From assembly GCA_021806925.1 (NCBI GenBank), contig JAKAPS010000007.1, forward strand, positions 1 through 53,515: a DNA stretch of 53,515 bases. The letters are read 5' to 3'. The notes below the pieces were generated by a model. The model was not told the DNA's origin, searched no databases, and saw nothing but the letters and a program-made list of their open reading frames with translations. Shown here piece by piece: positions 1 to 53,515 of this stretch (the first letter of the stretch is position 1; each line of letters starts with the position of its first letter). The translations under genes were made by a program, and so were the position numbers. The stretch comes from a bacterium (GTDB lineage Bacteria > Patescibacteriota > Dojkabacteria > JAKAPS01).

Positions 1-128
1 CAACGCCGAAGAAAGATTCTTACAGGACACTCTGTTTACCAAATGAAGTGGAATTCCCTAAAACCATCTATTACAACCAAAATTCAATTCTATTTAAAAA
101 ATTGATCCCTCATTCGCGATACTCGTGA

Positions 129-623
129 ATGAATAAAAAACACTCACAAATAAAGAAAACTTCATGTGTTATTTACGCTAGAGCAGCTTCTCAAGATTTA
201 TCAAAAAACGCTAATTCACTTCTTGAGCAAGTAAAACGTCTTGAAGGATATGCCCAGGTAAATCATTTAAAAATAAAAGAATCTTTCCTAGAGATAGGAT
301 CAGGTGCGGTAATAAATCCAAAACTAAAAGAAATGCTTGCATACATGGAAGCAAATGGAATAGAAAATATATTAACAAATGATATAAACCGAATTGCAAG
401 AAACGATGCCATATTTACCGAGATTTGCAATCTAGCTTATGTAAAGCAAATTACAACCCCATCCTATACCTTCCATCTTGATAATAAAGGGGATGCCCTT
501 ATGCTCACTATTCTAAGGGGTATTGAGTCTACAATGCATTCGGTTAGATCAATACAGGCTAAGCAGGCATATATCCGTGCAAAAAATAATACCTTAGAGA
601 AAAATACCCATGGAAAACACTAA
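129..623 (+). CDS. Small serine recombinase (resolvase-like catalytic domain only)
   Basis: N-terminal VIYARAAS and DINRIARN motifs of serine recombinases; no DNA-binding domain visible; overlaps the next recombinase by 14 nt. Confidence 0.8.
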   Translation: MNKKHSQIKKTSCVIYARAASQDLSKNANSLLEQVKRLEGYAQVNHLKIKESFLEIGSGAVINPKLKEMLAYMEANGIENILTNDINRIARNDAIFTEICNLAYVKQITTPSYTFHLDNKGDALMLTILRGIESTMHSVRSIQAKQAYIRAKNNTLEKNTHGKH

Positions 624-2373
624 CGATATTATTTGGTATGTTTATGCAAGGAAAAGCTCGGAAGATAAGGATAAACAAGTTCAATCAATCCCAGATCAAA
701 TTGAACGGTTGGAAGAATTTGCAGCCCGGAATGGAATGATATTGAAAAAACCATATTATTCAGAGGAAAAATCAGCAAAAGCTCCATATAAGCGACCTGT
801 TTTTGCTAAGATGCTTGAAGACATCCAAAAAGAGAGCCAGAAGGGAAAGGTACGGGTCGGAATTGTAACGTGGGCCTTCAATCGCCTCTCACGCAATCCT
901 ATCGAATCGGCATTTTTGCAGTGGATGCTCCAAGAAAAAGTAATTGCAGAAATTAGAACCTATGATCGAACATATCTTCCCGATGATAATGCATTACTTA
1001 TTAATGTAGAAAGCGGATTTGCAAATCAGTTTATTCTTGATTTAAAGAAAAATACACAGCGTGGCATTGATAGGAAGTATACATTAGGTTGGAAGCCAAA
1101 CCTTGCACCTATTGGATATAAAAATGTTGGAGAGACTAAGGGTGAAAAAACGATTGAGGTTGATGAAGTACGGTTTGATCTTGTTAGAAAAATGTGGGAT
1201 ATGATGCTAACAGGAACCTACACACCAGATCAAATTCTTACTATTGCAAGCGAGGAGTGGCATCTTACAACGATAAAAAGAAGAAGAATTGGCGGAAAGC
1301 CATTGACTCGAAGCGGAATCTATCGCATGTTTAACAACATCTTTTATACCGGTCTTATTAAAAAGAAAGATGGCAGAGAGTATGAAGGTAAACACAGACC
1401 AATGATTTCTCTTGAAGAATTTGCAACAGTTCAGCAAATCTTACATAGAGGCCAGGATGGTACAGAACAAAGAGGCAATACCACCAAACATGAACATCCA
1501 TTTACCCAAATGATCCGGTGTAACGAATGTGGATGCTTATATACCGCAGAAACAAAGAAGAAGTTTATTAAATCAAAGGGGCGATATGAGTATTTCACCT
1601 ACTACCATTGTACAAGAAGGAAAAAGACAATTAATTGTACACAAAGGCAATACATTACGTCGGGGGATCTTGAATCCCAAATTGATGCATATATTAAGTC
1701 CATCACAATACTGCCTGAATTTCGACAGTGGGCATTGGAGATTATTGGAAGAAAGAATGATATGGAAATCGAAGAGCGCCAAAATATTTATGAATTAACA
1801 GACAATGAGCTTAAAACAGCCCAGCGGGAACTGGATAACCTAACTCGGATGCGTTACAAGGAACAAATCACCGAAGATTATTATGAAAGAGAAAAGCTTC
1901 TATTACAAGCAAAGATTGCCAAATGCGAAGAAGATCTACGACATACACAACACAGGGCAAAGGAATGGCTTGAATTAACCGAGGATGCTTTCAATTTTGT
2001 CACATATGCCCGTGTACACTTCCTGACAGGTGATATTCATACCAAGAAACAAATCCTTATGGATTTAGGTAAGAACCCGGTAGTAAGGGATGGAAAGATT
2101 GTCATTGAGCTAAATGAATGGCTTCGCCCCATTGAGGAAGGGTATAAATCACTGGAAGAAAGATATCTTCGGTTAGAACCAAAAGAATCCCTTGATAAAG
2201 GGGTTAATGAAGAGATCGACCAATTATGTTTACTATGGGGTTCAAGACGAGACACTATTCGAACTCGTGACTACATTTTTAAACTGTTAGAATCGTCTGG
2301 TAAAATCTTTATAGAAATGAATTTGAGTGGAACGGATAGAATGGATTTGTTATATGCTATTAAATTTGATTAG
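610..2373 (+). CDS. Large serine recombinase / integrase (catalytic, recombinase, zinc-ribbon and coiled-coil domains)
   Basis: YVYARKSSED catalytic motif, FNRLSRN, APIGY, N.FYTG, H.PMIS, CNEC...YYHC...C zinc ribbon, coiled coil. Confidence 0.93.
   Translation: MENTNDIIWYVYARKSSEDKDKQVQSIPDQIERLEEFAARNGMILKKPYYSEEKSAKAPYKRPVFAKMLEDIQKESQKGKVRVGIVTWAFNRLSRNPIESAFLQWMLQEKVIAEIRTYDRTYLPDDNALLINVESGFANQFILDLKKNTQRGIDRKYTLGWKPNLAPIGYKNVGETKGEKTIEVDEVRFDLVRKMWDMMLTGTYTPDQILTIASEEWHLTTIKRRRIGGKPLTRSGIYRMFNNIFYTGLIKKKDGREYEGKHRPMISLEEFATVQQILHRGQDGTEQRGNTTKHEHPFTQMIRCNECGCLYTAETKKKFIKSKGRYEYFTYYHCTRRKKTINCTQRQYITSGDLESQIDAYIKSITILPEFRQWALEIIGRKNDMEIEERQNIYELTDNELKTAQRELDNLTRMRYKEQITEDYYEREKLLLQAKIAKCEEDLRHTQHRAKEWLELTEDAFNFVTYARVHFLTGDIHTKKQILMDLGKNPVVRDGKIVIELNEWLRPIEEGYKSLEERYLRLEPKESLDKGVNEEIDQLCLLWGSRRDTIRTRDYIFKLLESSGKIFIEMNLSGTDRMDLLYAIKFD
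2235..2271 (-). other. Putative att site: tRNA 3'-end mimic inside the recombinase gene
   Basis: Minus strand GTCACGAGTTCGA-ATAGT-GTCTCGTCTTGAACCCCA aligns to the tRNA-His 3' end GTCGTGGGTTCAA-ATCCCACCTTTCACCCA with a 5-nt insertion; the ACGAG/CTCGT T-stem still pairs. Confidence 0.6.
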
Positions 2374-3351
2374 AAATGTTTGAAATAAGTTCATTTTTAT
2401 TTTTAAAACCCCATCTGTCGTTGGAATATATACGTAAGGAAATCGTATTTGGACCTTTTTAGACTTATTTGATTGAATAAACTCAGCGTTATCAATAAAT
2501 AACTTTCTATTTTTTAATTGTAGATAACATCGATCGAGTGGCCAAAGGTATGGATAAAGCTTCACTTTATTTTCAATGTCTCTTCCTTTCTCAATTTGAG
2601 GTGATATTTTTCTATATTTCTCATATTTATCTGTTTTAGAGGCTAGAGATTCATTTTGAATAGTAGGGTTCAGTAGCCCTGATAGATATGATATCACATC
2701 AGAAATTAAGAAAGAAGCAGTAATTTTTTCTATTTTATACTCTAAATCAATAGCATTATCCGTATTTTCTATCTTAAAAATATGTTGACTTAAAATTCTT
2801 CCCCCATCCATCGTTTTATCCAAAAGCATAAAAGTAACAGCCGATTCACAATCGTTATTTTTCAATGCCCATAAAGTGGGCAAAGATCCGCGATATTGAG
2901 GCAATTTGGAGGGGTGAATATTAATGCTTCCGAATTTAGGTGAAAGTATAATTTCTGTTGGTAATAGCCACCAATTATTGATAACATTGATGTCTATCTG
3001 ATTCGATTTTACATATTTCTGAAATTCTTTAGTGTCTTTCAAATCAATAATCTTTATATTTTGAGAGATAATATAGTAGAGATAGTTGCTATATTTATTA
3101 TAAATTGATGAAGAAGAAAAGTTTACAAAATGCCAAATCTTATATGAAATAAGTTTTAACTTTCTGAATCTATCTATATAATGCAAAAAATATACTAGTT
3201 TAAAAAGTAAATTAGCAGGGTTAAATGTATTATGATGAATAAAATCCGGAATCAAATTTACAGCTTTAATATCAACTCTTTTGTCTTCTAACAAGAGGAC
3301 GAAAGTATTTATATCTAAACCAATATATATAACAGAATATTTTCTTTCCAT
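2350..3351 (-). CDS. Formyltransferase (Fmt/ArnA-like, 10-formyl-THF dependent)
   Basis: INIHPSKLPQYRGSLPTLWAL and MDGGRI motifs; long atypical N-terminus, so probably not the housekeeping fmt. Confidence 0.85.
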   Translation of the reverse strand: MERKYSVIYIGLDINTFVLLLEDKRVDIKAVNLIPDFIHHNTFNPANLLFKLVYFLHYIDRFRKLKLISYKIWHFVNFSSSSIYNKYSNYLYYIISQNIKIIDLKDTKEFQKYVKSNQIDINVINNWWLLPTEIILSPKFGSINIHPSKLPQYRGSLPTLWALKNNDCESAVTFMLLDKTMDGGRILSQHIFKIENTDNAIDLEYKIEKITASFLISDVISYLSGLLNPTIQNESLASKTDKYEKYRKISPQIEKGRDIENKVKLYPYLWPLDRCYLQLKNRKLFIDNAEFIQSNKSKKVQIRFPYVYIPTTDGVLKIKMNLFQTFLIKFNSI

Positions 3352-3353
3352 CT

Positions 3354-4601
3354 TTATCTTTCAAGATAGTCTTTTACTTTTTTAAAAGCTTCAAGAAGTT
3401 GATCTACTTCACTATCTGTGTTTGCTGCTGTGAATGTAAGTCTATGACATTCTTCTCCTTCTTTTACCATTGGAAATGGAGCAACGGTAACAAGTATTCC
3501 TTCATCAAATAGAATATTAGCCGTTTCTATTAATTTTTGTGTATCTCCAATATGCACTGAAACAATAGGATAGCCAGTTTTATTATGTAGTTTGAAACCT
3601 AACTCTTTTAATCCTATGATTGCTTTTTGAGTTACATCCCATAATTGTTTTCGATATATATCTCCTCTTTTTTCATTGATTTCTATACCAGTATATAGGG
3701 TTGCAAGTGAGGCTGTTGGGCATGGACCAGATAAATCATACGGAGTAGCAAATGCTTCTAAGAATGTCTTCATCTCATTTGAGCAGCCTATAAAGGCGGC
3801 AAGCGATGAGTACGCTTTCGAGCATCCACCAACATAAAGAATGTTATTGTAATCATATCCGAAGTATTTCACTATACCATTTCCTTTATGACCAAGAGGA
3901 GATTCCTCAGAAGGGTTTTCTCCAATTACTCCAAAACCATGTGCATCATCTATGTATAATAAAGCATCATATTTTTTAGCTAATTCAACTAATTTTGGAA
4001 TATTGGCATAATCACCTGTCATGCTATATATGCCATCAATAAGTATAACTTTTCTTGGATTATCTTTATGTAAATTCAATAACTCTTCAAGTTTCACAAA
4101 ATCATCTTGTGCAAAGCTTACTAGTGTGGCACCGCCGTCTCTGGCTATTTTTGAAGCCTCATACATTGTTTCATGTGCTGATTTGTCTAGAAAAAGAACT
4201 CCGGACTTTCCTACTAATGCTGGCAATACTCCAATAGAAATTAAAGTAACTGTTGGTAATATTAATGTCGTTTCCGTTCCGATAAGGTTAGCCAATTTTT
4301 CTTCAACTTCATTATAAATATGTGGGCTTGCCACAAGTCTGCACCAGCTTGGATGAACACCCCACTTTTCTATATTTGGTAGTACCCCATTCTCCATCTC
4401 TGGATCTAAATCTAGTCCTAAATAGTTGCAGGATGCAAAATCTATAACCCAATGGTCTGAAGAAGTTCTTATTTTTCTCCCTTTTATTTCTAAAGCAGTG
4501 ACATTATATTGTTTCATTGTTTTAAACATTTCCCTGATTAAACCCCTTCTATTCTCTTTCATGTTTATCTCTATGATCTTTTGTTGTGTTGCGTCTAACA
4601 T
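3354..4601 (-). CDS. PLP-dependent alpha-oxoamine synthase (BioF/SPT/CqsA family)
   Basis: DFASCNYLGL, DGIYSMTGD, IDDAHGFG and SKA (PLP lysine) motifs. Confidence 0.9.
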   Translation of the reverse strand: MLDATQQKIIEINMKENRRGLIREMFKTMKQYNVTALEIKGRKIRTSSDHWVIDFASCNYLGLDLDPEMENGVLPNIEKWGVHPSWCRLVASPHIYNEVEEKLANLIGTETTLILPTVTLISIGVLPALVGKSGVLFLDKSAHETMYEASKIARDGGATLVSFAQDDFVKLEELLNLHKDNPRKVILIDGIYSMTGDYANIPKLVELAKKYDALLYIDDAHGFGVIGENPSEESPLGHKGNGIVKYFGYDYNNILYVGGCSKAYSSLAAFIGCSNEMKTFLEAFATPYDLSGPCPTASLATLYTGIEINEKRGDIYRKQLWDVTQKAIIGLKELGFKLHNKTGYPIVSVHIGDTQKLIETANILFDEGILVTVAPFPMVKEGEECHRLTFTAANTDSEVDQLLEAFKKVKDYLER

Positions 4602-4730
4602 AACTCTGCTGTTAATATATTATCGGTTTGATTATAGCTCAAATATTTAAGAAATGGAAATGCAATATTTTCTTTATAATTGACTTGAACACTTGACATT
4701 CATGAGTTTTAAGAGTAAAAACATTCTAAA

Positions 4731-5429
4731 ATGAACATTATAATGAATATATTTAAAAGAAAGAACAAATTTACTGAAACTCCTGTTCCAGGAAGTGTTA
4801 GTGAAGAGTATTTCTATAGAATGCTTTCTCCCTATGCTTTAAAATATTCTGCGCCTTATAACATAGAGGAAGAAAGTGCACTTAAAGAATTATTATCAAA
4901 GAATAGCTTTAAGGACAATACGAGCCTTGCTGTTATAGGATGCGGAGACCTTTGGTATGTGGATTTAGCACGAAGGTATAATATGGGATATGTTGCAGTT
5001 GAACCATTAATAGACATATTTGTAAATAAATATATTCAATCATTGATTAACAGTTTTGGAAATATTTATCTTATTAAAAGTAAGTTTGGGGAGATAAATA
5101 GTAATAGTTTGCCGTCAGGGAATTTACTTTGGGTTTTTACGTTTAATATACTCGCTTATATTGAAAACCCTATAGAACATATCAATAAATATTTAAGGCA
5201 AGGAGATATTTTATTCATATCGTCCTGGTGTCAAAATAAAGAAGCAAAATATGTTAGGAAAGAGTATTTTGATTATCTAAATAGTTTTGAGCGTGAAGTT
5301 GTTATCAATCCAGAAGAAACAATTGGTTTGTGTAAGTTAGATATTTTCCCTTTTAATGAACTTAAGTACTATAAGACGCATATACGAATAAAAGGTAAAA
5401 TTACTGATGTCCTTATAATTTATACTTAA
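4731..5429 (+). CDS. Class I SAM-dependent methyltransferase-like protein
   Basis: LAVIGCGD motif-I-like loop followed by YVAVEP; YLRQGDILFIS resembles the L..GG motif. Confidence 0.55.
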   Translation: MNIIMNIFKRKNKFTETPVPGSVSEEYFYRMLSPYALKYSAPYNIEEESALKELLSKNSFKDNTSLAVIGCGDLWYVDLARRYNMGYVAVEPLIDIFVNKYIQSLINSFGNIYLIKSKFGEINSNSLPSGNLLWVFTFNILAYIENPIEHINKYLRQGDILFISSWCQNKEAKYVRKEYFDYLNSFEREVVINPEETIGLCKLDIFPFNELKYYKTHIRIKGKITDVLIIYT

Positions 5430-5432
5430 TAT

Positions 5433-7019
5433 ATGAGATACTTACTGCATGATGTTTTCCTCAAATCGGTTAGAAAATTCCCTAAAAATATTGCAATTTA
5501 TGAAGAAAATGGCAATGAAATAACATATACCCAACTCAATACGTTATCAAATCAATTCGCTAATTATTTAAGTCAATACAAAGGAGAGATTAGGAATAAT
5601 CCATTTGTTGGAATAATTTCTCCTGTACATATTAATAGTATTGCATCGATACTTGGAGTTTTAAAAATAGGTGGTGCATATATTCCTTTAGATGAATATT
5701 CTCCGGTTGATAGACTTGAAAAAATTATAGAAAATACAAAGTTAGACGTAGTTTTGGTAGACTCTCATTATTTTGAAAAATATACTTCATTGTTCGATAA
5801 TTCTTTGATAAAAAAAGTTATACTCTTGGATAATAATATCCCAGATTGGCATAACGAAAAAATTGTCAGTTTTGAAACAGTAAAGTCGTTTTCAGATACG
5901 GAACCTAATACATTAAATCAGGTATGCGATGATCTTGCATATATTTTACATAGTTCAGGGTCAACCGGTGTTCCAAAGGGAATTATGCTAACTCATAGAA
6001 ATGCTAGGACTTTTGTTGATTGGATGCAAAAAGAGTTCGCATTAACAGAAAGTGATGTTGTAATGTCAAGAGCACCATTTAAATTTGATTTATCTGTATT
6101 TGATATCTTTAATACACTGAATGTGGGAGCAAAGTTAGTCTGTTATGACTGGAATAATAAAAGGGAAGAAGATGAGAGGCATAAATCATATGTACGGTTA
6201 ATGTCTGCCCAAAAGGCTACAATCCTTTACACAACACCATCCACATTTATCTCTTTAATGAATAGAGGTGAGTTAGGTAAGTCAGATATTTGTTTAAGAG
6301 AAATAATGTATGCTGGAGAACCGTTTCCTACTCCACTTATAAGGAGATTGCAATCTATATTACCAAATACTAAGATTGCTAATATTTATGGGCCAACTGA
6401 AACAAATATTATTACCTATTATTGGATTGATGAAATTCCTGAAAATAATACCCCTATACCCCTAGGAAGAGAAGTTGAAGATACAGAAATCTTAATTGTA
6501 AAAGAAGAGGGTGATAGAATTTGTGATGCAAATGAACTTGGTGAAATATGGTGTAGAGGTGGGACTGTTACTTTAGGGTATTTGGGAATGGAAGAAAAAA
6601 CGAGATTATGTTTAGTTGATAGCCCTTTTCACAAATACCCAGCAAAGTTCTGGCGAACTGGTGATTATGGATTTAGGGACGAGAAAGGAATTTTGCACTA
6701 TAGAGGGAGAAAAGATCATATGGTAAAAGTAAAAGGATTTAGAATAGAGCTAGGAGAGGTTGAATCTGCTTTATCTAACATAGATGAATTGGATGAATTT
6801 GTTGTAGTGGCTATCCCTGATGAAAAATATGGTAATAGATTATATTGTTATTACGTAAATAAAAAGGGGCATTCTCTATCAGAAGAAGATATTAAATCAT
6901 TTCTTCTAACGAAGATACCAGAATATATGACTCCTTATAAATTTATTGAAAAAGAAATTCTTCCTAAAACTTCCTCTGGTAAGATTGATCGAGTGTTACT
7001 AGCAGAAACTACTATTTAA
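5433..7019 (+). CDS. Stand-alone amino-acid adenylation domain (NRPS A-domain / DltA-like)
   Basis: ITYTQL, GAYIPLD, AYILHSSGSTGVPKG, FDLSV, NIYGPTE, RTGD, GRKDHMVKVKGFRIELGEVE and LPKTSSGKIDR core motifs. Confidence 0.93.
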   Translation: MRYLLHDVFLKSVRKFPKNIAIYEENGNEITYTQLNTLSNQFANYLSQYKGEIRNNPFVGIISPVHINSIASILGVLKIGGAYIPLDEYSPVDRLEKIIENTKLDVVLVDSHYFEKYTSLFDNSLIKKVILLDNNIPDWHNEKIVSFETVKSFSDTEPNTLNQVCDDLAYILHSSGSTGVPKGIMLTHRNARTFVDWMQKEFALTESDVVMSRAPFKFDLSVFDIFNTLNVGAKLVCYDWNNKREEDERHKSYVRLMSAQKATILYTTPSTFISLMNRGELGKSDICLREIMYAGEPFPTPLIRRLQSILPNTKIANIYGPTETNIITYYWIDEIPENNTPIPLGREVEDTEILIVKEEGDRICDANELGEIWCRGGTVTLGYLGMEEKTRLCLVDSPFHKYPAKFWRTGDYGFRDEKGILHYRGRKDHMVKVKGFRIELGEVESALSNIDELDEFVVVAIPDEKYGNRLYCYYVNKKGHSLSEEDIKSFLLTKIPEYMTPYKFIEKEILPKTSSGKIDRVLLAETTI

Positions 7020-7506
7020 CCTATTTACTATGAAAATTGGATTAATTGTGGCAATAAAACCTGAAGCTGACAGAATTGCATTAGCACTTGGTCTTACTCA
7101 GGTTGAAGTGCAGGATTATTCATACTGTATGTATACTAATCCTGATAATAATATCATTATGCTTACTCCTGGAGCTGACCCAGCCTTTATTGCTTACGAC
7201 AATCAGCCGGTATGCCGCGCAGGAAAAGTGTCAGCAGGAATCATTACAACAATATTAATTGAAAGATATCATCCTGATGTAATTATAAACTGCGGAACTG
7301 CTGCTGGAATTGCAACGAATAATGTTCATATAGGAGATATTGTTGTTGCAAATGCTGTTGCAAATCATGATATACATATTCCTCTACCAGGCTATGATGC
7401 TTATGGCATAAGAAAGATAACTTTAAAAGGAATTGAACTGTTTGAAAGAATAACATTTCCATATAAACAAGGAACAGTATCTAGTGGAGAATCTTTTACT
7501 AGTGGA

Positions 7507-8325
7507 TCAATTCTTAAGTAAGGTAACATTGGTTAAGACATTGCCAATAAGAGTATCAATAGCTTTTGAATCAGTGATAGACCAATGGTATGGTTTTGCT
7601 AATGTGTTTGTATAATAGATAATATACTTTTCAATTTTTTCTTTTAGATCTTGTATAGAGGTAAAATTACCTCTTCTAATGACTCTTCGAGAGAATGATG
7701 AGAACCAGCATTCAATAGGATTAAGCCAAGAGCAATGTTTTGGGGTAAAGACAAATCGTATCGCATGAGTGGTGTCAGAAAGATATGCCTTACGAGTTTT
7801 CTTGTTTTGTAATATCCCACTTTTCCCTTTGATTCCTAATGCTTGTGTATCTCCCAGTCGTTTTGCAACCTCTCTGACAATACCTTCTGACATATGAGTA
7901 TTCAAATTATCTTCCATAATGATCCACCCTTTGGCATTAGGATCAGAGTCAAATAGCGTTTGCATATGCTCAACATAATCCTTTTGTGTACGGGTTTTGG
8001 CAATGGTAGGAGAAATGATATTTCCTGTGGCTACATCCATATTGGCGGTTAAACATTGTGTCCCATGTCGTATGTAATTATATTCTCCTCTTTCTACTTT
8101 TCCTTCCTGGATAGGTAATATGACACCATCTCGTTGTATCGCTTGTATCGCTTGTATTCCTGGTTTCTCATCAATACTTATCGTACGTATTCCCTTCTGT
8201 GAATATGCTATTGCCTCTTTTCTGATTTCACATATCTGCCTCACTTCATATCTAAATGCTTCTGGATCTTCTATATGGGGATGTTCCCATAAGGCATACC
8301 CATTTGGATTAATATCTGCTCTCTT
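7507..8325 (-). CDS. IS630 transposase, DDE domain (frame open from 8325; ORF track starts it at 8244)
   Basis: SIDEKPGIQA, YIRHGT, DNLNTH and FTPKHCSWLNPIECWFS motifs. Confidence 0.92.
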   Translation of the reverse strand, partial: KRADINPNGYALWEHPHIEDPEAFRYEVRQICEIRKEAIAYSQKGIRTISIDEKPGIQAIQAIQRDGVILPIQEGKVERGEYNYIRHGTQCLTANMDVATGNIISPTIAKTRTQKDYVEHMQTLFDSDPNAKGWIIMEDNLNTHMSEGIVREVAKRLGDTQALGIKGKSGILQNKKTRKAYLSDTTHAIRFVFTPKHCSWLNPIECWFSSFSRRVIRRGNFTSIQDLKEKIEKYIIYYTNTLAKPYHWSITDSKAIDTLIGNVLTNVTLLKN

Positions 8326-8797
8326 TTAAAAAACGACCCACATGAGCAGGGGATATACTGACTACATACCCCAGATCACTCGCTGCCTGTGCAAGGGACA
8401 CATGTGTCCAATTTGTTATGGGGACTCCTACACTTTCTGGCCTTTGTTTTGCCAATGATCGTATTTGTTCTTTTTCTCCTTCACTAAACTTCTTTGGATG
8501 ACCTGACTTTGGTTTATCCCACAACAATCTCATTATTGCTTCTTCATATTCTTGCTCTGATAATGAGCTTAGCGCTAATCCATTTCTCTCTTCCTCTACA
8601 CTATTCCATTCTTTTACCCAATGCCATACACTTTTTCTACATATTCCTAATTCTTTTCCTATTTGAGTCGGTTTCTTCTTCTCTCCATTCTTCTTTATTA
8701 TACTCGCTCTTTGACGTATTGAATATGATATACTTCGTTTTGATGATATCTTTGTTAGAGCTTTTAACTCCTTTTCACTTATTTCTGTTTCTAACAT
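8309..8797 (-). CDS. IS630 transposase, N-terminal HTH part
   Basis: HTH, DKPKSGHP and P...GVPITNWT..LA motifs; ends just after a T6A4 slippery run where the downstream frame begins. Confidence 0.88.
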   Translation of the reverse strand: MLETEISEKELKALTKISSKRSISYSIRQRASIIKKNGEKKKPTQIGKELGICRKSVWHWVKEWNSVEEERNGLALSSLSEQEYEEAIMRLLWDKPKSGHPKKFSEGEKEQIRSLAKQRPESVGVPITNWTHVSLAQAASDLGYVVSISPAHVGRFLKESRY

Positions 8798-9216
8798 ATG
8801 GGGCTTTTTTATGTATATGTATATCTCTATACTATCACACCGTTACCACTCTTGTGAATCATTCCACTAGTAATCATGATGAATGGGAAACAATGATAAA
8901 GAACAATACCTATGCAAAAGAAATGGAAGCTGCTGGAGTTATTCAAGCTACTGAAATACTGAAATTCTCTAATACTATATACATTATTAAGGCTATTACT
9001 GACCAAGAAAGTGAAGAGTCATCAAATACACAACAAGCAAGTGATTTTGTAAATAACTTTGAATTGGCTATGAAAAATTTATGTCAGTTTATACTTGAAA
9101 CGGTTAAGGTTATAAAGGAAGACTTTTGAGAATAAACCTTAGGTAATTTTATTACATTGGGTTCGAAGTCCCATCTTGGGGTGTCCAGAAGTGTTGATTT
9201 GAAAGGGAAGAAAAAA

Positions 9217-9294
9217 TGGGTGAAAGGTGGGATTTGAACCCACGACCCTCTGTTCCACAGACAGATGCTCTAACCAAGCTGAGCTACATTCACC
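9217..9294 (-). tRNA. tRNA-His (GTG)
   Basis: Cloverleaf with encoded G-1, anticodon arm TCTGT-CTGTGGA-ACAGA, T-arm GTGGG-TTCAAAT-CCCAC; one T:T mismatch in the acceptor stem. Confidence 0.95.
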
Positions 9295-9414
9295 AAACAA
9301 ATAATATACCATCTCATTTTATCAAATTTCGGTAAAAATAGGAATTAGAAGATCAGGAGTATTTAAAATATGTAAGTACCAAGAAATATAGTAGAATTAA
9401 TTACATATCTTGTA

Positions 9415-9444
9415 TTGACTAAAACAGATAATACAAGATATAGT
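9415..9444 (+). promoter_or_regulatory. Putative sigma70 promoter of pyrG
   Basis: TTGACT-N18-TATAGT, 9 nt upstream of the ATG at 9454. Confidence 0.55.
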
Positions 9445-9453
9445 TGTTTAAGA

Positions 9454-11079
9454 ATGAAAACACAAAAATTCATATTTATTTCTGGCGGAGTTATATCAGG
9501 ATTGGGAAAAGGTATTGCATCAGCTTCAATAGGAATGCTTTTAAAAAATAAAGGATATAGTGTCAACTTTATAAAATGTGATCCATATTTAAATGTTGAT
9601 GCTGGAACTATGAACCCGCTTGAACATGGTGAAGTTTTTGTAACAAAAGATGGATATGAAATGGATATGGATGCTGGACACTATGAAAGATTTGCAAATA
9701 TTGAATTGACAAGAGATTCTGGTATGACTTCAGGACAAGTATACTTAAGTGTAATAAATAAAGAAAGAAGCCTTGAATATGATGGAAAATGTGTTGATCC
9801 AGTACCATATCTTGTTAATGAAATAATACAAAAAATAGAGGAATTTGCAAAAAAAAGTAATGTCGATTTCATCCTTATAGAAATGGGAGGAACAGTAGGG
9901 GAGTACCAAAATGAAATATATTTTGAAGCTGAAAGAATGATGAAACGAAAATATGATGGAAGTATAACTCACATACATCTTGTATATTTACCAATTCCAC
10001 ATAATCTAGGTGAAATGAAAACTAAACCAGCTCAACAGAGTGTGAGAATATTAAATGGTATGGGTATTTTTCCAGACCTTATTCTTGCAAGAAGTGAAAC
10101 TCATCTTGATAAACAAAGAATAGGCAAATTAGCATTAGGTTGTGGGATACCGGAAGATTTTGTATTTAGTGCTCCTGATGTCTCTAATATTTATGAAATT
10201 CCAATAAATTTTGATAAAGAAGGAATAGTTGAGAGGATATTATCAAGATATAAAGTGAAACCCAATACAACAGAAAGTAACAAATTAAAAAAATGGAATA
10301 TAGCACTAAGAAAAGCTAAAAATGCAAAGAGGAAAATAAAGATAGGTATAGTTGGAAAATACATTGCATCGGGGGACTTTAATTTAGAAGATGCCTATGC
10401 AAGTGTTCTGGAATCAATCAAACATGCTTCATGGTATTATGATGTTTCACCTGAAATAGTGTGGGTTGATTCAGAGAAATTTGAAGAAGAAAAACAATTA
10501 AATAATATTAATTGCCTAATAGTACCAGGTGGATTTGGGTCGAGAGGTGTAGAAGGTAAAATAAAGGCAATAAAATATGCAAGAGAAAACAGAGTACCAT
10601 ATTTAGGATTATGCTATGGAATGCAACTTGCTGTAATTGAATTTGCTAGAAACGTTTGTAACATAGAGAATGCAACATCAAGTGAAATTGATAAAAATGC
10701 AAAAGATCCGATAATACACATAATGACTGATCAGGAAAAAAAGATTCTTAACAGAGATTATGGTGCATCAATGAGATTAGGGAATTGGAATTGCAAGATA
10801 ATTGACAAGAAATCTAATGCATATGATGTATATAAGTCCGACATAATTACTGAAAGGCATAGACACAGGTATGAATTCAATAATAACTACATTGATATAT
10901 TAATTAATCATGGATTAAAAATAACTGGAACCACAACCGATGGTAAACTTGTAGAAATAGTTGAATTGGATAAGAAAGTACATCCATACTTTATAGGCGT
11001 ACAATTTCATCCAGAATTTAAATCCAGCCTTATAAACCCTCATCCGTTGTTTCTAGGCCTTATAAAAGAATGTATTTGA
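9454..11079 (+). CDS. pyrG: CTP synthase
   Basis: KFIFISGGVISGLGKG, DPYLNVDAGTMNP.EHGEVFVT, GLCYGMQ, ERHRHRYE and QFHPE motifs. Confidence 0.98.
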   Translation: MKTQKFIFISGGVISGLGKGIASASIGMLLKNKGYSVNFIKCDPYLNVDAGTMNPLEHGEVFVTKDGYEMDMDAGHYERFANIELTRDSGMTSGQVYLSVINKERSLEYDGKCVDPVPYLVNEIIQKIEEFAKKSNVDFILIEMGGTVGEYQNEIYFEAERMMKRKYDGSITHIHLVYLPIPHNLGEMKTKPAQQSVRILNGMGIFPDLILARSETHLDKQRIGKLALGCGIPEDFVFSAPDVSNIYEIPINFDKEGIVERILSRYKVKPNTTESNKLKKWNIALRKAKNAKRKIKIGIVGKYIASGDFNLEDAYASVLESIKHASWYYDVSPEIVWVDSEKFEEEKQLNNINCLIVPGGFGSRGVEGKIKAIKYARENRVPYLGLCYGMQLAVIEFARNVCNIENATSSEIDKNAKDPIIHIMTDQEKKILNRDYGASMRLGNWNCKIIDKKSNAYDVYKSDIITERHRHRYEFNNNYIDILINHGLKITGTTTDGKLVEIVELDKKVHPYFIGVQFHPEFKSSLINPHPLFLGLIKECI

Positions 11080-11102
11080 TTAAGAAATGTGTAAATTTCC
11101 CT

Positions 11103-12272
11103 TTAGAATTGTTTTTGTATAATATTTGCCTTCAAATAGAAATACGTTACAAATAGTAAAGAAAATAACTGAACTACAAATAAATATGTATATGGGAAAT
11201 TATTTCCACCAAAAAGATATTTTTCATAAGTCATTATACTTACGAACTGCAGTGAAATATATACAAGAAATCTCTTTGGAAATCTGAGAATATATATTAT
11301 TGAAAACACATCTGCAGGGAATATATATCTCTCATGCATTTTTGGAAGGAACGTAGGAACAAGAATCAAAAGCATAAGAACGATTGATAATATATTTTCA
11401 GTTGTCATTTTAACCTTCAACTTATATGAAACAAATAATAATGTTAGGATTAATATGAACGTTATAATAGTACCACCATCAACATAGTATCTAAAACCAT
11501 TTACATTTGTAGGTAACAATACATATATACTTGCTGCATTTAGTGTTAGTTGATGGTTAGATGAAGCCTGGTCTATATACACACTTATTAAATTCCATAG
11601 ATTATTTCCAACAAGAATTGATGGAATAAATGATATAAAGTATGGAGCTATAAGTAGTGGAAGAGAAAACCAGTTTAATTCTCCAGCAATAAAGAAAAAT
11701 CCATATATAGGCAAGAAGAATACTGCTTGTAACTTAAATGCAAATGCAATTCCCCAGAATAAATAACTCCATCCTAATTTCTTATTTAAAAGGAAATAAA
11801 ATGAAAACAATAAGAAAAGAACATAGGACATATCAGCCTGTCCCCAAAGTGAACCATTTAATACAACTGTAGGAGTAAATAGAAATATACTTAAACAAAT
11901 GAATATTATATATAGTAAATTTTTGCGATTACTCTTAAACATTTCTATAACTATTAAACACATTGGAATACATGCAAGATAATCAAAAATTATTGATATG
12001 TACTTTACTGCAGTTAGCGGTCTGATCTTAAAATATGAAGCAGTAACTAGAAACCACAGGTATGGAGGGTTATAGTTAGAGAAATTTGTTTTTAATGCTA
12101 ATATATGGCTGTTATTAATAATATATTCATACCATGTCCTCAAGTACACATCATAATCACCTGATTTAAAATAGAAAAAGTGAATTCTTAGAAATATTGA
12201 GAAAGCTATTATTATACTCCATATAAATACTAAATAAATATCCTTGATATTGAATTTTGGGTTTTCATCCAT
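11103..12272 (-). CDS. Polytopic GT-C membrane glycosyltransferase (mannosyltransferase-like)
   Basis: Many TM segments; NYNPPY, WGQAD, FKLQA and MHERY motifs. Confidence 0.75.
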   Translation of the reverse strand: MDENPKFNIKDIYLVFIWSIIIAFSIFLRIHFFYFKSGDYDVYLRTWYEYIINNSHILALKTNFSNYNPPYLWFLVTASYFKIRPLTAVKYISIIFDYLACIPMCLIVIEMFKSNRKNLLYIIFICLSIFLFTPTVVLNGSLWGQADMSYVLFLLFSFYFLLNKKLGWSYLFWGIAFAFKLQAVFFLPIYGFFFIAGELNWFSLPLLIAPYFISFIPSILVGNNLWNLISVYIDQASSNHQLTLNAASIYVLLPTNVNGFRYYVDGGTIITFILILTLLFVSYKLKVKMTTENILSIVLMLLILVPTFLPKMHERYIFPADVFSIIYILRFPKRFLVYISLQFVSIMTYEKYLFGGNNFPYTYLFVVQLFSLLFVTYFYLKANIIQKQF

Positions 12273-12369
12273 CAACTTGAATTATATATTACAAATATAG
12301 AATTAACAAATTATGTTTTAACTACTTTGATATTACCAATTTGTTGGTATATAATCTGAATATATATTT

Positions 12370-13785
12370 ATGAAAATAGACAAGTTTGATAAAGTAATGA
12401 GTTTGGCTAAGAGAAGATTATTCATATTTCCGGGTTCAGGAATATATGGTGGATTAACAGGTATATTTGATTTTGGTCCACTTGGAGTTGAAATGAAAAA
12501 CAACATAAAAAAACAATGGTGGAAATTCATGGTTACAAAAAGAAGAAATATCATAGGTATTGATGGAGCAATTATTACTCACAATAGAGTATGGGAAGCA
12601 TCCGGTCATATACAGAATTTTACAGATCCATTAGTTGAAGACAAAGTAACTCACAAGAGGTTTAGAGCTGATAATTTAATAAAAGATTGGCTAGAAAAGC
12701 ACGGAGATAGTAATAATACTAAAGTTGAATTAACAGACATGAATATCATTGACATGTCAGAGTTTATTGAACAAAACAATATATTAAGCCCTGATGGTAA
12801 TCCAATAACTAATGCAAAAAGTTTCAACTTGTTAATGTCTACCGAGTTAGGTGTTACTGAAGGTGGAAAAGATGTTGCATATTTAAGAGGTGAGGCATGT
12901 CAGACTATATACTTAGACTATAAATATATTATTGATTCCGGAAGATACAAACTTCCATTTGGAATATGCCAGATTGGTAAAGCATTTAGAAATGAAATAA
13001 CTCCAAAACATTCACTATATAGACAAAGAGAGTTTGAACAGATGGACTTACAATATTTCGTAGCACCAGAGGAAATGGAAAAAAGTTATGAGTATTGGAA
13101 AGGCGAAAGAGAGAATTGGTATAAAATGCTTCTAAATGATTTTGAATCAATAAGATTTAGACAACAAACAAAGAATGAATTAGCCCATTATGCAAAGGTT
13201 GCATTCGATGTAGAATACAATGCACCATTTGGATGGTCTGAACTTGAAGGTATTCACTGGAGAGGAGATTGGGACTTATCAAGACATGGTCAATACTCAG
13301 GCAATGATCTAACATATACAGATCCAGAAACTGGAAATAAATTCACTCCAAATATTGTAGAAACATCAGTCGGAGTTGATAGAACATTTTTGTTTCTATT
13401 ACTCGATGCATACAATGAAGAAATAGTAAATAACGAGACTAGAGTAATATTAAGATTACACCCATTAATTGCACCAGTTACAGTTGCAATACTTCCATTA
13501 AAGAAGAACGAAAATCAGTTAAATATTTCTCAAACAATTTTTGATGATCTAACTGATAACTTCAATGTAGAAATTGATGTTACTGGATCAATTGGAAAAA
13601 GATATAGACGACAAGATGAAATTGGAACCCCATTCGCTGTTACAATAGATGATATAACAGAAGACGATGGTACAGTAACTGTTAGAGATAGGGATACAAT
13701 GAAACAGGAAAGGGTTAAGATAAATGAATTAACTCAGTTCGTTCAAACAAAAATTAAGGAATACAGGAAATTTGTAGGGAATTGA
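12370..13785 (+). CDS. glyQS: Glycine--tRNA ligase, alpha2 type
   Basis: IYGG...DFGPLG, VWEASGH, QIGKAFRNEITP, REFEQM and GSIGKRYRRQDEIGTP motifs. Confidence 0.97.
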   Translation: MKIDKFDKVMSLAKRRLFIFPGSGIYGGLTGIFDFGPLGVEMKNNIKKQWWKFMVTKRRNIIGIDGAIITHNRVWEASGHIQNFTDPLVEDKVTHKRFRADNLIKDWLEKHGDSNNTKVELTDMNIIDMSEFIEQNNILSPDGNPITNAKSFNLLMSTELGVTEGGKDVAYLRGEACQTIYLDYKYIIDSGRYKLPFGICQIGKAFRNEITPKHSLYRQREFEQMDLQYFVAPEEMEKSYEYWKGERENWYKMLLNDFESIRFRQQTKNELAHYAKVAFDVEYNAPFGWSELEGIHWRGDWDLSRHGQYSGNDLTYTDPETGNKFTPNIVETSVGVDRTFLFLLLDAYNEEIVNNETRVILRLHPLIAPVTVAILPLKKNENQLNISQTIFDDLTDNFNVEIDVTGSIGKRYRRQDEIGTPFAVTIDDITEDDGTVTVRDRDTMKQERVKINELTQFVQTKIKEYRKFVGN

Positions 13786-13904
13786 ATTAAATCAAATACA
13801 TTCTATGTGTTGTATATGCTTATCTTTGTACTTATATAGTAACAAAATTTCCAATCATGTTTTATGTTTGTGAAACTCATATTAATTTGCAATAATGATT
13901 ATGT

Positions 13905-15077
13905 ATGAATTATGAAAAATCTTCAAAGGTAAAATTATTTAAAAAGGTCTTTGTTATTATTTTACCGATTCTTTTTGTCTTAATTCTTTTTCCATTTGCA
14001 CTTGTGAAATTTGATCCAGGTCTAGCAGGTAATTTTGCAGATAAGGTACTTAGACCAGTTATAGGGGCAAATAATACTCTTGCACTTGAAAGCACATTAT
14101 TCAATATTGAAGATAAATTTAACATTATAAAATATAAGTATGTTAAACCACAACTGCCAAGTGTGAATAATGAAAAAATATCATCACAATCACAAAATAG
14201 TAACACCATTTCACCGTCAATTGAGGATTACTCAATGCAGTTAAAACCTATAAGTATGTTCTACTTTACACCACTCTCAGGTGAAGGTGTATGGAACAAT
14301 TACCCTCTAGCACAATTTCCAAATAAAGAAGTTATGGCTACAACATTCGTACGACCGGACCCTAATAGAAACTATGCAATTGTTACACTAATTAAAATTA
14401 ATATGAAATACCTTAATATTGGTGCAGTTGCTGGAACAGTTGAACCTGGATCTAGTTTAGGAAATCCTGGACCAGGAAAAGTTCCTTTATCAATACAAAA
14501 CGCAAATACACTTGTGGCTGCATTTGCAGGTGGATTCCAGTATAGTGATGGAGCCTATGGCATGATTGTAGGGGGAAAAACTTACGTGCCACTTGAAAAT
14601 AACCTTGCAACATTTGTTGCTTACAAAAATGGTACTAATGAAATTATAGATTACATTGGACAGAATCTTGGAGACCCAACTTCAATCCTTTTTATAAGGC
14701 AAAACAACCCAATGCTTGTAGAAAATTCAATGCCTGATACAACTACACAAAGCGGTGGATATAAGGCATGGGGGAGAACTGTGACTCCAAACATGTATAC
14801 ATGGAGGTCAGCACTTGGAATTACAAAGAATGGAAACCTAATATATGCTGTAGGTCCATCTCTAGTTCCAACTACAATTGCTGAAGCCCTAAGCTGGGCA
14901 GGAGCAGTAAATGGTATGCAACTTGATATAAATCCATACTGGGTTAGATTTGTTACTTTCACACCAAAAGGCAATGGTCAATATTCATATCAATCTTTGC
15001 TAAATACAATGCAAAATGGTGGATATAGCTACTTAAACGGATATATAAAAGATTTTATGTACCTCTATGCAAAGTAA
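13905..15077 (+). CDS. Membrane-anchored phosphodiester glycosidase family protein (NAGPA-like)
   Basis: N-terminal TM; AAFAGGF, WRSALG and GMQLDIN motifs. Confidence 0.7.
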   Translation: MNYEKSSKVKLFKKVFVIILPILFVLILFPFALVKFDPGLAGNFADKVLRPVIGANNTLALESTLFNIEDKFNIIKYKYVKPQLPSVNNEKISSQSQNSNTISPSIEDYSMQLKPISMFYFTPLSGEGVWNNYPLAQFPNKEVMATTFVRPDPNRNYAIVTLIKINMKYLNIGAVAGTVEPGSSLGNPGPGKVPLSIQNANTLVAAFAGGFQYSDGAYGMIVGGKTYVPLENNLATFVAYKNGTNEIIDYIGQNLGDPTSILFIRQNNPMLVENSMPDTTTQSGGYKAWGRTVTPNMYTWRSALGITKNGNLIYAVGPSLVPTTIAEALSWAGAVNGMQLDINPYWVRFVTFTPKGNGQYSYQSLLNTMQNGGYSYLNGYIKDFMYLYAK

Positions 15078-15372
15078 TATAGAAAAAGGAGATACTATTA
15101 CAGATAGAGTTGAACAAGAACATCTAACAAATCTATATATTCAAGGAACAAAAAATAATAGGGAGGCTGATCTGGATTTTTTAATCTTGCCTAAAGAGAA
15201 AAAATCATATTTATCCACATATATTCTAAGCATTGTTTTATGCCCTATTGGTATATACTTTGCTATCAAATTGATATTTCTTGAAGATGAGACTAGAATA
15301 GGTATATATGTTATCGTAATAACTTTCCTAACTTTGTTAATTGAGTATTACTTAACAATAATATTTATATAA
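15067..15372 (+). CDS. Small two-TM hypothetical protein
   Basis: ORF within an operon-like run; two hydrophobic segments. Confidence 0.6.
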   Translation: MQSNIEKGDTITDRVEQEHLTNLYIQGTKNNREADLDFLILPKEKKSYLSTYILSIVLCPIGIYFAIKLIFLEDETRIGIYVIVITFLTLLIEYYLTIIFI

Positions 15373-15380
15373 AAAACTCT

Positions 15381-16259
15381 ATGAAAAAAATAAAAAAAGC
15401 AGTGATTGCAGCAGGTGGTTTTGGTACAAGAATGCTCCCTATAACTTCAGTAATACCAAAAGAAATGATTCCAATTGTTAACAAACCAGTTATTCAATAT
15501 ATAGTAGAAGAACTGATTGAAGCAGGAATTGAAGAAGTAGGAATTGTAACAAGCTCAAAACATAGTCTTACAGAACAATATTTTGAAGGAAATAAGAGAC
15601 TAGAGGCTCATTTGATAGAAAAGAATAAGCTCTATCTTATGGATGAGGTAAATTTAATTCATAAGAAAATTAAGATACATTTTTCTCTTCAAACTAATTT
15701 ATTTCCATATGGTAATGGCACCCCTTTATTAGTAGAAAAGGATTTTCTTGATGGAGAAGATAATTACCTTTACGTATTCTGTGATGATCTGGTTCTTTCA
15801 AATCCAGGTGCATCTAAGCAACTAATTGATTTTGCAAGTATTGTTAATTCTCCTTCTATTGCGTGTGAAGTTGTCGACGATAGTGAGGTTAGCAAGTATG
15901 GAATTATAGAGTATATTGAAGAAGGAAGTAAAAAGACAAAGAAACTCTCAAAGATAATAGAGAAGCCAAGTCCTGAAGAGACTTCGTCAAGACTAGCTTC
16001 ATATGGAAGATACGTTTTAAACAAGGATATAATTAATATATTATCCAAAAAGGGTATTGGGAAAAATAACGAACTATGGCTAACTGATTCTATTGAATCA
16101 TACGTTGCATCAGGGGGAGATGTATATACTAAAGTAATTAACGGATGGTATACAACAGGGGACTATGCTAACTTCTTAAAAACAATGATTCAATTTACTG
16201 TATCCAATACAGAATATGGCGATAAGTTTAAAGAAAGTGTCAAAGAAATATTAGAATAG
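15381..16259 (+). CDS. galU: UTP--glucose-1-phosphate uridylyltransferase
   Basis: KAVIAAGGFGTRMLP.T..IPKEM, SKYGII, IIEKP, GRYVL and ELWLTD motifs. Confidence 0.9.
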   Translation: MKKIKKAVIAAGGFGTRMLPITSVIPKEMIPIVNKPVIQYIVEELIEAGIEEVGIVTSSKHSLTEQYFEGNKRLEAHLIEKNKLYLMDEVNLIHKKIKIHFSLQTNLFPYGNGTPLLVEKDFLDGEDNYLYVFCDDLVLSNPGASKQLIDFASIVNSPSIACEVVDDSEVSKYGIIEYIEEGSKKTKKLSKIIEKPSPEETSSRLASYGRYVLNKDIINILSKKGIGKNNELWLTDSIESYVASGGDVYTKVINGWYTTGDYANFLKTMIQFTVSNTEYGDKFKESVKEILE

Positions 16260-16583
16260 TAATAAAATTAAGCTTTTGAATGCAGTTTCATTTGTCTAAA
16301 CTGATTTAATAAGGGGTAAATAACTGCACATTTTTATACAAATATATACATGAAGACGTACATATTTACAGGAAAAAGATCTATTGTATAATTTAGCAAA
16401 TGCTACAAAGCTTTTACACAGATAAACTTGAAAAATTACTTAAGGAAAATCCCAAAATAATGATATACAGAATAAAATTATATACTATATTCTGTACAGA
16501 ATGATTATATGTTTTTTTACATGGAAAGATGATTAATTCAATTATAAATCGTATAGAAGTTTTTAAGTAAGATTTAAATTATT

Positions 16584-17007
16584 TGGAGATGGGGGGAGTC
16601 GAACCCCCGTACACTAAGATAAATTCTAATAACTCTACATATGCTTAGTTTACTTAAATGTTTTAAGATAAATAATTAATAAATAAACGAAAAATATTTA
16701 TCCCCTCTAGTTTATATAATTATATAAGAATAACAGAGTAAAATCTTACGTAATACTTAATTTTGTTTTATGCTTCTAATTTCGAAAATTAAGCTAACTA
16801 GTTTTAGAAACACTGCTTGATATTTCAAGCAAAAGCGTAATTCATACTAGGAGCAAACAAATTTGCAAAAGCAAGTTTTACTCCAGCAACGAAATTACTA
16901 AATGGATTTTTTACATCTATTTTTCTCATGTATTTTAAAGAATTAACATGAATTTTCTGCATGCATATTAGTTATTACCTAAGTGGCAAAGCCATTAATA
17001 CATCCCC
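16584..17007 (-). ncRNA. ssrA: tmRNA
   Basis: 5' GGGGATG pairs with 3' CATCTCC-A including G3:U70; T-arm GGGGG-TTCGACT-CCCCC; internal tag ORF ending YAFA-stop at 16914-16825. Confidence 0.92.
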
Positions 17008-17095
17008 ATATTTTAAATGAACATAAGACAAATTTACTCTGTATTGTATCACAATGTAGAATATATTCAAGAATTCATTAAATACCCCTTAACAA

Positions 17096-17518
17096 TTATG
17101 ATTTATTTAATAAACCAAAAGGGAAGTTGAAGTATATACTATTCATGTTATTTGGAAATCTATTGTCAATAATATCAACAATCCAATTGTTATTTAATTT
17201 TAAATACAATACTCTAACAGGATCACCAATGTTCAAACACATATATCTACACACGTATCCAAATTTTATTATCTTTGAATTTGAAAACATTATAAATTTA
17301 TCTGTATCTCCTGCCTGATTAACTACAGAAATATATGGAGAATCAATGCTATATATAATACCAGAGAATGACACGGTATGTCTGTTGAATGAATTATCAA
17401 ACAACAAATCTTTCCTATTAACCCCACTCAACATGTGCAAAAGTGCATAAAGTGCAAAAAGGAATATAAAAGTGCATATAGCAACAACAAAGCCTGAGAA
17501 AAAATCCTTTCCAATCAT
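17096..17518 (-). CDS. Membrane-anchored hypothetical protein in the ECF operon
   Basis: N-terminal TM followed by a beta-rich domain; 4-nt overlap with the upstream ORF. Confidence 0.6.
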   Translation of the reverse strand: MIGKDFFSGFVVAICTFIFLFALYALLHMLSGVNRKDLLFDNSFNRHTVSFSGIIYSIDSPYISVVNQAGDTDKFIMFSNSKIIKFGYVCRYMCLNIGDPVRVLYLKLNNNWIVDIIDNRFPNNMNSIYFNFPFGLLNKS

Positions 17519-17832
17519 TTTGATTTTACATACTCTCTATATGAAAGGAAGAAAATAACGGACATTATCATTGATAGAATAAAAGAACCACTTGGAAAAC
17601 TATATATTAAGATTATAAATGCATCATGAACGCTATATTTAAAAACAGACAGGTCAAACTGTGATATAAACACAGCTAGGCTATAAAAGAAACGAACAAA
17701 TGCAAATATAAATAGAAATGATACAATAAATCCAATAATGAATTCTCTTGTATTCTTGTTGTTTTCTTCAATTTCATCAATTTTATTGAATAATTTAGAA
17801 TTAAAATCAGATTCAATATTATACATAGTCAT
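17515..17832 (-). CDS. Putative anti-sigma factor (two TM)
   Basis: Overlaps the ECF sigma 3' end; DFNSKLFNKI helix followed by TM segments. Confidence 0.55.
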   Translation of the reverse strand: MTMYNIESDFNSKLFNKIDEIEENNKNTREFIIGFIVSFLFIFAFVRFFYSLAVFISQFDLSVFKYSVHDAFIILIYSFPSGSFILSMIMSVIFFLSYREYVKSK

Positions 17833-18379
17833 ATTCTTTTCTAATCATATCCCTTGCTCTTTTTAATCTTGTTTTTACAGTATTGACTGGAACATGAGTA
17901 ATTTCACTAATCTCTTCACATTTCAACCCCTTTATATAAAAATCATTCAAGATCTGAGAATACTTCTTTGGAAGAGATTCAATCAATTTATTCAATCTGT
18001 ATGATTGATCTTCATTTTCAATTATTCTATCCAAATTATATTTTTCTATACTAAGGTATTCTTCACTAACATCATTGAACGAATAAGTCACCCTATCTTT
18101 TTTATTTTTCTTTATTTCATTTATGGTTGTGTTATAGCATATCTTATAAAGCCAGGTAGAGAATTTACCTTTATCAGCATCATAACTAGATATATTAAAA
18201 TATACCTTTACAAATACATCCATAGTAATTTCCTCAGCAAGCTGTTTATGATTCACAAATTTGTATATATATGAAAATATTCTATTCTTATACAACTCAA
18301 CTATTTTTTCAAATGATTCCTTATTTCCTTTTTTTACTTCATCTATAAGCTTAAGTTCAATTTTATCCTTCTTAGTCAT
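17819..18379 (-). CDS. ECF RNA polymerase sigma factor
   Basis: AEEIT.DVFVKVY, FSTWLYKI..N and EEISE...VPVNTVKTRLKRAR; start placed at the ATG at 18379. Confidence 0.93.
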   Translation of the reverse strand: MTKKDKIELKLIDEVKKGNKESFEKIVELYKNRIFSYIYKFVNHKQLAEEITMDVFVKVYFNISSYDADKGKFSTWLYKICYNTTINEIKKNKKDRVTYSFNDVSEEYLSIEKYNLDRIIENEDQSYRLNKLIESLPKKYSQILNDFYIKGLKCEEISEITHVPVNTVKTRLKRARDMIRKEYDYV

Positions 18380-18508
18380 ATCAATCATATTATACAATGA
18401 TTATACCCTTTTTGTTTCTGTTTGGAAAAGGATTCTGCTTTAACAACTAAAATAGTAAAAGTTGCTTGTTTGCTCAAGTATGATATAATAAACTTAGATT
18501 TAGTAAGT

Positions 18509-18596
18509 GGAGAGGTACCCAAGAGGCTGAAGGGGAGGGTTTGCTAAACCCTTAGGGTGAGTAATCGCCGCGAGAGTTCGAATCTCTCTCTCTCCG
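18509..18596 (+). tRNA. tRNA-Ser (GCT)
   Basis: Acceptor GGAGAGG/TCTCTCC-G, anticodon arm AGGGT-TTGCTAA-ACCCT, long variable arm, TTCGAAT T-loop. Confidence 0.96.
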
Positions 18597-18611
18597 TTTC
18601 TTTATTCTTTC

Positions 18612-18704
18612 CTCTTTCGGATTAAAATATCGGTTTTCATCCACGGGCGAATTTTTTCAAACATCTCTAAAACGGGTGGACGCCGATATTTTATTCAGAA
18701 GGAG
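18612..18704. repeat. Long imperfect inverted repeat just downstream of tRNA-Ser
   Basis: Perfect 11-bp arms TAAAATATCGG (18623-33) and CCGATATTTTA (18683-93), extended outward with mismatches, plus inner TCCAC/GTGGA. Confidence 0.75.
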
Positions 18705-19078
18705 AGTGCGATAGATTGGCTTAATTTGTCTTTATACATGTCCATCTTTACCTATCTTTATAGGTTATTTAATATCAAAAAATTGTAAAGTGTTATTTAT
18801 ATGAGTGCATCTACTCGTGAATATTAAGCTACTTGAACAAGGAAAAAGCATTTAGGTAACTTAGAGATCCTAAAGAATTCTTCCTGATGAATTTATAACC
18901 ACCTAAATTCCTATAGTTGAATTCAGAAATTTCAATCGCATCACATAAAACAAACCTAATATATATGTTGGTTAGTATTTCGCCAACAATTGGAGTTGGA
19001 AAGGTGGTAATGTTTACAATTGATAGATTGTTGACAAATATATGGTTTCAAAATAGACTACTAGTATAAACGTGTTGC

Positions 19079-21184
19079 ATGAATACAAATAAGACTGCAA
19101 TTGTGATTAGTTTTATTCTTATTATTTTCTCCTTCATTTCCGCATTACTTCTTATATGGAGAATTCAGAGTCACAATACTATCACTCTATTAAAAACAAA
19201 CAGTGTTACAACAAATCAAGTGGCAGCAACAGCAATAAAAACTGGTACGAGTTATAGAAGCGTAACTTCGTATCCAACTGGCTGGTTTTCAAGTGGTCAA
19301 AATGCTGATCTAACTTTATCTGCAATTGGATTCAATAATGCAGGTGGTCCACTTACATTTAATCATTTAGGGAATATAGCTTCAGATGGGCGTCATTTAC
19401 TTGTTGCTGATAGAAATAACAATAGAATATTAATATGGAATTCTCTGCCTAAAAGCAATATCCCTCCAAATATAGTTTTGGGACAGGAAAATTTTACAAA
19501 TAATAATCCAGGAACAGGTATGAATAATTTAGATTGGCCTGTATCTGTAGCAACTGATGGAACACATGTTTTTGTAGCAGATACATATAACAATAGAATT
19601 TTAATATGGAATTCGTTTCCTACTAGAAATGATCAAAGCGCAGACATTGTATTAAATAATGTTGTGAACAACATACAGAACCCAACAAAGAATACAATAA
19701 TATGGCCATGGGCAGTGTGGACTAATGGGAAAAAACTCATAGTAACTTCAACTCAATCAGGTTCAGTTCTAATATGGAATTCAATTCCTACCAGAAATAA
19801 CCAACCTGCAGATATATTATTAAATGCTGGTGGGAATTTCGGGACCCCCCGTTCTATTGCAAGTGATGGTAAGACACTTATGATAGGAGATCATAATGCA
19901 AAATTAAACAATGGTAATCCAGGTAATTTCTTTTGGTCAACATTTCCTACAAAGGATAATGAACCATACAGTTCATTCATATCAACTCAATCAAATTCAC
20001 AATCACCTGGAAATGTAAGTGAGATATTTTGGGGTGGTGTATATACGCCAGATGGAAAATTTCTATCAATTGGTAATACACTTCTTGAATGGAACTCATT
20101 TCCACAGAATTCAAGTAGTTTTCCAAATATGATTATCGGAGGATCTAGTGGAGGAGTTATCACAGCAAATTCAAATGATTTATATCAATTTGATGCTGGT
20201 GATGGTTCAGGGGAGGTTCTAGCTGGCAACACACTATACGTATCATTATCAAACGGAAATAGGATTATTGGATTCAATTCTATTCCTACGACACAAAATG
20301 CTAAACCAGATTTCTCTATAGGTTCACCAAATATAAATACAAATACACTTCTAACAAATTATATAATGTCTAATCCAGTTCCAGCAACTAACGGAAAGAG
20401 TTTGTTTGTGAGTTCAGATTTTGATAAAAGTTTATATGTATATAAAAATCTGCCAAACCAATCAAATGCATATCCAGATTATGTTATTCCATATGGGGGC
20501 TGGTCCAATGCCTTATATGGGAATACTTTCGCAGAAGCAGATACACAAAGCATATATATATGGAATACTCTACCTACTAATGGTCAATTACCAAACGAAA
20601 TATTGACAAATCATATTGGAAATGTTCACTTACAGAGTGCGAAAGGTGTTGCAATAGATAGTCAATATTTCTATATATCTGATTCTGAAGCAAATAAAGT
20701 GTATGTGTTTAAGGGAATACCAACCTATAGCAGTAATCCAATATATACAATAAATGTTAATCAACCATACAGAATTTCAAGTGATGGGACATATTTAGTT
20801 GTTACAACTACACTTGATAATTTGACTGGACATGTAAAAGTATATATGGTTAATCAATTATCAAATAATATAAAGCCAATATGGACACTTACTGATAAAC
20901 AAATTCAAACAAACCTACCAGAAAGTGCTGTGGTCTCACATGGAAGTTTGTTTATTGCTGATACTGGTTTTAACAGAGTGTTAATATGGAAAAATATTAC
21001 AGAAGCAATTCAGGGAAAACAACCAGATACTGTTTTAGGGGAGTCTATACTATCCCCAATTCTAGTTCCGCAAATAGGAACATCAACTTTATTCTGGCCT
21101 TCCAATGTAGCGTTTGATGGAAGTTTTTTATGGGTAGGTGAATTTAAATTTTCTGAAAGACTGCTTCGTTATTCAGTTCATTAA
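19079..21184 (+). CDS. Membrane-anchored NHL-like repeat beta-propeller surface protein
   Basis: N-terminal TM; repeated units SDG..L.VAD..NNRILIWNS.P; Asn/Thr rich. Confidence 0.8.
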   Translation: MNTNKTAIVISFILIIFSFISALLLIWRIQSHNTITLLKTNSVTTNQVAATAIKTGTSYRSVTSYPTGWFSSGQNADLTLSAIGFNNAGGPLTFNHLGNIASDGRHLLVADRNNNRILIWNSLPKSNIPPNIVLGQENFTNNNPGTGMNNLDWPVSVATDGTHVFVADTYNNRILIWNSFPTRNDQSADIVLNNVVNNIQNPTKNTIIWPWAVWTNGKKLIVTSTQSGSVLIWNSIPTRNNQPADILLNAGGNFGTPRSIASDGKTLMIGDHNAKLNNGNPGNFFWSTFPTKDNEPYSSFISTQSNSQSPGNVSEIFWGGVYTPDGKFLSIGNTLLEWNSFPQNSSSFPNMIIGGSSGGVITANSNDLYQFDAGDGSGEVLAGNTLYVSLSNGNRIIGFNSIPTTQNAKPDFSIGSPNINTNTLLTNYIMSNPVPATNGKSLFVSSDFDKSLYVYKNLPNQSNAYPDYVIPYGGWSNALYGNTFAEADTQSIYIWNTLPTNGQLPNEILTNHIGNVHLQSAKGVAIDSQYFYISDSEANKVYVFKGIPTYSSNPIYTINVNQPYRISSDGTYLVVTTTLDNLTGHVKVYMVNQLSNNIKPIWTLTDKQIQTNLPESAVVSHGSLFIADTGFNRVLIWKNITEAIQGKQPDTVLGESILSPILVPQIGTSTLFWPSNVAFDGSFLWVGEFKFSERLLRYSVH

Positions 21185-21213
21185 TAGTAGGAGGTGAATT
21201 TATATATATAATT

Positions 21214-21477
21214 ATGGACAAATTTATAAAGATAATTAAGGATATTTCAAATATACTTTTTATTGTGAATGGTGTTATATGGTTGATTATTGGCATAGTA
21301 ATCATATTTGCAATAGTACGAGTTGGGACTTCTGGAGTTGAACAGGTTATAGGTGGTACAGTTGGAACTCAGCAACAGCAGGGTACCCAAGTTAACGGTC
21401 AACCGGTAGGAGTTCAACAACAAATGCAACCGAGTCAGGTTATTCCAAGTAATCAACAAAATGTATATCCTTCTTAA
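21214..21477 (+). CDS. Small membrane protein with a Gln-rich tail
   Basis: AGGAGGTG SD upstream, one long TM, Q/G/V-rich C-terminus. Confidence 0.65.
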   Translation: MDKFIKIIKDISNILFIVNGVIWLIIGIVIIFAIVRVGTSGVEQVIGGTVGTQQQQGTQVNGQPVGVQQQMQPSQVIPSNQQNVYPS

Positions 21478-22240
21478 ATGGTTTTATATGGATTGCAACT
21501 GTGGGTTGTATATATCCAAGGATAAGTAACTCATAGTAATGTGATCACGAATAATACTTTTATATAGGCTTTTTTAGAGGTTCTTATTTCTTTACGACAT
21601 CACCACAGTGTGTATAAACTTGACTATAGTTTTTCCTTAAGTAGTATTCGTATGATTAAGGAATATCAATATATATGAATATCTTCGCGCCATGCAATAG
21701 GTGAGGTGGGATCCTCCAGAACACCTTGGAAGAGTTGATGACCTTTCTTCTATTTTCTATCTTTTCTTGCAACAAAGTAGGAACAGTTTTATGTTTCTGA
21801 CAACAAGTTATTCACTCTTCCTCACATCTATTTACTCCATCTGTGCTTCACTTGATCTTTTTTTTTAGTACTATTACAACTTCTATTGGTAGGAGGTGGA
21901 CATATCCAGTCGGACTTTACACAGACTCCAAGAATATCACCATTAATAATTACAGAAGGTACAACACAGTAAATATAGAGCATATTGAGATTATTTTAGC
22001 AGTAATACTTAATTCACCCTTACCGATAAGATATATGTATATAAGTGCCTAAATACAGCACATACTATTCCACCTGCAAAGCCAAGTATCATATCGTTAA
22101 AATGAATTCCACTAAAAAATGAAAACATAAAGAAAGCAATTGCAGGTGAAATATATTTAAAACTTTTTTCAATAATACCTTACTTGCTGATATACATATT
22201 CTATATATTAACGCATTAGAAATTTATTAGTCAACGATTA

Positions 22241-22963
22241 TTAGAGCAGTCTAAACATATTACTAATCCCAACTTTTTGATATGATAATTTTTTATACAG
22301 ATTAATAGCTTTTCCAGATGAATCTGTTCTTAAAAATATAGTTTTACCAATATACATATTCTCTAACTCATGTATAAACATTTCCATATAGCCTCTATTC
22401 CTGAATTCAGGAAGTGTTGATATTGAATATATATATATGTATTCGTTAAAATTATATGTAAGAATAATAGAAACAGGTTTACTATTAACTGTTCCTAAAA
22501 AGTATTTAAACCCAGAATTAATGTTTCTAACTAGAGCTTCATCAGAATTTATAAGTTTGTTATTTAATTTTGAATCATTGTTATAGTTATTTAACCATGT
22601 AATAGAATATATCCTTGATATTTCAAAAAGATTATTTCCTTCTAATCCGTCCTCAAGCCTTATACTTTCATCCTTTAACTTATACTCATTGTCTGGTTTG
22701 AAGAAAAACCATGTTGAACTTGATTCAAGTTTATACATATCACCTATGCAACTGCTGTAAGATGACTCTTCATTGTCCTTAATTAGTATCCTTGGATAAG
22801 TTATATATTTATCAATACTCAATTGATTATTCATCGCAAACATAAAATTTGAAGACTTTACTGGAAATATAACAAAAGCAAAATCATTCTTTTCAATCAA
22901 TACTGCATTGTTATATTTTTTTAAGAATTCTACCCAAACATATATACATTTATCTAAATCCAT
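22241..22963 (-). CDS. GNAT family acetyltransferase
   Basis: ISTLPEFRNRGY acetyl-CoA motif and AINLYKKLSY. Confidence 0.85.
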   Translation of the reverse strand: MDLDKCIYVWVEFLKKYNNAVLIEKNDFAFVIFPVKSSNFMFAMNNQLSIDKYITYPRILIKDNEESSYSSCIGDMYKLESSSTWFFFKPDNEYKLKDESIRLEDGLEGNNLFEISRIYSITWLNNYNNDSKLNNKLINSDEALVRNINSGFKYFLGTVNSKPVSIILTYNFNEYIYIYSISTLPEFRNRGYMEMFIHELENMYIGKTIFLRTDSSGKAINLYKKLSYQKVGISNMFRLL

Positions 22964-23040
22964 GTGTGAAATACAACACTCCCCTTATGTATATTAACCA
23001 TTAAGATTATACTAAAACAAAGAGGGGAGTAGTAGATATT

Positions 23041-23529
23041 TTAAACAACTGAATAAGCGACACTATCAACGTAATTACCATTTTCATATACCTTTATCAT
23101 GTAACTACCAGTTGGATAATCCAATCCACCTGATTTGTTCCAATTGAAATAGAAATATGGTACACCAGAGGTTCCAACAGTCGCCTGCATACTGTCAATA
23201 AAGTTATTATTATAGTATCTTACATATGTAAATACATCTGTATTTTTTGAGTTCTTTAGATCAAGGACCATGTAGATATTTCTATCTACTTTACTATTAA
23301 ATACGTATGTCTCACCATTTGCAGATGCATTTGATGCAATAGATCTGCTCATTTGGACTTTCACTACATCGTTGTAGCTTGGTACAGTAGAAGTATTAAA
23401 ATTTATTAGTTGCTTTTGCGGGAAAAAAGAATAAAGAAAAAGCATTGCTAAAAGTCCTATTGCAAAACCAGTTAATGCAAGAATCCATTTATCACCATTC
23501 TCAGTTGTTATTTTACTTAAATTAAACAT
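23041..23529 (-). CDS. Membrane-anchored protein with an Ig-like beta domain
   Basis: TM followed by a domain paralogous to the C-terminus of 24028-25032. Confidence 0.7.
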   Translation of the reverse strand: MFNLSKITTENGDKWILALTGFAIGLLAMLFLYSFFPQKQLINFNTSTVPSYNDVVKVQMSRSIASNASANGETYVFNSKVDRNIYMVLDLKNSKNTDVFTYVRYYNNNFIDSMQATVGTSGVPYFYFNWNKSGGLDYPTGSYMIKVYENGNYVDSVAYSVV

Positions 23530-23560
23530 TTTAATTTTCCTTTTCTATATATACACACAT

Positions 23561-23992
23561 TTAATCTCCCTTTGTAGGAGTTGCACTAACTGTTGTTGTA
23601 GCAGTTACACTTAAAGTAGCTGTTGGGGTAGTTGTTGATTTAGACCCATCTGTTCCATCAGTTGATTTTGAATCTGTCGCATCAGAAGATGAAGAACTAT
23701 CAGTATTTGATGAAGATGATTCACTTTCAATTTCTTTTTCAACTTCACTTCCTGTATCAGTTTCACTTATCTTTGATGAAGCAGTATCTCCAGCAGTTTG
23801 ATTTTCATTTTGAGTTACACTATTAACAATAGTACTAATTCCTGGAACTGAAGCATCAGCTTGTATCCCTTGTTTTATAGTATTCGTGTAATCACTTGCA
23901 GATGATGCAAATACTGATTTAATTGAAAAATAACTAAATATACCAAGCATAAAAAAAAGTATAAATATAGTTATTTTGGCAGTTTTACTCAT
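23561..23992 (-). CDS. Secreted Ser/Thr-rich low-complexity protein
   Basis: Signal peptide ending VFA; S/T/D-rich tail. Confidence 0.7.
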   Translation of the reverse strand: MSKTAKITIFILFFMLGIFSYFSIKSVFASSASDYTNTIKQGIQADASVPGISTIVNSVTQNENQTAGDTASSKISETDTGSEVEKEIESESSSSNTDSSSSSDATDSKSTDGTDGSKSTTTPTATLSVTATTTVSATPTKGD

Positions 23993-24027
23993 ATAAAATT
24001 GTCACCCCCTTTATTAAATTCATTTTC

Positions 24028-25032
24028 TTATATAATTGTATAATAAATACTAGTATAATAGTAACCATTTATAAAAAGCTTTAATTCATAGTTTCCTGAT
24101 GGGTAATTTGAACCAGTTGGCTTCACCCAGGAAAAATCAAAATACCCATTTGAAATACTTGATGGAGGAACTGCTGCACGAGCGTCAATATAGTAATTGT
24201 TATAATATCTAACATATGATATTGCAGTGCTGGAAGTTACATTAGTAACATGCAGTGCAGCATATATACCAGATGTATTACTTGGAAATGTACTCATAGA
24301 GTTAGCAGGTGCACCACTTGCAGTTAAACTGTTTGTCATAGATACTGATACTATGTTTGGATATACTGAACCAGAACTACTTGAGACTGTGTAAGACGAA
24401 TTGTTATTTTGACTTGCTGTAGGAGTAGGTGTTACCATTGCTTTTATTGTATTTAGCATTGTCTGAGCAGATTTGTAGTTGGAATCTGCTGGTATTACAT
24501 TTGCAAGGTCTGATAACGCACAACTATAATTCTTTGAATTATAGCAACTTAATCCAGAATTATACGCAGTAACTGATTTACTAATATCACCAAGTAAAAC
24601 AGTGATTTTCAATAAATAATTTTGTGAAGAAGTATAAAGACTAGATGTAGACTGAACAGATGAAAATTGCGTTTGTGCAAGTACATAATTATTTTTGTTA
24701 TATTCACTTACTCCATTGTTAAAATCATTTATTGAATTAATCTGACCAGTTGAATAGGCAAGTCCATTGCTTGCTATACTTCTATTAAATATAGAGTACT
24801 TAAGTGCTAATTTATACATGGTATTAGCAGAATAAAAATTGCTTTTCTTTATATCATCCTGTGCATTTGAAATTATGAAATAACTGAATAAATAATCACC
24901 GAGAATAAATAAGACAACAATTATTCCAAAAGCAATTGATACGAATTTAAAAGATTTGAGATTTAAATATTTCCTTTTGAACTTAATCCACAGATTCCTT
25001 ATATCCTTCTTTAAAAAAATTAAAAATACCAT
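24028..25032 (-). CDS. Membrane-anchored protein with TPR-like helices, a S/T linker and an Ig-like domain
   Basis: TM, two G..Y...NY..A helical repeats, TPTPT linker, beta domain. Confidence 0.7.
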   Translation of the reverse strand: MVFLIFLKKDIRNLWIKFKRKYLNLKSFKFVSIAFGIIVVLFILGDYLFSYFIISNAQDDIKKSNFYSANTMYKLALKYSIFNRSIASNGLAYSTGQINSINDFNNGVSEYNKNNYVLAQTQFSSVQSTSSLYTSSQNYLLKITVLLGDISKSVTAYNSGLSCYNSKNYSCALSDLANVIPADSNYKSAQTMLNTIKAMVTPTPTASQNNNSSYTVSSSSGSVYPNIVSVSMTNSLTASGAPANSMSTFPSNTSGIYAALHVTNVTSSTAISYVRYYNNYYIDARAAVPPSSISNGYFDFSWVKPTGSNYPSGNYELKLFINGYYYTSIYYTII

Positions 25033-25096
25033 TATCTAAATATATAAAGTTATATGTTCAGTAAAAGTATAAATAATAAATTAAATATGTGTCAAA

Positions 25097-26380
25097 TTAT
25101 ATTAATTCCTTTAAGACTTGAGGAATATTAAATGAGCCATCTTCATTCTGGTTATTCTCAATAATAGCTTTAATTAACCTTCCTGTAAATCCAGTAGCAT
25201 CATTAGTATAGCAATATACTTTTTCTCCACTCTTTTCATCAATATATTTAATATTCAGTCCTCTAGATTGATAATCACCATTGAAATCAGCAGAATGTGT
25301 TTCCCTATATCTATTCTCCGAAGGCATCCATGTTTCCATATCAGTTTGAGTCAAATTAGTAAATCCCATATCACCAGTGCATAAACGCATTTCTTGAAAT
25401 GGTAAACCCAGGCTGTTAATTAAATACCTCTCAATAGCAGTCAATAATTTATGTTCTTCAATACCTTCTTCAGTGTTCGATATGCTAATCATTTCTGCTT
25501 TATCAAATTGGTGTAATCTAAGAACACCTTTTAGATCCTTTCCATAACTTCCAGATTCTCTTCTCAAGCATGTACTTATTCCAACCATTCTAATAGGTAG
25601 TTCAGACTCTTTTAGAATTCTATCCATAAACATTGGCATAAGTGTATGTTCACTACTACCAACTAAAAACAGATCATCGTTTGGAATATAATATTTATCA
25701 TCCATAGGGTCCCTCCTGCCTGTTTTTGCAAATACTTCGTTTTTAATCATAATTGGAGGAATAACAGGAACAAATGCCTTGTAATTCTTGGTGTTTATTC
25801 CATTCTTAACTATTGTATCTTTAATAAATTCTGAATCTGTCACAAGTTTAAAAAAATATCTTGTTAAAGCTAATTGAAGCATAACCGCCTCTGCTTTAAA
25901 ATATACAAACCTGCTACCTGCTACATTAACACCAGATTTAAAATCAAAATACCCCATCTTTTCACCTAAATCATGATCACTTAATGGAGTAAAGCTAAAA
26001 TCTCTTATTTTCCCGTATTTTTCGACAACAACATTCATTGTTTCATCAATACCTATTGGAACATCTTTTAATGGGACATTAGGAATTTTAGACAAATTTA
26101 AAATATACTCCTCTTCAAATTTATTCATTTCTTTTTCAAGAACAGACAGTCTTTCCTTTATTTTTCTTCCAGTTTCTATTGCCTCTTTGTTATTTCCTAT
26201 ACCATTTTGTTTTGAATTTGATTTCCTCTCAGAGTTTAATTCTTCAATTTCATTCTTTAATTTTGAGTATTCAGAATATGATTTTATACATTGTTCAACT
26301 ACTTTAGGGTCTCTTTGCCTATTTTTCATTGCATCTTCAACCGCTGATTGATTTTCTATTACAAAACGTATATTTAGCAT
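25097..26380 (-). CDS. serS: Serine--tRNA ligase
   Basis: N-terminal coiled coil, IPNVP..DVP.G, GSRF, RRESGSYGKD..G..RLHQF.K.E and LCTGD motifs. Confidence 0.96.
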   Translation of the reverse strand: MLNIRFVIENQSAVEDAMKNRQRDPKVVEQCIKSYSEYSKLKNEIEELNSERKSNSKQNGIGNNKEAIETGRKIKERLSVLEKEMNKFEEEYILNLSKIPNVPLKDVPIGIDETMNVVVEKYGKIRDFSFTPLSDHDLGEKMGYFDFKSGVNVAGSRFVYFKAEAVMLQLALTRYFFKLVTDSEFIKDTIVKNGINTKNYKAFVPVIPPIMIKNEVFAKTGRRDPMDDKYYIPNDDLFLVGSSEHTLMPMFMDRILKESELPIRMVGISTCLRRESGSYGKDLKGVLRLHQFDKAEMISISNTEEGIEEHKLLTAIERYLINSLGLPFQEMRLCTGDMGFTNLTQTDMETWMPSENRYRETHSADFNGDYQSRGLNIKYIDEKSGEKVYCYTNDATGFTGRLIKAIIENNQNEDGSFNIPQVLKELI

Positions 26381-26431
26381 ATATTTTTATGTTAATATAT
26401 ATCAGGAAATATTTCAAATATTGCGGTATAT

Positions 26432-27178
26432 ATGTTATTTGAAGGTAAAATAGATGTTCATTTATTAAATTTAATAAATGCTATAAGAAAAACAAAAAGC
26501 AAAGCTAAACTGCTTAATTTAAATTATGAGATATTAAAGGTTGAGAGATTCATAACAACACCAGACAGATTACAAAATAGTGCTGATAGTTATTTCTCAA
26601 CAATACTGGATATATACAGCAATCGACCATACAATACACCAATATTTAATGAATTGTTATGTAAAGCATATAAAGAATATGGAATTATAAAGTTATATAA
26701 CTCCAACTACATATATTCTGAAGAATTACTCAAAAAATCCCTAGATCTTTCAATACAATATAACTTTAATTCTGAACATGTATTAATACAAAGCTATATA
26801 GATTTGCTGCTTAATATAGATAAGACATTCATTTATGAATCAATTGATGAATATATAGATGTAGATAAAGCATTAATGATTGTGCGTATGAATCACGAAT
26901 ATGTGATTGAACTATTAATTAATAAAGCAATTATTCAATTAAGAAATATGAACTATGATAAAGCATACATGCTGTTAAATATGTCAGAGCAATATATATA
27001 TTCAAATCTGCTTACAAGCAGATATTTACTCTATTTATGCGAAATATATGGATTATGCTGTAAATGTAAAATTGATACAGAAACATACGCAAATAAATTT
27101 GAAACAGTATTTATTCAATTAGAAAAACCATTGAAAACATACATATTGAATAGATTAAGGATATTCTGTTATTATTAG
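26432..27178 (+). CDS. Hypothetical helical (TPR-like) protein
   Basis: 248-aa ORF with helical repeat character and no catalytic motif. Confidence 0.5.
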   Translation: MLFEGKIDVHLLNLINAIRKTKSKAKLLNLNYEILKVERFITTPDRLQNSADSYFSTILDIYSNRPYNTPIFNELLCKAYKEYGIIKLYNSNYIYSEELLKKSLDLSIQYNFNSEHVLIQSYIDLLLNIDKTFIYESIDEYIDVDKALMIVRMNHEYVIELLINKAIIQLRNMNYDKAYMLLNMSEQYIYSNLLTSRYLLYLCEIYGLCCKCKIDTETYANKFETVFIQLEKPLKTYILNRLRIFCYY

Positions 27179-27254
27179 CACTCACCACCACCACTTGACA
27201 AAATAAACAAACTGATGTTTAATATTAGAAGTGAGAGGAGGTGAAGAGTGATAA
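27175..27254 (+). promoter_or_regulatory. hsp20 promoter flanked by CIRCE-like half sites
   Basis: TTAGCACTC (27175-83), TTGACA (27195-200)-N17-TTTAAT, GAGTGATAA (27246-54). Confidence 0.6.
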
Positions 27255-27267
27255 AATTCGAAAACTT

Positions 27268-27672
27268 ATGAAATATATAAAACTATATAACCCAATAAGT
27301 AATATTGACCCTATTAATGACATGATTGGCTTTGATCCATTCTTCAATACTCAATCAATGCCAGCAAATATATGGGAAGATGAAACAAATGTTTATGTAG
27401 AAATTTCATTACCTGGATTCAAAAAAGAAAATATAAAGATTAATATTTCTGGTAACAAACTTTTCATTACAGCAGAGTCATCAAAAGAAGATTCTGAAAA
27501 GAAAGGTAAATATCATAAACATGAATTCAGCTATAAATCAATAACAAGAAATTTTGATTTACCTGAAACTGTTTCACAAAATGATGTTACAGCAACTTTT
27601 GAAAATGGAATACTTAATGTAAAACTTAAGAAACAAACAAGTGCAATATCAAAAGAAGTTGTAATAGAGTAA
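27268..27672 (+). CDS. Hsp20/alpha-crystallin small heat-shock protein
   Basis: NIWED, LPGFKKENIKI, RNFDLP and ATFENGILNV motifs; ATG at 27268 preferred over GTG at 27241. Confidence 0.93.
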   Translation: MKYIKLYNPISNIDPINDMIGFDPFFNTQSMPANIWEDETNVYVEISLPGFKKENIKINISGNKLFITAESSKEDSEKKGKYHKHEFSYKSITRNFDLPETVSQNDVTATFENGILNVKLKKQTSAISKEVVIE

Positions 27673-27683
27673 CAAAATACATA

Positions 27684-27732
27684 ACCCTCTACACGATTAA
27701 TATTTGCCTCAAACGTGTAGGGGGTCTATTTT
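27684..27732 (+). terminator. Putative intrinsic terminator hairpin
   Basis: ACCCTCTACACG / CGTGTAGGGGGT stem followed by CTATTTT, between convergent genes. Confidence 0.6.
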
Positions 27733-27808
27733 AAAATAGGAAAACTACTTTTACAAAGCTAAAAACAACAGCAATCGAGTATGTTTAATACAACACAATC
27801 ATAATATA

Positions 27809-28198
27809 TTATCTTCCTTCTTTTATAATTCTGAAGACTTTATCAATATCATTTTTATCTATAGGAGGTACAATTTTAAATGAAGGCTTTATGTGAATAT
27901 GCACGTGTGGAACTACTTGTCCACTTGTCTCACCGTTGTTTTGCGTAAGCTTAAATCCATCGGCATTTAGTATATTGATCAACATTTTAGAGACATGCTT
28001 TACTTCTACTATAAATACAGATAGATCCTCATCATTAAAATCCATAATTGTTCTTACATGTATTTTAGGAACTACAAGAGTATGGGCAAAGCAAGTCGGA
28101 TCAATATCCAAGAATGATATAACATTATCATTTTCATAAACTATATATGATGGTAAATCTCTTCTTATTATTTTACAAAACACGCAATTATCTTCCAT
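27809..28198 (-). CDS. HIT family nucleotide hydrolase
   Basis: CVFCKII, FLDIDP and GQVVPHVHIH motifs. Confidence 0.93.
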   Translation of the reverse strand: MEDNCVFCKIIRRDLPSYIVYENDNVISFLDIDPTCFAHTLVVPKIHVRTIMDFNDEDLSVFIVEVKHVSKMLINILNADGFKLTQNNGETSGQVVPHVHIHIKPSFKIVPPIDKNDIDKVFRIIKEGR

Positions 28199-29297
28199 AT
28201 ATTTTTATATTATTATACACTTCCTCATATACTTCAATAGTTCTCTTTGCAGTATTATCCCATGTAAATCTTAGGGAATTTATATGACCATTTTTTATAA
28301 GATTTTGTCTTTTTATTTCATTATCCAGTAAGCTTTTTATACTCTCATAAAGTTCATCTAATGAATTTGGATTAAAGTATATACAACACTCATCACTCCC
28401 TCCAATCTCTCTGTGGCATGAAGCATCAGATGCAATTACTGGAACAAAATGCCTTTGCCCCTCCACTATAGGAAAAGAGAATCCTTCATAAAATGAAGGC
28501 ATTACTAAACAAAATGCTTTCGATGTTAGGGCATTCTTCTCTATATCAGTTACATAATCACAATATATTGTATATTTATCTTCAATCTTCTTGTAACCAG
28601 GAAGTGTTTTTCCAATAACAACCAAGGGAATTTTCAATTTACTTGCTGCTTTAGCTAATATATCTATGTTCTTTCTTTTTTCTAAACTCCCAATATATAT
28701 TATATATTTTTCTGGGATATTAAATTTTTTGAAGACATCTTTGCTATCACTCTCACTAACATCTAATGTATCCACTCCTAAATATACCACTCTTATCTTC
28801 TCTGGATTAATTTTAAGATATTTGACAACATCGTTCCTCGTCCATTCTGAATTCGCTATCAACATACTAGAGTGCTTTATTGAAGAATACAGAAAGTGTT
28901 TCCAATAAAATTTTGAAATTGGAGTCCTGTATTCAATTGGGTATATTAAAGGAATTATATCATGAACTGTTAATATAATTTTCTTCTTAGGATAGAATAG
29001 GGGAGAAGAGAATCCAGTTATATGCACTATATCAACTTTCTTGTTTGATAATATAACAGGTCGCTCAAGTTGATCATATATAAATCTCTTTGGTGTACTT
29101 AAATCACCACTAAATATTTTTGAAGAAAATTCATTGATTGCAAATTTTTTCTTATCAGAAAACTTCTTAAGAGAATTAAATAATTCATATGAGTATACAC
29201 CTATTCCGGTTTTTTTCCCTTTACCAGGTTGTGTATCAACAAATACATTACATATCCTGCTACTTGTGTTTCCATTATTGTTTACTTTTTCATACAT
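28188..29297 (-). CDS. GT4 family glycosyltransferase
   Basis: TVHDIIP, IGSLEKRKN, PSFYEGF and FTW..TA motifs. Confidence 0.92.
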   Translation of the reverse strand: MYEKVNNNGNTSSRICNVFVDTQPGKGKKTGIGVYSYELFNSLKKFSDKKKFAINEFSSKIFSGDLSTPKRFIYDQLERPVILSNKKVDIVHITGFSSPLFYPKKKIILTVHDIIPLIYPIEYRTPISKFYWKHFLYSSIKHSSMLIANSEWTRNDVVKYLKINPEKIRVVYLGVDTLDVSESDSKDVFKKFNIPEKYIIYIGSLEKRKNIDILAKAASKLKIPLVVIGKTLPGYKKIEDKYTIYCDYVTDIEKNALTSKAFCLVMPSFYEGFSFPIVEGQRHFVPVIASDASCHREIGGSDECCIYFNPNSLDELYESIKSLLDNEIKRQNLIKNGHINSLRFTWDNTAKRTIEVYEEVYNNIKIYGR

Positions 29298-29409
29298 AAA
29301 ATTTAACTACTTGAATCATTATATATAATAAAATATATTAATGGATAATATTCTTCTAATAGTTTGAGAAATAGAAGAAAAACTGCTAAACAAAAAATTA
29401 ACTCAAATG

Positions 29410-29488
29410 CAAAAAAGAAAATAATAGAGTAGAGAAAAAAAGTAAAGAAGAAGAAGAAGAGAGAGAAAAAAAAAAAAAAAAAAAAAAA
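29410..29488 (+). repeat. Purine-rich low-complexity tract ending in A23
   Basis: (GAA)n and (GA)n repeats followed by 23 consecutive A (29466-29488). Confidence 0.85.
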
Positions 29489-29624
29489 TAGATTTGCTTA
29501 TGTTATAATTTTTTAGATTATTTTTGAATTGATTTTGATACTTATATTTATCTTATTTGAAACAAAAATAAAGCAAATGAAGTATATATTTTATAGTTAG
29601 TAAAAATGATGTAATTAATTTGAA

Positions 29625-31025
29625 ATGAATTTCAAAAAGTTTCTAGTCAAACACAAATACATAACACTCTTTTTAATTGTTTATACACTGTTCATGTTTT
29701 ACTACAGTCTAGTAAGATATCAGAATTATTATGCAGGGGAGTTTGATCTGGGTCATATGGTACAAGTCGTATATAACACACTGCATGGACACTTTTTCAT
29801 GTTAAGCAGTCCTGAAAAATTACCAGTTCTTGTTTCAAGAGCATCAGATCACTTTGATATATCATTGCTTCTTCTTGTTCCATTTTTCTATATATATCCG
29901 CACGTATCGTTATTTCTTTTTATTCAGTCAATTGTTGTTGCCCTAGGAGGTATATTTATATATAAATTTGCACTAGATAACAAATCATCAAGATCCATTG
30001 CTGTATTTTTGACAGTAATATATCTAATTATGCCTGGTATGCTAAATGCACTTATGTTCGATTATCATCCCGAGGTACTTGCAAGCACATTTCTATTAGG
30101 TTCGTTCTATTTTCTATATAAGAGAAAAATATATTATTCCATTCCTTTTATACTCTTAGCACTAATATCAAAAGAAGACATGGGATTTATATTAGGAACC
30201 ATTGGAATATATTTCACATATGTTTATATAAGAGAATTAATAAAAGATAAGAGTAAAAGAAATCTTATAAAAGTAATATTCACGACTACATTAATATTAA
30301 TATCATTTAGTTATTCACTTATAGTAATTGGTTGTATAGTTCCACTCGCAAGAGGGGGACATGAATCAATGTACTTAGGCTCCTACGGATACCTACACGG
30401 TGGAGTAATAGCCATATTAACTCACCCCTGGATAATATTTGAACAAATTGATATAGCAAAAACAATTGGGTATACATTCGCATTAACTGCACCAGTAGGA
30501 TTTCTTAACTTTCTTTCACCAATAACATTATTGGCACTTCCAGAGTACCTTCTTGATGTATTAAGTAGCAATCATGCACTGCAGAATATACATTTTCATT
30601 ACGCAGCTACAATTGAGCCATTTATAATGCTAGGAGCAATTGATACGCTATTTAAATTAAAAGAATACTTCGAAATAAAGAAAATCAGAATAATATATAT
30701 ATTCTTCATAGCATTCTCATTTATTGCCATGTACCTTTATTCACCGGTACCAATTTCAAGATCATATACTAATTTCTTTATACCAATGTACCCAGCTAAG
30801 GATATAAATGAGCTAAATTACCTTGCAAGATCAATACCAGTTGATGCTGTAGTAAGTGCTCCTAATACAGTAGGAGTACATTTTACTCAAAGAGAAAATA
30901 TATATGTTTATCCTGTGGATGTTCCTAACGCTGATTATGTCATTACTGATACAAACCCTGTTGATATTAAAGGATATACAAATATATATTCTGGGAAAGA
31001 TATATGGGTGTATAAAAAAATATAG
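29625..31025 (+). CDS. DUF2079-like GT-C membrane protein
   Basis: FDLG, DHF, FDYHPE, KED and FHY motifs; many TMs. Confidence 0.8.
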   Translation: MNFKKFLVKHKYITLFLIVYTLFMFYYSLVRYQNYYAGEFDLGHMVQVVYNTLHGHFFMLSSPEKLPVLVSRASDHFDISLLLLVPFFYIYPHVSLFLFIQSIVVALGGIFIYKFALDNKSSRSIAVFLTVIYLIMPGMLNALMFDYHPEVLASTFLLGSFYFLYKRKIYYSIPFILLALISKEDMGFILGTIGIYFTYVYIRELIKDKSKRNLIKVIFTTTLILISFSYSLIVIGCIVPLARGGHESMYLGSYGYLHGGVIAILTHPWIIFEQIDIAKTIGYTFALTAPVGFLNFLSPITLLALPEYLLDVLSSNHALQNIHFHYAATIEPFIMLGAIDTLFKLKEYFEIKKIRIIYIFFIAFSFIAMYLYSPVPISRSYTNFFIPMYPAKDINELNYLARSIPVDAVVSAPNTVGVHFTQRENIYVYPVDVPNADYVITDTNPVDIKGYTNIYSGKDIWVYKKI

Positions 31026-31038
31026 AGGATGGGTTATT

Positions 31039-31863
31039 TTATATATTTTGCTGAATAACGTTCTGTAGAACAAAAAGAGAGAGATAATCATTCTCATCAT
31101 ACTCCATTCTAACTATGCAGGTGTTTCCATCCACTGTAATTTCATATGCAATAAATCTATATTCATTATCATACTGATAAGTTTTTTTAATTTCTTTTCC
31201 TCTTTTATTAGTTACTTTTGTTATACATAATAAATCATTGTTTTTCATACAAGATAGAATCAGTTTACCTTCTTTAGAATATTTCAAGTATGACGAACTA
31301 ACTTTTACACCACTAACATATTTTTCTTCTTTAACAATATTGTAACCTCTGAATTCACTGCGTTGTACAATTCTAAGAACTTCTCCTGTACTACAAGATT
31401 CTATATTCTCATGTATCCTTTTATATAGATCATTGCTCTCAGAAAGTATTCTCATAATACTACCTCCATCAGAATTATTGATAGCTACTTTAATTGAATC
31501 CCTTCCTTTATTCACAAAAGTAAATATTGAATATATTGAATCTTCAGATGTGTATGACTCAGTAAGAGCATATCCTTTATCATTCAGTATGCTAGAGATA
31601 TTATCTACGCTTCTACTACTATATATTTCTTTCAGCAAATTACTAAAACAAGGATCAGACATACTACTGGATTCAATTTTCATCAATTCAGTAAGACCCA
31701 TAAAGCTTCCAGATACAAAAGGGTCTAAACCACGTGATTCAAGTTCTAGTACTCTATACAAATCACTACCATCATTTTCTACACGAATTTCCTCTAATTG
31801 CTCACCAATCGATCCGCAGGTGTTATGTAATCTACAAAGATATGCTTCAATTGTTTCGCTCAT
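31039..31863 (-). CDS. Hypothetical protein
   Basis: 274-aa ORF; YD-like beta hairpins (YQYDNE, EYDEND) at the C-terminus. Confidence 0.55.
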   Translation of the reverse strand: MSETIEAYLCRLHNTCGSIGEQLEEIRVENDGSDLYRVLELESRGLDPFVSGSFMGLTELMKIESSSMSDPCFSNLLKEIYSSRSVDNISSILNDKGYALTESYTSEDSIYSIFTFVNKGRDSIKVAINNSDGGSIMRILSESNDLYKRIHENIESCSTGEVLRIVQRSEFRGYNIVKEEKYVSGVKVSSSYLKYSKEGKLILSCMKNNDLLCITKVTNKRGKEIKKTYQYDNEYRFIAYEITVDGNTCIVRMEYDENDYLSLFVLQNVIQQNI

Positions 31864-32043
31864 ATTCTATTTACACATACTTTTTGCAAGTATATATTTA
31901 AATAACATATAGGTACACATTATTGAATTAACAGCACAATAATGCATAAATTATCAACTACATACACGTTATATCTATAAATTATCCTGTAACTGAATTC
32001 ATATTTTAAAATATGCTAAAATATACACAGAATATATATTTTA

Positions 32044-33567
32044 ATGTCAAAAAATAATTTCATGTTTGGTGCAGGAACATCTCATTTCCAAATTGGGGAG
32101 AACAATAATACTAATGCAAAAGACGATTTCTACAATGCATATATTAAGAATATCAAAATATATAAAGAGGATTATGAAGCAGAATCTCCCCAAATACATA
32201 TCTCAGATGAATCAATTGATAAATTAATAGTAACTCTAAAAAAAATTGGTGCAAATTCATATAGATTCTCTGTACCTTGGGCACGTATAAATCCTAGTGA
32301 AGGTGTATTTAGTGATGATGAACTTAATAGGTATACACTACTATTAAATAAATTAAGGGAAAATGGAATAACTCCAATAGTAACCTTACACCACTACACA
32401 TCGCCTCAATGGTTTAGAGATAAAGGAGGATTCTATAATAAAAAAAATATTCAATATTTTTTGGAATTTACTAAGAAGATTGCGGAAATATCATATGATG
32501 GTGGAGTTGAGTATTTTGTTGCATTTAATGAGCTAACTAATTTGATAGGACACGAAAGACTTCTATTCTTAAACCCAAATAAACCAATACAAAATGCTGT
32601 ATCAAATGTAAAATTCTATTTAAATGTAATAAGTGCAATTAAGAGTAGTTACAATATAATTCATGATACATATAACGAAAGAAATGAAACTGCAAAAGAT
32701 GAGATTAAAATATATCCAAAAGTAGGTATTGCAAGTTCAATATGGGAATATGTAAGCTATTCAGGTCGTTTTCAAAATATATATGATATATTGAATAACT
32801 TAATCTTTTATTTACCAGAGTGGCTTCTAAGAAAACATACTGATTTCATTGGAATAAATTTTTATGGTGTAGCAAACAAACCTTTTATTGACCATTTTCC
32901 GAAATGGTTAAGACCGCTGTACAACAACATAATAGCAAAAGATGTGGAAAATATAAATAATAGCTACAGTATCTCAGAAAAACCTTTCAATTGGATTTTA
33001 AAACCAGAACATATAAAACGTATATTGGAGAGATTAAATAAAATATATGGGAAAATTGGAAAGGAGATCTTAATAACAGAGATAGGGACATATGGAGATA
33101 AAGAAGATGATGTATGTAAATTCTATGATATAATATTTAAATCACTTGAAGAATATATAATCATTCAAAAAATTCATGAATTACTTAACAATAATAATAT
33201 AAAGACTAAGAAGTTACTAGAACTAATTGGTGTAACCATATGGTCAATTGTTGATAATACAGAATGGGATATGGGTCATGTTCCACACTTTGGAATATCT
33301 TCGTATGATAATACAACGCGTATATATAAAATAAAAGAAAGAGCAGAAAATGTGGAAAATGGATTTAAAAGTATTAAAGAAATATACAATATATTTGAGG
33401 AAGTCATCAAAAAAAAAGCAACACCTTATGAATTCCTAGACACTTTACTTTCACAAGATACAGATGATAATTATATTTTATTAAAAGAAATAATCAAAGG
33501 AAATGAAGATTTGAAAAATGAACTGATAAATATGAAAAACAAAATGTTGGCAGGAAGAAGAAGATGA
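32044..33567 (+). CDS. Glycoside hydrolase family 1
   Basis: FMFGAGTS.FQ, YRFSVPWARI.P, VTLHHY, FNE (acid/base), ITE.G (nucleophile) and DNTEW motifs. Confidence 0.9.
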   Translation: MSKNNFMFGAGTSHFQIGENNNTNAKDDFYNAYIKNIKIYKEDYEAESPQIHISDESIDKLIVTLKKIGANSYRFSVPWARINPSEGVFSDDELNRYTLLLNKLRENGITPIVTLHHYTSPQWFRDKGGFYNKKNIQYFLEFTKKIAEISYDGGVEYFVAFNELTNLIGHERLLFLNPNKPIQNAVSNVKFYLNVISAIKSSYNIIHDTYNERNETAKDEIKIYPKVGIASSIWEYVSYSGRFQNIYDILNNLIFYLPEWLLRKHTDFIGINFYGVANKPFIDHFPKWLRPLYNNIIAKDVENINNSYSISEKPFNWILKPEHIKRILERLNKIYGKIGKEILITEIGTYGDKEDDVCKFYDIIFKSLEEYIIIQKIHELLNNNNIKTKKLLELIGVTIWSIVDNTEWDMGHVPHFGISSYDNTTRIYKIKERAENVENGFKSIKEIYNIFEEVIKKKATPYEFLDTLLSQDTDDNYILLKEIIKGNEDLKNELINMKNKMLAGRRR

Positions 33568-33682
33568 TGATGATAAATGCTGCTAAAAATTGTTTGATAA
33601 CTGATTGCTATAAATAGAATAGAAATTACAGGCACTATAAAAAATATCAATTAGAATATATAATATATTTAAGAAGTAATAC

Positions 33683-35212
33683 ATGTATAAACAATTCCTA
33701 TTAGCATTTTTTCCGTTTTTAGTTATATTCTTAATAATATTCGGAGCAATCAAATATCCTGAGGTAACAATAATTGGATTACTTCTATTCAATATGTTTT
33801 GGGTAACAAAACTAATAATTCAGAACTATGAAATATATAATACATCCAAGCTTATAAATTACTTCAAAAACATCAATTTATATGATGAGATATTAAACAG
33901 CAATTCACTTAAGATATTAGATGAAAAACCAGTTCCAAATTCATTTTATTCAAAATACATAAACTCACATATAAATGCGTCAATATATTTTAAATTATCA
34001 AAAATTGAGCATCTCATTGTAATTCCAGAATACAAAGAAAATAGCAAAATACTTGCAGATACACTTGAGTGTATAAAAGGGCAACAATTCCCAAGTGATA
34101 AGATTCATATATGTATTGCACAAGAGGATAGGGATTCTGAAAAAGATGAAACTTTCAATGAATTACAAAGAAAATATGGGAATTGTTTTAAATCATTCTT
34201 TAGAACTAACCATATAAAAACCGAACATGAGATAATCGGGAAAGACTCTAATCTTCATTCTGCAAATAAAGAGATACAAAAAAGATTTAGTAATGAAGAA
34301 AAAGATAATATTATGGTAACTGTACTTGATGCAGATAATAGGATTGTTAACCAAAATTATTTGGGGCAATTGGCTTTTATGGCATCTATTGAAGAAGATA
34401 ATACATATACAATGTATAAGGGTATTAATTTCTTCTATGGCAACTACAAAGATATTCCATTCTATGAGCGTGTTGTTGCATCTCAATTAAGTATGTGGAG
34501 TTGTGGAAATAGTATATATTCATATGTAGCCCCTATTTCATCATACTCATACATACTATCTAAATTAGATAATATTGCGTGGGATGGGAGAACAATAAGT
34601 GATGAACAAGAACTCTTTTTCAATGGAGTAAACAAGTATCCTGATAAATTCAAAATATTACCTATATTTCTTCCACTTTATTTATCAATGCCAAGTCAAA
34701 GCTTCTATTTTCTAAATAACTTTATTCCATTATATAAACAATTTCTTAGACAATTGTATGGTGCGGTTGTACTTGATACTAAATTAATTGAGGATATACT
34801 GAAAAACTCTAACATTGGAATATATAGAAAAATTGCATATATCTACTACATGTTGGACACACATATTATGTGGCCAGTAACTATAGTGGCACTATCATTT
34901 GGAGTTGATATGTTCTATTTATTTGATAAATCATTTGTTTCAAGTGGTATTGGACTTACAATAATAAACCTACAGAATATAATTCTAATATTTGCAGTCA
35001 TACTGTATGGAATAACGATATTATTTGATATTCGATTCAGATTTGAATACAGGGAATCACACTTTAAACCATCAAGAGAAATCTTTCTTGCTTTTGGCTG
35101 GATATACATGCCAGTTATTCAGTTCTTTATTGCTTTTGTTCCATATGTGGAAATTGCAATTAGGATACTTATAAATAAACCATTACAACACATACCAAGT
35201 GAAAAAAGATAA
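33683..35212 (+). CDS. Membrane GT2 family glycosyltransferase
   Basis: VIP.YKE, GK.SN, LDAD, SDE and a degenerate QxxR motif; flanking TMs. Confidence 0.75.
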   Translation: MYKQFLLAFFPFLVIFLIIFGAIKYPEVTIIGLLLFNMFWVTKLIIQNYEIYNTSKLINYFKNINLYDEILNSNSLKILDEKPVPNSFYSKYINSHINASIYFKLSKIEHLIVIPEYKENSKILADTLECIKGQQFPSDKIHICIAQEDRDSEKDETFNELQRKYGNCFKSFFRTNHIKTEHEIIGKDSNLHSANKEIQKRFSNEEKDNIMVTVLDADNRIVNQNYLGQLAFMASIEEDNTYTMYKGINFFYGNYKDIPFYERVVASQLSMWSCGNSIYSYVAPISSYSYILSKLDNIAWDGRTISDEQELFFNGVNKYPDKFKILPIFLPLYLSMPSQSFYFLNNFIPLYKQFLRQLYGAVVLDTKLIEDILKNSNIGIYRKIAYIYYMLDTHIMWPVTIVALSFGVDMFYLFDKSFVSSGIGLTIINLQNIILIFAVILYGITILFDIRFRFEYRESHFKPSREIFLAFGWIYMPVIQFFIAFVPYVEIAIRILINKPLQHIPSEKR

Positions 35213-35289
35213 AAATAAATCTAAAAATTGTATTCACAAATACAATCCAAATATAGTATAATACAAACATATAAGAAGATAGGTATTAC

Positions 35290-35363
35290 GCTCCAATAGC
35301 TCAATAGGATAGAGCGACTCCCTTCTAAGGAGTAGGTTTACGGTTCGAGTCCGCATTGGAGCA
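35290..35363 (+). tRNA. tRNA-Arg (TCT)
   Basis: GCTCCAA/TTGGAGC acceptor, anticodon arm ACTCC-CTTCTAA-GGAGT, TTCGAGT T-loop. Confidence 0.95.
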
Positions 35364-36727
35364 TATTTGTGGAATTACATACTCTACAGGTGGGAATTTT
35401 CCTTCAAAAACAGTGTTATTTGTAGATTCGATCCTGCTTTTTTCATCCAAAATCTCTTGAGTTCTATTTTTCAACACGAAGACCGTTTCTTCCAGGTCTA
35501 TAGTGAGTTTTTTTATCCTTTAATAAAAATTTCGATCCTAAACGGGCAAATATTTCCCTTTTAGTTTGGATATCACCATATTCAAATCTTCTTCTTGCCT
35601 TAGACCAAAAGTTCAATACATCAATAACTTCATCTGCTCCTTTGTTCTGATTTTCATTTAATTCATTAATAGCTGAAAGAATCTTGTCTTTCTCCTTTGT
35701 ATATTTAACTTTCCTTTCTCTAAATTCCTCATCAGTAAGTATATCTGGATTATTTACTTTTAAATCAATCAAAGAGTTCAATCTAGTTACTACAACCTCA
35801 TAATCCTTCTGTAGTTTATTTAATTGTGATTCTATAAGCTTTCTATCTTCGGCCACATTATCTTTAATATATTTCTCTGCCCAATCTATGTACTCCTGTG
35901 GAATATCAAGATTATTCATTAAATCTAGTGCTGTGAGTTCTATGTATTCGACTGTTGCTCCTTTCTTTTTCTGAGCACATGTAACCCCAACTTTTCTTCC
36001 AGTACAATGATAATAGACATGATCTTTTATACCACCGCTAGTTAGTAATCTTTGCTTTTCTGTAGCAGTAATCATAGCTCCGCAATCACATTTTATAACA
36101 CCTGTAAATGCAAAATCATGTGTTTTAGGTCTTGGTTTTCCTTTTCTTCCTAAAATAAGTTGTATTTTGTCATATTCTTCAGGGGGCATTAAAGGAGTAT
36201 GAGAACCTTTATACCATACACCACCATATTCAAATTCCCCATAATAGAAAGGGTTTGTAAATATTTTATAAGCAGTACTATTTTGTAGCTTTATTCCTTT
36301 TGGAGTAATGAAGTGATATTGCTCATTCATGATATTTATTATCTGTGGCACTGTATAAAGACCTGTAAGCATCATATCCACCATCTTACGAAGTAAGGGG
36401 AACCGTTCTTCATCAACAAAAACAGCTTTCTTACCTTTCTCTCCAGTAAAGTCACATTTATAGCCTAAATTCGGTAACCCTGGTTTAAATCCCTTCTCTG
36501 CTTTTGAAGTTAATCCCCGTTTTACATTCTTCGCTAGATCAACAGAACTTTGAGTTGCCATACCAAATTCTATTGTCAGAATGAGTTGGTCAGCAATTGT
36601 ATACACTCTATCATTCGTTATAATCTGCCTAAGTTTTCCTTGCATCAATAACGCTAAAATAGTACCCCCATCAATGGGATTTCTTGCAAGTCTATCTGCT
36701 TTCCAGCAAAAGATTGTATCGTACTTG
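35325..36727 (-). pseudogene. Large serine recombinase remnant (catalytic N-terminus lost, frameshift near the C-terminus)
   Basis: Homology starts at KYDTIFCWKADRLARNPID with no YxRxS motif upstream; NPFYYG and zinc ribbon present; removing one base from the A7 run (35508-14) continues the frame, collinear with 610-2373, into the antisense tRNA-Arg. Confidence 0.85.
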
Positions 36728-36917
36728 CTCCTATTGACTGCCCCATCTCCCTAACAACTGCGAGGTCTTTTTGTACTTTTGCGGCAAGTAATCCATATCC
36801 TAACTCAGTAGATAAAATAATAAGCTGTTGCAATGCCATTTCTCTAGCAGCTCGAGGATCCATTCGAGCCATCTCTATTTTTGCCTCTAAAGGCATGTCT
36901 CCATAATTAGTTGCCAT
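36654..36917 (-). CDS. Hypothetical protein, probably a deletion chimera
   Basis: Its last ~25 codons are out-of-frame recombinase sequence. Confidence 0.4.
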   Translation of the reverse strand: MATNYGDMPLEAKIEMARMDPRAAREMALQQLIILSTELGYGLLAAKVQKDLAVVREMGQSIGASTIQSFAGKQIDLQEIPLMGVLF

Positions 36918-36986
36918 AATTGATAAACATCATATAAATCAACAGGAAGATTTTAACAAAATCAAATAATCACTGCAATAAGAAAA

Positions 36987-37619
36987 TTAAACAGCTATAG
37001 TGCCATCAAACTTTGCCATCTTGTTCATAAGAATGTTTGTAATACTCTTTGGCACAATCTGGTCTTGCCTCACACCTACATTTGCCAAAAAGTCCTTAAT
37101 TATTTGTTTTGAATTTTCCGCATTTTCTTGCGAAGTTATTATCTCTATTTCCGTAGCGACTCCAAAATCTTCTATATATTCCATATTTACCGTCATTTTT
37201 TTCTCTTCAATATAAAAAGATTTTCTTGTTTTCTTTAATCTAAAAAATGGTTTAAATCCAATTGCCTTAAATATCAAATAGCTCTCTTCCAATGACCCAA
37301 TATCAGTTTCATGCTCTTCCCAAGCATTATGATCACCATAATTAGTTATTACCTTTATATTTAAATAAATCTCTTTCTTTCCCTCCTTTTCTTTTTCTCT
37401 TAACCTAAGGCTATATGAGCCCACCTCATTCATCTCAATCTCAGAAAATTCTTTAACTTCATTTCTGCAAAAATATAAATCAATCAATTTTTCTTCTCCC
37501 ATATATTTCCCTTCTCCAGCTTCTAACCTTTTAAAAAGTATCTTTGCTTGTGATTCTTCTAGTATTGCACGAATTTCAACTTCAATGTTTTCGTTTGTAT
37601 TTCTTTTATGTATAATCAT
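36987..37619 (-). CDS. CYTH domain protein (class IV adenylate cyclase / triphosphate tunnel family)
   Basis: IEVEIRA, DLYF, LRLR, E.ET, KKTR and EIE motifs. Confidence 0.85.
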   Translation of the reverse strand: MIIHKRNTNENIEVEIRAILEESQAKILFKRLEAGEGKYMGEEKLIDLYFCRNEVKEFSEIEMNEVGSYSLRLREKEKEGKKEIYLNIKVITNYGDHNAWEEHETDIGSLEESYLIFKAIGFKPFFRLKKTRKSFYIEEKKMTVNMEYIEDFGVATEIEIITSQENAENSKQIIKDFLANVGVRQDQIVPKSITNILMNKMAKFDGTIAV

Positions 37620-37664
37620 ATAAGTATTATTGGTATTTTAACCTATCATTATAATCTATTGCAA

Positions 37665-38234
37665 ATGGATAAGAGAATAGTGTTTTTAACTTTTTCGAAC
37701 AAAGAATATAGGCAAAGCCCTAGCAAATATGACAATTTAATTTCACTCATCGAAAAAGACTGTAACTGCGAGATTAGACATAAGTGGTTTGAAGAAGATC
37801 CGGGGAGGACCCCAGAACAGATCTATAATAGATCGTTAATAGCAATAAAGGCCGCTGATATATTTATAGCAGAAATATCTTCACGATCCACCAGTATAGG
37901 GTCACAAATAAGTTATGCTTTAAATTTGAAAAAACCTGTCTTTGCTCTACTCGATGAAAGTACTGAGACTTCGAAAGATTCGCTTTTTCTAAAAGGTATT
38001 CAATCTCCTTATCTAAAAATTATTTATTACAATAATCTCAACGATTTATCTCAATCTTTATGTAATGCAATCAATACTCTAAAACCTGATAAATTAGAGA
38101 AGTTCAATTTTGTGGCTACAAAGTCAATAAAAGAATCTCTTTTCAGTGAGAGTAGAAAGCGTGGTATGTCAGTATCGCAACTACTGAGGCATATCATTGA
38201 AGAATGGATTAATAATCAAAAACAAGGTGAATAG
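37665..38234 (+). CDS. Nucleoside 2-deoxyribosyltransferase/DNPH1-like domain fused to a C-terminal ribbon-helix-helix
   Basis: IKAADIFIAEIS..STSIG.QI.YAL..KKPV motif; KFNF...ESRKRGMSVSQLLR.II RHH; start placed at the ATG at 37665. Confidence 0.75.
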   Translation: MDKRIVFLTFSNKEYRQSPSKYDNLISLIEKDCNCEIRHKWFEEDPGRTPEQIYNRSLIAIKAADIFIAEISSRSTSIGSQISYALNLKKPVFALLDESTETSKDSLFLKGIQSPYLKIIYYNNLNDLSQSLCNAINTLKPDKLEKFNFVATKSIKESLFSESRKRGMSVSQLLRHIIEEWINNQKQGE

Positions 38235-38253
38235 ACTCACTTCTTTTTAGTAT

Positions 38254-38283
38254 TGCGGTTCGAACTTCGTCCACGAGAGAGCA
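38254..38283 (+). other. Putative attR: tRNA-Arg 3'-end mimic
   Basis: TGCGGTTCGA-ACTTC-GTCCACGAGAGAGCA versus tRNA TACGGTTCGA-GTCCGCATTGGAGCA. Confidence 0.75.
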
Positions 38284-38377
38284 AAGTTTAAATTTCCCTT
38301 ATATTAAGTTTTTTCATGGTTTTAAGGACAGAATTGCTTTCATTTATAGTGAAAACTTTTCATGATATCCTTTCAAC

Positions 38378-38602
38378 ATGGGTGAAAACAATTCTTCAAA
38401 CCAATTTGATATCAACTCCTTAAGACCACTTCTTCTGGAGCAGGTTCGAGAATTCCAACAAAATGGTATGGGGAAAAAAGGATTTACGCAGGTAGAGAAT
38501 ACTTTACAAAGAGTGAATGGCACATATTCCTCATCCAAATTGATTTTAAATGACGAGAAGACGGCTGTATTAGTTCCATTGAATTATTTATTATTGATAT
38601 AA
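38378..38602 (+). CDS. Small hypothetical protein
   Basis: 74-aa ATG ORF in an accessory region. Confidence 0.35.
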   Translation: MGENNSSNQFDINSLRPLLLEQVREFQQNGMGKKGFTQVENTLQRVNGTYSSSKLILNDEKTAVLVPLNYLLLI

Positions 38603-38692
38603 CACTATAACATTACTAATCCGTTATATCTCTTGTGAATTAAACTATTATTTATTTCACTTTCTGTATTATATTGATATAATATATACAAG

Positions 38693-38986
38693 ATGATACC
38701 TAATGAATTCAGAAAGTATTTATGGGATTCTAAATTTGAGTCATTAGACTTACATAAGAACAAAAGGTACATTATTTCTAGAATTCTTGAACATGGAGAT
38801 CTTACTACTGCAAAAATAATTCTTAATATATATTCACATGATGATATAGCAGATGTAATAATTTCTTCAACTGATATATCTCCAAGAACTGCATATTTTT
38901 TTAAGAATTATCTTAATATAAAGCAACCAATAAAATGTTTAACGATGCAATTAACAAAACAGCAAAGGAAGCTCTGGCCATATTAA
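38693..38986 (+). CDS. DUF6922-like protein, partner of the AbiEii-like protein
   Basis: YLWD...LD...YIISRILEHGD motif; overlaps the downstream NTase. Confidence 0.75.
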   Translation: MIPNEFRKYLWDSKFESLDLHKNKRYIISRILEHGDLTTAKIILNIYSHDDIADVIISSTDISPRTAYFFKNYLNIKQPIKCLTMQLTKQQRKLWPY

Positions 38987-39558
38987 GTAATATAAAAGAA
39001 CTCAATTCTTTTTATCTTGCAGTCGGGACAGGATTAACTATACAGATCGGTCATAGAATATCATATGATCTTGATTTCTTTTCATTCAATACTTTTGATT
39101 TAGACTATACAATATACAGTATTACAAAAGCAATAAATTTCACAAATATAACAACTAGTGAAAACACATTGCGTGGATTCTATAATGATTGTGAAATAAG
39201 CTTTTTCCTATATAAATACCCACTACTATCAAAACAAGCAGAATTCATGAATATTAAGGTGGCATCAATTAAAGATATAGCATTAATGAAATTAATAGCA
39301 ATTGGAGGGAGGGGACTCAAAAAAGATTTTTACGATATATATTTTATAATAAAAGGATACATTCCACTCAAGGAAATAATCAACTGCTTTGATGATAAGT
39401 ATAGAGTTGGGAGATTCAATAAATTTCACTATATAAAATCATTAACATATTTTGATTTGGCTGATGAAGATGATAGTAATTTAAATCTCCTAACTGATGT
39501 TTCCTGGGATGACGTGAAATCGTATATATACACTCAATCCTTAAAGATATTAGAATAA
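38935..39558 (+). CDS. AbiEii/AbiGii-like nucleotidyltransferase
   Basis: FYLA.GT.L..QIGHRISYDLDFF, DIALMKL.AI..RG.KKDFYDIY and SLTYF motifs. Confidence 0.88.
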   Translation: MFNDAINKTAKEALAILSNIKELNSFYLAVGTGLTIQIGHRISYDLDFFSFNTFDLDYTIYSITKAINFTNITTSENTLRGFYNDCEISFFLYKYPLLSKQAEFMNIKVASIKDIALMKLIAIGGRGLKKDFYDIYFIIKGYIPLKEIINCFDDKYRVGRFNKFHYIKSLTYFDLADEDDSNLNLLTDVSWDDVKSYIYTQSLKILE

Positions 39559-39686
39559 TTCAAAGCAGTTTTTTGTGTAAGTATACACAGTTATATATAG
39601 TAGTAGATTAGAATATTATGTTACTTGCATTTTCAAGCTAGTATTCGCATTATACATATATTACGAATAATATATATTGTATAACT

Positions 39687-40322
39687 ATGAGCTCTAAGAT
39701 ATATAAAAAATATGAAAAGGACACAATTAAAACATATGATTGAATATCAAAGAAATGTGGAGATGAATATAATACATGAAAATTCTGAGGCGGATGGATT
39801 TACTGAGTTTTTTTTAAACTAGTACCAGAAGGAAAAACGCTACTTGAAATAGGAATTGGAAGCGGTAGAGATGCAATTGAACTAATACCAAGATACAAAT
39901 ATACTGAAATAGATGCAAGTCAGAAATTACTGGAAATTGCAAGTGAAAAGCATCCAAGCATTCCATTCTCCTGCCAAAATGTATATGAATTAGAATTTGA
40001 AGATAACTCATTTGATTCATTTTGGGCAGTAGCCATTCTATTACATATACAAAAAAAAGATATTGATGAAGTACTAAAAGAGATTAGAAGAGTTATAAAA
40101 AATAACGGTATCGGATTTATATCTTTAAAAAGCAGTGAAGGAGAAAGATATGTTATTGAGAATAGGGAAGACGGATTCCTAGATAAAAGATTCTTTGCAT
40201 ATTACACTGCTTCAGAGTTTAGTACTATTCTTGTGAGAAATAATTTTGAAATAATCAAACAATTAAATATAGTTGACGGAAAGACAACCTGGCTTATGTT
40301 TCTAGTAAAAGTAATTAAATAG
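39687..40322 (+). pseudogene. Class I SAM methyltransferase with a disrupted 5' end (not in the ORF track)
   Basis: Frame open from about 39813 to TAG 40320 reads LLEIGIGSGRDA..FDSFWAVAILLH..RVIKNNG; the 5' part MSSK..TIKTYD is followed by four in-frame TGA. Confidence 0.8.
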
Positions 40323-40339
40323 TAAATTCATAATATAAA

Positions 40340-41440
40340 TTATTGTGCAATTTCATCTATTTTATTTAAAATAATTTCTCTCTCATTTTTTAAATTCGAT
40401 TCCGATACAAAACTATGTATATTATTTATCATAATTTCAAATTCACTATTATTTAAAGGAAGTTTTGATAATAATTGTTTCATATTACCGTAGTATCCAA
40501 GTTTTTTATTTAATATAAATTCAATATTTCCTTTCTCTTGAGCACCATATGATGCAAAGATAAATGGTATTACACCTTTCTCAATTGTTTCAAAAAGCAT
40601 GCTTGGACCTGATTTTAAGAAGTGAATATATGAAAAGCTAAGTATTTCATCCATATTATCTACAAATCCTAGGATTTTTAACGAATTGTTGTTATATCTC
40701 TGAGTTAAGTATTTATATAGTTTTTCATTTTTCGCACATATTACAATCAGGTTATATTTATCTATTAAAGATGATATAAACAAATTAATATCTTTAACGT
40801 TAATATTTCCAAAACCTCCTGATGATATTACTATTATCTTTTTCTCCTTATCTAATCCATATAAATCAAAAAATTCATCTCTTGAAATACTAACATCATC
40901 AGTATATTTTGGATTTATTGGAAATGTAAGAACAGAAGTATCAGATATACTATTTCTCTTAATAACATATTCTTTTGTCTCTTCAAATGGTACAAAAATA
41001 TATTTCAGGTGTGAATTGAACCATGATGAATGAATTGTGAATGGATCTGATATATATGTAATATCTGGTATATTCAATTCAACTGAACAACTATGAATAT
41101 ATAGATTAAGAATAGAATTAAGAGAGATTATCAAATCAGGTGAATATTCTTTTATTTTTTTTATCAATATATGCTTTAAGTATATATTATATATTTTAGA
41201 AAGATATTCATGCCTATCATTAAATGTTACATTAAAAATTATTTGCCAAATATTAAGATATGATACGCTGAACGAATATATTCTCTCAAGATTATCAAAT
41301 AAGAATTTATCCCCCAAATGCGATATAACCTCAACATTATATTTATCAGATAGAATATCTTTTAAGGTCTTGCACACCGATATATGCCCTCCTCCAACAG
41401 GTAGAGCAAAAATTAATATTGTCTTCTTGTTATTCACCAA
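40340..41440 (-). CDS. MGDG synthase/UgtP-like GT28 glycosyltransferase
   Basis: GGGH, PDLIIS, H..W, SGGFG, GFVDNM, KSGP and QEKGN motifs. Confidence 0.85.
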   Translation of the reverse strand: MVNNKKTILIFALPVGGGHISVCKTLKDILSDKYNVEVISHLGDKFLFDNLERIYSFSVSYLNIWQIIFNVTFNDRHEYLSKIYNIYLKHILIKKIKEYSPDLIISLNSILNLYIHSCSVELNIPDITYISDPFTIHSSWFNSHLKYIFVPFEETKEYVIKRNSISDTSVLTFPINPKYTDDVSISRDEFFDLYGLDKEKKIIVISSGGFGNINVKDINLFISSLIDKYNLIVICAKNEKLYKYLTQRYNNNSLKILGFVDNMDEILSFSYIHFLKSGPSMLFETIEKGVIPFIFASYGAQEKGNIEFILNKKLGYYGNMKQLLSKLPLNNSEFEIMINNIHSFVSESNLKNEREIILNKIDEIAQ

Positions 41441-41552
41441 ATGTTATATAAATTATACATCCTTGATAACATGTATGTATATACTAAATCATCTATTTAT
41501 TAACTTGACTTTATTATGAGATTGTTATATTATAGGTCCTACTGATTGCAAA

Positions 41553-41777
41553 ATGACTATAGCATCAAATATATTTACACACAGGTCACCTTTGATTAAA
41601 AGTATTCTAGATTTAAATTATTGTAATTTGGAAATTAATGTTCAATTGTTATTGTTAGATTTTGACCTACGCAAATTAAGTGAATCTAATGAAAAAGGAA
41701 TAACAACTGATGAATTAAGGATTTTATTAAAATGGTATAATGATAAAGATACATTAAAAAATGAGGATTTGAGATAA
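41553..41777 (+). CDS. Hypothetical protein
   Basis: ATG ORF downstream of a TTGACT...TATATT promoter-like sequence. Confidence 0.4.
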   Translation: MTIASNIFTHRSPLIKSILDLNYCNLEINVQLLLLDFDLRKLSESNEKGITTDELRILLKWYNDKDTLKNEDLR

Positions 41778-41794
41778 ATGTAAAGGACTGTGAT

Positions 41795-42280
41795 ATGGGG
41801 TATATTATAACTACAACAATACAACAAAAACTTGTAGCACTAACAATAGGTCATGATAAGCATAGTATACTAAATGACATGGAATCAATATCATGTCAAT
41901 ATATTGATACTATAGGTACTAATTACGATATAGAATTCAAGCTAGGTTTGTTAGATATGCTCATTGCATATACCTTTAAGTATAGCGATACTTTCCATAC
42001 AATGATTCTTAAATTTTTAAATGCAAAAAAAATTATATCACAGGATATAGATAAAATGGTTAATGATACTAATTTATTAAACACTAGTAAATTATACTTC
42101 ATTATAAAAAGATATATGGCATATAGATTAATGTGCAAGAGATTCCCAAACATGTATAGTGCATTTTATAATGAGGGAAATGACAACACACTTCGATTTA
42201 ATAGCAGTAATGATGAATTCAACACATTAAAGTATATTCTACACGAAATTAATTACTTTTTAGAATGTATGCTATATTAA
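41795..42280 (+). CDS. Hypothetical protein
   Basis: 161-aa ORF with an AAGGA SD. Confidence 0.5.
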   Translation: MGYIITTTIQQKLVALTIGHDKHSILNDMESISCQYIDTIGTNYDIEFKLGLLDMLIAYTFKYSDTFHTMILKFLNAKKIISQDIDKMVNDTNLLNTSKLYFIIKRYMAYRLMCKRFPNMYSAFYNEGNDNTLRFNSSNDEFNTLKYILHEINYFLECMLY

Positions 42281-42484
42281 AAACAGCCCAAAAATGAAAG
42301 AAGCATTATTACAAAGATAAGCTTTTTACAATTTGGATTTATTACACATAATGAATGATTATTTTTAGCCTACTTTATTCTCATCACATAAAGTCATAAC
42401 TGTTTCATTTTACCCAATTTAATGCTAAAATACATAGTAGTTTTCCTGCATGTGTAATGGAAAAATGAAATACTAATACAATTT

Positions 42485-44317
42485 ATGGACAATAACACAT
42501 ATACAAAAATAAGGAATGTAGCTATTATAGCTCACGTTGATCATGGCAAAACTACCTTGGTGGATGGATTTCTTAAACAGACACATGTTTTTAGGGAAAA
42601 TGAGGAGAATTTTTCGGCTCAACAGATATTAGACTACAACGACTTAGAGAGAGAAAGAGGTATTACAATATTAGCGAAAACTGCATCAATAAACTATAAA
42701 GGATATAAGATAAACATAATTGATACACCAGGACACAGCGATTTTGGTGGAGAAGTTGAGAAGACTCTAAATATGGCTGATGGTTGTTTGCTAATTATAG
42801 ACGCACAAGAAGGACCAATGCCACAAACATATTTTGTCCTAAAAAAAGCCCTAGAGTTGAATAAATCGATTATACTAGTTATAAATAAAATAGATAAAAG
42901 CTTTGCAAACCCTGCAAATGCACTTGATAAGGCATATGACTTGTTCCTTAGCCTTGCAATTAATGAAAGTCAATTGGATTTTCCTGTATTTTATGCAATA
43001 GGGAAAGATGGTAAAGCATACACAACAATTCCTGCAAATTTTGATGATCCAGCAGATTTAAGTCCTATTCTTGAGAAAGTCATTGAATACTTTCCTCATC
43101 CAGAACCTAATATTGAAGGATCACTTCAACTGCAAGTTACATTAACTGATTTTGACAAACATTTAGGCACTCTTTGTATAGGTAAAGTAATAAGGGGAAC
43201 AATAGAGAAAGATAAGAACGTTGTTATATTGAAAGATAATTCAAAAGATAAAGGGCAAATCTCAAAAGTATTCGTTATGGAGGGATTAAAAAGAGTTGAA
43301 AAAGATATTTGCTATGCTGGAGATATTGTCATTATCTCAGGAATAAAAGATGTAACAATAGGTGATACTATAGCGGGAACTGATAATCCAGAAGCTCTTC
43401 CAAGAATACAGGTTCAGGAACCATCTGTAAGAATAAAAATTGAAGCGAGCACATCACCATTTTTAGGTAGAGACGGGAAATTCTTAACTTCGAGAGAAAT
43501 AGGAGTAAGATTAGAAAAAGAGGTTGAATCTAATTTGTCTATGAAGCTTGAAAAAACAGGAGATGGCGGATTCTTCGTTTCAGGTAGAGGTGAATTACAT
43601 CTTGGAATACTTATAGAAACATTAAGAAGAGAGAATTACGAATTTCAGATATCAAAACCAACCGTCGTTATAAAAGGGGAGGGGAATAATAAACTTGAAC
43701 CTCTTGAAGAAGTGTTTATTGAAGTAAATCAAGACTATTTTGGAACTGTTTCAACGATAATGACTCTTAGAAGTGCCAATCTTCTGAATATAGAGACACG
43801 AGGTAATATTTCAATGTTTCACTATGAAGCATTAACAAAAAATATGTTTGGACTAAGAACTGAGTTATTGTCACAAACTAGAGGAACAGCCACAATAAAT
43901 GTTATGTTCTCTAAATTTGTTCCATATTCACATCCATTGCCATCAACAAGAAATGGGGCATTATGTTCAACAGATACAGGTACAGCTACTTCATATGCAC
44001 TTGAAAAAATAGAGGATAGAGGAAATCTTTTCATTTCACCAGGTGATGAAGTATATACAGGAATGGTTATTGGAATTGCAAAATATGACAATGATATGAA
44101 TGTTAACCCAACACTGCAAAAACAAAAAACAAGTATACATATGTCAGTTTCTGAGATTGCAATAAAATTAAAGGAACCCATGCAACTTACTCTAGATAAC
44201 CTATTTCAGTTGCTTGAAGATGATGAGGTATTGGAGATTACTCCAAAGTTCCTTAGATTAAGGAAAAGGGTTTTAGATCCAGCAAAAAGAAGTATAAAAA
44301 GAGAAACAAGAGGGTAA
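42485..44317 (+). CDS. typA: Translational GTPase TypA/BipA
   Basis: RNVAIIAHVDHGKTTLVD, ERERGITILAK, DTPGH.DFGGEVE, VSGRGELHL and EITP..LRLRK motifs. Confidence 0.96.
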   Translation: MDNNTYTKIRNVAIIAHVDHGKTTLVDGFLKQTHVFRENEENFSAQQILDYNDLERERGITILAKTASINYKGYKINIIDTPGHSDFGGEVEKTLNMADGCLLIIDAQEGPMPQTYFVLKKALELNKSIILVINKIDKSFANPANALDKAYDLFLSLAINESQLDFPVFYAIGKDGKAYTTIPANFDDPADLSPILEKVIEYFPHPEPNIEGSLQLQVTLTDFDKHLGTLCIGKVIRGTIEKDKNVVILKDNSKDKGQISKVFVMEGLKRVEKDICYAGDIVIISGIKDVTIGDTIAGTDNPEALPRIQVQEPSVRIKIEASTSPFLGRDGKFLTSREIGVRLEKEVESNLSMKLEKTGDGGFFVSGRGELHLGILIETLRRENYEFQISKPTVVIKGEGNNKLEPLEEVFIEVNQDYFGTVSTIMTLRSANLLNIETRGNISMFHYEALTKNMFGLRTELLSQTRGTATINVMFSKFVPYSHPLPSTRNGALCSTDTGTATSYALEKIEDRGNLFISPGDEVYTGMVIGIAKYDNDMNVNPTLQKQKTSIHMSVSEIAIKLKEPMQLTLDNLFQLLEDDEVLEITPKFLRLRKRVLDPAKRSIKRETRG

Positions 44318-44318
44318 A

Positions 44319-45839
44319 ATGATAAAAAAAAGAATAATTTTTTCAAAATATGAAAAATTATTTCTCTTGCTTATTCTTTTAATTTCGACATTTCTTCACT
44401 TTTACCTACTAAATACTCATTTGCACTTTAATTTAGATGAAGGATATATGAGTTTCACTATAAGAAACATTATATACTTACATCATTTTCCAACTGTAGG
44501 ACCAGGTGGATCAATAGGTAATGGAATTTACCATGGAGCATTTTTTTATTATTTATTTTTGATTCCAGGTATACTTTCAAATTTCAATCCATTAGGATTT
44601 GCATACTTTGTTGTTATACTTTCAATAATATCAGATGTATTGCTTTACATTTCTATTCGTGAAGTATATGGAAAATTAGTTTCAATCCTGACCGTTATAT
44701 TTTATGTATTTTCGTATAATGTGATAGTGTATTCAAGATGGGAATGGAATCCGAACACTATTCCATTTTTTACAATATTATCACTATTTTCATTAATTTA
44801 TGGAATTAAAACATATAAAGATACAAACAATAACATAAGCAATGATATAAACAATAAAGAAAGTGTTATAGAATATTTAAGAAAGCGCAAGAGCTTAATA
44901 TATTTTTCAATTTTTTATTTTTCTATTGGAGCCATAACTCAATTACATATCGCAGGTTGGGTAATGTACCCTGTTGCTATACTCATTCTATTTGATACTA
45001 GAAAATACATTAAAAATATCCGATATTATCTTATTTATACATTATCGTTTTTGTTTCCAATGATTCCAACTATATTTCATGAATTGAAATATAAGTTCCC
45101 GATGATTAAGGGAATTCTATTATTTATATTACAGCATAAATCAGGGAATATTTTTATATCTTTGAGTAAAGGCATAGGAAATTACGCATTCTTTATAAAT
45201 GATATTTTCAAAATCCCACCAGAAATTACAGGATTTCTAACTATATTTGGAATTTTTTTAATATACCTTGAGATAAAAGAAAATAAGAAAGAAAAAATAA
45301 ATAGTAATAAGAAAAACCACACATATACAGATTCTGATACAAAGGAAATGATATCTATTTTATCAAAATACATTCTTTATATATTGTTTTTTGCATATAT
45401 TATGTACTCAGAATATCCTGGAGATATCCATCATATACATTACGCCGAATTTCTATTTCCAATATTTCCATTACTGGCATCACTTTCTATTATATTCCTG
45501 GTAAGGTTAAAACAAGAATTCGCTGTTATATGCTTAATAATTGTATCAATGTTCATATACAGTAATCTTATTTTATTTAAAGAAGGTATAGTGAATGGCA
45601 TTCAAGAATACAGAACAGAAAATATAATATGTTCAGATATAAAGAATTCTATAAAAACAAATACTGCTGACGTAAATATTAATAATACAATTAATAATCC
45701 AGTATATTTACAATACATATGTCTAATCAGCTATAATATTTCATTAAATTCAAATTCATTAGATAGATTCATTGTATATACTAATTGGATAAATAACACA
45801 AGCGTTATACAAATCAAAAATACATATATTAAAAGATAG
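44319..45839 (+). CDS. ArnT/PMT-like (GT39/GT83) membrane glycosyltransferase
   Basis: F..DE first loop, GP...G..YHG..FYY, SRW.WNP and QLH motifs; many TMs. Confidence 0.75.
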   Translation: MIKKRIIFSKYEKLFLLLILLISTFLHFYLLNTHLHFNLDEGYMSFTIRNIIYLHHFPTVGPGGSIGNGIYHGAFFYYLFLIPGILSNFNPLGFAYFVVILSIISDVLLYISIREVYGKLVSILTVIFYVFSYNVIVYSRWEWNPNTIPFFTILSLFSLIYGIKTYKDTNNNISNDINNKESVIEYLRKRKSLIYFSIFYFSIGAITQLHIAGWVMYPVAILILFDTRKYIKNIRYYLIYTLSFLFPMIPTIFHELKYKFPMIKGILLFILQHKSGNIFISLSKGIGNYAFFINDIFKIPPEITGFLTIFGIFLIYLEIKENKKEKINSNKKNHTYTDSDTKEMISILSKYILYILFFAYIMYSEYPGDIHHIHYAEFLFPIFPLLASLSIIFLVRLKQEFAVICLIIVSMFIYSNLILFKEGIVNGIQEYRTENIICSDIKNSIKTNTADVNINNTINNPVYLQYICLISYNISLNSNSLDRFIVYTNWINNTSVIQIKNTYIKR

Positions 45840-45888
45840 ACAAATTTGACAACATGCATATTTTTATAATATCTTTCATAAAGGAAAT

Positions 45889-46365
45889 ATGAGTAAATAT
45901 CTTAATTCAATTATACGTATACTTTTCGGTATTATATGGTTAATTGATTCATATTTCAAATGGCAAACGCCGTTCTTAACAGGATTTAGTTCATATATTG
46001 CGTCTAATAATCAGCTGCCAATTCTAAAATTATGGTATGAGTTCTGGTCAAATATAATAAATATAAATCCAAGTCTTTTTGCTTATTCAGTGGCTACACT
46101 TGAAACATTAACAGCCCTAGGCTTAATATTTGGATTTGCAAAAAAAATCGGATATGTTATAGCTTCTATTTTAGCACTTTTAATTTGGGGAGTAGCAGAA
46201 GGATTTGGTGGTCCGTACTCAGCAAGCTCAACTGATATTGGTACAGGAATAATATATTTTCTAGTATTTGTGTGCCTGTACTATATATCTACAATATCAA
46301 CAGATTACCTATCAATAGACTATATCCTATCCAAAAGAATCACATTCTGGAAAAAGATATCGTAA
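45889..46365 (+). CDS. DoxX/DoxD-like membrane protein
   Basis: RILFG..WL.D..FKW, E...ALGLIFG and EGFGGPY...STDIG motifs. Confidence 0.7.
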   Translation: MSKYLNSIIRILFGIIWLIDSYFKWQTPFLTGFSSYIASNNQLPILKLWYEFWSNIININPSLFAYSVATLETLTALGLIFGFAKKIGYVIASILALLIWGVAEGFGGPYSASSTDIGTGIIYFLVFVCLYYISTISTDYLSIDYILSKRITFWKKIS

Positions 46366-46436
46366 TACTAACCTAAATAATACTCATATGCTTTCTTTCA
46401 TATTTTTTTAATTTTAATCTGCTATACTTATTATGT

Positions 46437-47360
46437 ATGGACAATAAAGTAATTTTAATAGGGCTTGGGAAAATGGGAAAAGGATTACTAACCAATTTTA
46501 TCAAGAACGGTATTGAAGTAATAGGTTATAACAGATCAAAAGAGGAATACTTAAGTATCGAGAGAAATAAAAATTTGTACTTAGCTTCTTCCTTTGATGA
46601 TATATTTACAAAAACAGATAAAAATATACCTGTACTTGTATGGTTAATGCTTTCACAGGGAAATGCTGTTGATGAAGTTATTACGAATATAAAACCATAT
46701 TTGAAGAAAGGGGATACAATCGTTGATGGTGGTAATTCCTACTATAAAGATAGTATTAGAAGAGCAGGTGAGCTTAATTCATCAGGTGTAAATTATTTGG
46801 ATATTGGTGTTTCTGGAGGTATAAATGGTGCTACCAATGGTGCATGTATGATGATTGGAGGAAGGAAAGACATATTTGATAAATATGAGCATATTTTTAA
46901 ATCAATATCATTAGATAATGGATATAAATATATGGGGACATCTGGTTGCGGTCATTATACTAAGATGGTTCACAATGCAATTGAATATGGAATGATGGAG
47001 TCAATTGCAGAGGGGTTGGATCTACTAAGAACTGGTTCAAAAAATTCAATTGGATTTGAAGTGTCATTGAAAGATGCTTTGAGTGTATGGAATCATGGTA
47101 GTATAATCTCAAGCTATTTAACTGAATTAGCTGAGGACATATTTACTGGTTCTTCAATTGAAGATATTGATGAAATTGAACCAATTATTGAGGAGAATGG
47201 AGAGGGTGCATGGAGTCTGAATGAAGCAATAACAAATAAAGTGCCTTTTTATTCACTTTCTGTTGCACTATTTGAAAGATACTCATCAAAAAGAGTTTCT
47301 TTTTCAAGGAAGGTTATATCATTACTAAGAAACAAATTTGGCGGACATAAAACATATTAG
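46437..47360 (+). CDS. gnd: 6-phosphogluconate dehydrogenase, short form
   Basis: IGLGKMG, VDGGNS, GVSGG, GHYTKMVHNAIEYGMM and RNKFGGH motifs. Confidence 0.93.
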   Translation: MDNKVILIGLGKMGKGLLTNFIKNGIEVIGYNRSKEEYLSIERNKNLYLASSFDDIFTKTDKNIPVLVWLMLSQGNAVDEVITNIKPYLKKGDTIVDGGNSYYKDSIRRAGELNSSGVNYLDIGVSGGINGATNGACMMIGGRKDIFDKYEHIFKSISLDNGYKYMGTSGCGHYTKMVHNAIEYGMMESIAEGLDLLRTGSKNSIGFEVSLKDALSVWNHGSIISSYLTELAEDIFTGSSIEDIDEIEPIIEENGEGAWSLNEAITNKVPFYSLSVALFERYSSKRVSFSRKVISLLRNKFGGHKTY

Positions 47361-47409
47361 AAACAAAGGAGTCAAATAAGAGGAAACTTGAATAAAATAA
47401 TTTATATAT

Positions 47410-48594
47410 ATGAAAAACATTGTATTATTTGGTGCTAGTGGAGACCTATCAAACAAAAAGGTACTACCTGCACTCAAAAATTTAAAGAAAACTCAAGACT
47501 TTAGTTTATATGGTATTGGAAGAAGTGAATCATATACTTCTGATATACTTGATGTAAACTATATAAGTATAAATTTTAATAATGTAGAAGATTTTGAAAA
47601 ATTAAAATGGGTTCTAAACCTAGACAATCCGATATATTATTTAGCAGTATCATCAGAATTCTTTTATGTAATTGCTGAGAATCTAGCAAAAAGGAAACTA
47701 AATTTTCCAAATAGTTATATATGCTTTGAAAAGCCATTTGGAAAAAATAAAGCAGAGGCGGATGAACTATACGGTAAAATTTCAAAGCTATTTAAAAACA
47801 TATGTATAATAGACCATTACTTAGCAAAGCCTCCTCTAATTGATATTGAGAATATAATTAAGGACAACTATATAATTAAATCGATAATTGAATCAAAAAA
47901 ATTAAATGAAATACAATTCACAAATTTTGAAAACGTTTTAATAGGAAAAAGAGGAGAATACTATGATAAGACTGGTGAAATTAAAGATTTCTTTCAAAGC
48001 CATACAATGCAGGTTATATCAACCAGTCTGAAAAGTTTATATAATTTCAATAAACTAGATGCGTTAAAGAACATTGACTATACAAAGAAAGGAATTTTTG
48101 GTCAATATGAAGGTTACCTGGAAGAAAAAGGAGTAAGTGAATCTAGTATAACGGAAACATATTTCGAAGGGGAATTTTCAGTTAATATACCTGCAGAAAA
48201 AAGACATATAAAAATGTTTATACGTCAAGGGAAAGCAATGAAAAGAAAAGAAACAATTTTGTCTTTTATACTAGAAGATAATAATTCATTAGTATTCTCG
48301 ATTGCTCCGGAAGAATCTATTTCCATTAACTGCTTTCTACCTAATGGAAAGGAGATACATTTAAAAAATGTTATTGCAGAGGAATATAGAGATAGCTATG
48401 AGGTCATATTCGAAAATTTACTTAATAGTGTTGATGGATTCACTTACAATGTTGATATAAAGGAGATTGAGCAATCATGGAATATATCAGAAGAGATTTT
48501 GAAGTATAAAGAACACAATGAAATATTCATATATGAAAAGGGTATAGACTCAATTGATAAAGGCCTATGGTTAACAGACTGGAAATTAATTTAA
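47410..48594 (+). CDS. zwf: Glucose-6-phosphate dehydrogenase, compact form
   Basis: LFGASGDL, EKPFG, IDHYLAK, YYD..G...D..QSH, GQY.GY and TETY motifs. Confidence 0.88.
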   Translation: MKNIVLFGASGDLSNKKVLPALKNLKKTQDFSLYGIGRSESYTSDILDVNYISINFNNVEDFEKLKWVLNLDNPIYYLAVSSEFFYVIAENLAKRKLNFPNSYICFEKPFGKNKAEADELYGKISKLFKNICIIDHYLAKPPLIDIENIIKDNYIIKSIIESKKLNEIQFTNFENVLIGKRGEYYDKTGEIKDFFQSHTMQVISTSLKSLYNFNKLDALKNIDYTKKGIFGQYEGYLEEKGVSESSITETYFEGEFSVNIPAEKRHIKMFIRQGKAMKRKETILSFILEDNNSLVFSIAPEESISINCFLPNGKEIHLKNVIAEEYRDSYEVIFENLLNSVDGFTYNVDIKEIEQSWNISEEILKYKEHNEIFIYEKGIDSIDKGLWLTDWKLI

Positions 48595-49574
48595 GAAATT
48601 AATTGTGATTTTAACTTATCCAATACTCTCTTTAAAACACCTTCATTATCCAATCTATATTTAGCAAATAAGGATAGATAGTCTCCGCTCTCACCAAAGG
48701 AATCTTCCATTCCAATTCTAATAACAGGAATATGGGACTCACATATAACTTCAAGTACGCTACTACCAAATCCACCGAACAATTGAGTATCTTCAAGTGT
48801 AATAAAAATATCAGATTCATGTTTTAGCTCAAGTATTTTTTTCTCATCAATTGGTTTAATTGATCCAAAGTTATTTAAACTAGAACAAGTAAATCTACTA
48901 TTATTCTTTTGAATATTCTCATATAGATATTCAGCAGTTTCGAGCATACAACCAGTGGATAGGATAGATATCTTAACATTCTTATCTATAGAATTATTTC
49001 TTTTAATCTCAATTGATTTTGTAAATTCAATATTATTGAAACAATATGATTTAACAGGCTGTCTTGTGAACCTTATATATACTGGAGAATCAATAGAAAG
49101 AGCATACTTTATCGCATTTTTTGCTTCGTAATAATCACATGGATTTAAGACAACTAAATTTGGAATTACTCTCATAATAGCGATATCTTCCATTGCCTGA
49201 TGTGTTGCACCATCTTCTCCAACACCAAGTCCAACATGTGTTGAAAATATCTTTATATTTCTATTTGAATAACATACGCTTGTCCTTATAAAGTCCCAAT
49301 TTCTTCCAGGTGAGAAAGCAGCAAAACTTGTTATTACTGGAATAAATCCTACTTGCTCGAGCCCTGATGCTATTTGAACAAGACTAGTTTCTGCAACACC
49401 AACATTGATAACTCTATCTGAAAATTCATCATTTATTTTAGTTAACTTTGTAGAGTCAATCAAATCAGCACTCAATGCAAATATATTTGAATTAAGTTTC
49501 ATTTGAACATAAAGCTCATCGCCAATAGCATTCCTTGTTGCTATATACTCTTCAGCGCTATTGTTATTACTCAT
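48591..49574 (-). CDS. Transketolase, C-terminal subunit
   Basis: ADL..ST, NVGVAE, GEDGATHQ..ED, PVYIR and FGESG motifs. Confidence 0.92.
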   Translation of the reverse strand: MSNNNSAEEYIATRNAIGDELYVQMKLNSNIFALSADLIDSTKLTKINDEFSDRVINVGVAETSLVQIASGLEQVGFIPVITSFAAFSPGRNWDFIRTSVCYSNRNIKIFSTHVGLGVGEDGATHQAMEDIAIMRVIPNLVVLNPCDYYEAKNAIKYALSIDSPVYIRFTRQPVKSYCFNNIEFTKSIEIKRNNSIDKNVKISILSTGCMLETAEYLYENIQKNNSRFTCSSLNNFGSIKPIDEKKILELKHESDIFITLEDTQLFGGFGSSVLEVICESHIPVIRIGMEDSFGESGDYLSLFAKYRLDNEGVLKRVLDKLKSQLIS

Positions 49575-49583
49575 ATATTTATT

Positions 49584-50456
49584 TTACTTTGTATTTAATG
49601 TACTTTTCTCATATTCTTCTAATGATTTCTTAGCAAGATCAAAATCAACATCGCTTAATTGTTTTCCATGCCATATATATTTATTCTCCATGAAATCTAC
49701 ACCATATCCTAAAACAGTATGTGCAATAACTACTTTTGGTCTTCCATTATGTAGTAGTGCTGATTTTTTAACTAAATCAAATGTATATATTAAATCATCA
49801 ATATTGTTTCCATTAGCCTCAAAAGCGTCCCAACCAAATGATTCATATTTTTTTTTCAGAGGGGCTACAGGGACAATATCATCAACGAACCCATCAATTT
49901 CAATATTGTTGTTATCAATAACAAGGATAATGTTATCTAATCTCTTTGCTGATGCAAATTGAATAGTTTCCCATATTGCACCTTCTTGGTGTTCACCATC
50001 ACTTGATAAAATATATACATACCTATTTTTAATATTACGCATTATTAGTCCCAATGCAATACCAATTCCAACTCCTACTCCCTGTCCAAGGGGACCAGTT
50101 GACGCCTCAACAAACGGTAATGATATGTTATGAGGATGCCCTTGCAATCGTGAATCAATCTTCCTGAAAGTATTTAATAATTCATTCTTTTGTATTAATC
50201 CAATTTGGGATAAAGCTGCATAGTAACTCGCAACGGTATGACCATTAGAAAGTACAAAATGATCCTTATCTATTGAATTAAAATCACTTAAAGAATAATT
50301 CATTACAGAAAAAAAAAGTACTGACATAATATCAGCAATACTCAGAGATCCTCCAGGGTGACCTGATTGTGCATTTTTTATAGCTTCAAGTGAAAGCAAT
50401 CTATTCTCAAATGATTTATGAAGAATAGCCTCTATATCTAAATTAAATGGATTCAC
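49584..50456 (-). CDS. Transketolase, N-terminal subunit
   Basis: SGHPGGSLS, D.FVLSNGH, LQGHP, STGPLGQG and DGE.QEG..WE motifs. Confidence 0.93.
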   Translation of the reverse strand: MNPFNLDIEAILHKSFENRLLSLEAIKNAQSGHPGGSLSIADIMSVLFFSVMNYSLSDFNSIDKDHFVLSNGHTVASYYAALSQIGLIQKNELLNTFRKIDSRLQGHPHNISLPFVEASTGPLGQGVGVGIGIALGLIMRNIKNRYVYILSSDGEHQEGAIWETIQFASAKRLDNIILVIDNNNIEIDGFVDDIVPVAPLKKKYESFGWDAFEANGNNIDDLIYTFDLVKKSALLHNGRPKVVIAHTVLGYGVDFMENKYIWHGKQLSDVDFDLAKKSLEEYEKSTLNTK

Positions 50457-50770
50457 AGTATGTTTTTACAATTCTATAATTTCCTATACTTTTATGCAAG
50501 AAAATATAATCCTATTATTACATAATTTAATATATAAAAATGAAGAGCTGTCATCTTCAAGGAGTTTAAAAATAACTCAAGTGTAGATATAATACAAAGT
50601 AAGAACAGCTTATAAAATATATGTAGAGTAAAATAAATGGAAAAATAATAGGGTAGGGGACACACGAAAACATATAAATATAGATAGATTGAATATATAA
50701 AGGATGTTTGAAACTCAATACAAAGTATACATATAGAGTGTATACTACAAATGAATCAATAAATAGGATT

Positions 50771-51907
50771 ATGAAAGACACAATAAAATTAGAAAAAATA
50801 GCACAGAGCGGAAAATACGCCAGAGTTTTTGAAGTTACAACAGAACATGGTAAATTTGAGACACCAGTGTTTATGCCAGTTGGAACAACTGGTTCAATAA
50901 AGTCATTAAGCTTCAGGGATATAGATGAACTTGGTGCTAGAATAATACTAGCTAACACATACCACCTTTTTTTAAAACCAGGGATTGATATTGTAAAAGA
51001 GCATGGTGGTATAAATCATTTCATGAATTACAATTCAACAATCCTTACTGATAGCGGTGGATTCCAAATAATGAGTTTGAGTAAAAATTTAAAAATTGAA
51101 AAGGACGGAGTTTGGTTTAGATCTTATCTTAATGGCGACAGATTCTTTATAAGTCCAGAACTATCTATTGATTATCAAATAGGAATTGGAAGCGATATAA
51201 TAATGGCATTTGATCACCCATCATTCATATCAGATACATTTGAAGAAGCAAAATATAAAAAGGAACATACAAAAGACTGGCTTATGAAGTCATTTGATGA
51301 ATTCAAAAAAAAAGCATCGTATCAAAATATTTTCGGAATAGTACAAGGAGGGAACTACGAACAGCTAAGAAAGGAATCCTTGGATGATATACAAAATATG
51401 CCAGTTAATGGCATTGCAATTGGTGGCGAAGCAATCGGTTATGATAAGAATCAAACCATACAAACTCTTGACTGGATCAAAGACTATATTGATCCTAATC
51501 GTTTACACTATACAATGGGAGTGGGTGATATTGATGATATATTTGAGGTCGTATCAAGGGGAATTGATATGTTTGATTGTGTTTCTCCAACAAGAATAGC
51601 AAGAAAAGGTACAGCCATTGTTTCGTTTGAAAATGGAGGAAATAAAACAAACAGATTCAGGAAAGATATAACTAAATCAATATATCTGAAAAGTTTTGAT
51701 AAAATTGACCCTTGGTGTGATTGTTTCACATGTAGAAATTATTCAATTGGTTATATATGCCATTTATTTAGAAGCCATGAACTATTAGCATATAATTTAT
51801 TATCGATTCACAATTTAAGAATGATGACAAAATTAATGGAAGAAATAAGGGAGAGTATAAAATTAAACACTTTTGAAGAGCTAAAAGCAAAATGGATGAA
51901 CTACTAA
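50771..51907 (+). CDS. tgt: tRNA-guanine transglycosylase
   Basis: TPVFMPVGT, LANTYHL, LTDSGGFQ, FGIVQGG, DMFDCV.PTR and CDC..C zinc site; ATG at 50771 preferred. Confidence 0.96.
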   Translation: MKDTIKLEKIAQSGKYARVFEVTTEHGKFETPVFMPVGTTGSIKSLSFRDIDELGARIILANTYHLFLKPGIDIVKEHGGINHFMNYNSTILTDSGGFQIMSLSKNLKIEKDGVWFRSYLNGDRFFISPELSIDYQIGIGSDIIMAFDHPSFISDTFEEAKYKKEHTKDWLMKSFDEFKKKASYQNIFGIVQGGNYEQLRKESLDDIQNMPVNGIAIGGEAIGYDKNQTIQTLDWIKDYIDPNRLHYTMGVGDIDDIFEVVSRGIDMFDCVSPTRIARKGTAIVSFENGGNKTNRFRKDITKSIYLKSFDKIDPWCDCFTCRNYSIGYICHLFRSHELLAYNLLSIHNLRMMTKLMEEIRESIKLNTFEELKAKWMNY

Positions 51908-52773
51908 ATAAAGAATTAACTAAAATAAATCCTAAAAGATTTACGAAGAAGAAACTCACAATTCTTCTTCATCATATTCTTATGGTTAGATTTGAAGATC
52001 CTTACATATCAAGTAAGATATTAAATTTAAATGAAGATGATATTTTCTCCTATTTCTATAAAGGTGAATACCTTCAGAATAGAAAACACATTGTGTTTGA
52101 AGCAAGTTATTTATCATTTTTCTGGGAAAGATATATAAAAGGAAGGGAATATAGCTATAACACATATAAAGACACAATAGATTCAATGCTTCTCCACTTT
52201 AATGAAGAATATTTTACAGGATATATAAAAAACAGCTTAAAGATATATAACTATACCAGTCACTATAACCTATCAATAAGTAATAAATTAAATGATTATC
52301 TTGACAGTGATGTTGATGATAAATACAAGGGAACCATTAAGGAGAAAAAAAATATAAAAAGAAAATACACTTTCTATCATATTGTTCTTGTAGAAAGGTC
52401 ATGTAAATTGCAAATACTTGTACAAATTGATAAGAAAAAGCATGATGTTAATTTGATAAAATCAATGTCAGTTAATAATAAACAGTCTAAATTAAATGAA
52501 ATATTCATAAAGAAATTTCCAAATATAAAAGGATATATAGAGTCATATAGTTCAAATATATTTGGAACTGATGAATACACATATATTGTAATATATAGGT
52601 TAAATAAATTATTTACAAAAAGATTACATGATGAGTTTTTATGGCTCAATATTACAAATACAAATATATGTAGATTCAGTCCATATGAAAAAGATTTAAT
52701 TTTTTACTTATCGCAAATATATTCAACAAATGAACACATAAAGATTGGATATGATGGTGTTATATTTAAATAG
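51892..52773 (+). CDS. Hypothetical protein
   Basis: 293-aa ORF overlapping the end of tgt; no recognisable motif. Confidence 0.55.
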   Translation: MDELLNKELTKINPKRFTKKKLTILLHHILMVRFEDPYISSKILNLNEDDIFSYFYKGEYLQNRKHIVFEASYLSFFWERYIKGREYSYNTYKDTIDSMLLHFNEEYFTGYIKNSLKIYNYTSHYNLSISNKLNDYLDSDVDDKYKGTIKEKKNIKRKYTFYHIVLVERSCKLQILVQIDKKKHDVNLIKSMSVNNKQSKLNEIFIKKFPNIKGYIESYSSNIFGTDEYTYIVIYRLNKLFTKRLHDEFLWLNITNTNICRFSPYEKDLIFYLSQIYSTNEHIKIGYDGVIFK

Positions 52774-52816
52774 ATAAATTCAATTATTATATATAATAGG
52801 GTATAATACATGTGTA

Positions 52817-53011
52817 ATGGCAATAAAAAAAAGAGTTATAGATTATACTAAGTACATGTGTAAGAAATGTGGTTTCCTATATGACCCAAAGTATGGAGAT
52901 CAAGAAAGTAATGTGAATCCATTAACAAATTTCAATGAAATACCTGATGATTGGAAGTGTCCAATATGTAATTCTGACAAGACTGATTTTGAAGTATTTA
53001 CGCACCTATAG
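52817..53011 (+). CDS. Rubredoxin
   Basis: YMCKKCGFLYDP...F..IPDDWKCPIC motif. Confidence 0.93.
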   Translation: MAIKKRVIDYTKYMCKKCGFLYDPKYGDQESNVNPLTNFNEIPDDWKCPICNSDKTDFEVFTHL

Positions 53012-53078
53012 CTCAATTGGATAGAGTAGTTCGCTTCGAACGAGAAGGTTACAGGTTCGAGTCCTGTTAGGTGCACCA
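53002..53078 (+). tRNA. tRNA-Arg (TCG)
   Basis: GCACCTA/TAGGTGC acceptor plus ACCA, anticodon loop CTTCGAA, T-arm ACAGG-TTCGAGT-CCTGT. Confidence 0.92.
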
Positions 53079-53231
53079 ACAAGTCCTTTATCAACCTCAT
53101 AATCATAGTTATGCCTTATATATTCTGTTATTTTTAGAATTTTTAGCCTTATTTTAGATACTACATATGCTAAAGACAATCTCACAAAATTGTTAGATTT
53201 AAGGCATCAACTCCTAATTTTCTTTAAGTAA

Positions 53232-53515
53232 CTCAAGTTAAACACTAAAGATAGAAAAAGGTTGAAATGAATGGACGAATAGAAATAGGTTAGCACCCAC
53301 GGAAGGATTAAATACTGATTTTAAGCTATTTTATTTAATATTTCATCAGATTTCTTTTTGTTAGATATTTGTATTGTGTTATTGATAGAAATAGAGAATT
53401 GATCTTGAGTAGATTCTATTATATTGTGAATAGAATCATTAGTTTTAATTTCAAGAATTTTAGAAACAGTAAAAGCTAGAATACAGATAAAGACATGACC
53501 CTTTACTCTAGAAGA
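53232..53515 (-). mobile_element. 3' end of an IS1634-like (IS4-related) element; partial transposase at 53321-53515
   Basis: Minus frame reads SRVKGHVFICILAF...KIA-stop (RxxxHxxIC motif); candidate terminal IR GTGTTTAACTTGAG ending at 53232. Confidence 0.7.

What the first reader, a model, noticed from the sequence alone, without database searches (positions are those of the whole stretch)
610..38283. tRNA-targeting serine integrase system whose att sites are tRNA mimics with a 5-nt insertion, located inside the integrase gene
Seen: two independent loci share one design. At tRNA-Arg, CGGTTCGA|GTCCGCATTGGAGCA (35341-63) recurs as CGGTTCGA|ACTTC|GTCCACGAGAGAGCA (38256-83). At tRNA-His, GTCGTGGGTTCAA|ATCCCACCTTTCACCC recurs as GTCACGAGTTCGA|ATAGT|GTCTCGTCTTGAACCC (minus strand, 2271-2238). 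Both copies have exactly 5 extra nt at the same T-loop position, and both fall at the homologous codon of an antisense large serine recombinase. Known: in structurally studied large serine integrases the zinc-ribbon binding motif is displaced by about 5 bp between attP and attB. Inference: the TTCGA T-loop is the zinc-ribbon motif, the tRNA end is attB and the mimic is the attP arm. That would give a family that can target many different tRNAs without needing a long identical repeat.
Basis: partly seen in the sequence, partly recalled or inferred. Interest (0 to 1): 0.85.

Follow-up and report, generated by a model that had tools for sequence, protein, structure and literature searches.

The report
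Serine integrases that target tRNA ends
Small mobile islands in tiny-genome (CPR) bacteria insert at the ends of tRNA genes with a serine integrase whose own gene holds the insertion site, a tRNA-end look-alike with its T-loop motif moved out by five bases.

Summary
The main interpretation holds, with corrections.

The window carries two members of a large-serine-recombinase (LSR) family. The 3' end of the LSR gene runs antisense into the 3' end of a tRNA gene.

- 30 of 43 relatives fetched from other genomes, mostly Patescibacteria, abut a tRNA this way (16 at tRNA-His; 14 anticodons in all). So do five more copies in the window's own genome.
- Six further relatives, and the window's intact gene 610-2373, carry the unsplit "mimic" instead. 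It encodes a conserved tail, W-x4-[DEK]-x-[VI]-R-T.
- In 17 tRNA loci I found both the tRNA arm and a mimic arm (23 mimic arms). When I let the offset vary from 0 to 10, an offset of 5 aligns the acceptor ends best: alone in 19 arms and tied in 4.
- The sequence shared by the two junctions narrows the crossover to tRNA nucleotides 71-73. That puts the T-loop at half-site positions 11-19 in attB and 16-24 in attP, the published positions of the zinc-ribbon motif.

Corrections:
- The Arg locus is a decayed 2.9-kb integrated island (attL and attR).
- The His locus holds an unsplit attP, most likely the inner junction of a tandem array.

Binding by the zinc-ribbon domain is inferred, not shown. 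The +5 spacing is one inherited family trait, not many independent events.

The parts
129..623 (+). ORF of 164 aa holding only a resolvase catalytic domain. It overlaps the integrase start by 14 nt and is probably the N-terminal remnant of another recombinase gene.
   Evidence: Pfam Resolvase, E = 4.6e-12. tblastn finds it elsewhere only as the N-terminal domain of the integrases themselves, never as a separate upstream gene.
610..2373 (+). Intact large serine integrase of 587 aa, in the His-targeting clade, with an unsplit attP in codons about 524-555.
   Evidence: Pfam Resolvase, Recombinase and Zn_ribbon_recom. Related to A118/LI integrase (4kis, E = 6e-8). AlphaFold2 model has the catalytic domain, recombinase domain and zinc ribbon with a long coiled coil at 369-473; residues 524-587 score pLDDT below 50. 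Tree placement.
2236..2271 (-). P arm of attP, the tRNA-His-like mimic. TTCGA ends 23 nt before the end of CCA, against 18 nt in a tRNA gene that encodes CCA. The W543 codon (2236-2238) is the antisense of CCA.
   Evidence: Offset test: 7 of 9 matches at an offset of 5.
2171..2235 (-). P' arm inside the integrase ORF. It holds a hairpin at 2190-2203 followed by a T-run (terminator-like) and a second GGTTCTAACC motif at 2171-2180.
   Evidence: Sequence. Family-wide hairpins and the second motif.
2374..9157 (.). A 6.8-kb segment between the P arm and tRNA-His. It carries formyltransferase-like, aminotransferase-like (by eye) and AMP-ligase-like (by eye) genes, plus a nucleosidase-like gene (by eye) split by IS630-like transposase genes at 7507-8797. 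It is probably the tRNA-proximal island of a tandem array that has lost its own integrase.
   Evidence: ORFs; Pfam for 3 of them. No integrase remnant (tblastn E > 0.29). Tandem arrays seen directly in L043 and in own contig C3.
9158..9190 (-). Decayed P-like arm 12 nt beyond tRNA-His. TTCAA is followed by 22 nt up to the end of CACCCCA, an offset of +4.
   Evidence: Read from the sequence. Not tested further.
9218..9293 (-). tRNA-His(gtg). Its 3' end is the candidate B arm for the 610-2373 integrase.
   Evidence: ARAGORN. 16 of 43 relatives are fused to tRNA-His.
35290..35363 (+). tRNA-Arg(tct). This is the attL junction; the core shared with attR is GAGCA at 35359-35363.
35325..36750 (-). 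Degenerate integrase. It lacks about the first 85 residues, including the catalytic serine. It has a frame shift at an A7 run near 35508-35514. The last frame reads antisense through the tRNA-Arg 3' end (...ICSNADSNRKPTP).
   Evidence: ORFs. Pfam Recombinase and partial Resolvase. 35% identity to residues 85-496 of the intact integrase.
36987..38234 (.). Cargo of the 2.9-kb Arg island: a CYTH-domain protein (36987-37619, minus strand) and a nucleoside 2-deoxyribosyltransferase-like protein (37608-38234, plus strand; the hit is below Pfam's cut-off).
38256..38283 (+). P arm of attR of the Arg island, the mimic with +5 spacing.
   Evidence: an offset of 5 is best (5 of 9; next best 3).
38209..38283 (-). 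Detached C-terminal tail of the Arg-island integrase (CSLVDEVRTAILKRSESIHLVFDY, then a stop).
   Evidence: Peptide scan. Same motif as in the unsplit integrases.

Best explanation
The window holds two copies of one kind of integrative island, moved by a large serine integrase (LSR) that targets the 3' end of tRNA genes.

**Where the sites lie**
- attP lies inside the integrase ORF, about 30-45 codons from its end, on the antisense strand.
- The P arm is a tRNA-3'-end look-alike. It has a T-loop-like GTTC(G/T)AAC motif, about 15 variable nt, and the last 4-7 nt of the target's acceptor end, with CCA when the target encodes it.
- The T-loop motif sits 5 bp further from the crossover than in a real tRNA.
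- The B arm of attB is the tRNA's own T-loop and acceptor end.
- Strand exchange happens at about tRNA nt 71-73.

**What integration does**
- The host keeps an intact tRNA.
- The island's P' side supplies the last bases, CCA (the antisense of a conserved Trp codon) and often a terminator hairpin.
- The integrase gene loses its last 30-45 codons, which end up at the far end of the island next to the P arm (attR). In their place the integrase acquires a short tail encoded by the tRNA antisense strand.

**Inferred mechanism**
- The zinc-ribbon domain reads the T-loop motif at positions 11-19 in attB and 16-24 in attP, as in LI/A118 integrase. This offset is what tells attP from attB.

**The two window loci**
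- 35290-38283 is a dead 2.9-kb island at tRNA-Arg. Its integrase lacks the catalytic N-terminus.
- 610-2373 is an intact His-clade integrase with an unsplit attP. The most likely explanation (about 55%) is that it is the inner junction of a tandem array at tRNA-His. On that reading, 2374-9217 is a younger island that lost its own integrase.
For: **Shown by comparison**
- ORF 610-2373 is a true LSR.
- 30 of 43 relatives have their ORF's 3' end overlapping or abutting the 3' end of an antisense tRNA. The same holds in the own genome at Arg-tct, Gln-ctg and Pro-cgg, and at Gln-ttg and Asn.
- 6 relatives and the window's integrase are unsplit and share the tail W-x4-[DEK]-x-[VI]-R-T, which is the antisense of GGTTCGAAC plus spacer.
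- The far ends of integrated islands carry that same P arm followed by the detached conserved tail (VRTxFxxRNDxTIYIP). I found it in 12 of 32 fused loci by a peptide scan, in L032 by pattern, and it is shown in detail.
- Offset test with no preset spacing: an offset of 5 is best in 19 of 23 P arms over 17 tRNA loci and tied best in the other 4.
- The cores shared by attL and attR are 4-10 nt long. As I read them, they intersect at tRNA nt 71-73.
- Nearly identical integrases occur in MAGs labelled as different CPR classes, which points to recent mobility.
- The cargo of one island is a copper ATPase, DUF305, NERD and an AbiU2-like protein.
- Tandem arrays with an unsplit inner integrase are seen directly in L043 and in own contig C3.

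**Established knowledge**
- In LI integrase the zinc-ribbon motif lies at positions 16-24 in attP and 11-19 in attB (PMC3783163, passages read).
Against: - No binding or recombination was tested.
- All P arms are homologous, and the spacer lies in a coding region with a conserved peptide. The constant +5 could therefore be a single inherited feature kept by protein constraint rather than by DNA geometry.
- In the His group the P arm resembles its tRNA only in the T-loop-like motif and the last 5-7 nt. Gap-free and gapped similarity scans using the tRNA arm as query recovered the P arm as the clear top hit in only 1 of 28 loci and 1 of 11 loci.
- I saw no inverted T-loop motif at the symmetric position of P' or B'.
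- In the two tRNA-Asp systems both dinucleotides at nt 71-73 are palindromic, so either the register differs there or something else sets orientation.
- I found no empty attB and no circular attP junction.
- Contigs of the likely source run show the His locus as one continuous stretch, with no joint at 2240 or 9216. Contigs drop rare variants, so this is weak evidence.
- For the window's tandem-array reading, no integrase remnant lies beside tRNA-His.
- Three unsplit relatives (L024, L026, L033) have neither a tRNA nor a second integrase within 8 kb.
Confidence: 0.8

Rival explanations
1. The mimic is only a conserved piece of protein (W-x4-D-x-V-R-T). Its likeness to a T-loop and the +5 spacing are inherited accidents. 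The integrase recognises other bases, and the zinc-ribbon motif lies elsewhere.
For: All P arms are homologous and coding. The middle of the P arm does not track the target tRNA in the His group. The detached tail beyond the arm is also conserved at the protein level.
Against: The arm directly abuts the crossover, so it lies within the roughly 25 bp that any LSR half-site covers. The spacer never gains or loses a codon in 23 arms, although its residues vary. The AlphaFold2 model gives pLDDT below 50 for these residues, which argues against a folded and constrained peptide. The register matches the published 11-19 and 16-24 positions.
Confidence: 0.13
2. The window's His locus is not a tandem-array junction. 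It is a live pair, attP at 2236-2271 and attB at tRNA-His, in direct orientation. The intact integrase can delete or capture the 6.8-kb segment as a cassette, which would leave the integrase fused to tRNA-His.
For: The integrase is intact. It belongs to the His clade. tRNA-His lies 6.8 kb downstream in the orientation needed. L043 repeats the layout of an unsplit integrase with a matching tRNA a few kb downstream.
Against: In L043 a second integrase sits fused to that tRNA, as a tandem array predicts. If attP x attB recombination were active the pair should not persist, and contigs of the likely source run show no joint (weak evidence). The flank after tRNA-His does not resemble the B' or P' arms of the His group.
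Confidence: 0.2
3. Another recombinase moves the islands, for example a tyrosine integrase that leaves direct repeats of the tRNA end. The serine recombinase is cargo.
For: Exact 16-17 nt repeats of the tRNA 3' end lie 130-190 nt beyond the P arm in L011 and L014.
Against: The 2.9-kb Arg island holds no other recombinase. The integrase gene itself is split exactly at the junction in every integrated copy. Those repeats lie outside the island ends marked by the P arm.
Confidence: 0.03

Closest known systems
Phage large serine integrases with solved att-site recognition (Listeria A118/LI integrase; also Bxb1, phiC31, SPbeta)
   Same: Same domain order: resolvase catalytic domain, recombinase domain, and zinc ribbon with an inserted coiled coil. 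Short att sites with only a few shared bases at the crossover. A distal motif lies 5 bp further out in attP than in attB (PMC3783163, passages read).
   Different: - The target is the 3' end of tRNA genes.
- attP lies inside the integrase ORF, so integration swaps the enzyme's C-terminal tail.
- The distal motif is the universal T-loop.
- Only the left arms show the motif; the right arms look unspecific.
- The P' arm carries CCA and a terminator for the tRNA.
tRNA-targeting genomic islands and phages with tyrosine integrases (P4-type, Islander-type islands)
   Same: They insert at the 3' part of a tRNA gene and restore the gene. The integrase gene sits next to the tRNA, and tandem arrays occur.
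   Different: They belong to an unrelated enzyme family. They rely on a long identical tRNA fragment in attP, which leaves a direct repeat. Here identity is only 4-10 nt and the look-alike carries a 5-nt offset. [quoted passage not shown]
SSV1-type archaeal integrases (tyrosine family) with attP inside the int gene
   Same: attP lies within the integrase ORF and the target is a tRNA gene, so integration splits the gene. This is recalled; PMC8371274 was seen only in a search listing.
   Different: They are tyrosine recombinases, and the split removes a large part of the enzyme. Here only the last 30-45 codons are exchanged, in a region the model predicts to be disordered. All folded domains stay intact.

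Membership tests
Large serine recombinase / serine integrase | N-terminal resolvase catalytic domain with the serine nucleophile | tested here: met
   Pfam PF00239 at residues 10-156, E = 3.9e-15. Y12, R14 and S16 are invariant in 27 aligned homologues. That S16 is the nucleophile is inferred from its position. The Arg-locus copy lacks this part.
Large serine recombinase / serine integrase | Recombinase domain followed by a zinc ribbon with four Cys | tested here: met
   PF07508 and PF13408. C304, C307, C334 and C343 are invariant. Residues 211-343 align to A118 integrase chains 4kis and 6dnw.
Large serine recombinase / serine integrase | Long coiled-coil motif inserted in the zinc-ribbon domain | tested here: met
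   The AlphaFold2 model has helices 369-416 and 422-473 between the ribbon strands, with pLDDT about 80-92. This is a prediction only.
Large serine recombinase / serine integrase | Short att sites, little identity between attP and attB, crossover at a central dinucleotide | tested here: inconclusive
   The cores shared by attL and attR are 4-10 nt and intersect at tRNA nt 71-73. The dinucleotide itself and the site lengths were not determined. In the Asp systems both candidate dinucleotides are palindromic.
Large serine recombinase / serine integrase | Zinc-ribbon motif 5 bp closer to the centre in attB than in attP | tested here: met
   For the left arms only: an offset of 5 is best in 19 of 23 P arms and tied best in 4. 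That this motif is the one the zinc ribbon binds cannot be tested with these tools.
Large serine recombinase / serine integrase | Recombination directionality factor for excision | not tested
   No candidate was searched for.
tRNA-gene integrative islands (Islander type) | Tyrosine integrase and a displaced tRNA fragment identical to the regenerated end | tested here: not met
   The integrase belongs to the serine family. The far end carries a +5 look-alike with 4-10 nt of identity and not an identical fragment.

The most novel reading that the evidence does not exclude
This family reads its target with essentially one half-site. The zinc ribbon anchors on the universal T-loop, the recombinase domain reads the acceptor end, and the right arm is nearly free.

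Three things would follow:
1. Changing a few contacts to the acceptor end retargets the enzyme to any tRNA. The 18 anticodons seen would then be a natural retargeting series.
2. attL (the tRNA plus whatever follows it) remains a usable target. Islands therefore pile up in tandem, and inner integrases are rebuilt with a neighbour's tail.
3. The tail swap at integration, together with the second GTTCYAAC motif 59 nt away, acts as a switch between the integrating and the resident form of the enzyme.
Probability: 0.3. Interest if true: 0.85.

Novelty: new variant of a known kind. Interest (0 to 1): 0.78.

Why it matters
**Novelty.** Serine integrases are prized genome-engineering tools because they need only short sites and no host factors. 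Their specificity, however, has been hard to read or to change. The Islander paper (2014) said they are not known to use tRNA genes at all (PMC4383910). My eight full-text searches found no later description of this family.

**Value for specificity work.** This is a natural family in which one arm of the site is a universal structure-derived motif and the rest co-varies with 18 different tRNA ends. That gives a ready-made set of matched integrase and site pairs from which to work out the recognition code. It is also an independent test, set up by nature, of the 5-bp zinc-ribbon shift model.

**Biology.**
- It shows how islands carrying metal-resistance and defence genes move among CPR bacteria.
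- In this 0.93-Mb genome at least 6 of 41 tRNA genes are, or have been, occupied.
- It is a case of dense overlap: an integrase ORF, an att site, the CCA end and a tRNA terminator all lie on the same bases.

Tried and rejected
**Searches for an empty site or the excised form**
- Synteny with relatives failed. The 30 nearest genomes share only 23-27% identity in the flanking protein, so no empty-site comparison was possible.
- The predicted empty attB of the Arg island gave 0 hits in metagenome contigs.
- The predicted circular attP junction of the L011/L023-type His islands gave 0 hits in metagenome contigs and 0 in viral contigs.
- Integrase relatives in viral contigs: none, with two different queries.

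**Reads**
- I laid the contigs of three runs from one study on window 1-12000.
- The likely source run covers 98-12000 in one piece at depth 37. The only joint is at a 2-copy insertion sequence at 1-127. Nothing appears at 2240 or 9216.
- These are contigs, not reads, so rare forms would not show.

**Similarity scans with the tRNA arm as query, gaps 0-12**
- of 28 loci scanned, only L006 gave a clear P arm (23 of 31, gap 5).
- of 11 extended upstream regions, only L031 did (18 of 27, gap 5). The top hits in L011 and L014 were gap-0 tRNA fragments. The other 8 regions were at the level of the opposite-strand control.
- The fixed-spacing patterns presuppose +5. I therefore used them only to locate sites, not as evidence for the spacing.
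- One search gave wrong offsets for three tRNAs because my script picked the wrong pentamer. I repeated it correctly.

**Other points**
- Taking the small ORF 129-623 as a conserved partner gene is rejected: no relative has it as a separate gene.
- A second integrase near the unsplit relatives L024, L026, L033, L034 and L044: none within the loci held.
- The tree is the quick tree; the careful search did not finish.
Supplementary tables of Durrant et al. (PMC10083194, whose main text has no 'tRNA') and of the TIGER/Islander papers may list serine integrases at tRNA genes. I could not see them.

Full report
**1. What is in the window**

ARAGORN finds tRNA-His(gtg) at 9218-9293 (-), tRNA-Arg(tct) at 35290-35363 (+), two tRNA-Ser genes and a tmRNA.

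ORF 610-2373 (587 aa) has the Resolvase, Recombinase and Zn_ribbon_recom domains. It aligns to A118/LI integrase. The AlphaFold2 model has the usual architecture of a large serine recombinase (LSR), with a long coiled coil at 369-473 inserted in the zinc ribbon. From residue 524 to the end, pLDDT is below 50.

At the Arg locus the minus strand carries a decayed homologue.
- It shares 35% identity with residues 85-496 of the intact integrase.
- It has no catalytic N-terminus.
- It has a frame shift at an A7 run.
- Its last frame reads antisense through the tRNA-Arg 3' end (...ICSNADSNRKPTP).

The Arg mimic at 38256-38283 is the best non-self match to the tRNA-Arg end in the window when gaps of 0-10 are allowed (18 of 23 at gap 5). 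Its antisense strand encodes CSLVDEVRTAILKRSESIHLVFDY and then a stop.

The His mimic alone is not significant: it ranks third of 41 tRNAs.

**2. The family**

The window lies in a 0.93-Mb genome with 30% G+C and 23 contigs.

A scan of one genome per species returned 43 loci, mostly from Patescibacteria MAGs. They sort as follows.
- **30 loci: fused to a tRNA.** The LSR ORF ends in, or directly against, the 3' end of an antisense tRNA gene. The tRNAs are His (16), Gln (3), Asp (2), and one each of Glu, Leu-taa, Arg-tcg, Arg-gcg, Gly-tcc, Ser-cga, Ser-gga, Ser-gct and Trp.
- **3 loci: undecided.** The ORF runs off the end of the contig.
- **6 loci: unsplit (L024, L026, L033, L034, L043, L044).** They carry the tail W-x4-[DEK]-x-[VI]-R-T. 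On the other strand this reads GGTTCGAAC, a spacer, and a tRNA-like acceptor end.
- **4 loci: other.** L027 abuts a tRNA-Asp-like 3' fragment, L037 is unclear, L045 is decayed, and L047 is not a member.

In the own genome, further copies are fused to five tRNAs:
- tRNA-Gln(ctg) on C10;
- tRNA-Pro(cgg) on C23;
- tRNA-Gln(ttg) on C3;
- tRNA-Asn on C9;
- tRNA-Arg(tct) in the window.

P arms also occur on C3, C14 and C21.

The quick tree puts the window's intact integrase inside the His-fused clade. It also shows nearly identical integrases in MAGs labelled as different CPR classes.

**3. attP is inside the integrase gene**

In integrated copies the tRNA is joined to the integrase body (attL). The far end of the island carries the P arm, followed on the antisense strand by the detached conserved tail. 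An example is WGAVVEEVRTIFEKRNDATIYIP....

A peptide scan for [DEKNQ]-x-[VI]-R-T over the DNA upstream of 32 fused loci found such ends in 12. For 11 of those loci the upstream DNA had been extended to as much as 20 kb. L032 was found by pattern. The other 19 loci gave none within the DNA held.

Island sizes run from 2.9 kb (the window's Arg island) to about 14 kb. One island carries a copper ATPase, DUF305, NERD and an AbiU2-like protein. I did not run L006's 744-aa ORF (L006:4731-6965) against any family library.

**4. The +5 rule**

For 23 P arms at 17 tRNA loci I anchored both arms on the T-loop pentamer. I then asked which offset from 0 to 10 best aligns tRNA nt 66-74. An offset of 5 is the single best in 19 arms and tied best in the other 4. 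One search had an anchoring error and is superseded.

The sequences shared by attL and attR are 4-10 nt long. Examples are GAGCA for the window's Arg island, GAGCCA for L006, CACCC to CACCCCAAGA for the His islands, and TGTACCA for L031. As I read them, they intersect at tRNA nt 71-73.

With the crossover there, the T-loop (nt 53-61) occupies half-site positions 11-19 in attB and 16-24 in attP. These are the positions published for the zinc-ribbon motif of LI integrase (PMC3783163, passages read). It is an argument from register, not a binding test.

**5. Caveats**
- All P arms are homologous and coding, so the +5 is one conserved trait.
- In the His group the middle of the P arm does not follow the tRNA. 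Similarity scans with the tRNA arm as query found P arms in only 1 of 28 and 1 of 11 loci.
- The right arms show no mirrored motif.
- In the Asp systems both candidate dinucleotides are palindromic.

**6. What P' brings**

The conserved Trp codon is the antisense of CCA. This matters where the chromosomal gene lacks CCA, as the L015 far ends suggest.

The 55 nt after the tRNA lie inside the integrase ORF.
- In 13 of 33 loci they fold into a strong hairpin (z < -2), typically a GNRA-loop stem followed by a T-run.
- 24 of 33 loci have a run of at least four T.

**7. The His locus of the window**

The integrase and its attP are unsplit, and tRNA-His lies 6.8 kb downstream in direct orientation. 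Contigs of the likely source run cross the whole stretch at even depth, with no joint at 2240 or 9216. The contig's left end is a 2-copy insertion sequence, and beyond it lie housekeeping genes.

The same layout occurs elsewhere, and there it is demonstrably a tandem array.
- **L043.** A second, full-length integrase is fused to tRNA-Lys 2.3 kb from the unsplit one. The P-arm core of the unsplit one matches tRNA-Lys.
- **Own contig C3.** Starting at tRNA-Gln(ttg), the order is: an integrase fragment; an unsplit decayed integrase whose P arm has the Gln core; two more P arms.
- L015 has three tandem P arms and L023 has two.

I therefore read window 2374-9217 as a younger island that inserted at the tRNA end in front of an older one and later lost its own integrase. 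The window gives no integrase remnant there. It shows only a P-like relic with +4 spacing at 9158-9190. I put this reading at about 55%.

Tandem arrays imply that the tRNA arm plus almost any right flank is a usable target.

**8. Literature**
- The tycheposon preprint mentions that a minority of the elements it identified (27 of 937) carry a large serine recombinase, and gives no site details in the passages I saw.
- Integrase-On-Demand and Durrant et al. say nothing on this in the passages or text I searched.
- Eight full-text searches found no description of tRNA-targeting serine integrases or of an attP inside a serine integrase gene.
- Subscription journals and supplementary files were not searchable.

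**9. Verdict**

This is a new variant of the serine-integrase kind, found across CPR bacteria, and it carries an unusually informative natural set of att sites.

Noticed in passing
window 2171-2180; 23 of 33 fused loci: A second T-loop-like motif, GTTC[TCG]AAC, lies 59 nt past the CCA end on the P' side in most loci (range 55-70 nt). It usually encodes R-L-E-P/L. In L038 and L042 the same DNA motif sits in another reading frame (K-V/I-R-T), which hints at a DNA-level role. Chance expectation is 0.02 per locus.
   Followed up: partly
33 fused loci, the 55 nt after the tRNA; window 2190-2203: The antisense strand of the integrase ORF carries a terminator-like hairpin (often with a GAAA loop) and a T-run directly after the tRNA. 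13 of 33 loci have z < -2. On the protein side this is the 'EAFAS' motif.
   Followed up: partly
window 9158-9190: A decayed P-like arm (TTCAA, then 22 nt up to CACCCCA, then AGA...) lies 12 nt beyond tRNA-His. It is probably the scar of an earlier island.
   Followed up: no
window 1-127; G000 C1, C4, C12 starts: An insertion sequence of about 1 kb, present in 2 copies, with terminal inverted repeats. It breaks the assembly just upstream of ORF 129-623. The C12/C1 pair has a 5-bp target duplication and the C4/C19 pair does not, which suggests a rearrangement beside the integrase.
   Followed up: partly
G000 C3:7700-19351, C9:1-397, C21:4085-4117, C14:195-227: The same genome has more of these systems. 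There is a tandem array at tRNA-Gln(ttg), an integrase fragment fused to tRNA-Asn at a contig start with a matching P arm on C21, and an orphan P arm on C14 that may pair with tRNA-Pro. At least 6 of 41 tRNA genes are, or have been, occupied.
   Followed up: partly
L043:3589-3740: An extra, inverted copy of the P arm and tail, joined to a copy of the neighbouring integrase's P' sequence. It lies 2 kb from the first copy, so the segment between them could be invertible.
   Followed up: no
L094 (L011) and L100 (L014), 130-190 nt beyond the P arm: Exact 16-17 nt copies of the tRNA 3' end with no T-loop, of the kind left by tyrosine-integrase islands. They lie outside the serine island's ends.
   Followed up: no
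window 38678-39558: Just beyond the Arg island's far end lies an AbiEii-type toxin gene (Pfam), with a small upstream ORF that may be its antitoxin. This may be another accessory patch.
   Followed up: no
window 7030-9129: A nucleosidase-like gene (judged by eye from the translation) is split by two IS630-like transposase ORFs (DDE_3 and HTH domains).
   Followed up: no
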